Source: a virus
Lineage: Duplodnaviria; Caudoviricetes
IMG/VR virus record: IMGVR_UViG_3300046779_000966
Span: 1-35,945 of that record
Reading direction: 5' to 3' (one strand)
Length of the DNA: 35,945 bases
Part shown: positions 1 through 35,945 of the stretch, one piece after another
How positions within the stretch are numbered: position 1 is the first letter of the stretch
Layout of the letters: every line of letters begins with the position of its first letter
Notes under the pieces: model-generated
Databases searched by the model: none
What the model was told of the DNA's origin: nothing
What the model saw: only the letters and a program-made list of their open reading frames with translations
Made by a program: the position numbers and the translations under genes

Positions 1-1
1 A

Positions 2-700
2 TTAGAAGCAGAAAGAATCGCAGCTGAAAAAGCAGCAGAGGAAGCTAGGATAGAAGCAGAAAGGCTTGAGGCAGAAAGAATTGCAGCCGAAAAGGCAGCA
101 GAAGAAGCCAGAATAGAGGCAGAGAGGGTTGCAGCAGAAGAGGCTGCTAAATTAGAAGCAGAGCGTTTGGCAGCTGAAAAGGCAAGACTAGAAGCCGAAA
201 GACTTGAGGCTGAAAGGCTAGAGGCTGAAAAAGCTAAAGAAGAAAAGCCAGAGCCTGAGCCATCAAAATCAGAAGAGGTAGTTGCTGAACTGCTCCAGGT
301 TGAGCCAGAGAAATTAACTGAAGCTCAGGTAGAACAATTGGTAGAAGCTGCAATGGAAACATTTGAAACTGCAGCTCCTGGATCTGAAGAATATCAGCAA
401 GCTCTTGAAGCACTAGCCGTAGCAGCAGAGGCTGATGATGAAAAGCTTCCAGAAGAGTTGGCAGCGATACCGCTTCTTGGTGACGTAGCTGGAGCAACTC
501 TAGAAGTATTTAATAATATTGGTAATGTTGGTGCAGACATGGCTCCTCAAGTCCGTGAACAGGCTGAGAAGACGGTTATTGCATCAGTTATTGCTGCTCA
601 GGCAGCAATTGGTGCTGTAAGTGCTGCCACCTCGGCAGCAACATCAGCAGCAGCATCCGCAACATCTTCGGGTGGCGGAACATCTAGGAGGATAAATTAA
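2..700 (+). CDS. 5'-truncated protein with EAER/AAEK coiled-coil repeats and an Ala-rich C-terminus (probable structural or membrane-associated protein)
   Basis: Frame is open from position 2 ([21 protein letters not shown]...) through the 167..700 ORF. Confidence 0.75.
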
Positions 701-876
701 TGAAAAAATTCCTTAAAGATATGCTAGACCAGTCTTGGACACTCCTCGGTATGTTCGTAGCCTGGGTAGTATTAGAAGGATCTGCAAAGACAATTGTAGG
801 TTATTGCATTATGGGAACACTTGGAGTATGGGCACTAACGTACCCACTAAGAAACCCAAAGGAAGGAGATGAATAG
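700..876 (+). CDS. small two-TM membrane protein (58 aa)
   Basis: [27 protein letters not shown]...; ATG overlaps upstream TAA; AGGAGG RBS; missing from the ORF track. Confidence 0.75.
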   Translation: MKKFLKDMLDQSWTLLGMFVAWVVLEGSAKTIVGYCIMGTLGVWALTYPLRNPKEGDE

Positions 877-877
877 T

Positions 878-1150
878 ATGGAAGAAGAACTAGGCGTAAC
901 AGGTGGCTGGCACACCCTAAAAAACGTTCTCTGGAGAATTCTTGCTGTGTTTGCAGCATCTGGACTTAGCGTCCTTGGTGCTGGAGCTGTAGTAGGAATT
1001 GATCTACTATCAGCTGTTTTCATGGCAGGTATTCTTGGCGTGGCTACTGTAGTTGAAAGACTAGCACGTGCATTCCTTGATGACGGCAAGCTAACACTTG
1101 ACGAAATCAACTCTGCTTTTGCAAAGGTAGACAAGAACGACGGAAAATAA
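878..1150 (+). CDS. putative holin-like membrane protein
   Basis: Two hydrophobic segments, charged C-terminus (DDGKLTLDEIN), near the endolysin; start 878 preferred over 869 on RBS spacing. Confidence 0.55.
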   Translation: MEEELGVTGGWHTLKNVLWRILAVFAASGLSVLGAGAVVGIDLLSAVFMAGILGVATVVERLARAFLDDGKLTLDEINSAFAKVDKNDGK

Positions 1151-1165
1151 TTTTCTAGTAACCCC

Positions 1166-1194
1166 TTGACAACCCTCTCTGGTTGGTATACTAT
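1166..1194 (+). promoter_or_regulatory. sigmaA-type promoter enclosed by an inverted repeat
   Basis: TTGACA-N17-TACTAT; AACCCTCTCT (1171) pairs with AGAGAGGGTT (1208). Confidence 0.6.
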
Positions 1195-1222
1195 AGATAT
1201 ATCACCTAGAGAGGGTTTTCTT

Positions 1223-1402
1223 ATGGATAGTACTGAGCATTCAGATCTTCATGAGTGGATTCAGCAGGGTATTGACAAAGGTTGGATAAGCGAACCATTC
1301 TGTTATACTCATGATGGAGACCCATACATGACAGAAGAAGAAGAAAAAGAGTGGGAAGAGGGCGGAGATCCTTGCTCACCAGTTATTAAACTTTTGGTTT
1401 AA
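1223..1402 (+). CDS. hypothetical acidic protein
   Basis: ORF track; ATG downstream of the promoter; CxTHDG...GGDPC motif. Confidence 0.7.
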   Translation: MDSTEHSDLHEWIQQGIDKGWISEPFCYTHDGDPYMTEEEEKEWEEGGDPCSPVIKLLV

Positions 1403-1406
1403 TTGC

Positions 1407-1436
1407 TTGACAACTAAATAGAGTTTTGTGTATAAT
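1407..1436 (+). promoter_or_regulatory. promoter of the tRNA/ncRNA operon
   Basis: TTGACA-N18-TATAAT with extended -10 TG. Confidence 0.75.
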
Positions 1437-1450
1437 AGATATAACATGAC

Positions 1451-1536
1451 CTGATTGAGTATGGTGATTCTAGATTGATCCATATGCGAATCAGTGAGGT
1501 AATTACTCTGACGAGGTAGGCGTTGTCGTCCCTACC
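1451..1536 (+). ncRNA. candidate structured leader or ncRNA before tRNA-Asn
   Basis: Stems CTGATT/AATCAG, GTATGG/CCATAT, GGTAGG/CCTACC; no convincing ORF. Confidence 0.3.
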
Positions 1537-1540
1537 ACCT

Positions 1541-1612
1541 TCCTCACTAGCTCAACGGCAGAGCAACGAGCTGTTAACTCGTGGGTTCCTAGTTCGAATC
1601 TAGGGTGGGGAG
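1541..1612 (+). tRNA. tRNA-Asn(GTT)
   Basis: Cloverleaf; anticodon arm ACGAG-CTGTTAA-CTCGT; T-loop TTCGAAT. Confidence 0.95.
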
Positions 1613-1616
1613 CAAA

Positions 1617-1797
1617 CACAGAGACGACGGTTTCTGTGGAGTATGGCTGAATAATCCTCAGAGTCAAATGGGGGGGATAAGGCACTACCTGAACTTAGCG
1701 GTTCATCTTAGCGGATAAAGGGTAGGTGTGCTCAAAAGCGGATCTATGACGAGCCGTATTGACTAGGCACTGGTGGTAAAAGGCAATCCACCTACTC
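1617..1797 (+). ncRNA. candidate ~180 nt structured ncRNA inside the tRNA cluster
   Basis: Multiple hairpins, twin TTAGCG loops, potential pseudoknot AGTCAA/TTGACT. Confidence 0.5.
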
Positions 1798-1803
1798 ACT
1801 TTT

Positions 1804-1877
1804 GGCTTCGTAGCTCAGTTGGTTAGAGCACCACCCTGTCACGGTGGGGGTCGTGGGTTCAAGTCCCATCGGAGTCG
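1804..1877 (+). tRNA. tRNA-Asp(GTC)
   Basis: Cloverleaf; CCACC-CTGTCAC-GGTGG. Confidence 0.95.
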
Positions 1878-1881
1878 CTTC

Positions 1882-1956
<75 letters not shown>

Positions 1957-1957
1957 T

Positions 1958-2033
1958 GGTCCGTTGGAGTAGCGGTTATCTCGTCTCCCTTTCAAGGAGA
2001 AGATCGTGGGTTCGAATCCCATACGGACTGCCA
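1958..2033 (+). tRNA. tRNA-Glu(TTC)
   Basis: Cloverleaf; TCTCC-CTTTCAA-GGAGA; encoded CCA. Confidence 0.95.
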
Positions 2034-2110
2034 AATAAAAATTATATTCTATACCATGCCACCATAGCGTAGCATGGTATAATTATTTTGACAGATAAAG
2101 GAGAAACACT

Positions 2111-2866
2111 ATGTCAAAATATCAATATCCTATTGATGGTGCTATGGGTAAAACCTGGAAGATCACCAGCAAGATGGGTTGGAGAATCCACCCAGTTAAA
2201 AAGGAAAAGAAGCACCACAACGGTACAGACATTTGTGGTCTAGGCAAGGGTCCTTGGTATATCGAGGCTTTTGCTGATGGAAAGGTGCTAAAGGCTCAGG
2301 TATCTACTGCGCCTGGTGGTGGCTTTGGTCACTACGTAGTTATTCAGCACAAGATTGATGGAGAGTTTTATACCTCTCTATACGCACACTTGGTTCCTGG
2401 ATCAATTCAGGTTAAGGTTGGTCAGAAGGTTACTGCTGGAACAGTTCTTGGTAAGATGGGTACATCTGGTATGTCTACTGGTGTACACCTTCACTGGGAA
2501 ATCTGGAAGGGCAAGAGCCATGGATGGTCTGCCGATGGTAAGGGCTTTGTTGAGCCAGTTGGCTTTGTCAAGGCACTCATGACCGCTGAAAAGGCAAAGG
2601 CATTTGCCAATGAGGCAACTCCAGAAGATGCTCCTGCAGAAGTTATCAAGGTAGCTGCACCAGTAGCTGCTAAGCCTGCAGTAGCACCAAAGCCAGTAGC
2701 TAAGGCACCTGCAAAGGCACCAGCCAAGGTATACAAGGTAAAGTCTGGAGATACTCTAAGTGGTATTGCAGCAAAGCACAAGACAACTGTAGCTGTTTTG
2801 GTCAAGCTAAATGGCATCAAGGATGCTAGCAAGATTAGCGTTGGTCAGTCAATTAAGCTACCATAA
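2111..2866 (+). CDS. endolysin: M23 peptidase, Ala/Pro/Lys linker, LysM domain
   Basis: [19 protein letters not shown]23 motifs; C-terminal [13 protein letters not shown] LysM. Confidence 0.92.
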
Positions 2867-2882
2867 TTAGAAAAAGATATCT

Positions 2883-3098
2883 GTGGGTTTTTTAAGAGAA
2901 GATTCTAAAAAATATACGCTGGCTAAAACTATCAGTTGGTACGTAATCCATATTACATGGATGGTCCTTATAGGATATATACTAACTGGTAGTTTTGCCG
3001 TGGGTATTGCTATTGCACTACTTGAAACATTGGGGGAGTCCGTGCTATACTATACTCACGAAAGATCGTGGCTGAGAATTAGAAAGAGATTTGAGTAA
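2883..3098 (+). CDS. DUF2061-like small membrane protein
   Basis: AKTISW...LYYTHERSW pattern. Confidence 0.7.
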   Translation: MGFLREDSKKYTLAKTISWYVIHITWMVLIGYILTGSFAVGIAIALLETLGESVLYYTHERSWLRIRKRFE

Positions 3099-3274
3099 TG
3101 CCAACATATGAATATGTTTGTAAGGCTTGTGAACATAGCTTTACTGAGGTTAGAAGTATCCATGAGCCGTCACCAGAACACATCTGTGAGAAGTGTGGGT
3201 ACAGAATGGTCCAAGTAATTGGTGGCATTGGTATTCAGTTTAAGGGTAGCGGATTCTACAGGACGGACAAGTAA
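3098..3274 (+). CDS. FmdB-family zinc ribbon protein
   Basis: MPTYEYVCKAC...CEKCG...FKGSGFYRTD; missing from the ORF track. Confidence 0.9.
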   Translation: MPTYEYVCKACEHSFTEVRSIHEPSPEHICEKCGYRMVQVIGGIGIQFKGSGFYRTDK

Positions 3275-3520
3275 TTGGAACAGACACTACAGCAAGAGTG
3301 GACACTAAACGCCACTGATCGTTGTGATGGACCTGGATGCAGTGCCCAGGCATACGTGAGGGTAACTGGAGTCACAGGAGAACTTTACTTCTGTTCCCAT
3401 CACTATAATAAGATTACTAATAATGAGTCTGCAAATGAAAAGATGAAAGCATTTGCATACGATATTATAGACGAACGAGAACGACTAATCGAAAATAGAT
3501 TGGTAGGAAGCGAGAACTAA
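3275..3520 (+). CDS. hypothetical Zn-binding protein (DRCD...C.AQAYV...FCSHH)
   Basis: ORF track; Cys/His pattern; coupled to neighbours. Confidence 0.7.
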   Translation: MEQTLQQEWTLNATDRCDGPGCSAQAYVRVTGVTGELYFCSHHYNKITNNESANEKMKAFAYDIIDERERLIENRLVGSEN

Positions 3521-3927
3521 TGTACGAGTACTATGTAAAAGAAGTAACCAACGTAGTAGATGGAGATACCATTGACGTTGTAATTGATTTGGGTTTTGAC
3601 ATTTTGTTTATGTCACGTGTTAGACTGGCTGGTATCGATACCCCAGAGTCACGCACCTCAGATAAGGCTGAGAAAGTTCTTGGCTTGGAAGCTAAGGAAT
3701 ACCTAAAGAAGCAGATTAAGGCTGCTAAGAATATTGTAATTCGTACAGAGAAGATGGACTCGTCTGAGAAGTATGGTCGCATCCTCGGCTGGGTATACCT
3801 TGATGGGTCTTCTGAGTCTGTCAATAACAAGATGATCAATGATGGTTATGCTTGGGGATACTTGGGAGAAACTAAGATTAAAGACTTCGAAGTATTGGCA
3901 AAAGCAAGAGCTAAATCTGGCAAGTAG
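3520..3927 (+). CDS. thermonuclease (SNase-like) family protein
   Basis: VVDGDT, VRLAGIDTPE, KYGRIL motifs. Confidence 0.92.
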   Translation: MYEYYVKEVTNVVDGDTIDVVIDLGFDILFMSRVRLAGIDTPESRTSDKAEKVLGLEAKEYLKKQIKAAKNIVIRTEKMDSSEKYGRILGWVYLDGSSESVNNKMINDGYAWGYLGETKIKDFEVLAKARAKSGK

Positions 3928-3943
3928 CTAGTATAATAGACTT

Positions 3944-4378
3944 ATGGAATACATTATTGGTATAGCCATAGGCATAGCGTCTGTTGTTATCGTATCTTTA
4001 CTGAGAGCAAAGAGCATTCCTATGGTGGGTAAGCTCAAGCTACGCTCTAGCCAAAGTCGGGTATACGATCAGCTAAGACCAGCCTATGAAATAATGGCTA
4101 TGCTAAAACCAGGTAAGCCACTAATCAGTCAGGCATCCAAACACATGCAAGAGAACTCTGTCAGATTCCTTACAATGGAAAACAAAGTTTACTGGATTAA
4201 AGATAATACAGTATTTGTTGCAGACATCCCAGACGAAGGGATATCTTCTATTGGAGAGGCAGCTGCTACGCCTGTTGACATGATGTCGCTTGATAAGATA
4301 GAGTTGGATAAAATGATTTTTATTGTAGAGAAACTAACGGAAGGATTGGCTAATGATAGTAGCAATTCAGGGAACTAA
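3944..4378 (+). CDS. hypothetical protein with N-terminal TM, probably leaderless
   Basis: TATAAT at 3932, 6 nt before ATG. Confidence 0.7.
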   Translation: MEYIIGIAIGIASVVIVSLLRAKSIPMVGKLKLRSSQSRVYDQLRPAYEIMAMLKPGKPLISQASKHMQENSVRFLTMENKVYWIKDNTVFVADIPDEGISSIGEAAATPVDMMSLDKIELDKMIFIVEKLTEGLANDSSNSGN

Positions 4379-4703
4379 GTCGTTCTCAGATTACAATATC
4401 TTTTTGAGAGCAATGGGCACAGCAATGTCAATGCTTCAAGAAGGTGACAATGAGTTCTTGATTTTTTCAGCAGGACCTGCTAAAATAAATTCAATGGCAA
4501 TGGAGTTTTCCAACATCTCTGAGAGAAGTTTGAAGGCTAGAGGTATCAAGATTAAACTAATCAAGGTTCCTCCTAGCTGGATTCGTGAAAACATTCATGA
4601 CGTAGACTATTTCGTATACTTAAGCAAGCCAAAAGAGCCATACTCGGATCTTGTGGAGCTTGCAGAATCTAAAGATATCGAAGTGGGAATCTACCGCTAT
4701 TAA
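4353..4703 (+). CDS. hypothetical protein, possibly SLOG/YspA-like
   Basis: N-terminal IVAIQGTKSFSDY resembles SLOG openings; weak. Confidence 0.55.
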   Translation: MIVAIQGTKSFSDYNIFLRAMGTAMSMLQEGDNEFLIFSAGPAKINSMAMEFSNISERSLKARGIKIKLIKVPPSWIRENIHDVDYFVYLSKPKEPYSDLVELAESKDIEVGIYRY

Positions 4704-4787
4704 AGTTCCTGCCAAGAAGGCAGGCACACAAAGCCTTGCGGAATAGCATGGCTATATATCTAACCATAAATAAAGGTAATTTAACAG

Positions 4788-5006
4788 GTGATCAAAATGA
4801 TGATTAACTCACTTGAAAAAATGACAGACATCGTTGAAGCTAACAAGTCTTTGGACTGGATTGGCTGGGACGTTGTTGAGCGCAAGTACTCTCCTACTGC
4901 TTGGACAAAGCAAGACGGAGTGTTTATCAACGGTAAGTGGTACACGCAAAAGAAATTTGCTCTTTCCGCAGACGGTTGGGAGATTCCAAACAAGTTTGTG
5001 AGGTAG
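4788..5006 (+). CDS. hypothetical protein (Trp-rich)
   Basis: ORF track; start uncertain (4788, 4797 or 4800). Confidence 0.7.
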   Translation: MIKMMINSLEKMTDIVEANKSLDWIGWDVVERKYSPTAWTKQDGVFINGKWYTQKKFALSADGWEIPNKFVR

Positions 5007-5009
5007 CTA

Positions 5010-5297
5010 ATGCAATCTCACAAATGGATGGAGAAGGCTGCTTGTCAAAACTTTGACGTAGAGCTTTTCTTCGATAAGTACGAGGAAGATCTTGCGCTAA
5101 GACCAGCTATCGATAAGCTATGTTCTGAGTGTCCTGTAGCGAGGCAATGCTTTGCTGTTGGGGTTTCTCAGAAGGCTTACGGTGTTTGGGGTGGTGTTTA
5201 TCTAGACAATGGGAAAATCTCTCGTGAGTTTGGTAGACATAGATCCAAGGCAGACTGGTCTGAAACCTGGAAGTATCTGACAACAGATAAGGAATAA
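5010..5297 (+). CDS. whiB: WhiB-family transcription factor
   Basis: W...AAC...FF...C..CPV...C...GVWGG. Confidence 0.92.
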   Translation: MQSHKWMEKAACQNFDVELFFDKYEEDLALRPAIDKLCSECPVARQCFAVGVSQKAYGVWGGVYLDNGKISREFGRHRSKADWSETWKYLTTDKE

Positions 5298-5298
5298 A

Positions 5299-5544
5299 AT
5301 GTACACTGATGCAATGAGAATGGCTTTTCATTCATTAGACGGCACAGGACCAAAGAACTTTCATCTTCAGATTATTGATAATGATACGTTTCTTACAGTC
5401 AAGGCTAGTGAAAATCAATTCATGAAACTACTTGACGAAGACAAGCGTCGTGCTGTAGAATATATGGTGAAAGTAAAAAAAGCATTGGAAGACAATGGAG
5501 CTATTGTTTTGCTAGTGCGTGAAGGTGGAAAAGAGACATACTGA
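5299..5544 (+). CDS. hypothetical protein
   Basis: ORF with AAGGA RBS. Confidence 0.75.
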   Translation: MYTDAMRMAFHSLDGTGPKNFHLQIIDNDTFLTVKASENQFMKLLDEDKRRAVEYMVKVKKALEDNGAIVLLVREGGKETY

Positions 5545-6032
5545 TGCAAACATTCTTGCCGTCTAAGGACTTTGATACAGCTGCAAATATGCTGGACTCT
5601 AAGCGTCTTAACAAGCAGATCTTAGAGTGCTATCAAATCCTTAAGGTTCTGTCCAATCTTTCGCCTACTGGTGGATGGCGTAACCATCCTGCAGTTAAGA
5701 TGTGGAGAGGACACGAGGCTGTGCTGTATAGCTACACCATGTCAATGGTTAAAGAAGCTAAGCAGCGTGGCATCAAAACGGATAAGAATGAAGCAAACAT
5801 AGCTGAACTCAAAGGTATTGCTGGAGAGTATTGGGGTACTGATATGCCAAAGTGGTACAGTAATTCTGAAACCATGATGCGTATTGTAACTACTCACCAA
5901 GCAAACCTTTACCACAAAGATCCAATTGCTTATTTTCAATTTGAGGTATCTGCATTCAGTGAGCTTAACCAGCCTTGCTGTGAAGGTTGCAAATACTTCT
6001 GGGTAACACACACAGAGAGGGTAGCTGCATGA
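5544..6032 (+). CDS. pyrimidine-dimer DNA glycosylase / endonuclease V-like (MSMEG_6728 family)
   Basis: MQTFLP...LDSKRLNKQILE..QIL...W.NHPAVKMW.G. Confidence 0.85.
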   Translation: MQTFLPSKDFDTAANMLDSKRLNKQILECYQILKVLSNLSPTGGWRNHPAVKMWRGHEAVLYSYTMSMVKEAKQRGIKTDKNEANIAELKGIAGEYWGTDMPKWYSNSETMMRIVTTHQANLYHKDPIAYFQFEVSAFSELNQPCCEGCKYFWVTHTERVAA

Positions 6033-6409
6033 ATTGGATAGAAATAGCAGTCTATGCAGTAGCAACACTGCTCTTTGTCTATATCGCAATTGACAACATT
6101 CGAGTCAGACTTCTGTACAAGAAGAATGTTCAGATGTTGCTACAACTAACGATAGACAATAATAATTTAATAAATGAATACTCGAAGTTGGTTGCTTCCA
6201 CTAGCAATAGTGGAGCAGCTGACCGAGAGGGTTTTATCAAGTTTCTGTCAGAATCTAGGGATATGGCATTTAGCTACATTGAAAAATTCCAGGCAGCTCT
6301 GTCTGAGTTTAATGATGCTAAAAAGTCTGGCAATGTAGAAAAGATTGCACAATCTACTACAAAGCTATTAGATCTCTTGCCAGAAGAAACAACTAGTCGT
6401 AATGACTAA
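6029..6409 (+). CDS. membrane-anchored hypothetical protein
   Basis: N-terminal TM from MNWIEIAV; ATG overlaps upstream TGA. Confidence 0.7.
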   Translation: MNWIEIAVYAVATLLFVYIAIDNIRVRLLYKKNVQMLLQLTIDNNNLINEYSKLVASTSNSGAADREGFIKFLSESRDMAFSYIEKFQAALSEFNDAKKSGNVEKIAQSTTKLLDLLPEETTSRND

Positions 6410-6425
6410 TTAAATAGGAGAAACA

Positions 6426-6803
6426 ATGAACGCACAACTAAAGCAATTGCTAGCCTCATACGGTCGCTCAGTACTTGGTGCTGCAGTGGCACTGTATCTA
6501 GCAGGAGTCCCAATTGAGGACTTGCTTTACTCGCTAGTAGCAGCACTGCTACCAGTAGCAATTCGATACATTAATCCAAACGATCCTGCATTCGGTCGCC
6601 TTCCAAAGGCATCAGAGGTGCAGACAGCTTTGCTGACACCAGGTGAGCCAGTGCTTACCAAGGAGTGGGTAGAGAAGAATCGTGCGACTATCGAAAAGCT
6701 ACAGGCTGAGTACAAGAAGCAGCAGACGGCAGCAACTGCAAAGAAGCCAGCTGCAAAGAAGTCATCTGGTGGTGGCGGTAGTAAGCCAGCTGCTAAGCAG
6801 TAG
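6426..6803 (+). CDS. putative holin-like membrane protein with basic tail
   Basis: SYGRS..TM..PVAIRYINPNDPAFG; AGGAG RBS. Confidence 0.6.
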   Translation: MNAQLKQLLASYGRSVLGAAVALYLAGVPIEDLLYSLVAALLPVAIRYINPNDPAFGRLPKASEVQTALLTPGEPVLTKEWVEKNRATIEKLQAEYKKQQTAATAKKPAAKKSSGGGGSKPAAKQ

Positions 6804-6816
6804 CGGATAACCTATA

Positions 6817-6848
6817 AGACGGACTCTCTTAATTGAGGGTCCGTTTTT
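6817..6848. terminator. intrinsic terminator between convergent genes
   Basis: AGACGGACTCTC/GAGGGTCCGTTT hairpin plus T-run. Confidence 0.8.
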
Positions 6849-8761
6849 TAATGCTGTGAGAATGACTTATAGTTTATATAGATATTGCCATATCCAGCAG
6901 CTCTAAAGTTCTGGCATAGAACAACCATTTCACAGTCAGGCTCTTTGGTTTCAGTATTGATCCAGTGATGCTTTACGCCATTCCTGAATGGCTCAGCACG
7001 GTACAGACAAAGACCATTAGATGTAGAGTAATACTCACCATACTGCTTTCTCTTCCAGTCACGTTCTAGCTCTGAGTTCTGCTCATTAAATACAGCAGAT
7101 GTTCTAGTTGCCCACCAGTCATAGTGAGTGCCATTCGATCTTAGCGAAACAGCAGATACAACATGGAAGTCTGGCACCTGGTCTTCAAACTTAAACAAAT
7201 TAACTACTGATTCTGGGGTATACACATTGTCACCCTCAACCATCAATACATAGTCAACGAACTCTATGAAGCCACCACCATGGACTCCCTTGTTTCTAGC
7301 AATGGCTAGATTGTGAACACGCTCTTCATCCTTGGTAGAGCCAAATAATCTTGTACCAATATCCTCAGAAACGATTGATACGCCAGATAGAAATGACCAG
7401 TCATGAGAGAATAGTCTTTGCTTTGTTCCATCATCAGAATCATTTTCATAAATAGATAGATAGAAATCAAACTGTGGCAATGCTTTAACGATCGCTCGTA
7501 TCTGATTATTGTATTGTGTAATCTTTTTTGCATTGTTTCTAATGATTGAATAGATAAGAACTTTCTTCTTTTGCTTCGGCACAGGCATGATCGATTCTTT
7601 TAGTTGCACATCATCTAGAATTGATCCAACGAACTTGGCATAATCTTGCTTAATTGTGGTCCAGGAAAAGCTCTTAGAAAGCTCGTATCCCTTATTTGCA
7701 AATTGGGGGTATATATCAGTACCCCCCAAATATACAATCTGTTCTAGAGCCTCGTCAGCATTGTTAGCAATAAGCATAGTGTCCGCTATTTCTTGCTCAG
7801 AGAATCCTCTTGCACCTATCGATGACGTAATAATTGGAATGCCATAGCTAAGTGCTTTCATCATCTTTAGATGTGTGCCTGCTCCTGACTCCATCAGGTT
7901 GATAAAAGCAAATGAATTACTAAAAAGATCATCAAGCTTTTCGTCAGACACCCTTCCTAGAGGAATAACATTCTTTGGCAAATCCTTAATAGACTTAACA
8001 GAGTTAGATGCATCGCCACAAAGTATAAAGTTGTATCCTGGTGCAAGCCTGGCAACATTAACAACGTTCTTACATGCTACGCTGTTTGGTGGATGACCAG
8101 ATCCAACAAAGATTATATCCTTAGAACCTTTTCTTGCACTTGGCTCTATCTTATTTCTTTCCTCGCTACCGTTTGGTATATACAAAAGCTCTTTTCCAGA
8201 TAGGTCGTAGAACTCTTGCATCGCTTCCAAGTCTTCCTGTGAGCAGTAGGTAATAGCATTGGCTTTTGCGATTGCCATACCTTCCATTCGCTTCACAGCT
8301 TCTACTGCAAACTCGTCATCTGGATACATCTGGTTAGCCATAACAATCTCAGCATTGTGTGAGTTATATACAATAGGAATACCATCAATATGCTGAATTA
8401 GTGGGGCAGTTGCATAGTGGTCAAGAATAAGTATGTCAGCACTTCTAGCCAAGTCTGATACCCTTTTCCTAAAGTGCTTAAGGTATGGCTCACAAAGATC
8501 AAATGCTATGTCGTAATTATTCTTAGCTTGCTTTCTAATAAAGAATTCTCGCTTCTTGTATGCCATAGACTCTACTGGCTCAACGATCTGTACCAGGTTT
8601 GGGGTAATGTGGTTTGTTTCTTGCTGACTGTCCCACGAAAATGTCAGGAATGTTACATGGTCATTTGGGAATGACTCTGCTAGGGTTGCTGTTCTTTCAA
8701 CTCCACCACTGTTCTTTACCCACTTTTTAAGGTTAGAACTTACTACTAAAATATTAGCCAT
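6848..8761 (-). CDS. two-domain glycosyltransferase: GT-B (GT4-like) fused to a GT-A-like C-terminal domain
   Basis: GGVER, HNAE, FVGS, KMMKALSYGIPIITS; C-terminal YENDSDDGT, LAIARN, CEMVV. Confidence 0.85.
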   Translation of the reverse strand: MANILVVSSNLKKWVKNSGGVERTATLAESFPNDHVTFLTFSWDSQQETNHITPNLVQIVEPVESMAYKKREFFIRKQAKNNYDIAFDLCEPYLKHFRKRVSDLARSADILILDHYATAPLIQHIDGIPIVYNSHNAEIVMANQMYPDDEFAVEAVKRMEGMAIAKANAITYCSQEDLEAMQEFYDLSGKELLYIPNGSEERNKIEPSARKGSKDIIFVGSGHPPNSVACKNVVNVARLAPGYNFILCGDASNSVKSIKDLPKNVIPLGRVSDEKLDDLFSNSFAFINLMESGAGTHLKMMKALSYGIPIITSSIGARGFSEQEIADTMLIANNADEALEQIVYLGGTDIYPQFANKGYELSKSFSWTTIKQDYAKFVGSILDDVQLKESIMPVPKQKKKVLIYSIIRNNAKKITQYNNQIRAIVKALPQFDFYLSIYENDSDDGTKQRLFSHDWSFLSGVSIVSEDIGTRLFGSTKDEERVHNLAIARNKGVHGGGFIEFVDYVLMVEGDNVYTPESVVNLFKFEDQVPDFHVVSAVSLRSNGTHYDWWATRTSAVFNEQNSELERDWKRKQYGEYYSTSNGLCLYRAEPFRNGVKHHWINTETKEPDCEMVVLCQNFRAAGYGNIYINYKSFSQH

Positions 8762-8784
8762 TATTAACTTTCTGCTAGACAACC

Positions 8785-8804
8785 ATTATACCATCTGCTA
8801 TAAT
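8785..8804. promoter_or_regulatory. back-to-back extended -10 promoters (GT and Hsp20)
   Basis: ATTATACCA-TC-TGCTATAAT, flanked by AACC/GGTT. Confidence 0.7.
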
Positions 8805-8809
8805 GGTTA

Positions 8810-8862
8810 TGCCTGCCAATTGGGGGCAATTAACTCGCTAAATATTAGGAGATGATAATATG
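8810..8862 (+). promoter_or_regulatory. ROSE-like RNA thermometer leader
   Basis: CTCGCT (8834-8839) can pair with SD AGGAG (8847-8851) with a bulged G, upstream of a small heat shock gene. Confidence 0.55.
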
Positions 8863-9282
8863 GTATACACACGTACACCACACCTAGGAAGAGACCTCTT
8901 CCCATTTGGAAACCTTGCTCAGGAATTTGAGAAGGCATTCAATCAGCCAGTAAAGGCATCTTATCCACCATACAACGTAATTAAGGTAGACTCTGACGAG
9001 TGGATCCTTGAGTTCGCTGTTGCTGGACTAAACAAGAATCACCTGGATGTAACTGTACACAACGGTGTTCTAACAATCAAGAACAACACTAACGACATTG
9101 ATTTGCCAGAGGGTCAGGAATACCTGCACAAGGGCATTGCAAACCGTAAGTTTGTTCGATCATTTAGTCTGCCAGAACACACAGAGGTTCTAAAGGCTGA
9201 AACTCGTGACGGCATCTTGAGCATCACTCTAGTACGAGTAGTACCAGAGGAAAAGAAGCCAAAAACTATTGCTATTGATTAG
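8860..9282 (+). CDS. Hsp20/IbpA-like small heat shock protein
   Basis: YPPYNV, AVAG, YLHKGIA.RKF.R.F.L, DGILSI. Confidence 0.95.
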   Translation: MVYTRTPHLGRDLFPFGNLAQEFEKAFNQPVKASYPPYNVIKVDSDEWILEFAVAGLNKNHLDVTVHNGVLTIKNNTNDIDLPEGQEYLHKGIANRKFVRSFSLPEHTEVLKAETRDGILSITLVRVVPEEKKPKTIAID

Positions 9283-9330
9283 CAATTTATAGGCAAGTGG
9301 GAGATGGCTACCCAATGTCTTTAGTCAGCC

Positions 9331-9357
9331 AGACCTGAGCATGTCTTAAAACTGCTC
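9331..9357 (+). ncRNA. repeated 3'-UTR pseudoknot, copy A (after hsp20)
   Basis: AGAC-CT-GAGCA-T-GTCT-TAAAAC-TGCTC. Confidence 0.6.
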
Positions 9358-9897
9358 TCTTAAACTACCTAGACTAAATGATATTCCTGCCCTTGGTGTT
9401 ACTGCTACAACCTTGTGCTTAGTTCCAATAGGGCAAAAGATCAAGTCTCCTGGACCAATGTCTTCAGTGATAACTGGCTTGTTTTCATCATCATAGATTG
9501 TCCAATTACTTATTCCACATAATCCCCAGAAGATTACGTTCTCTATGTCTATGTGAACCTTTCCACCATAAGCTCTGTCCTGTGTGGTAAGGCTAACGTA
9601 CAGCTCATGACCCCCATCTTCAAGCTCTACGAATCTTGACGCTTTCTCAAAGAGATCTTCCATCTGTGCGGTAATTGGTTTGACAGAATTAATCCTATCA
9701 ATGTTAGTAATCCTAAAGCCGTACTCGTTTAGCCAAACTTTTTCCGTTACCATATCATTAAGGATATCTTCATTCATTACTGATAAGACTTCATCCCAGC
9801 TAACACTTGGTAAGTCTGCAGATTTAATTACAAATGGGATGCCGTTTTTAATTTTTTCAAGGTATCCGTTATGTTCTAGCTGAGTCTTTATCGTCAT
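9346..9897 (-). CDS. JmjC/cupin-like 2OG-Fe(II) oxygenase
   Basis: HID...W..Y...GPGDLIFCP.GTKH; leaderless after TGGTAAAAT. Confidence 0.75.
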   Translation of the reverse strand: MTIKTQLEHNGYLEKIKNGIPFVIKSADLPSVSWDEVLSVMNEDILNDMVTEKVWLNEYGFRITNIDRINSVKPITAQMEDLFEKASRFVELEDGGHELYVSLTTQDRAYGGKVHIDIENVIFWGLCGISNWTIYDDENKPVITEDIGPGDLIFCPIGTKHKVVAVTPRAGISFSLGSLREQF

Positions 9898-9930
9898 ACT
9901 TAATTTTACCATAGCATGATATAATTAAAG

Positions 9931-10022
9931 AGTCCCCACACAGGGCAAGGTATGTTCATTATCTTAGGATGAATAGTTACCATTTTATGCTGGGCATCGC
10001 CATTGGTTGCTGTGTGGGGATT
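9931..10022 (+). ncRNA. candidate ~90 nt stand-alone small RNA
   Basis: Own promoter TGATATAAT (9917); 11-bp closing stem TCCCCACACAG/CTGTGTGGGGA; internal hairpin. Confidence 0.55.
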
Positions 10023-10042
10023 TATCGTGCTATAATATATAC

Positions 10043-10981
10043 ATGCCATATCACGTTGGAGAAAAGGGATCATACGGTTGTTCGGGTTACCCTGCCCTTA
10101 AAGATGACGGAACCGTAATGGGCTGCCACACTACTAAAGAAGAAGCAGCTAACCAGATTTATGCTATCAATCAGTCTGAGGGTAATGTAGATAAGGCAGC
10201 ACCATGCTGGACTGGCTACGTTATGCGTGGCATGAAGCCAGGCGAAGGTGGACGTATGGTTCCAAACTGTGTTCCTGTTAGCAAGGATGTAGTACTTAAC
10301 CAAGACATCTCAAAGGCAGACTTTGTCGAAGGCGAGTTTGCTATGGGTGTTTCCGATGAAGAGATTTATGTTGGTCAGGTAATCCACGTAATGCGTGAGG
10401 GTATGCTTGGTGTTCCAGGATCTGAAATGAGCATTGAAGCAACTCCAGAAGACCCTGCGATTCTTATCAGAATTTTTGAGCAGGATGAAGAAGAGGGTTA
10501 CTGGGAAGAGACAGATCTATTTGTTGGCTTTAAGGCTAACATGGCTACAAAGATTAGCCCACTAATGACAGAAGAGGATTACTATGGGTCGCAAATGGCA
10601 AAGGCTGAGGGCTATTCCCCTCCTGCTGGTGCTCGCTCTGCAGCACGTCGTGCAATCAAGTTTAAAGAAGACGGCAAAGCCAATGGTGCAGGAACCGCAG
10701 TCGGATGGACTAGAGCTAGACAACTGGCTAATGGAGAGACACTCTCGCTAAGCACTGTAAAGCGTATGTACTCGTACTTCTCTCGCCATGAGGTAGACAA
10801 GAAGGGCAAGGACTGGGGTAACCAGGCTAACCCATCTAACGGATACATTATGTGGCTTGCATGGGGTGGAGACGCAGGATTCTCTTGGTCTCGCAGAATT
10901 GTACAGCGTGAAATGGACAAGGCTTTGTTCTCTGACTTTGGTAAAGACTACACCAAGTCACAAAGCATCAATTTGTTTTAA
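10043..10981 (+). CDS. mosaic phage protein with CW.GY...VPNCVP motif and C-terminal RMYSYFSRH...WGGDAG domain (often head-associated)
   Basis: Recurrent phage motifs; leaderless ATG 6 nt after TGCTATAAT. Confidence 0.7.
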   Translation: MPYHVGEKGSYGCSGYPALKDDGTVMGCHTTKEEAANQIYAINQSEGNVDKAAPCWTGYVMRGMKPGEGGRMVPNCVPVSKDVVLNQDISKADFVEGEFAMGVSDEEIYVGQVIHVMREGMLGVPGSEMSIEATPEDPAILIRIFEQDEEEGYWEETDLFVGFKANMATKISPLMTEEDYYGSQMAKAEGYSPPAGARSAARRAIKFKEDGKANGAGTAVGWTRARQLANGETLSLSTVKRMYSYFSRHEVDKKGKDWGNQANPSNGYIMWLAWGGDAGFSWSRRIVQREMDKALFSDFGKDYTKSQSINLF

Positions 10982-10999
10982 TTAGAAAAGGTAAAAGGT

Positions 11000-11290
11000 A
11001 TGAGAGAACTAATTTATTTGTATAAAGAGTCTTGCCCTGCTTGCGACTATATGCATCAGGTGACTAAAGACTTTACTGAAAAGTATCCAGACATTCTGTT
11101 TTATAAGTTTAGTGTATTCGATCAGCAGCCTGTTGTAAGGTATCTCGTTGAGAAGTATCAGGTTACTCTTGCACCATTCTTTATTGCTATTGAGAATGAT
11201 GAAACACTTGGTACGCTGTTGGGTGGGGTATCAGAGGAAGAGCTTGTCGGTCTTTTTAATCGTGATCATTCTCACGCTGATAAGTCCTAA
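11000..11290 (+). CDS. thioredoxin-like protein
   Basis: CPAC motif, cis-Pro (LAP). Confidence 0.8.
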   Translation: MRELIYLYKESCPACDYMHQVTKDFTEKYPDILFYKFSVFDQQPVVRYLVEKYQVTLAPFFIAIENDETLGTLLGGVSEEELVGLFNRDHSHADKS

Positions 11291-11534
11291 TCTTGTGACA
11301 GTTTGAACAAACAACTTCACACTTAGCAACTTCTTTCCAAGCCATTTCCTCTCCGTAGTTTCTTAAAACACGGTAGACAACGTCAATCTTTTGGAATCCA
11401 GGCATGTGGTCAAACTCAAGAACGTAGTGTGGGAAGTGCTGTCTACAATCAGCACAGCCTTTCTTCTCTTTATAGAGATGAAGATCTTCTAAAACCACAG
11501 CCATGGCTTTACGGTGCTTGGCAGACTTTACCAT
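11256..11534 (-). CDS. small HNH-like endonuclease
   Basis: CADC...LEFDH...KCEVVCSNCHKIRT. Confidence 0.8.
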   Translation of the reverse strand: MVKSAKHRKAMAVVLEDLHLYKEKKGCADCRQHFPHYVLEFDHMPGFQKIDVVYRVLRNYGEEMAWKEVAKCEVVCSNCHKIRTYQRENDHD

Positions 11535-11588
11535 ATGAAACTATTATACCATCGTGATGATATAATTAATTAAAACGATAGGAAAATT

Positions 11589-12275
11589 TTGAAGTTTGTT
11601 TATATTTGCAGACCAGGCGAGAACGAAGAACTAAGATACTCTATACGATCTGTCATGCATTCATTCCCTGATGCAGAAGTCTGGGTAGTTGGAAGCAAGC
11701 CATCTTGGTATGGTGGCAACTTTATTAAGAATAAAGATAAAGGTACAAAGTTTACTAACATACAAGACTCGCTAAAGGTAATCGCTAACTCTGGGCTAAT
11801 ACCAGATAACTTTATTTATATGAATGATGATTTCTTTATCATCGATAAGGTTTCTGAGATACCAGTTTTTCATGGAGGGTACCTGAAAGACAAAGCCAAT
11901 GAGTATCTAAGACTAGATCCAGATTCAATGTATACTAGACTACTATTGAAGGCACACGATAAGCTCGTTAAACGAGGCATAGAGGACCCATTAGACTACG
12001 ACATACACTTTCCCCTTCCTATTAATAAGAAGGGCTTACAGAGCGTTGTAGAGCTTCCCATTATGCCAAGATCCGCATATGGCAATCTATGTAACATCGG
12101 TGGAACTCAGGTTGCTGATGTCAAGATGTATGAGTCTGGGAAATTGCTTTCCAGGTCATATGATCATTTAAGTAATCAGTCATCGTTTATTTCTACTACG
12201 GATGTTTCATTTGAAAAGTTGCTGAACGATGTGCTGAGAGATCGCTTTCCAAACCCAAGCAAGTATGAGTATTAA
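11589..12275 (+). CDS. Stealth-like phosphosugar transferase
   Basis: ELRYSIRSV and FIYMNDDFF motifs. Confidence 0.7.
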   Translation: MKFVYICRPGENEELRYSIRSVMHSFPDAEVWVVGSKPSWYGGNFIKNKDKGTKFTNIQDSLKVIANSGLIPDNFIYMNDDFFIIDKVSEIPVFHGGYLKDKANEYLRLDPDSMYTRLLLKAHDKLVKRGIEDPLDYDIHFPLPINKKGLQSVVELPIMPRSAYGNLCNIGGTQVADVKMYESGKLLSRSYDHLSNQSSFISTTDVSFEKLLNDVLRDRFPNPSKYEY

Positions 12276-12925
12276 AACTTATTGTTTTCGTAAAAGTTTT
12301 TCTTAGCAATAAAGCTAGGCATTACGTATCTTATTGGACCCTTGCCAGGAGCCTCAGTACCGTGCAAGTATTCTTCGTCAGTTGGAAAAAGTAGCAGTGC
12401 CCTGGCAGGTGGCTTAAGCTTAACGCCCTTGTGGGTAAAATATACTTCCCCATCTACATAGTCATCATTGACATAGATTACGGATGCGTACTCTAGAGAA
12501 GGGTCTGTGTGGTTGTCTACGTGAGCCTTTAGTGGGACACCCTCATATTGCCTCTGAAGAATCCCAACGCCGTTTACATCAAGGTGATCGAGGTCTTCAA
12601 ACAGCTTCTGCAGACGTTCAGTTAGGTTCTTTGAGATAGTGTTGTCTTCAATCTTCAATACCTTGTCGATCCAGTTAGATGTAATTTCGTATTTGCCATC
12701 ACGCACCAGGCTCTCAATATCGTCTGTTCCAAATTTCTTTAGGGCAAACTTTTTTGTGTTTTCTATGTAGTGGCTTTCCCACTTAGATGTATCAGCCATC
12801 TCGCCAATTGCGAGTATCTCTGCCTGTTCGTCTTCCGAAAGAAAATCTCTAACCATATAGATTCTGTCTTTCAAAACCTCTACGGTATATCCGTGCTTTT
12901 CAATGTGACGTGGCTCTAGTATCAT
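12272..12925 (-). CDS. 2OG-Fe(II) oxygenase (prolyl-4-hydroxylase-like)
   Basis: HVD, YVNDDY.DGE..F, HG, RY. Confidence 0.85.
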   Translation of the reverse strand: MILEPRHIEKHGYTVEVLKDRIYMVRDFLSEDEQAEILAIGEMADTSKWESHYIENTKKFALKKFGTDDIESLVRDGKYEITSNWIDKVLKIEDNTISKNLTERLQKLFEDLDHLDVNGVGILQRQYEGVPLKAHVDNHTDPSLEYASVIYVNDDYVDGEVYFTHKGVKLKPPARALLLFPTDEEYLHGTEAPGKGPIRYVMPSFIAKKNFYENNKF

Positions 12926-12943
12926 GCGTCTATTATATCACAG

Positions 12944-13016
12944 TGCCCCCAGTAGGAATCGAACCTACGACCAAGAGATTAGAAGGCTCTTGCTCTATCC
13001 ACTGAGCTATGGAGGC
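12944..13016 (-). tRNA. tRNA-Arg(TCT)
   Basis: Cloverleaf on the minus strand; anticodon loop CTTCTAA. Confidence 0.93.
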
Positions 13017-13017
13017 T

Positions 13018-13094
13018 TGGTGGGGTGTGTGGGACTTGAACCCACGACCGACGGATTATGAGTCCGCTGCTCTAACCTGCTGAGCTAACACCCC
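13018..13094 (-). tRNA. tRNA-CAT, probably Ile2 (lysidine type) rather than Met
   Basis: GCGGA-CTCATAA-TCCGT arm, paired G1-C72, encoded CCA. Confidence 0.9.
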
Positions 13095-13109
13095 TGCTAC
13101 TATTTTATT

Positions 13110-13652
13110 TTATACCTGCTGCATAAAAGAGTCAATAGTTGCATACAATTCTTCTTTAGAGAAGTCATTGTTAATTGTTTTATCTGCAATGATGCTGTCC
13201 ATTGCCGTCTCTGATGCATGATCGTTTACTGCACCAATGCCAGCCCTGGTTACACGCCAAAGCATTCCATCCCTGGATTTAATGCCACGGTATTCATTTG
13301 GGAATCTGACATCAGTAAAGACTACCTTATCAAACTTTGAGACACCAGACATTGCTCTGTCTACCCAAAAGTTTTCTCCAAACATCTGTCTGCCAACTTC
13401 TGTCCCCATACGTTGAAGCAGCTTCCTGGCATCTTCACTATCTACCTTAACATTCTCCCAGCCAAGACCATCTACTGCAGTGGCTAGTGGGACACCAACC
13501 ATGTCTGCAATATCGATCTTTGGGTTTAGTCTGTACAAGGCTTCCCTTAGTGGGTCAGCAAACGCCACACGCCTATACCCATAATTGTTAACCAAAAAAT
13601 CAGCCACAGTGTCTTTTCCAGATTGAGCATATCCTGTTAATCCAATCAACAT
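13110..13652 (-). CDS. deoxynucleoside monophosphate kinase
   Basis: IGLTGYAQSGKDT, FADPLR, R.LLQ.MGTEVGR, DVRFPNE. Confidence 0.92.
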   Translation of the reverse strand: MLIGLTGYAQSGKDTVADFLVNNYGYRRVAFADPLREALYRLNPKIDIADMVGVPLATAVDGLGWENVKVDSEDARKLLQRMGTEVGRQMFGENFWVDRAMSGVSKFDKVVFTDVRFPNEYRGIKSRDGMLWRVTRAGIGAVNDHASETAMDSIIADKTINNDFSKEELYATIDSFMQQV

Positions 13653-14348
13653 TTACTTTACACCAACAGCCTTGAACGTTTCTGGGAACGCCTTAACTGC
13701 AAGATCTCTAACAGCCTTAGCATACTCCTGGATTTCCCATTGTGCGTCATGCTCTAGCCTTTGGTCTAGGAAAGTAAGAACTCCCTGTAGGGATACCGTC
13801 CAACGCCAACGTACGTACATACCATAGGCAGGAAGGAATAGACGTGCAAGTTCTGGGGCAATACCATCATTCATTGCATCGTGATACATTCTAGTTCCAG
13901 CCTCAATGGTATTTAGCAGACGCTCAAAGTGCATCTGACCAATGTCCTCATTGACTGGCTCACCACTACCCTGCTTACTGTTCTCTGGCTTGCTACGCCA
14001 GGCAGTAGGCAACGGTACATAGAATTCCTCATGCTCAGTAATGTATCTACGAGAAGACTCGTTCCAGCCATTCTGATCGTCAACATGAGTGCTTGATACA
14101 GCATACTTCCACCACTGTCGTGCAACAAATAGAGGTGCATATACCTCGAAGGTAATTGCTGCATGTCTAAATGGACTAGTATGTCCTTCACGAAGCAAGA
14201 AGTTAATTAGCTTGCCATCACGCTCAGAGAATTCTGTAGACTCTTTGTCATACGATACTCGTGCTGCATTTACTACTGATAGGTCATCGCCTAGCGTATC
14301 TACTAAACGAACGTAGCCCTCGTTTAATACTTTGAGTGAGTTTGTCAA
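13653..14348 (-). CDS. thyX: FAD-dependent thymidylate synthase
   Basis: AARVSY, H.SPF.H, NESSRRY, APELAR.FLP, AQWEIQ. Confidence 0.95.
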   Translation of the reverse strand: MTNSLKVLNEGYVRLVDTLGDDLSVVNAARVSYDKESTEFSERDGKLINFLLREGHTSPFRHAAITFEVYAPLFVARQWWKYAVSSTHVDDQNGWNESSRRYITEHEEFYVPLPTAWRSKPENSKQGSGEPVNEDIGQMHFERLLNTIEAGTRMYHDAMNDGIAPELARLFLPAYGMYVRWRWTVSLQGVLTFLDQRLEHDAQWEIQEYAKAVRDLAVKAFPETFKAVGVK

Positions 14349-14452
14349 TCTTTTTCCTTAGTCTTGGTTTGGTAAAGAAATACCATTTGTTTTTATACAT
14401 ATGCACATAAACTTTAATTGGATACTTAAGAAGTTTACGCTCATACGAATGT

Positions 14453-14677
14453 TTACCCATCTACAGATTCCTTCATTGGAATATAGAGTTCATTTATCTT
14501 GTCAATTACATGCTGAATATAGTATCCATAGTATGGGTCTTCAGTAGCATTTGCATACAACTCTTTGTTAAGCGTAGCAAGTAGCTCTTCATATGCCTGC
14601 AGTTTACCTTCATTGATGAAGGCTTCGACAGTTGCTCTTACAGCATCATCCATGTCTTCAAGAACAATTGTTGGCAT
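14453..14677 (-). CDS. hypothetical protein
   Basis: ORF track; coupled to the groES stop. Confidence 0.7.
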   Translation of the reverse strand: MPTIVLEDMDDAVRATVEAFINEGKLQAYEELLATLNKELYANATEDPYYGYYIQHVIDKINELYIPMKESVDG

Positions 14678-14967
14678 TATCCCTCAATCACTGCAAAAAT
14701 GTCACGGTATGGAAGGATTACAAGCTTCTTACCATCGTGCTCAACCTCGTTGCCACTGTACTTAGAGTAAATAACCTTATCTCCAACCTGCAAATCAATC
14801 GACATCTTAGTGCCGTCTGCAAAGGTTGCTCCAGTTCCAACTGCTACAACAATGCCCTCTGTAGGCTTTTCCTTTTCTGTGGTGCTAATGATCAATCCAG
14901 ACGCAGACTTCTTCTCTGCTTCTACGATTGGCTCAACAACTACCTTGTCTTCTAGTGGTTTAATCAT
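14677..14967 (-). CDS. groES: co-chaperonin GroES
   Basis: IKPLEDKVVV, SASGLII, G.VVAVG.G, VGDKVIYSKYSG.EV. Confidence 0.95.
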   Translation of the reverse strand: MIKPLEDKVVVEPIVEAEKKSASGLIISTTEKEKPTEGIVVAVGTGATFADGTKMSIDLQVGDKVIYSKYSGNEVEHDGKKLVILPYRDIFAVIEG

Positions 14968-14968
14968 A

Positions 14969-15217
14969 TTAGTATTCATCTTTCTGGTGTTCTACACCGT
15001 GCTTGTCATCAATATACTTGTGAATCTTACGCCAGGCGATTGCCCTGGAGATTGCAAAACCTATTAGCAAGAACACACCGTTCCAGAAAAACTCTGCAAT
15101 GACGTGCTCAAAACCAAACATTGTATCGATTAGTGAGTCTAATCCATGAGTACCATGCTGGTGCTCGTCAACGTGCTCTTCGATCTCGTTCTGTGCTGCT
15201 AGGAAAATGTCTCTCAT
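14969..15217 (-). CDS. His-rich small membrane protein
   Basis: ORF track; one TM. Confidence 0.65.
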   Translation of the reverse strand: MRDIFLAAQNEIEEHVDEHQHGTHGLDSLIDTMFGFEHVIAEFFWNGVFLLIGFAISRAIAWRKIHKYIDDKHGVEHQKDEY

Positions 15218-15371
15218 TGTCTTCCTCTACTCTATTGTTTGATTGTTTATTGTCTAGATACTCTTTGGCTACTCGCTCAATATCGGCAGGTTTGACTGAC
15301 GACAGCGGTACAGAATACTCAAACTGTCCCATTTCAAGCCCTAACACGTAGTCGATATCTGGAAGTGCCAT
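15168..15371 (-). CDS. hypothetical protein
   Basis: ORF track; leaderless after TATAAT. Confidence 0.55.
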   Translation of the reverse strand: MALPDIDYVLGLEMGQFEYSVPLSSVKPADIERVAKEYLDNKQSNNRVEEDNERHFPSSTERDRRAR

Positions 15372-15402
15372 TTAAAAATTATACACCTATAGGGTGTGGC
15401 TG

Positions 15403-15624
15403 TCAAGCAGCGATGGCATTAATCTTTGCTGGATTGAAGCCTGCCCAAGCATCGTTATCAGTAATTACTACTGGTGCTGCCATGAATCCCATTGCAACGA
15501 TCTTGTCATATGCTTCTTGATCTTGGGTAATATCTACAGTTGTGTAACTTACTCCATTCTTGTCCAAAAGCTTCTTGGTCATATCGCACTGCACACAGGC
15601 AGGCTTTGTGTAAACTGTAGTCAT
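15403..15624 (-). CDS. nrdH: NrdH-redoxin
   Basis: VYTKPACVQC, APVV, WAGFNP. Confidence 0.93.
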   Translation of the reverse strand: MTTVYTKPACVQCDMTKKLLDKNGVSYTTVDITQDQEAYDKIVAMGFMAAPVVITDNDAWAGFNPAKINAIAA

Positions 15625-15710
15625 ACTACTATCTCCTTTAAAGTTATGTTATCTATTATAAGCTTTTGTTTTCGCTTAAAGATAGGTTTATTGTTACAAG
15701 TTTATAACAA

Positions 15711-15911
15711 CTACTCAACATTTGCAAGTCTTTGGTATGCCCAATCTAAAACATCCAGGGCAATTTGATCATGTTCGTAATCCTTTTCCCTGATTAACTC
15801 ACGGAATGCATCAAAGAACTTTATTCTCATTAGCTGAGATATCAAGTATACCTCTTCTTCGGAGGTATTGTAATTATTTAATATAGATTTAATACTTTCT
15901 ATATCTTCCAT
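15711..15911 (-). CDS. hypothetical protein
   Basis: ORF track; divergent leaderless promoter pair. Confidence 0.6.
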   Translation of the reverse strand: MEDIESIKSILNNYNTSEEEVYLISQLMRIKFFDAFRELIREKDYEHDQIALDVLDWAYQRLANVE

Positions 15912-15947
15912 CTATACATTATATTCTATCTATGATACAATATAACA

Positions 15948-16139
15948 ATGAATTGTACATTATGCAACCACGAATTGGTAAAAATAATTTATGGATATCC
16001 ATCAATGGAGGAAATCTCCAAGGCTAGGAATGAAGAGATTGCTCTAGGCGGATGCCTTATTGGAAAAGATCTTCCTACCCACTACTGCTATGGATGCCAT
16101 GAAACGCACCCAGTTACTCACGTTAATTACGACGACTAA
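15948..16139 (+). CDS. small Zn-finger protein (C..C...YGYP...LGGC...C..C)
   Basis: Cys pattern. Confidence 0.7.
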   Translation: MNCTLCNHELVKIIYGYPSMEEISKARNEEIALGGCLIGKDLPTHYCYGCHETHPVTHVNYDD

Positions 16140-16266
16140 TATCTAGCGAATCTATAAAGCCAGACAGAAGCTCTTGCCCTGTCACTTCTATTGCAACACC
16201 ATCAACATAGATTATATAAATTCGCTCTGGGAAGATCGTATATCTAAACTTGCTATCAGTTGACAA
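16123..16266 (-). CDS. small hypothetical protein
   Basis: 47-codon TTG-start frame filling the gap. Confidence 0.35.
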   Translation of the reverse strand: MSTDSKFRYTIFPERIYIIYVDGVAIEVTGQELLSGFIDSLDISRRN

Positions 16267-16525
16267 GGTTTTCCAGGTCTTCCTTTGATACAACGCCAGC
16301 TACGCTACCGTTTACCCTACCATCAACCATGCCAACAAAGAATGGGCTGATTGTGGGGATTTGAGAAGAGACCAAAAGCTTAACCAGCTCAGGCTCTTCA
16401 TCGTGATTGATTCTAGTATAGCCAATGTCTGGATTATCAGAGACAAGATCTTTAATGATTGGCTCCATTACTTCCGAGGTAACGGACGATGTGTTCGTAA
16501 TCTCAATAATTTCCCTGAGAGTCAT
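16256..16525 (-). CDS. thioredoxin-fold protein lacking CxxC
   Basis: Resembles the 11000..11290 layout (SPFFVG...G.V.GV.S.E.L) but has SVTS in place of CPAC. Confidence 0.55.
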   Translation of the reverse strand: MTLREIIEITNTSSVTSEVMEPIIKDLVSDNPDIGYTRINHDEEPELVKLLVSSQIPTISPFFVGMVDGRVNGSVAGVVSKEDLENLVN

Positions 16526-16544
16526 GATGCTATTATATCCCTTA

Positions 16545-16655
16545 TTAAGCTGAAACAAGCCTACGCTTGATAGGGTCAAACATCTTAGGTCTCTTCTTGT
16601 TAGCCTTACCGTTCTGACGGTTGCTGTTACGAACTGATGCTGTCTTTTTTGCCAT
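16545..16655 (-). CDS. very basic 36-aa peptide
   Basis: MAKKTASVRNSNRQNGKANKKRPKMFDPIKRRLVSA; leaderless after TGTTATAAT. Confidence 0.6.
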   Translation of the reverse strand: MAKKTASVRNSNRQNGKANKKRPKMFDPIKRRLVSA

Positions 16656-16679
16656 GAGTAAATTATAACATAACTATTG

Positions 16680-16844
16680 TTATAGTTTTGTTACTTCCTT
16701 TGCTGGTACTCTCTTGTATACAACAGGGTCGTCTGAAGTGTTCTCAACAAACAACCACTGGTTAGTGTGAAGTTTAATATTGTTAGCTAACTTAGTAGCC
16801 TTCTTAAGATCGCTACATGCGATTACGTATTCGTGTCTAGTCAT
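16680..16844 (-). CDS. hypothetical protein (54 aa)
   Basis: Leaderless after TGGTAAAAT. Confidence 0.55.
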   Translation of the reverse strand: MTRHEYVIACSDLKKATKLANNIKLHTNQWLFVENTSDDPVVYKRVPAKEVTKL

Positions 16845-16915
16845 ACAGTAATTTTACCATATAGCTATTGACATTGGTACAAAAATGGGGTATATTTAAT
16901 AAAAATTGGAGAAAA

Positions 16916-17539
16916 ATGATTGAAGTTACAGTAACTAAAGAACGTGTGCAGGAAACTCTAGACTTTGTAAAGGCAATGAGGCTTGCAAAAGAGAAGCATA
17001 ACGTAGAAGACAAGATGTTTGACATCAATAATACATCTGAGGGTATTAATATTATTGGTCATCTTGGGGAGCAGGCTGTTGGTCAGGCTCTTGGTATTCC
17101 TGTAGATACAACTGTAATGGTAGGCGGAGACGACGGCTCTGATATGGTTCTAGATGGAATGACCATTCAGGTAAAGACTAGTCAGCTAAAGAGTCTTATC
17201 TTCAATGCACCCTGGCTATTCAAGTCTGATATTGCTATCATGGTACAGTTTGTTGGTGCAGACAAGACACGGTCTTGGGAAGATCCACAGTTTAAAATTT
17301 GGGGGTACATAGACAGGGAAACATTCCTATCTAATCACTACAAGAAGAACTATGGATATGGTGAACGACTAGTGATGGATGTACCAGACCTAAACCCTAT
17401 TGAAAACTTTCTAGAGTATCAGAAGTTTGAGCCATATATTGTTGAGCTATCTGATGAAGACATTGAAAAGATTAGAAAGTTTGTTTTAGATGAAAATCAT
17501 CCACCAAAACAATTTAGAGATATCGGAAACGGAGAATAA
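16916..17539 (+). CDS. putative PD-(D/E)XK-fold nuclease-like protein
   Basis: G.LGE.AV ... D.GSD ... IQVKT. Confidence 0.55.
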   Translation: MIEVTVTKERVQETLDFVKAMRLAKEKHNVEDKMFDINNTSEGINIIGHLGEQAVGQALGIPVDTTVMVGGDDGSDMVLDGMTIQVKTSQLKSLIFNAPWLFKSDIAIMVQFVGADKTRSWEDPQFKIWGYIDRETFLSNHYKKNYGYGERLVMDVPDLNPIENFLEYQKFEPYIVELSDEDIEKIRKFVLDENHPPKQFRDIGNGE

Positions 17540-17570
17540 AAGCAATGGAGCAAATCAAAGAGGAGCAGAA

Positions 17571-17765
17571 GTGAGTAAACCAACTAACAGTGCTGCTAGA
17601 AACCAAATGACTAAGTGGGAACGCCAGTGCTATGACTGGGGCTGGGAGGATGCTGAGGAACGCATCATCGCCATCATTGACGAGTTCATTGAAAATAGCG
17701 ACTATCCAGAGGTTGTTAGTAGCCTTGAATGGTTGCAGGATGTTATCAAGGGAGAGAACAAGTGA
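17571..17765 (+). CDS. hypothetical protein
   Basis: GTG start with GAGGAG RBS. Confidence 0.6.
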   Translation: MSKPTNSAARNQMTKWERQCYDWGWEDAEERIIAIIDEFIENSDYPEVVSSLEWLQDVIKGENK

Positions 17766-17850
17766 GTATACAGAATATTCTTGACATCATGCAGAGTGCC
17801 ATGATAGTATTACTTGCAGTAAATATTTATATACTTAGCAAAAGGCAAAA

Positions 17851-18282
17851 ATGACTGAGATAATTGGACACTACCAGGAAGACAAGATCAAGAATCTTTT
17901 TATTGGTAGGAAAGTTGTAAAGGCTGAGGGTTCTGAGCTTACCCTGGACGATGGAACTGTTTTGCAGGTAATCCCTAATGATGGTGGATGTTCCTGTGGT
18001 GCTGGAGACTACTACCTAGACAATCTTAATAAGTTTGACAATGTTATTACAGATGTTGAGATTAAGGCTGTTCCATATTCTGATAGCGAGTGGGAGTCTG
18101 GTTATACTTATCAGCTATTTGTATACTCTGGGGGTATCTCAACATCAGTAGCTGACATCAAGGGTGACGATGGTAATGGATACTATGGTACTGGATTTGA
18201 GATTTATGTTAAGTACCGTCCAGGACCACCAAAAGCAGAGTTTGTAAACATTTTTGATAAGAATAATTGGGAAGAGCAATGA
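17851..18282 (+). CDS. hypothetical protein (GGCSCG...GNGYYG)
   Basis: ORF track. Confidence 0.75.
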   Translation: MTEIIGHYQEDKIKNLFIGRKVVKAEGSELTLDDGTVLQVIPNDGGCSCGAGDYYLDNLNKFDNVITDVEIKAVPYSDSEWESGYTYQLFVYSGGISTSVADIKGDDGNGYYGTGFEIYVKYRPGPPKAEFVNIFDKNNWEEQ

Positions 18283-18650
18283 ACGAAATGCAACAAGAGA
18301 TAGTTAGACTATCTAATATCTGGATGCGTTTTGTAGGACAAGACCATCACAAAGATCGTGACTGCCACTGGTATATTGAGAAGTATTACTCATATGGAGA
18401 AGCACCATACTACCAAGCATATCATCATGGGTATATTGGAGATGATTTTGTTGGTACAAAATGCGTTACCCTGGAAGAAGCAGAAGAAGAATTGCTGAAT
18501 GCTATTAAGTTTGAGATTCATAAGGCAAAGATCTGGGTTGCTCGTAATCTAGAGGATGTTACAAAACTAGAGAATAGTGATGATGAAGAGCTTTTCTTTG
18601 GTAGTTCCGAAGAGTACAGTCGGATGCTAGCTATTCTAAATGAAGCCTAG
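18279..18650 (+). CDS. hypothetical protein (DHHKDRDCHWYI)
   Basis: ORF track; ATGA overlap. Confidence 0.75.
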   Translation: MNEMQQEIVRLSNIWMRFVGQDHHKDRDCHWYIEKYYSYGEAPYYQAYHHGYIGDDFVGTKCVTLEEAEEELLNAIKFEIHKAKIWVARNLEDVTKLENSDDEELFFGSSEEYSRMLAILNEA

Positions 18651-18738
18651 TCTTATTTGATTTAAAGCTCGGCGGTAAATAAGAGAAACAAACAAGCGAA
18701 ACGCTTGACAATCTCTACAACACCAGATACAATTAACT

Positions 18739-19032
18739 GTGAAGAAACTAAAGCCAATCCTTAAACCATATATGGAGCAATTTAAACGTTCTCCTCTATG
18801 GGTTAAGATAACAGCTATACTTTGTATATCCTGGTTGGTTATGCCAATTGATCCATGGGACATCCTGTTCCCATGGATTGCCTTTCACGATGATTTATTC
18901 ATAGCAGGTATTCTGCTTAAGCTGCTTCATAAGTATGGAGGTCTACCAGATGAAGACCCTACAAAGCCTATCGATCTATTGAAGGACATCTTCAAAAAAT
19001 CCGAGGGCATCAAGAAGAACCACAACCACTAG
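18739..19032 (+). CDS. DUF1232/YkvA-like membrane protein
   Basis: PID..D..P..G/A..DD motif; TTGACA-N17-TACAAT directly upstream. Confidence 0.7.
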   Translation: MKKLKPILKPYMEQFKRSPLWVKITAILCISWLVMPIDPWDILFPWIAFHDDLFIAGILLKLLHKYGGLPDEDPTKPIDLLKDIFKKSEGIKKNHNH

Positions 19033-19717
19033 TATAAAGAAAGAATAGTATATGGAAAACCTATTAGTAGGAATAGCTTGTTTTATTGGAGCTTTTATTG
19101 CAACATGGATTAGCTACAAATGATAGTAATAATCAAAAGAATACATCCTTATCTAGGTAAGGTCGTATATCCGAAAAAGCTACCTATTGACCTATTGGAT
19201 TATCTGAGTATCAGGCTATTTGGATATAGGATAAAGACCCCATATAAGGTTGTTTGGATACCCCGAAACATGATATCCAGATACGGCTAAAAGTCCCTCT
19301 ATGACCCCTTAGAAGGCTGTTTTGATACCTTTCTGATGGTGTGGTTTGGGAAATAAATCTTACTGATCGTAATGGTTTTGATGGTGGAGTGAAATGGAGG
19401 AAAGTGGTTTGGGTAATAATGCCTACATATAGGGGCGTTCGTAATCTTTTCTACTATATCTAGTATCCCCCAAACCATCCAAACCAGGCTATCCAAACCT
19501 TGACAAACCATATATCTTTTGATATAATGCCCCAATATCCCCATATAAAAACAATAAAAAATCCCTGGTTTTATAGGCTATATTATATAAAACCTTATAT
19601 AAATAACCATTAATCAGGGAAAAATTTGTTCTTTCGTAATACTATAGTGTTTATAGTTATACTAGGGAATTTGGGTATACTTTCTGGATGCCCTTGGCAT
19701 TATCCAAACCAATATAA

Positions 19718-19912
19718 TTAGACATACCAGCTAGCGATCCAAACCACAAAGCGATTGTATACTTTTCGGGGGTATGTAATGATGGATCGTAATCTATTTT
19801 CAAACCTAGTATAAGACTCTATCTCAGCCTTATGTTGATCAGACTCTATATACTTATCTGATGTAAAGTATGGAGCTATATACTCTTTACTCCAATAACC
19901 TCTAGGACTCAT
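19718..19912 (-). CDS. hypothetical protein
   Basis: Leaderless after TGATATACT. Confidence 0.55.
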   Translation of the reverse strand: MSPRGYWSKEYIAPYFTSDKYIESDQHKAEIESYTRFENRLRSIITYPRKVYNRFVVWIASWYV

Positions 19913-20153
19913 ATATATAGTATATCAGGATATAGATGGTTTGACAAGCCTTACCTAACTACCCCAAACCAAATCACTAATAAAACTTTCAGCGATTTTT
20001 TGATCTTCTTCGTAATAATATTTGGGAAAATAATTATATGGTTCGTAATCCCATAATCTGGGAAAATTTTTGATCCTTCGTAATCAAATTGTTATCAAAA
20101 TAGGACTTGACAAATATGAAGGTTTGTGGCGCTGCGCCAATGGGCTGAGGATG

Positions 20154-20426
20154 TTACTCCTCAAACCCATAGCCCAAGATGTCTTCAAGGGTTTCATAGC
20201 CCTCTTCAGTATCTTCCATTTCCAAACCTGTCAAAAGCAGGTCGAAGGTTTCATTGACAAACTTATCAGAAGCCTCTGTTCCCTTTACAATGTCTTCTGA
20301 CAAAGCAAAGGCAAGTGGCAAGCCAATGTCGTTGTATGTGATGAAGTCTTCAAAGTCCTCGTCATCACGATAGTTCAACCATAGGTCTGATAGAATTTTT
20401 GTTTTGTTTTCAAATGATGTAGCCAT
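20154..20426 (-). CDS. hypothetical acidic protein (YNDIGLPLAF)
   Basis: ORF track; AGGAG RBS. Confidence 0.8.
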   Translation of the reverse strand: MATSFENKTKILSDLWLNYRDDEDFEDFITYNDIGLPLAFALSEDIVKGTEASDKFVNETFDLLLTGLEMEDTEEGYETLEDILGYGFEE

Positions 20427-20471
20427 TAGTTCTCCTAGTTAGGTTTCTATTATACCAAATACCGCTGACAA

Positions 20472-20681
20472 TTAGAAGAGCATTTCTCGCTCGTCTACCT
20501 GCTTGTCGTGCTTCTCAAATTCAGCAGCCTCTGCGACAATCATTAGGCGGTTGTATGAAATTGTTGGTGCTAGTCTACCAAGATAAATACCCACTTGGTC
20601 TAGGTCTAAAGTTACATCATTGAGTATTTCAGCAATCTTGACTGCGGTCTTTTCATTCTTGGACATTCCTCGTCTGGTCAT
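20472..20681 (-). CDS. hypothetical protein
   Basis: AGGAG RBS; TTGACT-N17-TACAAT upstream. Confidence 0.75.
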   Translation of the reverse strand: MTRRGMSKNEKTAVKIAEILNDVTLDLDQVGIYLGRLAPTISYNRLMIVAEAAEFEKHDKQVDEREMLF

Positions 20682-20838
20682 TTGTATTCTCCTATGCTGA
20701 TTGTATCAAAATTAGAGGGGGAAGTCAAGAGTAAGAAAGGAAACTCTCGACCTCCCCCCAGTTGGGTACCCACCCTAGCAACCCCTTACTATTTGGGTAC
20801 CTTCCCTCGGAGCTGTGCTCGACGAAGGAGGATTCATG

Positions 20839-21225
20839 TCAATACAGCCAGTTAATCTGTCGATCGCTGGTCATATCGATGGTCATTGGGTCTGGAAGCT
20901 TAGCTAGCATGTCGTCAATGCTAGGGTCCCTGTCTTTGGTCATTGCCAGAAACAGCTCTATTGCCAAGAAGAAGTCACTGCCCCACTCCTTCTCTGGGAA
21001 GCGATGCGCAATGGACTTAGTCTGCTTCTCGTCCAGCTTGAATGCGTCGAGGTAGAAACGCAAGGTCCTACCGTCATCAGTCTGCGCATACACAGATGGT
21101 TGACAGGTTAGATTGTCATCTAACGTAGTCTCTGTAGTCTCCATGTCGTACTCTTCTGCGTAGAATAGGTTTAGGTCGTACTCTGCACTAATAACTTTAG
21201 GCGACAATGTTTGCTTCCTCTCCAT
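20839..21225 (-). CDS. hypothetical protein
   Basis: ORF track; start uncertain. Confidence 0.7.
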   Translation of the reverse strand: MERKQTLSPKVISAEYDLNLFYAEEYDMETTETTLDDNLTCQPSVYAQTDDGRTLRFYLDAFKLDEKQTKSIAHRFPEKEWGSDFFLAIELFLAMTKDRDPSIDDMLAKLPDPMTIDMTSDRQINWLY

Positions 21226-21613
21226 AGATGTTCTTCAAGTCTACCACGGTAGCTACAGGGATGTCAATAGAACCGTACTCACATTCTGGACAATCTGGGT
21301 TACCGTCTTCGAAACCATCTTCGTCAGTACAATCACACATACGGTATGCCCAAGTAGGAACCTCAGTGTACTCGTCATCCCAAGGGTTCTCGGTAATGTA
21401 GTAGTGGATACGGTTTACCCAGTGTAGACCAGCAACAATGTAAGTACCCTCGTCACCGTCTACCTCAGTCCAAACAAAGTTAGGATGAATAGACTTGACA
21501 TAGTCGTACTCACCGTCATAAGTCTCGAAGTGTAGCTGGTCATACTTAACAAGATGATTTTTGATTGGCTTGAAGGTTTCTACCCAAGCGTCATAGGTGT
21601 AAAACTTGCTCAT
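21197..21613 (-). CDS. hypothetical protein with C-terminal Cys cluster
   Basis: G.HWVNRI.YYIT..PW; CDC...CPEC. Confidence 0.8.
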   Translation of the reverse strand: MSKFYTYDAWVETFKPIKNHLVKYDQLHFETYDGEYDYVKSIHPNFVWTEVDGDEGTYIVAGLHWVNRIHYYITENPWDDEYTEVPTWAYRMCDCTDEDGFEDGNPDCPECEYGSIDIPVATVVDLKNIYGEEANIVA

Positions 21614-21626
21614 TGGGGTCTCTCTC

Positions 21627-22151
21627 TTAGAAGTGGAAGTCTACGAATACAATATACCAGTTTTTGTTGCCCTTGTCAATATCTTCTAGCATATATTTTG
21701 TATTAGTTGTTTCGTGATACATGTCATAGAAGTAAGAGTTGAAATCCCACTTGCCCTGTATCATGTCAATCATCTTTGACAGGTCATAGAGGGGGAAGCC
21801 AAAGTCCATTTGTCCGTCATACTTATCTAAACAAGCATTGATGTCAACGTTCTTCTCATTGAAGTGTTTGCGGTATAGGTTGAACTCCCCCATACGTGCC
21901 TCAATACCTTCCTTGACAGTATCAAGAAACTTACGTGGCTCGTCGTCATATGAGATAGTCATAGACTGGTTATCATCGTCATAGCCGTCAGTATCGTTAG
22001 GGTTCCACCTACCGCCACCAGTTACAAACCAATCATACCAAGATGAATAGTTATCACCACTGCCCATGTTTACTTCAAGGTAGTGCTTTACTGAACTGAA
22101 TGCGTGGCTCTTGTCGTCTGCCTGAACTGCGATACGCTGTAATACGTGCAT
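21627..22151 (-). CDS. hypothetical protein (WYDWFVTGGGRW...VDFHF)
   Basis: AGAAAG RBS before MHVLQR. Confidence 0.8.
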   Translation of the reverse strand: MHVLQRIAVQADDKSHAFSSVKHYLEVNMGSGDNYSSWYDWFVTGGGRWNPNDTDGYDDDNQSMTISYDDEPRKFLDTVKEGIEARMGEFNLYRKHFNEKNVDINACLDKYDGQMDFGFPLYDLSKMIDMIQGKWDFNSYFYDMYHETTNTKYMLEDIDKGNKNWYIVFVDFHF

Positions 22152-22182
22152 GGGGTTTCTTTCTTTAGGGTTACACTCTATT

Positions 22183-22737
22183 TTAGAGCAAAACGTTGGC
22201 GTTGTCAACTACTTCTTGCAAGATCGACTCTTCCCTGGCGGTAAGAAACGCTTGAATATACTCTTGCTGGGTAGGTAACTTGTCTAGTGGAAACTCTACA
22301 GTTAGTCCAGCAAACTTACTAATAAACTTATTAGTGTTGTAGTTGATTTCATAGACACCCTCACAGAATAGGTCGTCAGTCTCAAACTCTCGCTCGTCTA
22401 CAAGTGGAACAGGTCCAGCAGACCAACGAACTACATTGAGGATGTCGCCACAGGTATCTCTACTAAAACTAGGAAGCATAGAACCAAACTTCTTCATATG
22501 CGTAGTTTCGGGGTAGCGAGTGTTGTAGTCCTGATAGATAACTTCCCTATCAGTATCAGAGATAAAGTAACACTTATCTAATGCCAACTCCAACTCTTCT
22601 ACAGCGTAGCGGTCAGAGCTAAGGATGTGTAGAATCTTAGCACCCTGTCCCTCTGGATAGTGGTCCCATTGTCCGTACTGTGCTACCTTTAGGATGTTGT
22701 CTTTGTCAATTACTTTAGTTAGTCCACGAGTTCCCAT
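22183..22737 (-). CDS. hypothetical protein (MGTR...QYGQWDHYPEGQG)
   Basis: AGAAAGG RBS; TTGACT-N17-TATAAT upstream. Confidence 0.8.
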   Translation of the reverse strand: MGTRGLTKVIDKDNILKVAQYGQWDHYPEGQGAKILHILSSDRYAVEELELALDKCYFISDTDREVIYQDYNTRYPETTHMKKFGSMLPSFSRDTCGDILNVVRWSAGPVPLVDEREFETDDLFCEGVYEINYNTNKFISKFAGLTVEFPLDKLPTQQEYIQAFLTAREESILQEVVDNANVLL

Positions 22738-22804
22738 TGGAACACCTTTCTTGTTGGGGTTATGTATAGATTATAGTGGATTTGGGGGAAAAAGTCAAGA
22801 GATC

Positions 22805-23035
22805 TTAATCAAATATTTGATAAGCCCTCATACCGACGATGTCCACTGCCTGCCTCTGCACGTCCATCCAGGCAGTCTCACCAAAGAAGTACTTAGCCCT
22901 GCTGCCAGGGGTAACTAGCTTATAGAAATCGAAGTATGTATCTGAACTATATACAGCTACACCCTCGTCATGGTACACACGGTTCCATCCAGTTGAAGAT
23001 ACGGATGGCTTCTTGCTTGCAAATTTCTTTTCCAT
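22805..23035 (-). CDS. hypothetical protein
   Basis: Leaderless after TTGATT-N17-GATAAT. Confidence 0.7.
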   Translation of the reverse strand: MEKKFASKKPSVSSTGWNRVYHDEGVAVYSSDTYFDFYKLVTPGSRAKYFFGETAWMDVQRQAVDIVGMRAYQIFD

Positions 23036-23148
23036 AGCTATATTATCCCAGAATCTGGGGAAAAAATCAAGAGGTTCGTAAAGATATTTTTAAGGTTAAC
23101 TACTTTACATAAGATCTTGGGGGCGCTCCCCAAAGGGGCAGGACTTGC

Positions 23149-23325
23149 CTACCCCTTGAGAAACTTGTGATACCACTTGCGATTAGCCATAGCCTCAATA
23201 GTATCAAACTTGTCAATCATTTCTGAAATCAAGTCTCTGGTATAACTATTGAACTCTGCCATCCACTCTTCGTGTGCCTCATTACTAGCCATCCTAGCAT
23301 ACTTGGCAATCTCTTTACTCTTCAT
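23149..23325 (-). CDS. hypothetical protein
   Basis: Start trimmed to MKSKE. Confidence 0.65.
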   Translation of the reverse strand: MKSKEIAKYARMASNEAHEEWMAEFNSYTRDLISEMIDKFDTIEAMANRKWYHKFLKG

Positions 23326-23431
23326 CTTCACTCTCCACAGGAGCAAACATACGCTGCATCCTCTTGAAACCGTCATAGTCTAGGTTCTCAGTAACCCATT
23401 TCCAAATTGCTTGTTCTGCTTCAGTTGCCAT
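23315..23431 (-). CDS. small hypothetical protein (38 aa)
   Basis: MATEAEQAIWKW...; coupled start/stop. Confidence 0.55.
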   Translation of the reverse strand: MATEAEQAIWKWVTENLDYDGFKRMQRMFAPVESEDEE

Positions 23432-23613
23432 TAGAATACATCCTCATACTTTGGTAGTTCGTCATAGGGGTAGCCGATAGCCATAAGAACATTCTCATAG
23501 GCGTTGATTAGCCCATTGAAATAGTCCTTAGAACTATCATTGATGTCTAGTTCGTTATAGTGTGGAACTAGTTCGTTTAGTCTTCCTAGCAGATGTTCTG
23601 CTAATGAATCCAT
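23431..23613 (-). CDS. hypothetical protein
   Basis: Start trimmed to MDSLAEH. Confidence 0.65.
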   Translation of the reverse strand: MDSLAEHLLGRLNELVPHYNELDINDSSKDYFNGLINAYENVLMAIGYPYDELPKYEDVF

Positions 23614-23629
23614 AGTTACATAGTCTGCG

Positions 23630-23770
23630 TCAGGACTCAACAATTTCAACTGCCTCCCAATCTCCGTCTGGTAATTTGCTGTGCTCTTCAATGGCTAAGT
23701 CAATAGCCTCGTCTTCATCTAATGCTTCCACCCAATAACTTGCGGTGTAATCTACTCTGTATCTTTTCAT
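23630..23770 (-). CDS. small hypothetical protein (46 aa)
   Basis: MKRYRVDY...VEALDEDEAIDLA; directly after promoter. Confidence 0.65.
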   Translation of the reverse strand: MKRYRVDYTASYWVEALDEDEAIDLAIEEHSKLPDGDWEAVEIVES

Positions 23771-23800
23771 AGTTCCTACTTTACCATTGGGGTCTGACAT

Positions 23801-23965
23801 TTATCCTACAAATCCGTATACTGCTTTTTGATACCGCTTACAAGCCAGGGTAGTGTGACCAATCTTTTTAGAATCCGATCGCCATTTCTTACCACATTCA
23901 CGACAAGCATACCAATCATGCTCTTCGCCCTTATGCTTACGAACATCAACAATCTGATTACTCAT
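23801..23965 (-). CDS. small Zn-finger-like protein
   Basis: YACRECGK...H...C. Confidence 0.6.
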   Translation of the reverse strand: MSNQIVDVRKHKGEEHDWYACRECGKKWRSDSKKIGHTTLACKRYQKAVYGFVG

Positions 23966-24149
23966 TTACAATCTCCACATTTACAGCGTCATACAGTTCG
24001 TTATACTTTACAAAAGAATAGATGTCATCTACATAAGCAGACTTATAGTATTCAATCAACTCTTCCTCTGTGAAATTGTTTTCTAGCATTAGTTCATCCT
24101 CGTCTGGATAGTAATCAAAACTAATACTGACTCTTACTACTCTACTCAT
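23958..24149 (-). CDS. hypothetical acidic protein
   Basis: ORF track. Confidence 0.65.
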   Translation of the reverse strand: MSRVVRVSISFDYYPDEDELMLENNFTEEELIEYYKSAYVDDIYSFVKYNELYDAVNVEIVNE

Positions 24150-24366
24150 TTATACAATCCTCACATTGATAGAAATCATCTTCTAGTTTAGTTAGTTTGA
24201 CATCGATGTAACCATACACGCAGCAGGTATTACAAGCAATAGGCTCACAACCTTCTGGGCAATACTCTTGGTCACCCTCACAGGTTCGACAAAAAGGATT
24301 ACAGTCAAATGCCCCTCCGTGATTAGGGCATTCCAAGTGTTCGTGATTACACTTGTAGAGTTCCAT
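24142..24366 (-). CDS. Cys-rich protein
   Basis: CPNHGGAFDCNPFCRTCEG plus further CxxC pairs. Confidence 0.7.
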   Translation of the reverse strand: MELYKCNHEHLECPNHGGAFDCNPFCRTCEGDQEYCPEGCEPIACNTCCVYGYIDVKLTKLEDDFYQCEDCINE

Positions 24367-24470
24367 TACTTTACCTTTGCTAGCATTTCTGACAACCTCT
24401 TCAGTTGGTCAGGGGTAAGGCTCTTGATAACATCTTCATTGATTAGATTAGGGTTCTTCCATTCATTCAT
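24366..24470 (-). CDS. small hypothetical protein (34 aa)
   Basis: Leaderless after promoter. Confidence 0.55.
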   Translation of the reverse strand: MNEWKNPNLINEDVIKSLTPDQLKRLSEMLAKVK

Positions 24471-24492
24471 AGAACCAATTATAGGGGTAGGG

Positions 24493-24678
24493 TCAGACAT
24501 TTATAAAATCCTCTGTGTCAAAGCAATCATCCATGTAGTATTGTTCTGGGGTAGTAACGTAAGACTTCAAGTCATCTAGGGCTGCAGCATCCCACATCTC
24601 CTCAGACCAATCTGCCTCACCAGGCACGGTAAAGGTAATGACAGCATAGTCATTAATAAACCTATAAGTCTTTATCAT
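24493..24678 (-). CDS. hypothetical acidic protein
   Basis: ORF track. Confidence 0.65.
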   Translation of the reverse strand: MIKTYRFINDYAVITFTVPGEADWSEEMWDAAALDDLKSYVTTPEQYYMDDCFDTEDFINV

Positions 24679-24890
24679 TATGCCTCGTAGTGTTCAACAA
24701 CTACAGACTGAGAAACTGTCTTACCATACTCATAGACGACATCCCAGTCAGTCCAAGTGATACGACCATCCTCTTCACGCCACTCCTCTGCTACCTCTTC
24801 TGGTAGGTCATCGGTATCTAGGACATAGAGGACATCCTTTGGGTCATACTCCCACCAGTCACCATTCTGATTTGCGATAAAGATTGTCAT
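24678..24890 (-). CDS. hypothetical acidic protein
   Basis: AGAAAGG RBS before MTIFIAN. Confidence 0.7.
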   Translation of the reverse strand: MTIFIANQNGDWWEYDPKDVLYVLDTDDLPEEVAEEWREEDGRITWTDWDVVYEYGKTVSQSVVVEHYEA

Positions 24891-25055
24891 TAGGGTTGCC
24901 TTTCTTCTTGATGTATCCATTATGCCATAAGGGTCAGACATTGTAAAGGGCGACACGCCGATTTCGGGGAAAAATATTTTGTGTTCGTAATTAAGGTTTG
25001 GATGATTGTATATCTGGAGCGCCACGAACTCGATCAGCTGTCAAGCCACTAGGGC

Positions 25056-25084
25056 AGGCAGTTTATAGACTTGCCTAGGTCTAT
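25056..25084 (-). ncRNA. repeated 3'-UTR pseudoknot, copy B
   Basis: TAGAC-CT-AGGCA-A-GTCTA-TAAAC-TGCCT. Confidence 0.6.
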
Positions 25085-25087
25085 GGC

Positions 25088-26101
25088 TTACGCCATTACG
25101 ACAGACTGAACGACCTTCATCAAGCGGTTCTTCTCAGCATTCACCATTGGGTCAAAACCAGAAGCCGAAGCAAGAATAGACTCGTTAGAGCCACCACGAC
25201 CCGAACGATACCAGTCCAAACGCTCGGTCAATGCGTTGTAAGCACCCCAAGCAGTTCCAGCAATGGTGTTGTTGTAGTCACCGACATAGATAGCCTGAAG
25301 CAAGTCCACCTTTGCGTCATACTTCTTGAATGAACCCTTAGCGTCTTTCTCAGGGGCAGGGTAAGCAAGAGCAACAATCTCGTCAAACTGCGACTTAGTG
25401 ATTTCGGTTTCAATCATAGCCTGAGCCATAGTTGAAAACTCGTCTAGGTAAACCTTAGCCAAGCCAAGAGCCTCACGAGCAACGGCAATTTTACCCTCAG
25501 CAGTCTGAGTGTGACGGATTTTGAAGGTTTGCTTTGGAGCCTTCTTGCCCTTGACAGCAGATAGAGCGAGGTTCAAAGTGTTAGCACATACAACACGAAC
25601 AGGAGTAATCGAAGCCTGAATAGCAATCGAACCGTCGTGAGAGGTGTTGATTAGCAGATAGTTGTCAATCTTATCAGCACGACCGTTAGGGTCTAGGGTA
25701 ATGCTATCGGTTAGAGCAATCGAACCAAACACAACACGACCGCCACGAATAGAGCCAGCAGTTTCCCAACGACCGCCACCGTCTAGCAGGTTGTCACCAA
25801 ATGAGAACAAGTCCTCGTTCTGAAGCGGAACATAACGCTCACCAACAACGCCAAGAACATCATTCTTAGTGCGGTCAAATGGGTTAGTGCGAGTAACGAA
25901 AGAGTAAGACTTGTCAGACTCAAAGTTCTCAGGAATAGCAACATCTTCTAGGCGAACATTCCAGTTGTCTAGGTGTGCGAGTTTCAACATCTCAGAGGTG
26001 TTTACCTCGTCTTCAAACACAGTGCCAAGACCATGCCAAGCAGGTTGGCGAAGCGAAGCAAAGGCAGTCTGTCCGTTTACGGTTTCTAGTTCGTGAGCCA
26101 T
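25088..26101 (-). CDS. DUF932 / TIGR03299 phage-plasmid protein
   Basis: PAWHGLG, Y.PLQN, ETAGSI.GG, SHDGS, TPVRVVCANTL, GTAWGAYNA. Confidence 0.9.
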   Translation of the reverse strand: MAHELETVNGQTAFASLRQPAWHGLGTVFEDEVNTSEMLKLAHLDNWNVRLEDVAIPENFESDKSYSFVTRTNPFDRTKNDVLGVVGERYVPLQNEDLFSFGDNLLDGGGRWETAGSIRGGRVVFGSIALTDSITLDPNGRADKIDNYLLINTSHDGSIAIQASITPVRVVCANTLNLALSAVKGKKAPKQTFKIRHTQTAEGKIAVAREALGLAKVYLDEFSTMAQAMIETEITKSQFDEIVALAYPAPEKDAKGSFKKYDAKVDLLQAIYVGDYNNTIAGTAWGAYNALTERLDWYRSGRGGSNESILASASGFDPMVNAEKNRLMKVVQSVVMA

Positions 26102-26254
26102 GGGGTTCAACTTTCTTTTAGTAGGGATTTCTGATAAGACTATTATGACAGAACCCTCTGACATTGTCAATACTATTTGGGAAAATTTTTTGGCGTGTCG
26201 TAAACATCTTCGTAAACCAGGGAAGCTCGATCCTGGGCGGGCGCTCCGCAGGGG

Positions 26255-26282
26255 GAGCAGTTTTACAACTTGCTCAGGTTGT
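26255..26282 (-). ncRNA. repeated 3'-UTR pseudoknot, copy C
   Basis: ACAAC-CT-GAGCA-A-GTTGT-AAAAC-TGCTC. Confidence 0.6.
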
Positions 26283-26287
26283 TTTGT

Positions 26288-26470
26288 CTACTTCCCAACA
26301 AGGATTAGACTAGGGCTACGCTTACGCTTAGCCTTTGGCTTTGCTGGAATGTTCGTGGTCTGGTTGGTAGCACCGAGGAACTTTCCGTCAGCGGTACGGA
26401 CTACCGCCTTGTAGACCTCACCATTCTTGGTGTTCCACTTCTCAGTTGCGATAACAATCTTCTTAGTCAT
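26288..26470 (-). CDS. small basic protein (R.ADGKF.GATNQT)
   Basis: AAGGA RBS before MTKK. Confidence 0.7.
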   Translation of the reverse strand: MTKKIVIATEKWNTKNGEVYKAVVRTADGKFLGATNQTTNIPAKPKAKRKRSPSLILVGK

Positions 26471-26503
26471 TTGTTTCCTTTGTTTGTTGGGATAGTTTAT
26501 GTT

Positions 26504-26531
26504 GAGCAGTTTAGACACTTGCTCAGGTGTT
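26504..26531 (-). ncRNA. repeated 3'-UTR pseudoknot, copy D
   Basis: ACAC-CT-GAGCA-A-GTGT-CTAAAC-TGCTC. Confidence 0.6.
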
Positions 26532-26549
26532 TAGGCGTAAACCTATGGT

Positions 26550-26999
26550 TTAGATAAGGTCAATCACAGACGAGTAAGAACTTGCCGAGATTTCCTCTTG
26601 GGTAGTCATACGCAATACCTTGAGGTTCTGCTCTAGGACTTCCTTGCGGTTGATGTGCTTGTTGCCATACCACTCAGACTGATTAGGCTTCTTAGGCTCA
26701 GTTGGGCGAACAGGGAAACCAACAATCTTGTCTGAGTCAAAGTTCAACTCAAGACGACCATTGTAGTTGGTGTTGATACGGATTAGGTCATTGAACTCAT
26801 AACCAATCTTCTCAACATTCTGGCTAACATAGTCAATGATAGCCTTAGCAACCTCGACCTTGTAGTTTGCTAGGTCTGCTTCATACTTCTCGTAGTCAGC
26901 AGGGTATGAGGCAATCTTAGCGTCAATCTCAGCAATAGCAGCCTCAATCTGAGAGATAACAGCAGCGGTTGGAACTTTTACGGACAGGGCACGAGCCAT
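26550..26999 (-). CDS. hypothetical coiled-coil protein
   Basis: ORF track; own promoter. Confidence 0.8.
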   Translation of the reverse strand: MARALSVKVPTAAVISQIEAAIAEIDAKIASYPADYEKYEADLANYKVEVAKAIIDYVSQNVEKIGYEFNDLIRINTNYNGRLELNFDSDKIVGFPVRPTEPKKPNQSEWYGNKHINRKEVLEQNLKVLRMTTQEEISASSYSSVIDLI

Positions 27000-27069
27000 T
27001 TGTTTCTTCTTTCTTTTGTTGGGGTTTGGAACTCTATTATTATGCCATAGGGGTCTGACATTTTAGTGT

Positions 27070-27097
27070 GGGCAGTTTTACTTGATACCCAGCAAGC
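27070..27097 (-). ncRNA. repeated 3'-UTR pseudoknot, copy E
   Basis: CTTG-CT-GGGTA-T-CAAG-TAAAAC-TGCCC. Confidence 0.55.
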
Positions 27098-27115
27098 AGT
27101 TTATTCTCCTGCGAG

Positions 27116-27271
27116 TTACTTGACAGTAGTCCAGCGAGGGTTGCCGTTTACATCAAGACGAACTCGGAATGAGCCTGTCTTGTTCTCGACAACTTCCTGA
27201 ACAATACCGACAACGCCAGACTTCTGGGTTGCGAACTGTGAGCCAACAGTAGGGGCGATTACATTTGCCAT
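27116..27271 (-). CDS. small beta-rich (SH3-like?) protein, 51 aa
   Basis: MANVIAPTVGSQFATQKSGVVGIVQEV...RWTTVK; two tandem TTGACA-N17-GATAAT promoters upstream. Confidence 0.7.
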   Translation of the reverse strand: MANVIAPTVGSQFATQKSGVVGIVQEVVENKTGSFRVRLDVNGNPRWTTVK

Positions 27272-27507
27272 TTATTGCTTCTTTCTACCTAGACCTATTG
27301 CTAGGATTTGTTTGATTTGTTTACATTCTATTATCTCAAGAAAACTAAGAGTTGTCAAGCATTTTCTCAAAGTTTTTTGACTTATTTTTTCTTGCGTTTC
27401 TTCTTTTCTTGATACATCTATTATCGGGGATTTCGGGGGAAATGTCAAGCATTTCTTAAAACTTTTTTCGGCGTGTCGCAGGATCGATCGGGGCGCTCCC
27501 CGAAGGG

Positions 27508-27537
27508 GGGCAGTTTACGTAGACATGCCCAGGTCGT
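27508..27537 (-). ncRNA. repeated 3'-UTR pseudoknot, copy F
   Basis: GAC-CT-GGGCA-T-GTC-TACG-TAAAC-TGCCC. Confidence 0.55.
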
Positions 27538-27568
27538 TTTTCGTAGGGGGAAAGAAAGGATAAGAACC

Positions 27569-27997
27569 CTACGAGGTCTTGTTACTCCAGATGACATCTG
27601 AACTGTAGTCAACAATGTCTTCATGGCTTACAGCAAAGTCAAAGTCCCAGTCTGGGTCAACCTCGCTGTCAATGCTGTGCTCAACCTCAATTGTAAACGT
27701 TACATTTACTTCATAGGTTGCGGTCTTGGTCAATTCAATATCAAGATTATCAGCAATGTGCTTGATAGTCTCAAGGTCGTGGTCCTCAACTGCTTCGGTT
27801 AGGACGTTCTTTACACGCTCCTCATACTTCCACTTTTCCTGACGGATTTCACGAATGCGTTGCTCTGACTTTTCCATTGCGTCGCTCTGGGCAGACACAA
27901 GGCTCTCAAGGTTAGAAATCTGCGCCTTCAGGCTCTGAAGCACAGGGTGCTCACTTGCTACAGTGTTGTCAATGATTGCGTTCTCAAAGTTTTCCAT
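27569..27997 (-). CDS. hypothetical coiled-coil, acidic protein
   Basis: AAGGA RBS before MENFEN. Confidence 0.8.
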   Translation of the reverse strand: MENFENAIIDNTVASEHPVLQSLKAQISNLESLVSAQSDAMEKSEQRIREIRQEKWKYEERVKNVLTEAVEDHDLETIKHIADNLDIELTKTATYEVNVTFTIEVEHSIDSEVDPDWDFDFAVSHEDIVDYSSDVIWSNKTS

Positions 27998-28051
27998 GTT
28001 GTTCCTTTTCTTTTTGGTGATACGTCTAATTATAGCGAGGGGGTCAGACAT

Positions 28052-28255
28052 TTAGTCCTCCAGCCACTCCGATACATCTTGTCCGTCAAGGAATGCCTGC
28101 GCAAACTTGATACGCTGATAGTCTGGTAGTTCACCTAGGATTTCTAGATACTCTTCTGGAAAGTCACTTAGGCTAGTGATTAGGATGTCGTCGCCACCAT
28201 AGTTACCGTCAGCGGTAATGTACAGTAGGTTTCCTGATAGTTTGTCGTATGCCAT
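28052..28255 (-). CDS. hypothetical protein (DGNYG motif)
   Basis: ORF track; own promoter. Confidence 0.7.
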   Translation of the reverse strand: MAYDKLSGNLLYITADGNYGGDDILITSLSDFPEEYLEILGELPDYQRIKFAQAFLDGQDVSEWLED

Positions 28256-28380
28256 GGGGTTCCTTTTCTTTTGATATATCTATTATGAGGCATAGCTCCG
28301 ACATTGTCAAGCTTTTTCGGGAAAAATCTTAATCGTGTCGTAAATAGGTCGATCTGCGCAGAGCGCCCCCGAAGGGGTAC

Positions 28381-28503
28381 TCAAGTGGTACAGACCAAAA
28401 CAAGTACAACAAAAACAGTGATTAGCCAAGGTAGCGTGAATATCATAGCAATGATATCCATACTGCTTCTAAATGGCTCTTCGGGCATCTCTTCTCTATC
28501 CAT
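28381..28503 (-). CDS. small membrane peptide (40 aa)
   Basis: AAGGA RBS; C-terminal hydrophobic stretch. Confidence 0.5.
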   Translation of the reverse strand: MDREEMPEEPFRSSMDIIAMIFTLPWLITVFVVLVLVCTT

Positions 28504-28512
28504 TACCTATCC

Positions 28513-29232
28513 TTACTTTTTACTTGCCGAAAACAGAATGTCGTTGCGAGAGAATACGCATTGCGAACACAACACACAGGCAGAACCTTTATCGGTAATC
28601 AGTTTCAACTTGCGGTTGTTCTCAGGGCAAGGAACAGCAGACTTATCCTGAATAGCCTTGAAATCCTCTTTACCCTCGGCAAAAGTGTTAGCAAGGTATG
28701 CCAACTTGATACCATACTGCTTCTTCAACTTGATACCTAATGCTCGGTTAGCAGCGTCAGTTGAGAAATACAAACCTAGGTTTTCAATTCCAACTAGGTG
28801 TGGAACAGCAAAGTCGCTTCTGGTGTAAACCCAAAACTGAACATCCTTGTGCTTTAGGATTACATCACGCCAAGCCATTACATAAGTCTCATTGAAAAAG
28901 TCGCCATCCCAATGGATACGGAACAACTTCTCGGCATTACGCTTCTCGCAATCCTTGTTGAAATCAGTAATCATCTCGTCTAGCAGGTTATACATAGTTA
29001 GGTAATCAGCGTTTACCAATTGCTCATAGTTGCTCACTAGGATGTTGCGAACACCCTTGTATACCTTCTCAAGTTTGCCAGCGTAGCACATCTTCTCGCA
29101 AACCGAGGTAGCCCCAGGGCAGGAATAAGCCTTGCCAGCAGGTAAACCAAAAGTGTTAGCAATAGTAGGTGTCTTGCCATTAGGTGATACAGCGTTAGTA
29201 ACTTTGCGGTCTTTGCTTCTGATAAGTGCCAT
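28513..29232 (-). CDS. Gp88-like protein (radical-SAM-like Cys motif)
   Basis: FGLPAG..SCPGA...C...CYA, FRIHWDGDF, W.YTR, C..C..C. Confidence 0.75.
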   Translation of the reverse strand: MALIRSKDRKVTNAVSPNGKTPTIANTFGLPAGKAYSCPGATSVCEKMCYAGKLEKVYKGVRNILVSNYEQLVNADYLTMYNLLDEMITDFNKDCEKRNAEKLFRIHWDGDFFNETYVMAWRDVILKHKDVQFWVYTRSDFAVPHLVGIENLGLYFSTDAANRALGIKLKKQYGIKLAYLANTFAEGKEDFKAIQDKSAVPCPENNRKLKLITDKGSACVLCSQCVFSRNDILFSASKK

Positions 29233-29357
29233 TGGGGTTGCCTTTCTTTACTTGTTTATTTTAGCAGTAGGGTCAGACATTTATAGTATTTCGGGGCAAA
29301 ATATTTTCGTGTCGTAAACCGATCCTCAGCTGCGTGGGCGCTCCCCGAAGGGAGAGG

Positions 29358-29666
29358 TTAGTCCTCTAGACCTTCCTCGTCAAGTTCAACCCATGACTGA
29401 AGGTGGTGTCCTTCGATGATTGCCCATGCTGGAGCGGTATCCTGACCACGCCAAGTAATCTGGAATGGCTTACCATTTCGCTCACCATCAAAAGGCAAGT
29501 CAATCTCCTTGTCCCAGTCACCCTCAAGGGCAGCGTCAATAGCCTCAACGCATGGCTGAATCATGACTAGGGGAACAGGTGGATAGTGGTTTGAACGCAA
29601 GTGCCATGCTAGACCATCTTCGATAGTCATTAGTTCTGCCATCTCTGCTGCTTGAAGTGAACCCAT
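29358..29666 (-). CDS. hypothetical protein (HL..NHYPPVP...HHL..W)
   Basis: ORF track; own promoter. Confidence 0.8.
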   Translation of the reverse strand: MGSLQAAEMAELMTIEDGLAWHLRSNHYPPVPLVMIQPCVEAIDAALEGDWDKEIDLPFDGERNGKPFQITWRGQDTAPAWAIIEGHHLQSWVELDEEGLED

Positions 29667-29716
29667 TAGTTTCCTACTTTCTTTAGATAGTTATAGATTA
29701 GCATGAGGGTCAGACA

Positions 29717-29914
29717 TTATTTGCCTGCCCACACCGCCCTGCCTGTTTCCTCTAGAAACTCAAAGTCTTCCTCAAACAAAACTTGGTCTTCTGGCAAGCC
29801 AACTAGGTGAGGTGGGATGTCATCGAAAACAACTCGGTAACTAGCAAGAGCTTGCTCCTCGCTGTTTGCGTTTACTCTGTATCTGCGTGTTAGCTCTATC
29901 TCGAATTCTGGCAT
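29717..29914 (-). CDS. hypothetical protein
   Basis: GAAAGG RBS; own promoter. Confidence 0.7.
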   Translation of the reverse strand: MPEFEIELTRRYRVNANSEEQALASYRVVFDDIPPHLVGLPEDQVLFEEDFEFLEETGRAVWAGK

Positions 29915-29958
29915 TGGTATCCTTTCAGTTAGTTAGACTTTACCATAGGGGTATGACA

Positions 29959-30087
29959 TTATAGATAGTCAATGATGTCGCCATCGAAACCCATTACATC
30001 TAGGTCTGCCATTACCTGTGAATAAGAAATCTCTCCAGCCTGTGCCAACTCAAAAAGTTCCATTACATCTGGGTCTAGTTCGTTCAT
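29959..30087 (-). CDS. small acidic protein (42 aa)
   Basis: GAAAGG RBS; own promoter. Confidence 0.6.
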   Translation of the reverse strand: MNELDPDVMELFELAQAGEISYSQVMADLDVMGFDGDIIDYL

Positions 30088-30207
30088 TGGGGTTCCTTTC
30101 GTTGATAGATAAATTATTACACACCCCTCTGACATTTATTTCGGGGAAAAAGATCTTAGCATCGTAACTAAGCTATCCAGCTGGGCGGAGCGCCCCGAAG
30201 GGGAGGA

Positions 30208-30651
30208 TTACTCCTCCTCCTCCTGAGAGTCATCATAGCAATCACGACACATACCCTCGTCATAGATGTCATCATCACCGCACTTGTCGCAACGCTCGGT
30301 CTGGCAGTCCCAACCATCACAGTTTTCCTCGCCACACTCAAGGCACTCGTCAAACTCTCTAGCACCCTGCTCAATTAGAGTTTCAAAGCCGAGGTTTGGG
30401 TCTTCCCCATTTGGCATAGTTGAAACTGCTTCAACAAACTTCAAGCCACAACTCTCGGCATACCAATGCTTGACAGTTTCCAACATCTCACTAGCAGACA
30501 TCTCGCTCTTAGAGATTAGTGGGTCATAGTCATACTCTTTCATCTTGACCATCTGCTGGTCATCCATCAGGATGTAAATCTTGTGGCAGGTATCGAAAGC
30601 AATACCCTTAGCCTCGTCAATGCGGTCTTCGACCAAATCCCAATCCAACAT
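30208..30651 (-). CDS. acidic protein with C-terminal Cys-rich Zn fingers
   Basis: FDTCHKIY, SCGLKF, several CxxC. Confidence 0.8.
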   Translation of the reverse strand: MLDWDLVEDRIDEAKGIAFDTCHKIYILMDDQQMVKMKEYDYDPLISKSEMSASEMLETVKHWYAESCGLKFVEAVSTMPNGEDPNLGFETLIEQGAREFDECLECGEENCDGWDCQTERCDKCGDDDIYDEGMCRDCYDDSQEEEE

Positions 30652-30830
30652 TAGTTGTTTCCCTTCATTACATCCAAAACCTCGTTTGCTCCGTCTGCCT
30701 TGCCAACAGCATAAGCGTAGTCAAAAATCTGACGGATGTTCACAATGGTGTAGATAGACACATCGTGCTTGTCTGCCAACTCCTGAATAGGGTTGTAGTA
30801 GTCGAAGAACTCTTGCTCTTGCTTGGTCAT
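30651..30830 (-). CDS. hypothetical protein (59 aa)
   Basis: AAGGA RBS; own promoter; coupled to the next gene. Confidence 0.65.
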   Translation of the reverse strand: MTKQEQEFFDYYNPIQELADKHDVSIYTIVNIRQIFDYAYAVGKADGANEVLDVMKGNN

Positions 30831-30881
30831 TGGGTATCCTTTCTTAGATACTTAGATTATACGACAGGGGTCAGACATTTA

Positions 30882-31052
30882 TTAGTAAGACTCAGAGATA
30901 GCCTTACGCTTGTTGCTCTGACGGCTTCCCTTATACTTAGCAGGGGTAGCAACAATGTGTGGTGATAGCATTAGGCTCTGGAACAATTCCTTGCTCTCTG
31001 CCTTACGCCTTGCTTCATTAGCCTTGCCTAGTGGCTTTCTATTCTTCTTCAT
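30882..31052 (-). CDS. small basic protein
   Basis: Leaderless MKKNRK...KYKGSRQ. Confidence 0.65.
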   Translation of the reverse strand: MKKNRKPLGKANEARRKAESKELFQSLMLSPHIVATPAKYKGSRQSNKRKAISESY

Positions 31053-31150
31053 ACTAATAAGTATACAGGACACCTCAGACATTTATGGGATTTCGGGAGA
31101 TTTTTCGTAACCTTCGTAAATCGATCGATCGAGCTGGGGGGCGCTTCCTC

Positions 31151-31345
31151 CTAGTCGAAAGCATACCTAGAAGCATACATCTCACCGATGGCTGCTTCCT
31201 CTGCCAGCCGTGCCTCAGCACGAGCACGAGCCTGCTTCTCAGCAGGGGTGAGGGCTGCCTCCTCAGCAGCAATCTCCTCCTGCCAAGAGAGGAAGTCCTC
31301 CCACTCCTGGGCTTGCTCTTCTGGGGTCATCTCTGATAGGAACAT
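31151..31345 (-). CDS. small helical acidic protein
   Basis: AGAAAGG RBS; TTGATT-N17-TAAGTT upstream. Confidence 0.7.
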   Translation of the reverse strand: MFLSEMTPEEQAQEWEDFLSWQEEIAAEEAALTPAEKQARARAEARLAEEAAIGEMYASRYAFD

Positions 31346-31500
31346 AGTTCACCTTTCTTTCTAAGATAAACTTAGCATAGATCTGGGGGAAAATCAAGTC
31401 GTGTCGTAAATAATTTGTAACAAATAGATCACGATCGGGAGCGCTCGGCACAACATCTAGTAGCAAGCTTGGTTATTGCCACTAGATATTGTGTTACCGT

Positions 31501-31620
31501 TTAGAACGGAGGCTTGTTTTGGTCTAGACCCTTGCGGAAACCGATGCCGTGAGCCAGAAGGTATACTACGCTAACAAGGATGATGTCGATTAGGAGGTTA
31601 AAGCCGTTGTAAAAAATCAT
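31501..31620 (-). CDS. small membrane peptide (39 aa)
   Basis: GAAGGGA RBS; own promoter; one TM. Confidence 0.6.
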   Translation of the reverse strand: MIFYNGFNLLIDIILVSVVYLLAHGIGFRKGLDQNKPPF

Positions 31621-31722
31621 TTCAGTTCCCTTCGTTTGATGACTCTAGGATACCACGAGTATCCGACAACATCAAGTCAATTTTGAAAATTAGTTCCTCA
31701 AGTTCCTCAACGCTTAGTTTGC

Positions 31723-31893
31723 TCATTTCTGAACCTCCATCTCTTCAACCATCTTAGCAATTCTTTGGGCAGTTGGCAAGTCCACATTTGGCAAAAGCAT
31801 ACCAAGCATTCTGGCGTATGGGAAATCAGCCTTAGTCTTGAGAACCTCTAGGGTCTTGTCCAATAGGTCGTGTGCCTCTTTGCTGTAACTCAT
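31723..31893 (-). CDS. hypothetical protein (56 aa)
   Basis: AAGGA RBS; own promoter. Confidence 0.65.
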   Translation of the reverse strand: MSYSKEAHDLLDKTLEVLKTKADFPYARMLGMLLPNVDLPTAQRIAKMVEEMEVQK

Positions 31894-31943
31894 TTATTCC
31901 TTCTTTCTAACTTATCTAAAATCTATCACAGGGGTCTGACATT

Positions 31944-32147
31944 TTAGTATTTGGCATAGCCAATGCTAATACCATACTTCCAGCCCTTGATACTTGGGTG
32001 GCTCAAGATAGCGTCAACCTGCTCTTGGCTTGATACAGGGAACTTGTGAACGGTGAACATCTCTAGTGGCTTGCCGTCATTACGCAAAGCCCAATCACGA
32101 ATGTTCTCGCCACGCTTGGTCACAATCAGGGTATTGAACTCGAACAT
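31944..32147 (-). CDS. hypothetical protein
   Basis: GAGG RBS; own promoter. Confidence 0.7.
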   Translation of the reverse strand: MFEFNTLIVTKRGENIRDWALRNDGKPLEMFTVHKFPVSSQEQVDAILSHPSIKGWKYGISIGYAKY

Positions 32148-32268
32148 CTATTACCTCTTTCTCTAACTACTAAAACACTACCATACCCCTCCGACATTTA
32201 TTGGGACATTTCTGGGCGTGTCGTAAATTGCTTCGTAACTGGGATCTTTTTTTCGGGGCGCTCCGAGA

Positions 32269-32367
32269 CTACCCCTCCCAAGGGTAGTAGTCTGGAGCCT
32301 CTAAGCCATAAGGCTGATAGACATCTGAGTCACAGCCACAGCAAGGGCGGTCTTCACATTGGCACAT
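32269..32367 (-). CDS. 32-aa Cys-rich peptide MCQCEDRPCCGC...
   Basis: AAGGAG RBS; own promoter. Confidence 0.65.
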   Translation of the reverse strand: MCQCEDRPCCGCDSDVYQPYGLEAPDYYPWEG

Positions 32368-32417
32368 AGGTTCTCCTTCGGGGTTGATAGAACAAATCTA
32401 GCATAGGGGGTGGACAT

Positions 32418-32555
32418 TTATTTGATTTTTTCCCAAGACACAATCCAGCCGTGGTCAAAAGCCATCTTGACCCAATCCAAATTCTTTGCGGTGTTCTCAA
32501 TAACCTGCTTGGTGTTGCTAGGGGTAACGATTTCGATGTGTGTGTATTTGCTCAT
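32418..32555 (-). CDS. small hypothetical protein (45 aa)
   Basis: Leaderless after promoter. Confidence 0.6.
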   Translation of the reverse strand: MSKYTHIEIVTPSNTKQVIENTAKNLDWVKMAFDHGWIVSWEKIK

Positions 32556-32668
32556 AAGAATAAACTAGCATAGGGTTCGGACATTTATTTTGGGAGATCG
32601 TACACTGCTATCGTAACTAAGATCGATCCAGCTGCCGAGCGCCTGCGTCGGGCGTGTCGCCCTAGCGG

Positions 32669-32860
32669 TTACCATTTCCTGGTTGAACCCATTGACTTGG
32701 CTAGTCTGGTCAGTAGGGTCAGACGGCGAGACTCCTCTTCCGTGATGTCCCAATCCAATACCTCTTCGGCATACTTGAGTAGTGACTCCAACTCAGTCTC
32801 GATTTCTGCGAGGGTAGAGCCAGTTCCGATGTATGGGTTGAAAACTAGTGACTTGAACAT
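32669..32860 (-). CDS. hypothetical protein
   Basis: AGAAAGGA RBS; own promoter. Confidence 0.7.
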   Translation of the reverse strand: MFKSLVFNPYIGTGSTLAEIETELESLLKYAEEVLDWDITEEESRRLTLLTRLAKSMGSTRKW

Positions 32861-32910
32861 TAGTTATCCTTTCTTTCTAAAACTAATCTAGCATTAGGGT
32901 CAGACATTTA

Positions 32911-33075
32911 TTAGAGGTAGTCTAACAAGTCTACGCCTAAATACTCTTCGGTGTGAGAGGTGAACGGCATTAGTCCGTCATACTCGTTACACTCAGGGCA
33001 GAGGTAAGCATAGGTTGTGTTGTAGCAGTAAGCACAGATACGGAGGTCTGCGTCTACATTCTCAAACTTGTTCAT
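32911..33075 (-). CDS. small Zn-finger protein (C..C...C..CNEYDG)
   Basis: GAAAGGA RBS; own promoter. Confidence 0.7.
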   Translation of the reverse strand: MNKFENVDADLRICAYCYNTTYAYLCPECNEYDGLMPFTSHTEEYLGVDLLDYL

Positions 33076-33123
33076 TTCATTTCCTTTCGATTTACTACAA
33101 ACTTAGCATAGGGGTCAGACATT

Positions 33124-33273
33124 TTAGTAGGTCTTGTTGAATTGTAGGTCTGCCCAAACCCTCCACTGAACAGGGTGGATTTCTGCTTCCCTGTCCTGCT
33201 TGATTAGGTCTAGAATGTAGCGGTAGAATTCTTTTTCGCTCTTGGTCATTCTTGGCTTACGGGTCTTGTTCAT
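33124..33273 (-). CDS. small hypothetical protein (49 aa)
   Basis: AGAAAGG RBS; own promoter. Confidence 0.65.
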   Translation of the reverse strand: MNKTRKPRMTKSEKEFYRYILDLIKQDREAEIHPVQWRVWADLQFNKTY

Positions 33274-33457
33274 CTGATACCTTTCTTTCTAACTACTACA
33301 AACCTAGCACATAGGTCTGACATTGTCAATACTATTTTGGTAACAAATTGATAACATTCTGGGGGATCTAGATCTAGTGTCTTAAAGCTCGTAAGCTACT
33401 AGATCTTGGGGTCGGGCGCTCCGAAAGCGTGGACTTGTCAAGTCGACACGCCGTTAT

Positions 33458-33676
33458 CTAAGCAAGTTCCTCTTCGGTCAGAGGCTTGCGAAGACCTTGG
33501 GCTAGGAAGCGTTCAAAGTGATACATCTTCTCAGCCGAGGAAGCAACGAAGACCACGCCTTTACGCTTAGCGAAAAAGTCCATTGCTGGGTGACCATACA
33601 TAGCAACCTGAACACCTCGGTACACAGTGCCGTCAGCGGTTCTACCTGTTACAACCCATTCAATTCCATTAGCCAT
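33458..33676 (-). CDS. hypothetical protein
   Basis: AAGGA RBS; own promoter. Confidence 0.7.
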   Translation of the reverse strand: MANGIEWVVTGRTADGTVYRGVQVAMYGHPAMDFFAKRKGVVFVASSAEKMYHFERFLAQGLRKPLTEEELA

Positions 33677-33930
33677 TTGTTTTCCTTTTCTTTTGATAAA
33701 TCTATTCTATTGTGGGGGTGTGACATTGAGATGTATTCTACATTGCTCTCACGTCGTTACGACCAGCGGTATCTCTAAAGCCACTGCTCCTGCTCTTTGT
33801 TTCCATACCTATAACTTAGCATATACCACCGACATTTATCAAGGGAGATCGTAGTATCTACGTAACAGAATGATAACGATCCGAGCGCTCCGAAGTGGTC
33901 AGTTTGTCAAGCTGACCCTTGGGCGTGTCG

Positions 33931-34089
33931 TTAGCATTTACACCTAACAACCTCAATGTGGTCCTTGTAGACCTTGATAGCAGCGAGGGTAGAGCAAGTC
34001 TGACACGCAATAACACTAAGCTTAGGCAACTTACCCAATACACGCTTAGTCATTACCGCCTTAGTCAGCATAGCCAATCCGAATCCCAT
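33931..34089 (-). CDS. small basic Cys-containing protein
   Basis: AGAAAGGA RBS; CQTC...CKC. Confidence 0.65.
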   Translation of the reverse strand: MGFGLAMLTKAVMTKRVLGKLPKLSVIACQTCSTLAAIKVYKDHIEVVRCKC

Positions 34090-34137
34090 AGTTGTATCCT
34101 TTCTTGATACTATTAGTTTAGGTGAGGGGTCTGACAC

Positions 34138-34383
34138 TTATGCGTGAGCAGAGCAAACATAGAATGAGTCAATGTCCTCAACCATACGCTTGCCAGACTT
34201 TGACCAACGAGGACGAGCATAGGTTACCTTAGCAACAACAGTGTCGTCACAGTTACAGCAAGGGCAGTCGTCATAGGACTGGCAACCCCAACCCTCAACC
34301 GATACTGACTCACGAGCAATCTCAGTCCACTCAAAGAAACCAAAGTTCCTCATCTCGTTTAGTGTGTATCCCTTGGTAGCCAT
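34138..34383 (-). CDS. Cys-rich protein (CQSYDDCPCCNC...C..H); first gene of the array
   Basis: GAAAGGA RBS; own promoter. Confidence 0.7.
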   Translation of the reverse strand: MATKGYTLNEMRNFGFFEWTEIARESVSVEGWGCQSYDDCPCCNCDDTVVAKVTYARPRWSKSGKRMVEDIDSFYVCSAHA

Positions 34384-34642
34384 TTCTTTTCCTTTCCTAA
34401 CTAAATAAATACTAACAGATGGCACGGACATTGAACAACTCGACACGCCGTAGTGGATCGATCTTTTTTATTTATTTGGCTGGCACCAGTAGCTAGCTGT
34501 GGTCGCACTATATATTTGGGTTTTGTGGCGTAGAACGTGTATCATACATCTCTAAAAAATATTCAGATTTTTCCAAATATAAAATTTTTCAGATTTTGCA
34601 CGGTATGAAATGTAACAGAATTATAACAAATCTATATTTGTA

Positions 34643-34891
34643 TCACTCTACTGATACATTTATAGCTTTATCCTTAGCATATCTCCAGCGGTACGAATGA
34701 TTAAACGATCTTTGATATCTCAAGAAAGCAGCTCTCCTCTGATCATATTCATAAATCCTGGGGTATGGATTATCTGATGTCCTAACAGGTGTAGAGAAAT
34801 GCCTCTTAGCTGCCTTATATGCTAAAGCCCTAACGTATTTATCACTAGGTTCGAAGTAATATTTGATAAATTTGATAATTCTCATTAGCAT
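34643..34891 (-). CDS. hypothetical basic protein
   Basis: ORF track. Confidence 0.55.
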   Translation of the reverse strand: MLMRIIKFIKYYFEPSDKYVRALAYKAAKRHFSTPVRTSDNPYPRIYEYDQRRAAFLRYQRSFNHSYRWRYAKDKAINVSVE

Positions 34892-34934
34892 GGTTTAAAC
34901 TTTCGACGGTATTGGGTCAAGCTTGCTTGATCCC

Positions 34935-35534
34935 TTATCCCACAAAGCTCGCTACAGAATATCTAACACCTTCAATTACAGGATGCACAATATGATTGTA
35001 TACGTGGTTAGAGGGGAAAAGAAGCATAGAATTAGGTTCTGGCTTGATCTTTAGTTCAAATCGTGGAAACTCCAACTCTCCTCCTGAATATGTATCATTC
35101 ATAAAGTAGACGGTAGACACTCTTCTGATGCGGTCTGGGTGGTCATCGATGTGTTCTGCAAAGTGCTGACCTCTTTGATATCTCAAAATAGAATACGACT
35201 CGTGTTTTGACATCAAAGCCTTGTACTCTTTAGCATACTCAAGTTCGTGTTGCCCAAAGAACATTGTAAAGATAGAGTTCATTCTATCCTGAAAGGAAAG
35301 ATCTGGGATATTTGGGTCTTGGTACATGTAGTTATGGGGAATACCAATGATATGTGTATCTCTTACGCTGTCGTTTGTAGACCGTTCGTTTTCTTCATAA
35401 GATCTTACGTCTGCCTTTTCCCAGTCTACCTGCCCCATTTGCACGGACATTTCAATGTAAGGAATGAGCTGCTCATACCCTGGGATTACGTCACGAACCA
35501 GGACAATGCCTGGAGCTAGAGTTTCTTTTTTCAT
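34935..35534 (-). CDS. 2OG-Fe(II) oxygenase (prolyl-4-hydroxylase-like)
   Basis: LRY..GQ.F..HID, S.V.FMND.Y.GGEL.F, FPSN..Y.H.V.PV..G.RYS. Confidence 0.9.
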   Translation of the reverse strand: MKKETLAPGIVLVRDVIPGYEQLIPYIEMSVQMGQVDWEKADVRSYEENERSTNDSVRDTHIIGIPHNYMYQDPNIPDLSFQDRMNSIFTMFFGQHELEYAKEYKALMSKHESYSILRYQRGQHFAEHIDDHPDRIRRVSTVYFMNDTYSGGELEFPRFELKIKPEPNSMLLFPSNHVYNHIVHPVIEGVRYSVASFVG

Positions 35535-35536
35535 AC

Positions 35537-35737
35537 CTACCACTTTCCAATTGGACACTTTGCGTTTAGGAGAGTAGTTTTCAAATGCATAAAGCACCCA
35601 CACTTACGACATTTCTGCAATGCCTTGTTAAGCCACGGACACTGGTTACAAATAGCCAGCCTGTCATCGATAATCTCTTTATCGGACCTAGGCTGGTTTG
35701 GATCAAACAGGTCTAAAAACTTTACATCGTCTCCCAT
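35537..35737 (-). CDS. small Cys-rich protein (R..IC..CP...C..CGCFM..KT.....CP.GKW)
   Basis: Cys pattern; leaderless after TGATATCAT. Confidence 0.75.
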   Translation of the reverse strand: MGDDVKFLDLFDPNQPRSDKEIIDDRLAICNQCPWLNKALQKCRKCGCFMHLKTTLLNAKCPIGKW

Positions 35738-35892
35738 GTATCAATGATATCACGAAAACCGAGAATGTGTCCACATATTGCACTTTTAGTGCATGGGTGT
35801 GGATGGGTCCTCTATTTTACCGCCGTGATAAAACCTCTATTTTGCCGAGAACTTTACCGCCGAGTTTAAAAATGTTATATAATTAAAGATAT

Positions 35893-35945
35893 ATGTCAAT
35901 AGAATCCTGGGTCGGCATTATAGTCGGAGTATCAACAATAATTGC
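35893..35945 (+). CDS. 3'-truncated membrane protein start (MSIESWVGIIVGVSTII)
   Basis: ATG after TATAAT; runs off the window. Confidence 0.45.
   Translation, partial: MSIESWVGIIVGVSTII

Follow-up and report, generated by a model that had tools for sequence, protein, structure and literature searches.

Phage promoters and host regulators

A number of phages couple their transcription to the state of the host through sites for a host regulator, as in LexA-controlled temperate phages, the Spo0A boxes of phi29 and the CtrA sites of alphaproteobacterial phages; these regulators are repressors or cell-cycle regulators, and the sites are few. Another arrangement is seen in the host-takeover module of SPO1 and the mobile early promoter cassettes of T4-type phages, where dense small genes each have a similar early promoter. 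These promoters are of the plain housekeeping type, and no host activator box is known for them.

In actinobacteria, PMC8635444 gives the PafBC promoter consensus as tGTCgg(N10)tA(N3)T with the box at -28 to -23, describes this box as dissimilar to -35 motifs, and reports that the promoters are not read by RNAP-SigA alone. The GTC triplet is contacted by R46 and R50 of PafB, and ssDNA as short as 6 nt activates PafBC (PMC8635444, PMC11804915), which docks onto RNA polymerase that already occupies the promoter, the complex forming only in that case (PMC11804915). In S. venezuelae, a first search reported in PMC9380542 did not recover the motif as conserved, and a 2025 paper is cited in PMC12848934 as tying pafBC to mycobacteriophage resistance. 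Our literature searches listed no report of phage promoters with a PafBC box, though subscription papers or theses on motifs of BE phages could bear on this.

The box promoter array

The window, by which we mean the whole 35,945-nt stretch of viral DNA analysed (IMGVR_UViG_3300046779_000966), makes up roughly one third of a genome (relatives measure 103-117 kb). The promoters of its minus-strand array, together with the two genes that have a Pfam assignment, are as follows.

20154..34450, minus: array of ~45 small ORFs, most with own promoter and RBS, likely early region
34409..34430, minus: box promoter TGTCCG-N10-TAGTAT, extended -10, GTGTC at -44
34115..34136, minus: box promoter TGTCAG-N10-TAAACT, with neither -35 nor extended -10
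33813..33834, minus: box promoter TGTCGG-N10-TAAGTT, ATG at +1 (22-codon ORF)
33704..33725, minus: variant box promoter TGTCAC-N10-TAGAAT, with neither -35 nor extended -10
33301..33322, minus: composite promoter TTGACA + TGTCAG-N10-TAGGTT, extended -10
33100..33121, minus: box promoter TGTCTG-N10-TAAGTT
32885..32906, minus: box promoter TGTCTG-N10-TAGATT
32562..32583, minus: box promoter TGTCCG-N10-TAGTTT, ATG at +1
32395..32416, minus: variant box promoter TGTCCA-N10-TAGATT
32175..32196, minus: box promoter TGTCGG-N10-TAGTGT, GACAC at -54
31920..31941, minus: box promoter TGTCAG-N10-TAGATT
31647..31668, minus: box promoter TGTCGG-N10-TATCCT, TTG at -35
31060..31081, minus: box promoter TGTCTG-N10-TATACT with neither -35 nor extended -10, ATG at +2
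30856..30877, minus: box promoter TGTCTG-N10-TATAAT, with neither -35 nor extended -10
30113..30134, minus: variant box promoter TGTCAG-N10-AATAAT
29937..29958, minus: variant box promoter TGTCAT-N10-TAAAGT
29695..29716, minus: box promoter TGTCTG-N10-TAATCT
29258..29279, minus: box promoter TGTCTG-N10-TAAAAT, ahead of GP88 gene
28513..29232, minus: GP88 (PF17338) gene, 239 aa, from Pfam
28282..28303, minus: composite promoter TTGACA + TGTCGG-N10-CATAAT
28029..28050, minus: box promoter TGTCTG-N10-TATAAT, with neither -35 nor extended -10
27330..27448, minus: two box-less ordinary TTGACA-17-GATAAT promoters
27039..27060, minus: box promoter TGTCAG-N10-CATAAT
26142..26163, minus: composite promoter TTGACA + TGTCAG-N10-CATAAT, ahead of DUF932 gene
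25088..26101, minus: DUF932 (PF06067) gene, 337 aa, from Pfam
24919..24940, minus: box promoter TGTCTG-N10-CATAAT, GTGTC at -44
24478..24499, minus: box promoter TGTCTG-N10-TATAAT with neither -35 nor extended -10, ATG at +2
23778..23799, minus: box promoter TGTCAG-N10-TAAAGT, ATG at +2
20700..23070, minus: box-less stretch, ordinary -35/-10 promoters (-35 hexamers 23070, 22798, 22208, 20728)
20449..20470, minus: box promoter TGTCAG-N10-TATAAT

The pattern TGTCNN-N10-(T/C/A)ANNNT describes 26 minus-strand sites spanning 20449-34430. Its strict form, TGTCNG-N10-(T/C)ANNNT, has 22 minus-strand matches in 20100-34500 and none on the plus strand of that region, none on either strand of 1-20099, and none in the array region with a spacer of 9 or 11, as against a mean of 0.435 and a maximum of 3 in 200 dinucleotide shuffles. 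Four further sites deviate by one base at the same promoter position (33725 TGTCAC, 32416 TGTCCA, 29958 TGTCAT, 30134 AATAAT). The original prediction of about 26 copies with a fixed 10-nt spacing, missing from the left part of the window, is borne out by these counts, and the four examples that it quoted lie on the minus strand where it had placed them. Its wording that almost every gene has a box applies to 23.8-34.4 kb, where there are 25 box sites for 33 listed ORFs (six seemingly operon-internal, two or three with box-less promoters), but not to 20.6-23.7 kb, where the box precedes 0 of 9 ORFs and four have ordinary -35/-10 promoters.

TGTC is present in 26/26 sites and G at -23 in 23/26. 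Each site stands in promoter position ahead of an RBS or a leaderless ATG, the latter at +1/+2 in five of the 26, and the predicted +1 is A in 19, with pyrimidine-A at -1/+1. An extended -10 accompanies 19 of the 26 sites and TTG at -35 four (22 have no -35), such that 20 have one or the other and six have neither. ACCC follows the box in 14 sites (ACCCC in nine); the suggestion that ACCCC is a lineage-specific extension survives as a lineage flavour and fails as a required element, because related phages differ at the start of the spacer, some being AC-rich there and others TG-rich. A generic promoter and terminator scan did no better than shuffles (34 vs 29.6 and 14 vs 12.2), and CRP, DnaA and LexA boxes were not found in the array under the patterns used, with one relaxed LexA-like match at 34348. 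A second repeated word, GACACG/CGTGTC, runs from 24952 to 34450 and resembles the GACAC site of WhiA; counting both orientations, GGCGTGTC occurs eight times, each time inside that span.

The likeness to PafBC-dependent (RecA-NDp, -26 element) promoters holds in sequence and geometry when set against PMC8635444: an invariant GTC lies at a predicted -27 to -25, followed by a 10-nt spacer and a SigA-type -10. As in the host promoters described in PMC8635444 and PMC11804915, a -35 is absent from most, though not all, copies and a predicted leaderless start is frequent. Unlike their host counterparts, the phage promoters stand in tandem before small genes without known function, have a stronger, mostly extended -10 (19/26 in the window and 377/629 in relatives vs 12/63 host sites), carry an A-tract before the box, and are more variable at -24 (pyrimidine in 12/26 copies of the window, against 4% in the host). 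T4 middle promoters (MotA/AsiA; PMC8635444) likewise join a housekeeping -10 to an upstream activator box replacing the -35, but their activator is phage-encoded, whereas here the box is that of the host and no phage activator was found among the homologues searched.

The box in related phages

An actinobacterial host for this freshwater phage is supported by WhiB and DUF7455 and by the nearest cultured relatives, which are Streptomyces phages. The terminal-repeat arrays of Streptomyces cluster BE (Stanwilliamsviridae; Sushi23, Bmoc, Coruscant) similarly consist of small minus-strand genes with a promoter each, and BE phages share homologues of DUF932 (55-56%) and GP88 (41-48%), with WhiB and ThyX nearby. 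In BE phages these homologues lie in the terminal repeats and occur twice per genome; the present phage is known from contigs alone. BE promoters differ in that TTG-17-TAGACT is their main form; GTC stands at -27 in just 16/62 promoter-like sites.

Across 80 related loci there are 835 gene-strand sites at spacer 10, compared to 56 at 9, 25 at 11 and 51 on the opposite strand. At least two box sites occur in 74/80 loci, making the box family-wide, while the remaining six have ordinary promoters in the same one-promoter-per-gene layout; a long strict form of the motif is estimated to occur in ~1000 stretches stored in IMG/VR. Among 344 related promoters picked without using TGTC, GTC falls at -27 in 228 (next offset, 18), and 72 of these 228 lack both a -35 and an extended -10. 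A -35 accompanies 52/228 box promoters (176 lack it) and 33/116 box-less ones (Fisher p 0.29), and with no anti-correlation the idea that the box substitutes for a -35 was dropped for want of statistical support. Box promoter cassettes average only 47% identity with GTC fixed throughout, and spacer flavour is homogenised inside single genomes. Like the SPO1 module and the T4-type cassettes, the array combines dense small genes, similar promoters, likely early, and signs of cassette shuffling; it departs from their plain housekeeping promoters in having a host-type activator box.

Candidate hosts and their predicted PafBC regulon

Because a phylum-wide rhodopsin search returned no low-GC streamlined genomes, a class-wide one was used, and the candidate hosts are a freshwater family of streamlined, rhodopsin-bearing actinobacteria. 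PafC is present in 121/121 genomes of this family (157/251 phylum-wide), and R46/R50 of PafB are retained in 23/23 candidate-host sequences, residue numbering having been checked. The original prediction depended on a host with pafBC, and the candidates have both the genes and a matching regulon: the box stands ahead of recA in 27/27 loci, strictly in 25, with no strict box there at spacers 8, 9, 11 or 12. In these hosts the box also stands ahead of radA and carD, of genes for a DEDD exonuclease, a NERD-helicase and three C5 methyltransferases, and of a yneA-like and a DrmD-like gene, a set that takes in defence-type genes. Host recA promoters differ from those of the phage in that TCGAAC directly follows the -10 in 12/27, while the window has no LexA box.

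In a hand count over four host genomes, R-24/W-22/S-21 occurred jointly in 33/65 matches at spacer 10 vs 2/38 at spacer 11. The W-S spacer start is common to phage and candidate-host boxes: W-22 and S-21 are each seen in 24/26 window sites, and among 629 related sites W-22 is seen in 569 and S-21 in 540. Against a partly hand-picked host set, the spacer-only profile correlates at r 0.59 (p 0.007) for relatives and at r 0.43 (p 0.054, not significant) for the window. Raw genome-wide host counts do not exceed a reversed-pattern control (e.g., 13 vs 18, 15 vs 27), and many of the 13-19 strict matches per whole candidate-host chromosome arise by chance. The array DNA matched 0/201 candidate-family genomes, and DUF7455 matched 46/301 Actinomycetes genomes at 44-56% with no nearest family apparent. 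The phage GroES was discarded as a host marker, the hits in genome contigs being mostly Verrucomicrobia at ~50% identity and uninformative.

What might read the box

We think it probable, judging from sequence, that host PafBC boosts these predicted sigmaA promoters when ssDNA appears. The 26 repeats would each serve one small gene or mini-operon, their hexamer at -28 to -23 matching the host PafBC box, and ssDNA-activated PafBC would likely lift transcription by sigma adaptation; the ssDNA could arise as the incoming linear genome is processed, when phage or host DNA is cut, or through UV damage. With an extended -10 in 19/26 sites and a -35 in 4/26, strict on/off control is doubtful, and the 20 promoters with either element may fire without PafBC. 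SigmaA alone would thus provide basal output at most promoters with a PafBC boost on top, and the six with neither element may depend on PafBC more strictly. "Turns up" is therefore more likely to describe the effect than "switches on", as the original prediction had it. The likely benefit is that array genes rise alongside host repair and defence-type genes behind the same box.

It is rather unlikely that the sites are simply constitutive sigmaA early promoters, little affected by PafBC, in which the TGTC hexamer helps polymerase directly or is an inherited feature of cassettes spread by duplication and conversion. The extended -10 and -35 elements fit such promoters, as do the lack of anti-correlation between box and -35, the homogenised spacers and the layout kept by box-less relatives, but GTC is fixed in otherwise diverged cassettes, the element is unlike a -35 in promoters that go unread by RNAP-SigA alone (PMC8635444), and both elements are missing from 6/26 window and 72/228 related sites. 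It is unlikely that the phage encodes its own activator or sigma adaptor for the box, as T4 does with MotA/AsiA, and that the PafBC likeness is due to ancestry or convergence. No WYL or sigma region 2 match was found in five near-complete relatives, and no PafB or PafC homologue among 31,145 six-frame ORFs (best E 0.045), and the preferences at free positions agree with the host regulon. Such a factor could lie outside the window, have a novel fold, or be among the phage proteins without family assignment, which are the majority; sigma region 4-like HTH matches are weak and below cut-off in 2/5 relatives. A 49-aa HTH gene conserved in three relatives (76-100%) is a candidate, but it also occurs in 6/6 Streptomyces relatives tested, including those with 0/3, 0/6 and 1/13 box promoters, and so does not track the box.

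Twenty-six sites in 14 kb, next to 13-19 strict matches in a whole host chromosome, might suggest a sponge that mainly diverts activated PafBC and polymerase from host repair and defence genes. We consider this very unlikely, given that every site is placed as a promoter would be, with an RBS or a leaderless ATG behind it, and that the PafBC complex needs polymerase already bound (PMC11804915), which would make titration a side effect of use. The GTCWGAC palindrome, present in 13/26 window sites (TTGACAATGTCA in three), could bind a dimeric regulator or form the reverse -35 of divergent promoters, a reading with hardly any probability: the palindrome is in a minority of related sites (175/630), the upstream profile has no reverse -10, and spacing is locked to the forward -10 and +1. 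Both forms were rejected on these grounds.

Meaning and gene content

If host PafBC does act here, the phage plugs dozens of promoters into a host ssDNA-sensing activator, and a host stress or defence signal becomes a cue for phage expression. Host state would be coupled to phage transcription as in the LexA, Spo0A and CtrA cases, yet through an ssDNA-sensing activator at dozens of promoters. It is conceivable, if doubtful, that a freshwater actinophage family, large and abundant, keeps the greater part of its takeover arm under PafBC control, such that the damage alarm which induces repair and defence-island genes of the host co-induces phage counter-measures and infection timing follows host DNA damage, e.g., by sunlight, with Streptomyces BE phages keeping a partial version. 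A widespread motif thereby gains a testable meaning, including the prediction that pafBC influences infection of actinobacteria, and the comparison suggests that the PafBC regulon of streamlined lake actinobacteria includes defence-type genes.

The array may enter early and need host factors only. Some 30 small genes without known function become candidates for action under DNA damage, and an anti-defence role may be supposed for array genes; PADLOC matched none of 14 array proteins, which says little because PADLOC holds defence models. No integrase was found among the phage proteins scanned. Only DUF932 and GP88 passed the Pfam cut-off among array genes, and in a protein atlas one array protein fell into unnamed clusters and another into DUF932.

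The phage and its relatives

The window, a 35.9-kb contig that makes up the entire record (GC 42.5%), is, judged by its gene content, a portion of a tailed actinophage genome: it encodes WhiB, DUF7455, an M23-LysM peptidase, ThyX, dNMP kinase, GroES, a pyrimidine-dimer glycosylase and six tRNAs. Four of these genes are located as follows.

Positions of four genes in the window
3275-3520, DUF7455 gene, host-like
5010-5297, WhiB gene
5544-6032, pyrimidine-dimer DNA glycosylase gene, host-like
14677-14967, GroES gene, host-like

The glycosylase is consistent with a UV-exposed life. Among cultured relatives, Streptomyces phages account for all 60 best matches listed for the DUF932 protein (53-56%), and Sushi23, the one looked at in detail, belongs to the Stanwilliamsviridae; uncultured near-complete relatives measure 103-117 kb. 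The window or part of it was found in 20 public runs, 18 labelled freshwater and two rhizosphere, and the four runs that hold more than half of it are all freshwater.

Box promoters in the minus-strand array

The strict pattern TGTCNG-N10-(T/C)ANNNT occurs 22 times in the window, on the minus strand only and always within 20449-34430, compared with a mean of 0.435 in shuffled sequence. It has no match with a spacer of 9 or 11 and none in positions 1-20099, which bears out the original prediction of a fixed 10-nt spacing and of a left 19 kb free of the motif. Four one-base variants in an equivalent promoter position bring the total to 26. That the box precedes nearly all small minus-strand genes holds for much of the array, but at 20.6-23.7 kb, and at two promoters at 27.3-27.4 kb, ordinary -35/-10 elements stand without a box.

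When sites are numbered with the first T of the box at -28 (after PMC8635444), the predicted +1 is A in 19 of 26; an ATG lies at +1 or +2 in five, and the remaining sites have leaders of 17-35 nt. In 11 sites the stop codon of the upstream gene ends 1-5 nt ahead of the box, which partly accounts for the A-tract found there. An extended -10 (TG at -15/-14) is present in 19 sites and TTG at -35 in four, while six have neither. One leaderless box promoter heads nothing but a 22-codon ORF (33738-33806, minus strand), a candidate microprotein or small RNA. The gene at 1166-1402 has a TTGACA site upstream, and its orthologue in the relative G002 (60637) is instead preceded by a box promoter of the leaderless type.

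Conservation in related phages

Across 80 loci around GP88 homologues, some of them near-duplicates, box sites on the gene strand number 835 at spacer 10, 56 at 9 and 25 at 11, and those on the opposite strand 51; at least two occur in 74 loci and at most one in six. In three near-complete relatives they are grouped in the homologous arm. When promoters of relatives were picked without reference to the box, with -10, +1 and RBS as the sole criteria, GTC stood at -27 in 228 of 344 distinct promoter-like sites (runner-up offset, 18), and box and -35 element were not mutually exclusive (p 0.29). Two of five box-less loci inspected, L058 and L066, share the layout of one promoter per gene, with TTG-type -35 elements, so this layout alone does not create the box. 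In six Streptomyces phage relatives GTC lies at -27 in just 16 of 62 promoter-like sites.

GTC at -27 in promoter-like sites of Streptomyces phages
Sushi23, 7/14
Bmoc, 5/12
Battuta, 3/14
Genie2, 1/13
Coruscant, 0/3
BillNye, 0/6

Comparison with PafBC promoters of candidate hosts

The PafBC promoter class is itself already known: its consensus is given as tGTCgg(N10)tA(N3)T, with the hexamer spanning -28 to -23 and PafB residues R46 and R50 reading GTC (PMC8635444). RecA-NDp promoters are described in S. coelicolor (PMC5087735), and for S. venezuelae an initial search is reported to have found no conservation of the motif (PMC9380542). As candidate hosts we took Actinomycetes genomes of 1.3-1.7 Mb with rhodopsin, which would be acI-like. 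PafC is present in 23 of the 27 genomes selected, 121 of 121 from one streamlined rhodopsin-bearing family and 157 of 251 phylum-wide (a tally that takes in nine flagged unpublished genomes), and R46 and R50 are retained in 23 of 23 candidate-host PafB sequences. Upstream of recA, GTC-N12-TANNNT lies within 320 nt in 27 of 27 loci, in strict form in 25, and other spacers gave no strict match in these loci. Of the host links that the original prediction proposed to look for, pafBC itself and the motif upstream of recA were found in these candidate hosts. Further box matches, often leaderless, precede radA, a yneA-like gene and a DEDD exonuclease.

Six recA loci (L209, L210, L211, L217, L218, L221) carry, besides the strict site, another GTC-N12-TA..T site that lies some 120-135 nt upstream and is seemingly decayed in related genomes. 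In one candidate host carD lies behind a PafBC-type promoter (L255:247-726, genome G434), and in streamlined actinobacteria such promoters precede three C5 methyltransferases, a NERD-helicase and a DrmD-like gene, which suggests that defence-type genes belong to their PafBC regulon.

Defence-type genes behind a PafBC-type promoter
L268:671-1201
L270:1-897
L271:229-1200
L278:1-963
L290:88-957

Genome-wide raw box counts in candidate hosts show no excess over a reversed-pattern control, so many host matches are chance ones and the signal lies in composition and position. When every match in four candidate-host genomes was tallied by hand, R-24, W-22 and S-21 occurred jointly in 33 of the 65 with a 10-nt spacer versus 2 of the 38 with an 11-nt spacer. 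W-22 and S-21 are each present in 24 of 26 window sites, and in 569 and 540, respectively, of 629 sites of related phages; a pyrimidine at -24, rare among hosts, is found in 12 of the 26. The spacer-only profile correlates with host sites for the relatives (r 0.59, p 0.007) and, short of significance, for the window (r 0.43, p 0.054), weaker evidence because the 63 host sites were partly chosen by eye (50 of the 65 matches). The ACCCC proposed as a lineage-specific extension does vary by phage lineage, but ACCC has an alternative, TGG, and hosts show both. Phage box promoters differ from those of candidate hosts in having an extended -10 more often (60-73% versus 19%), a better -10 and, in some, a -35.

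Reader of the box and timing of expression

On these sequence comparisons we think it rather probable that PafBC reads the phage box and that this matters. It is possible that an unrecognisable phage-encoded activator reads it instead, and such a protein could be missed because the window is a partial genome. Neither a WYL domain nor sigma region 2 was found in five near-complete relatives, and a search of 31,145 six-frame ORFs with PafB and PafC profiles derived from host sequences gave a best E of 0.045. Weak sigma region 4-like matches occur in two of the five; in the near-complete relative G001 they are an HNH-associated HTH and a 49-aa HTH.

L143:2853-2999 (G001), 49-aa HTH gene, close to the terminase region

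This HTH is conserved in freshwater relatives and in six of six Streptomyces phages tested, with or without the box, and therefore does not track it.

Most probably, the sites are sigmaA promoters tuned for strength that additionally bear a PafB box. SigmaA would drive basal transcription at phage entry, and output would rise once PafBC encounters ssDNA, which may stem from resection of DNA ends, attack by nucleases, breakdown of host DNA or UV repair; strict PafBC dependence would be expected only of the subset without other promoter elements. The terminal-repeat regions of BE-type phages are expressed early. The array arm may likewise be an early region, since DUF932 and GP88 homologues occur twice in BE genomes with terminal repeats, and its genes may serve takeover or anti-defence. 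These repeats measure 10-12 kb (PMC8612146, PMC5764925). PafBC is activated by ssDNA of at least 6 nt, and its complex assembles only with polymerase already at the promoter (PMC11804915).

The box array is a genuine feature, and phages that exploit a host regulator are known; the literature searched on PafBC/RecA-NDp and phages yielded no report of phage use of PafBC-type promoters. PMC12848934 cites a 2025 paper that ties pafBC to mycobacteriophage resistance.

Other repeated words and cassette joins

GACACG/CGTGTC words occur in both orientations at 24952-34450, upstream of 12 box promoters, and the relatives show a GTGTC peak at -43/-44 and a GACAC peak at -53; these words are similar to the WhiA GACAC site (PMC10243135), and the phage has the WhiB gene at 5010-5297. 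CRP-like boxes, present in 61 of 80 related loci with peaks at -71/-72, -81/-82 and -91/-92 (a step of about 10 bp), and DnaA-like boxes, present in 69 of 80, are absent from the window's own array. TTACGA and GATCG words, often as TTACGACACG, are grouped in minus-strand intergenic gaps at 19300-35000. Contigs from public runs fuse one promoter/RBS cassette with another within 24891-33679, hinting at gene shuffling at cassettes, and their short sides may derive from other phages.

Examples of cassette joins in public-run contigs (window positions)
24891-26141
27254-28029
33679-33285

Follow-up and report, generated by a model that had tools for sequence, protein, structure and literature searches.

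GATC and AGCT, restriction words purged from early phage genes, are concentrated in the spacers between them

Early genes, spacers and promoters in the window

The window, the whole 35,945-nucleotide stretch of DNA analysed, belongs to an uncultured freshwater phage whose hosts are likely actinobacteria. Its relevant features are:

19310..34610, no strand: likely long direct terminal repeat and first-entering region, ends approximate
19372..20083, minus strand: AT-rich stretch with 7 TTACGA copies, left edge of the likely repeat
20154..22737, minus strand: distal early genes, mostly with TTGACA-17-TATAAT promoters; most families purged of GATC
20839..21207, minus strand: conserved, unpurged 122-aa gene (40 homologues)
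23149..34383, minus strand: early-gene array, about 36 small genes purged of 4-bp palindromes
23778..34430, minus strand: 21 PafBC-type promoters (TGTCNG-N10-YANNNT), some possibly chance matches in genes
25088..26101, minus strand: DUF932 gene (PF06067, E 2.5e-49)
26550..26999, minus strand: 149-aa gene, family with the strongest purge
28513..29232, minus strand: Gp88 gene (PF17338, E 4.1e-49)

The 149-aa product is a long helix for which no solved-structure match was found. Words were counted in an early region of 23057-34520, comprising 8505 bp of coding sequence (8590 bp in the synonymous-codon shuffle), 14 nodes (1346 bp) and 1613 bp of other non-coding DNA. A node is the control segment or spacer preceding a gene block; "core" refers to RGCGCY.

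23075..23148, minus strand: node 1, core 23122, GATC 23113
24941..25087, minus strand: node 2, TTGACA, AGCT 25036, GATC 25032, core 25018
26164..26287, minus strand: node 3, before DUF932, core 26240, GATC 26229, AGCT 26224
27449..27568, minus strand: node 4, UUCG hairpin, core 27492, GATC 27482 and 27486
28304..28380, minus strand: node 5, core 28362, second GCGC 28356, GATC 28351, AGCT 28310
29280..29357, minus strand: node 6, core 29337, AGCT 29328, GATC 29321
30135..30207, minus strand: node 7, core 30189, AGCT 30171 and 30179, GATC 30152
31082..31150, minus strand: node 8, core 31140, AGCT 31132, GATC 31123 and 31127
31395..31500, minus strand: node 9, core 31440, GATC 31427 and 31433, AGCT 31466
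32197..32268, minus strand: node 10, core 32257, GATC 32243
32584..32668, minus strand: node 11, core 32638, AGCT 32630, GATC 32596, 32621 and 32625
33323..33457, minus strand: node 12, TTGACA, core 33415, GATC 33365, 33371 and 33402, AGCT 33386 and 33394
33835..33930, minus strand: node 13, TTGACA, AGCT 33910, core 33884, GATC 33847 and 33878
34431..34520, minus strand: node 14, outermost and coreless, GATC 34456 and 34460, AGCT 34491 and 34495

Together the nodes hold 23 GATC, compared to a mean of 5.0 and a maximum of 14 in 2000 shuffles, as well as 14 AGCT and 14 GCGC. The four node strings quoted in an earlier, sequence-only reading were found where it had placed them. That reading gave every node both GATC and RGCGCY; this is true of GATC (1-3 copies in 14/14) but not of RGCGCY, which is present as a single copy in 13/14. 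AGCT, described as frequent, occurs in 11/14. TCGA, also put forward as a node word, comes about only through GATCGATC (its O/E in the nodes of relatives is 1.04); tandem forms of GATCGATC occur in nodes. Further node motifs include TTACGA, CGACAC and DnaA-like boxes, with TTGACA preceding 55 of 250 cores by 19-23 bp. Node 14 has, at 34506, what we take to be an NrdR-like box. Hairpins are found in several nodes (z below -2 in two of eight folded), and a simple scan detected a U-tailed terminator in just one. The proposed placement of nodes past the 3' end of a unit is therefore reduced to a placement past the stop codon. About ten promoters have no preceding node.

All but one of the 22 window matches to TGTCNG-N10-YANNNT fall in 23778..34430, every one on the minus strand, with TGTC at 34430, 34136, 33834, 33322, 33121, 32906, 32583, 32196, 31941, 31668, 31081, 30877, 30134, 29716, 29279, 28303, 28050, 27060, 26163 and 24940, among others. 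A spacer of 10 gives 21 matches, while spacers of 8, 9, 11 and 12 give 1, 0, 0 and 3. A -35 box precedes TGTC in 41/176 nodes and is lacking in 135. The consensus and the exact 10-bp spacing are those of PafBC-dependent actinobacterial promoters, tGTCgg(N10)tA(N3)T, and PafBC is described as activated by ssDNA (available text of PMC8635444 and PMC11804915); the description of the adjacent promoters as PafBC-like is thus upheld. PafBC-dependent promoters are known from host DNA-damage genes; those of the phage are candidates matched by sequence. No WYL protein was found in 5/5 relatives examined, including three near-complete ones.

Restriction words are purged from the early genes

Within 23057-34520, GATC and other short restriction words are largely lost from the genes and promoters, and the spacers are packed with GATC and AGCT. 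The region contains 25 GATC: 23 in nodes, one in coding sequence (at 23877, with about 30 expected from a synonymous-codon shuffle) and one in other non-coding DNA (at 31380). Other palindromes proposed for such a count are also far under expectation in coding sequence (observed/expected: AGCT 3/47, TTAA 2/37, TGCA 2/30, ACGT 3/32, GTAC 5/29, GCGC 2/13), with CTAG not purged (48/45). By eye, no coding sequence between 23.9 and 34.4 kb had appeared to contain GATC, which is correct, the sole copy lying just beyond that span. The DUF932, 26550-26999 and Gp88 genes, thought to lack AGCT, GCGC, TGCA and GTAC as well as GATC, indeed have zero of each. Genes outside the early region (16.7 kb) carry GATC and AGCT as commonly as had been supposed (63/63 and 88/92). 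GCGC is scarce throughout the window and not just in the early region; CCGG, GGCC and CGCG do not occur anywhere in the 35.9 kb.

The gene purge is visible in ten related genomes. In the early coding sequence of 11 genomes, the 11 lowest of 256 4-mers are palindromes, and CCNGG, GGNCC and GCNGC come next among the low words. Early coding counts are 25/259 for GATC, 27/364 for AGCT and 35/289 for TTAA, compared to 519/581, 596/815 and 896/931 in late coding sequence. The predominance of palindromes supports a restriction signature for the purge. Promoters and leaders are also purged (in ten GATC-bearing genomes, 4 GATC against about 38). The DUF932 family has no GATC against 162 expected (GATC-bearing members of 47 homologues), and the 26550-26999 family has an O/E of 0.01 for six words together (36 homologues).

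The purge runs leftward to 20.1 kb, beyond the region originally described. Purged families span 20154 to 32911, and genes are neutral at 16916 and beyond. GATC counts for the distal early families in 20154..22737 are 7/34, 0/30, 33/64, 2/47, 0/45 and 13/40; the third is the 122-aa gene, whose O/E for the six words together is 1.13. Since this unpurged conserved gene lies within the region, cuts in the region as such seem to be tolerated.

Contig depth is about 2x over 19.3-34.5 kb in two independent runs, although contigs cannot show ends. The rise begins at 19310 in run X3 and is likewise seen inside vs outside in X1, which is a hint only. The depth step coincides with the edge of the purge, and a repeat-rich stretch lies at 19.3-20.1 kb; clusters similar to its TTACGA stretch were present in 5/5 relatives inspected. 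The depth hint, the span of the purge and the layout of cluster BE phages suggest that the region is likely a terminal repeat of about 15 kb that enters first. The extent of the purge to 20.1 kb, and its fit with this likely repeat, point to restriction avoidance in leading DNA. No A1/A2-type transfer gene family was found among 80 window ORFs (PHROGs) or 141 proteins (Pfam).

Site avoidance in the early region is established for T5/BF23 (PMC10644984) and Murciavirus (PMC12455610). In the available text of these reports it is concentrated, as here, in a group of small early genes within a long terminal repeat (a likely one in our phage), and late DNA bears the sites freely. T5 first-step DNA, however, is not purged of 4-bp words (24 GATC in 7.2 kb of coding sequence, 2 non-coding) and has no partition. 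Unlike in the T5-type segment, sites are not wholly absent here, given the 23 GATC and 14 AGCT in nodes and one unpurged gene. Streptomyces phage Samisti12 (cluster BE, PMC5764925) shares DUF932 and Gp88 homologues, leftward cassettes and a UUCG hairpin with a GC-rich palindromic core after it. It has TTTACGA repeats in its first 902 bp, where our phage has TTACGA at the left edge of the likely repeat, and cultured BE phages have a long terminal repeat (10.7 kb in Samisti12) of the same layout as the likely repeat here. The likeness to cluster BE (Stanwilliamsviridae) is a similarity of a single gene, DUF932 (55-56%), plus layout. Samisti12 differs in having zero GATC in 30 kb, core words unpurged from genes, and no PafBC-type promoter array.

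Two layers of node sequence in relatives

In 229 de-duplicated nodes with the core masked, GATC (186 vs 49) and AGCT (91 vs 43) rank first and second of 136 4-mers; no other RRYY word is raised. The sequence beside GATC holds no more than 0.21 bits, and all 16 N-GATC-N forms are present (175 contexts). The position of GATC ranges from -14 to -120 of the promoter and differs between nodes of one genome; 19/185 form a minor peak 7 bp before TTA(C/A)G. In orthologous nodes the core and spacers vary while GATC stays or shifts, and it is retained across lineages with a replaced core. Of ten related genomes, four show clear node enrichment, five are near background and one has no GATC.

RGCGCY behaves differently. 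It was taken for a bare restriction word, but it belongs to a lineage-specific core of 6-8 bp, replaced in relatives by GGTACC, GGCCGG or GGTCGGGC, once by a non-palindrome. Being longer and replaceable, RGCGCY does not fit the claim made for it. The expectation that relatives keep node palindromes as flanks diverge is therefore borne out for GATC (140/176 nodes) and not for RGCGCY. A node thus has two layers, a lineage-specific core that is likely a protein site and bare GATC/AGCT words.

Nodes are not a general safe zone, as had been implied, since GTAC (10/61), CATG (13/57) and GGNCC (5/38) remain low there, as do TGCA (22/61) and GANTC (22/58). Non-palindromic control words are likewise low (0.53-0.57), and TTAA is near neutral (126/157). 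Five of 44 loci have no GATC and ten of 44 no AGCT, nodes included, yet their PafBC-type promoters persist. Where a lineage has no GATC, GATT occurs close to the core at about double the shuffled rate (0.65 vs 0.33 per core).

Possible roles of the node words

We tentatively prefer, at somewhat less than an even chance, the reading that node GATC and AGCT are restriction targets kept in an expendable first copy of the repeat. Its observed basis is the purge, the palindrome signature and the node enrichment. The repeat of about 15 kb would enter first, and the remaining genome and second copy would be shielded before exposure. A cut in a key early gene would be costly, while a cut at a first-copy node may be harmless, since every block is driven by a promoter of its own and the sequence could be restored from the second copy. 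On this view the only words that could be afforded at nodes are those tolerated in late DNA. The RGCGCY core would be a separate, lineage-specific site, probably for a protein.

Several observations weigh against this. Any helpful node cut should welcome all enzyme words, yet five are low, an objection that the low control words soften but do not remove. When nodes are defined more broadly, GATC is close to background in 5/10 GATC-bearing genomes, and loci free of either word retain promoters. GATT near cores and the 7-bp peak are hints of binding. First-step sites generally confer sensitivity on T5-like phages (available text of PMC10644984). Lake actinobacterial bins have no methylated motifs in the available text of PMC6329791.

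The weakest step of the preferred reading is that a cut would be useful, most simply because resected ends would provide ssDNA for host PafBC to activate the TGTC-N10 promoters, giving more early-gene output in restricting hosts. A break 40-100 bp upstream would, however, let resection consume the promoter if the ends were not protected, and no end-protecting protein was identified. It is unlikely that the sites act as a full restriction tripwire. Host GATC/AGCT nucleases would then be offered cut sites only between blocks of the disposable copy, PafBC would drive phage counter-defence genes, and restriction would itself set off the attack by the phage.

Possible but doubtful is that the two words belong to a regulatory docking segment, where they would be bound, or read through host methylation, rather than cut, kept despite a cost in restriction and lost where that cost is too high. 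The wealth of other node motifs, the continued purge of several other words from nodes, the partial substitution by GATT where GATC is banned and the peak before TTA(C/A)G would all fit. However, two different words in 1-3 scattered copies, with no flank information and no fixed register, are unlike an operator. At Dam-gated sites (pap, agn43, Mu mom, P1 pac), GATC is near promoters or clustered, as at nodes. The GATCs of such sites have set positions within a binding site, in a Dam-positive host; node GATC, in contrast, is free in position and flanks, and AGCT behaves alike, so that a pap-type methylation gate is likewise ill-matched. Three near-complete relatives have no methylase of the N6/N4, C5 or D12 families, and the corresponding profiles gave no hit in phage records (PF01555 0/10, PF00145 0/5, PF02086 0/5). 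A docking role also leaves unexplained why both words rank among the most purged from genes.

We consider it quite improbable that nodes are decoys tying up restriction enzymes before late DNA entry, or exchange points whose compatible ends would favour block swapping between co-infecting phages. Gene content between nodes is mosaic and contig joints skip whole blocks. PeSL cassettes of T4-type phages, hairpin-plus-promoter elements repeated between swappable small genes, mediate such swaps (PMC4122927), and a composite element also repeats here between variable small genes. PeSL elements have a near-consensus sigma-70 early promoter, though, where nodes mostly have a -26 TGTC element, and most hairpins here have no U tail; the available PeSL text contains no occurrence of GATC and no mention of restriction-word enrichment. 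About 25 node GATC would be a weak sink beside some 300 elsewhere in a 107-kb relative, and homology ends are scattered over nodes and promoters with no GATC peak.

Very little probability attaches to neutrality, with selection relaxed outside transcription units and a few words multiplied by recombination or slippage. The tandem GATCGATC forms, near-neutral TTAA and the five near-background genomes are compatible with it, but GATC is in 3.8-fold excess over local shuffles though nodes share little sequence, varies in position within one genome and survives core replacement. Least probable is that the core marks phage-made, T5-like virion nicks that, rather than host cuts, give PafBC its ssDNA: T5 major nicks follow R/GCGCRGG (available text of PMC3517423), one such site lies in the T5 injection stop signal, and cores are nearly absent outside nodes, but the one-strand R/GCGC consensus is not matched by a core found in both orientations (7 AGCGCC, 4 GGCGCT, 2 AGCGCT) and absent from other lineages, whose cores are unlike RGCGCY, no early gene family was found to track the core word, and GATC is left aside.

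Site avoidance in first-injected DNA is known; no description of the positive keeping of words in the same segment was found in the literature searched. If breaks are indeed made at these sites, restriction would be exploited and not just evaded, and the terminal repeat would be an expression copy that is expendable and tolerates fragmentation. How strongly each gene is purged also ranks early genes of unknown function by urgency, with 26550-26999, 27116-27271, 20472-20681 and 23431-23619 as leaders, and candidates for anti-defence screens in this widespread group of uncultured freshwater phages can be taken directly from that ranking.

Partition of short restriction words between early genes and nodes

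The early array (minus strand, 23057-34520) contains 25 GATC sites: 1 in coding sequence (8505 bp), 23 in the 14 nodes (1346 bp; the spacers that precede early-gene blocks or promoters) and 1 elsewhere. Shuffled node sequence gave a mean of 5.0 and a maximum of 14 (2000 shuffles). Relative to a synonymous-codon shuffle, early coding sequence was depleted (observed/expected) for GATC (1/30), AGCT (3/47), TTAA (2/37), TGCA (2/30), ACGT (3/32) and GTAC (5/29), while CTAG was undepleted (48/45). Genes outside the early region carry GATC and AGCT at neutral frequency by the same shuffle. The claim of the sequence-only reading that coding DNA of 23.9-34.4 kb is devoid of GATC while nodes carry many is therefore borne out by counting, with early genes far below and nodes above their shuffled expectations; TCGA, which it had also named as a node word, was rejected. 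Nowhere in the window do CCGG, GGCC or CGCG occur, and there is little GCGC beyond the nodes.

The window's DUF932 gene has 46 relatives among viral contigs (64-96% identity), and ten of these contigs were analysed whole (56-112 kb, three near complete). When they were pooled with the window, with ORFs called automatically and a late-gene subsample of ~14 kb per genome, palindromes filled the bottom 11 places among the 256 4-mers of early coding sequence, and the median palindrome ratio was 0.28 against 1.02. Ratios for CCNGG, GGNCC and GCNGC were 0.37-0.45 in early and 0.83-1.18 in late genes. Promoters and leaders of ten GATC-bearing genomes hold 4 GATC against about 38, and the DUF932 family 0 against 162. 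The purge of these words from the early region is a restriction signature. Codon usage is excluded as its cause because the null preserves codons.

By gene family, the GATC purge extends from 32911 to 20154 and is gone by 16916, with no depletion gradient marking a first-entering end. One conserved gene (20839-21207) is unpurged (ratio 1.13) and both its neighbours are purged. Outside the early region, the window and the ten relatives strongly avoid the non-palindrome CCCG/CGGG (for example 3 against 172 in G005), and CATG is missing from all of G010.

Architecture of the nodes

On the minus strand, a stop codon is typically followed, often after a hairpin, by a GC-rich core, then by GATC/AGCT, by the motifs TTACGA and CGACAC, by a T tract and by TGTCNG-N10-YANNNT. 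The last element matches the PafBC consensus, tGTCgg(N10)tA(N3)T (PMC8635444), with 21 of 22 window matches inside the region and at spacer 10 only; in sequence the promoters are PafBC-like, as the sequence-only reading had it. Searches of relatives detected neither a WYL protein nor a methylase from any of three families. TTGACA lies 19-23 bp before 55 of 250 cores.

RGCGCY, read earlier as a kept restriction word, proved to be the core form of the window's lineage. Relatives replace it with GGCGCC (13/13 nodes in G004), GGTACC, GGCCGG, GGGTCGA, GGTGCC or the non-palindromic GGTCGGGC. Each lineage's core word is nearly absent outside nodes, the core differs between sister rows of the DUF932 tree, and genomes devoid of GCGC, GGCC or CCGG carry cores without those words. 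The core is best read as a putative protein site evolving around restriction. Among the results listed for 130 early gene families, tabulated for 19 chosen pairs with 5 aligned, no family tracked the core word.

CGACAC occurs 13 times within 24951-34441 and nowhere else in the window; it contains GACAC, a motif of WhiA. At 5010-5297 the window encodes a WhiB-like protein. The outermost node holds an NrdR-like box (34506-34518). In the early regions of the ten relatives, nodes contain DnaA-type boxes (5-9 in each region, often tandem) and SOS-like boxes; neither type was found in the window's early region. A repeated element just past stop codons, CCTGAGCA...AAACTGC-like, is common to many relatives.

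Repeats of the CCTGAGCA...AAACTGC-like element in the window
25053-25080, minus strand, repeat copy
26257-26282, minus strand, repeat copy
26505-26530, minus strand, repeat copy
27070-27095, minus strand, repeat copy
27507-27535, minus strand, repeat copy

A long non-coding stretch at 27272-27448 lacks any ORF, carries two TTGACA-17-GATAAT promoters and possibly encodes a small RNA; Rfam gave 0 matches across 19-35 kb, this stretch included. By eye, tRNA-like insertions were seen in nodes of four related loci (L012 11020-11130, L013 9395-9510, L032 11050-11125 and L022 about 5300-5470).

A likely terminal repeat and the probable host

The window is an entire 35,945-bp record, a phage fragment. 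It encodes WhiB, GroES, Hsp20 and thymidylate synthase, and six tRNA genes lie at 1541-2033 and 12943-13094. From this gene content we infer an actinobacterial host. Eighteen of 20 runs containing it are freshwater metagenomes; no RNA run was among those listed. The best cultured matches to its DUF932 gene are Streptomyces cluster BE phages, in which the gene is present twice, within a terminal repeat of ~11 kb (10,666 bp in Samisti12; PMC5764925).

In metagenome run X3, contig pieces with long matches had depths of 6.5-7.3 at 10850-16586, 14.2-16.2 at 19310-28927 and 11-11.8 to 33135, and a looser piece at 34381-35945 had 8.1. Run X1 gave 10.7-15.6 outside the region and 15-27 inside, and X2 was identical to X1, which may be the sample of origin; the comparison was judged from X3 and X1, X4-X6 being too patchy. 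Contig depth is not copy number, and the step is a hint of a repeat only. It is concordant with the purge edge, the cluster BE layout and a left-edge TTACGA cluster, and we regard the purged block as a likely terminal repeat. That cluster, in an AT-rich gap at 19372-20083, comprises seven TTACGA copies with several GATC next to them and may mark a genome end or act as a signal for packaging or for stopping injection; similar clusters recur in relatives and at the Samisti12 left end.

A DUF932 scan over bacterial genomes returned 1 locus, a phage-like contig inside a bin. A GroES search of 301 genomes centred on that bin gave about 50% identity throughout, with no discriminating host signal; the four GroES sequences examined looked proteobacterial. 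L097, an 85,019-bp contig of a relative, was binned with bacterial DNA under the title Bifidobacterium; over 21 kb it lacks GATC and AGCT, its nodes carry GCGC, and 18 sites match the PafBC type. For the early proteins, DUF932 yielded a poor structure model (pLDDT 52), no solved homologue and no function among the literature titles searched. The 149-aa protein of 26550-26999 had no PDB fold match and matched only uncharacterised viral proteins. Two weak PADLOC hits were disregarded.

Why nodes carry GATC and AGCT

Nodes were located by a by-eye core pattern in the window and 34 of 46 relatives (229 of 234 after near-duplicate removal). Omitting loci that wholly lack the word counted, nodes hold 186 GATC against 49 expected (in 140/176 nodes; shuffle mean 43, maximum 59), 91 AGCT against 43 and 76 CCNGG against 41. 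GATC and AGCT rank top of all 136 4-mers under a dinucleotide null, with z values overstated by non-independence of related nodes. GATC flanks carry almost zero information, and its position is broad but upstream of the promoter (1 of 241 downstream). GATC persists where spacers and cores differ, the conservation that the sequence-only reading proposed to look for in relatives. Breakpoint mapping showed no peak at GATC. A viral-contig scan for GATC..RGCGCY..TTACGA was too loose (~18000 stretches), and its loci were excluded.

One cause should account for three observations: the words do harm inside early transcription units, late DNA tolerates them, and they are favoured between units. An endonuclease of the host that is active only early would satisfy them all, provided that the first copy of the repeat is expendable; the second copy would account for words banned genome-wide being banned at nodes too. 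Breaks in the region seem not to be lethal as such, because the gene at 20839-21207 is unpurged. We tentatively read node GATC and AGCT as kept restriction targets. However, nodes remain poor in GTAC, CATG, GGNCC, TGCA and GANTC, and when nodes were defined more broadly, G002, G003, G004, G006 and G010 had GATC close to background. Moreover, 5 of 44 loci lack GATC anywhere and 10 of 44 lack AGCT yet retain their promoters, as does L097, and GATC-free lineages have GATT doubled near the core. GATC is no commoner before promoters without a -35 box (103/135) than before those with one (37/41). T5-like phages are generally sensitised by first-step DNA sites (PMC10644984), and lake actinobacterial bins, all incomplete, showed zero methylated motifs (PMC6329791). 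PMC8919816 gives GATC as the commonest marine motif and does not link it to the window's host group.

That the node words are instead bound by a protein or read through methylation is a somewhat less likely alternative to kept targets, and we place it behind them. If the words are kept targets, the benefit of a break would most simply be ssDNA, which activates PafBC (PMC11804915), because both features occur in a single element and neither occurs in the cultured relatives that were checked. The full chain, from node cuts through ssDNA and PafBC to early promoters, is doubtful. Purine-run/pyrimidine-run junctions were rejected as a cause, other RRYY words not being raised.

Early-region site avoidance (PMC10644984, PMC12455610), PeSL cassettes (PMC4122927) and PafBC promoters (PMC8635444, PMC11804915) are already known. 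No description of the gene/node partition turned up in open literature, mostly at title level, on PafBC and promoters of phages, avoidance of sites in first-injected DNA, decoys, the repeats of BE phages or phage genes switched on by restriction. Cultured controls (30-48 kb of Samisti12, Pumpernickel, Grayson, Hendrix and T5) had no PafBC-type array and no comparably sharp purge. Coding and non-coding DNA were split for T5 and Samisti12: unlike the window, T5 has neither a 4-bp purge nor the partition, and Samisti12 has a 16-bp palindromic core in the slot of the node core but no purge. Rhodococcus phage Grayson, also cultured, shows a mild form of the purge: at 33000-47800, towards its right end, GATC density drops to 2-5 per 3 kb, compared with 5-20 over the rest.
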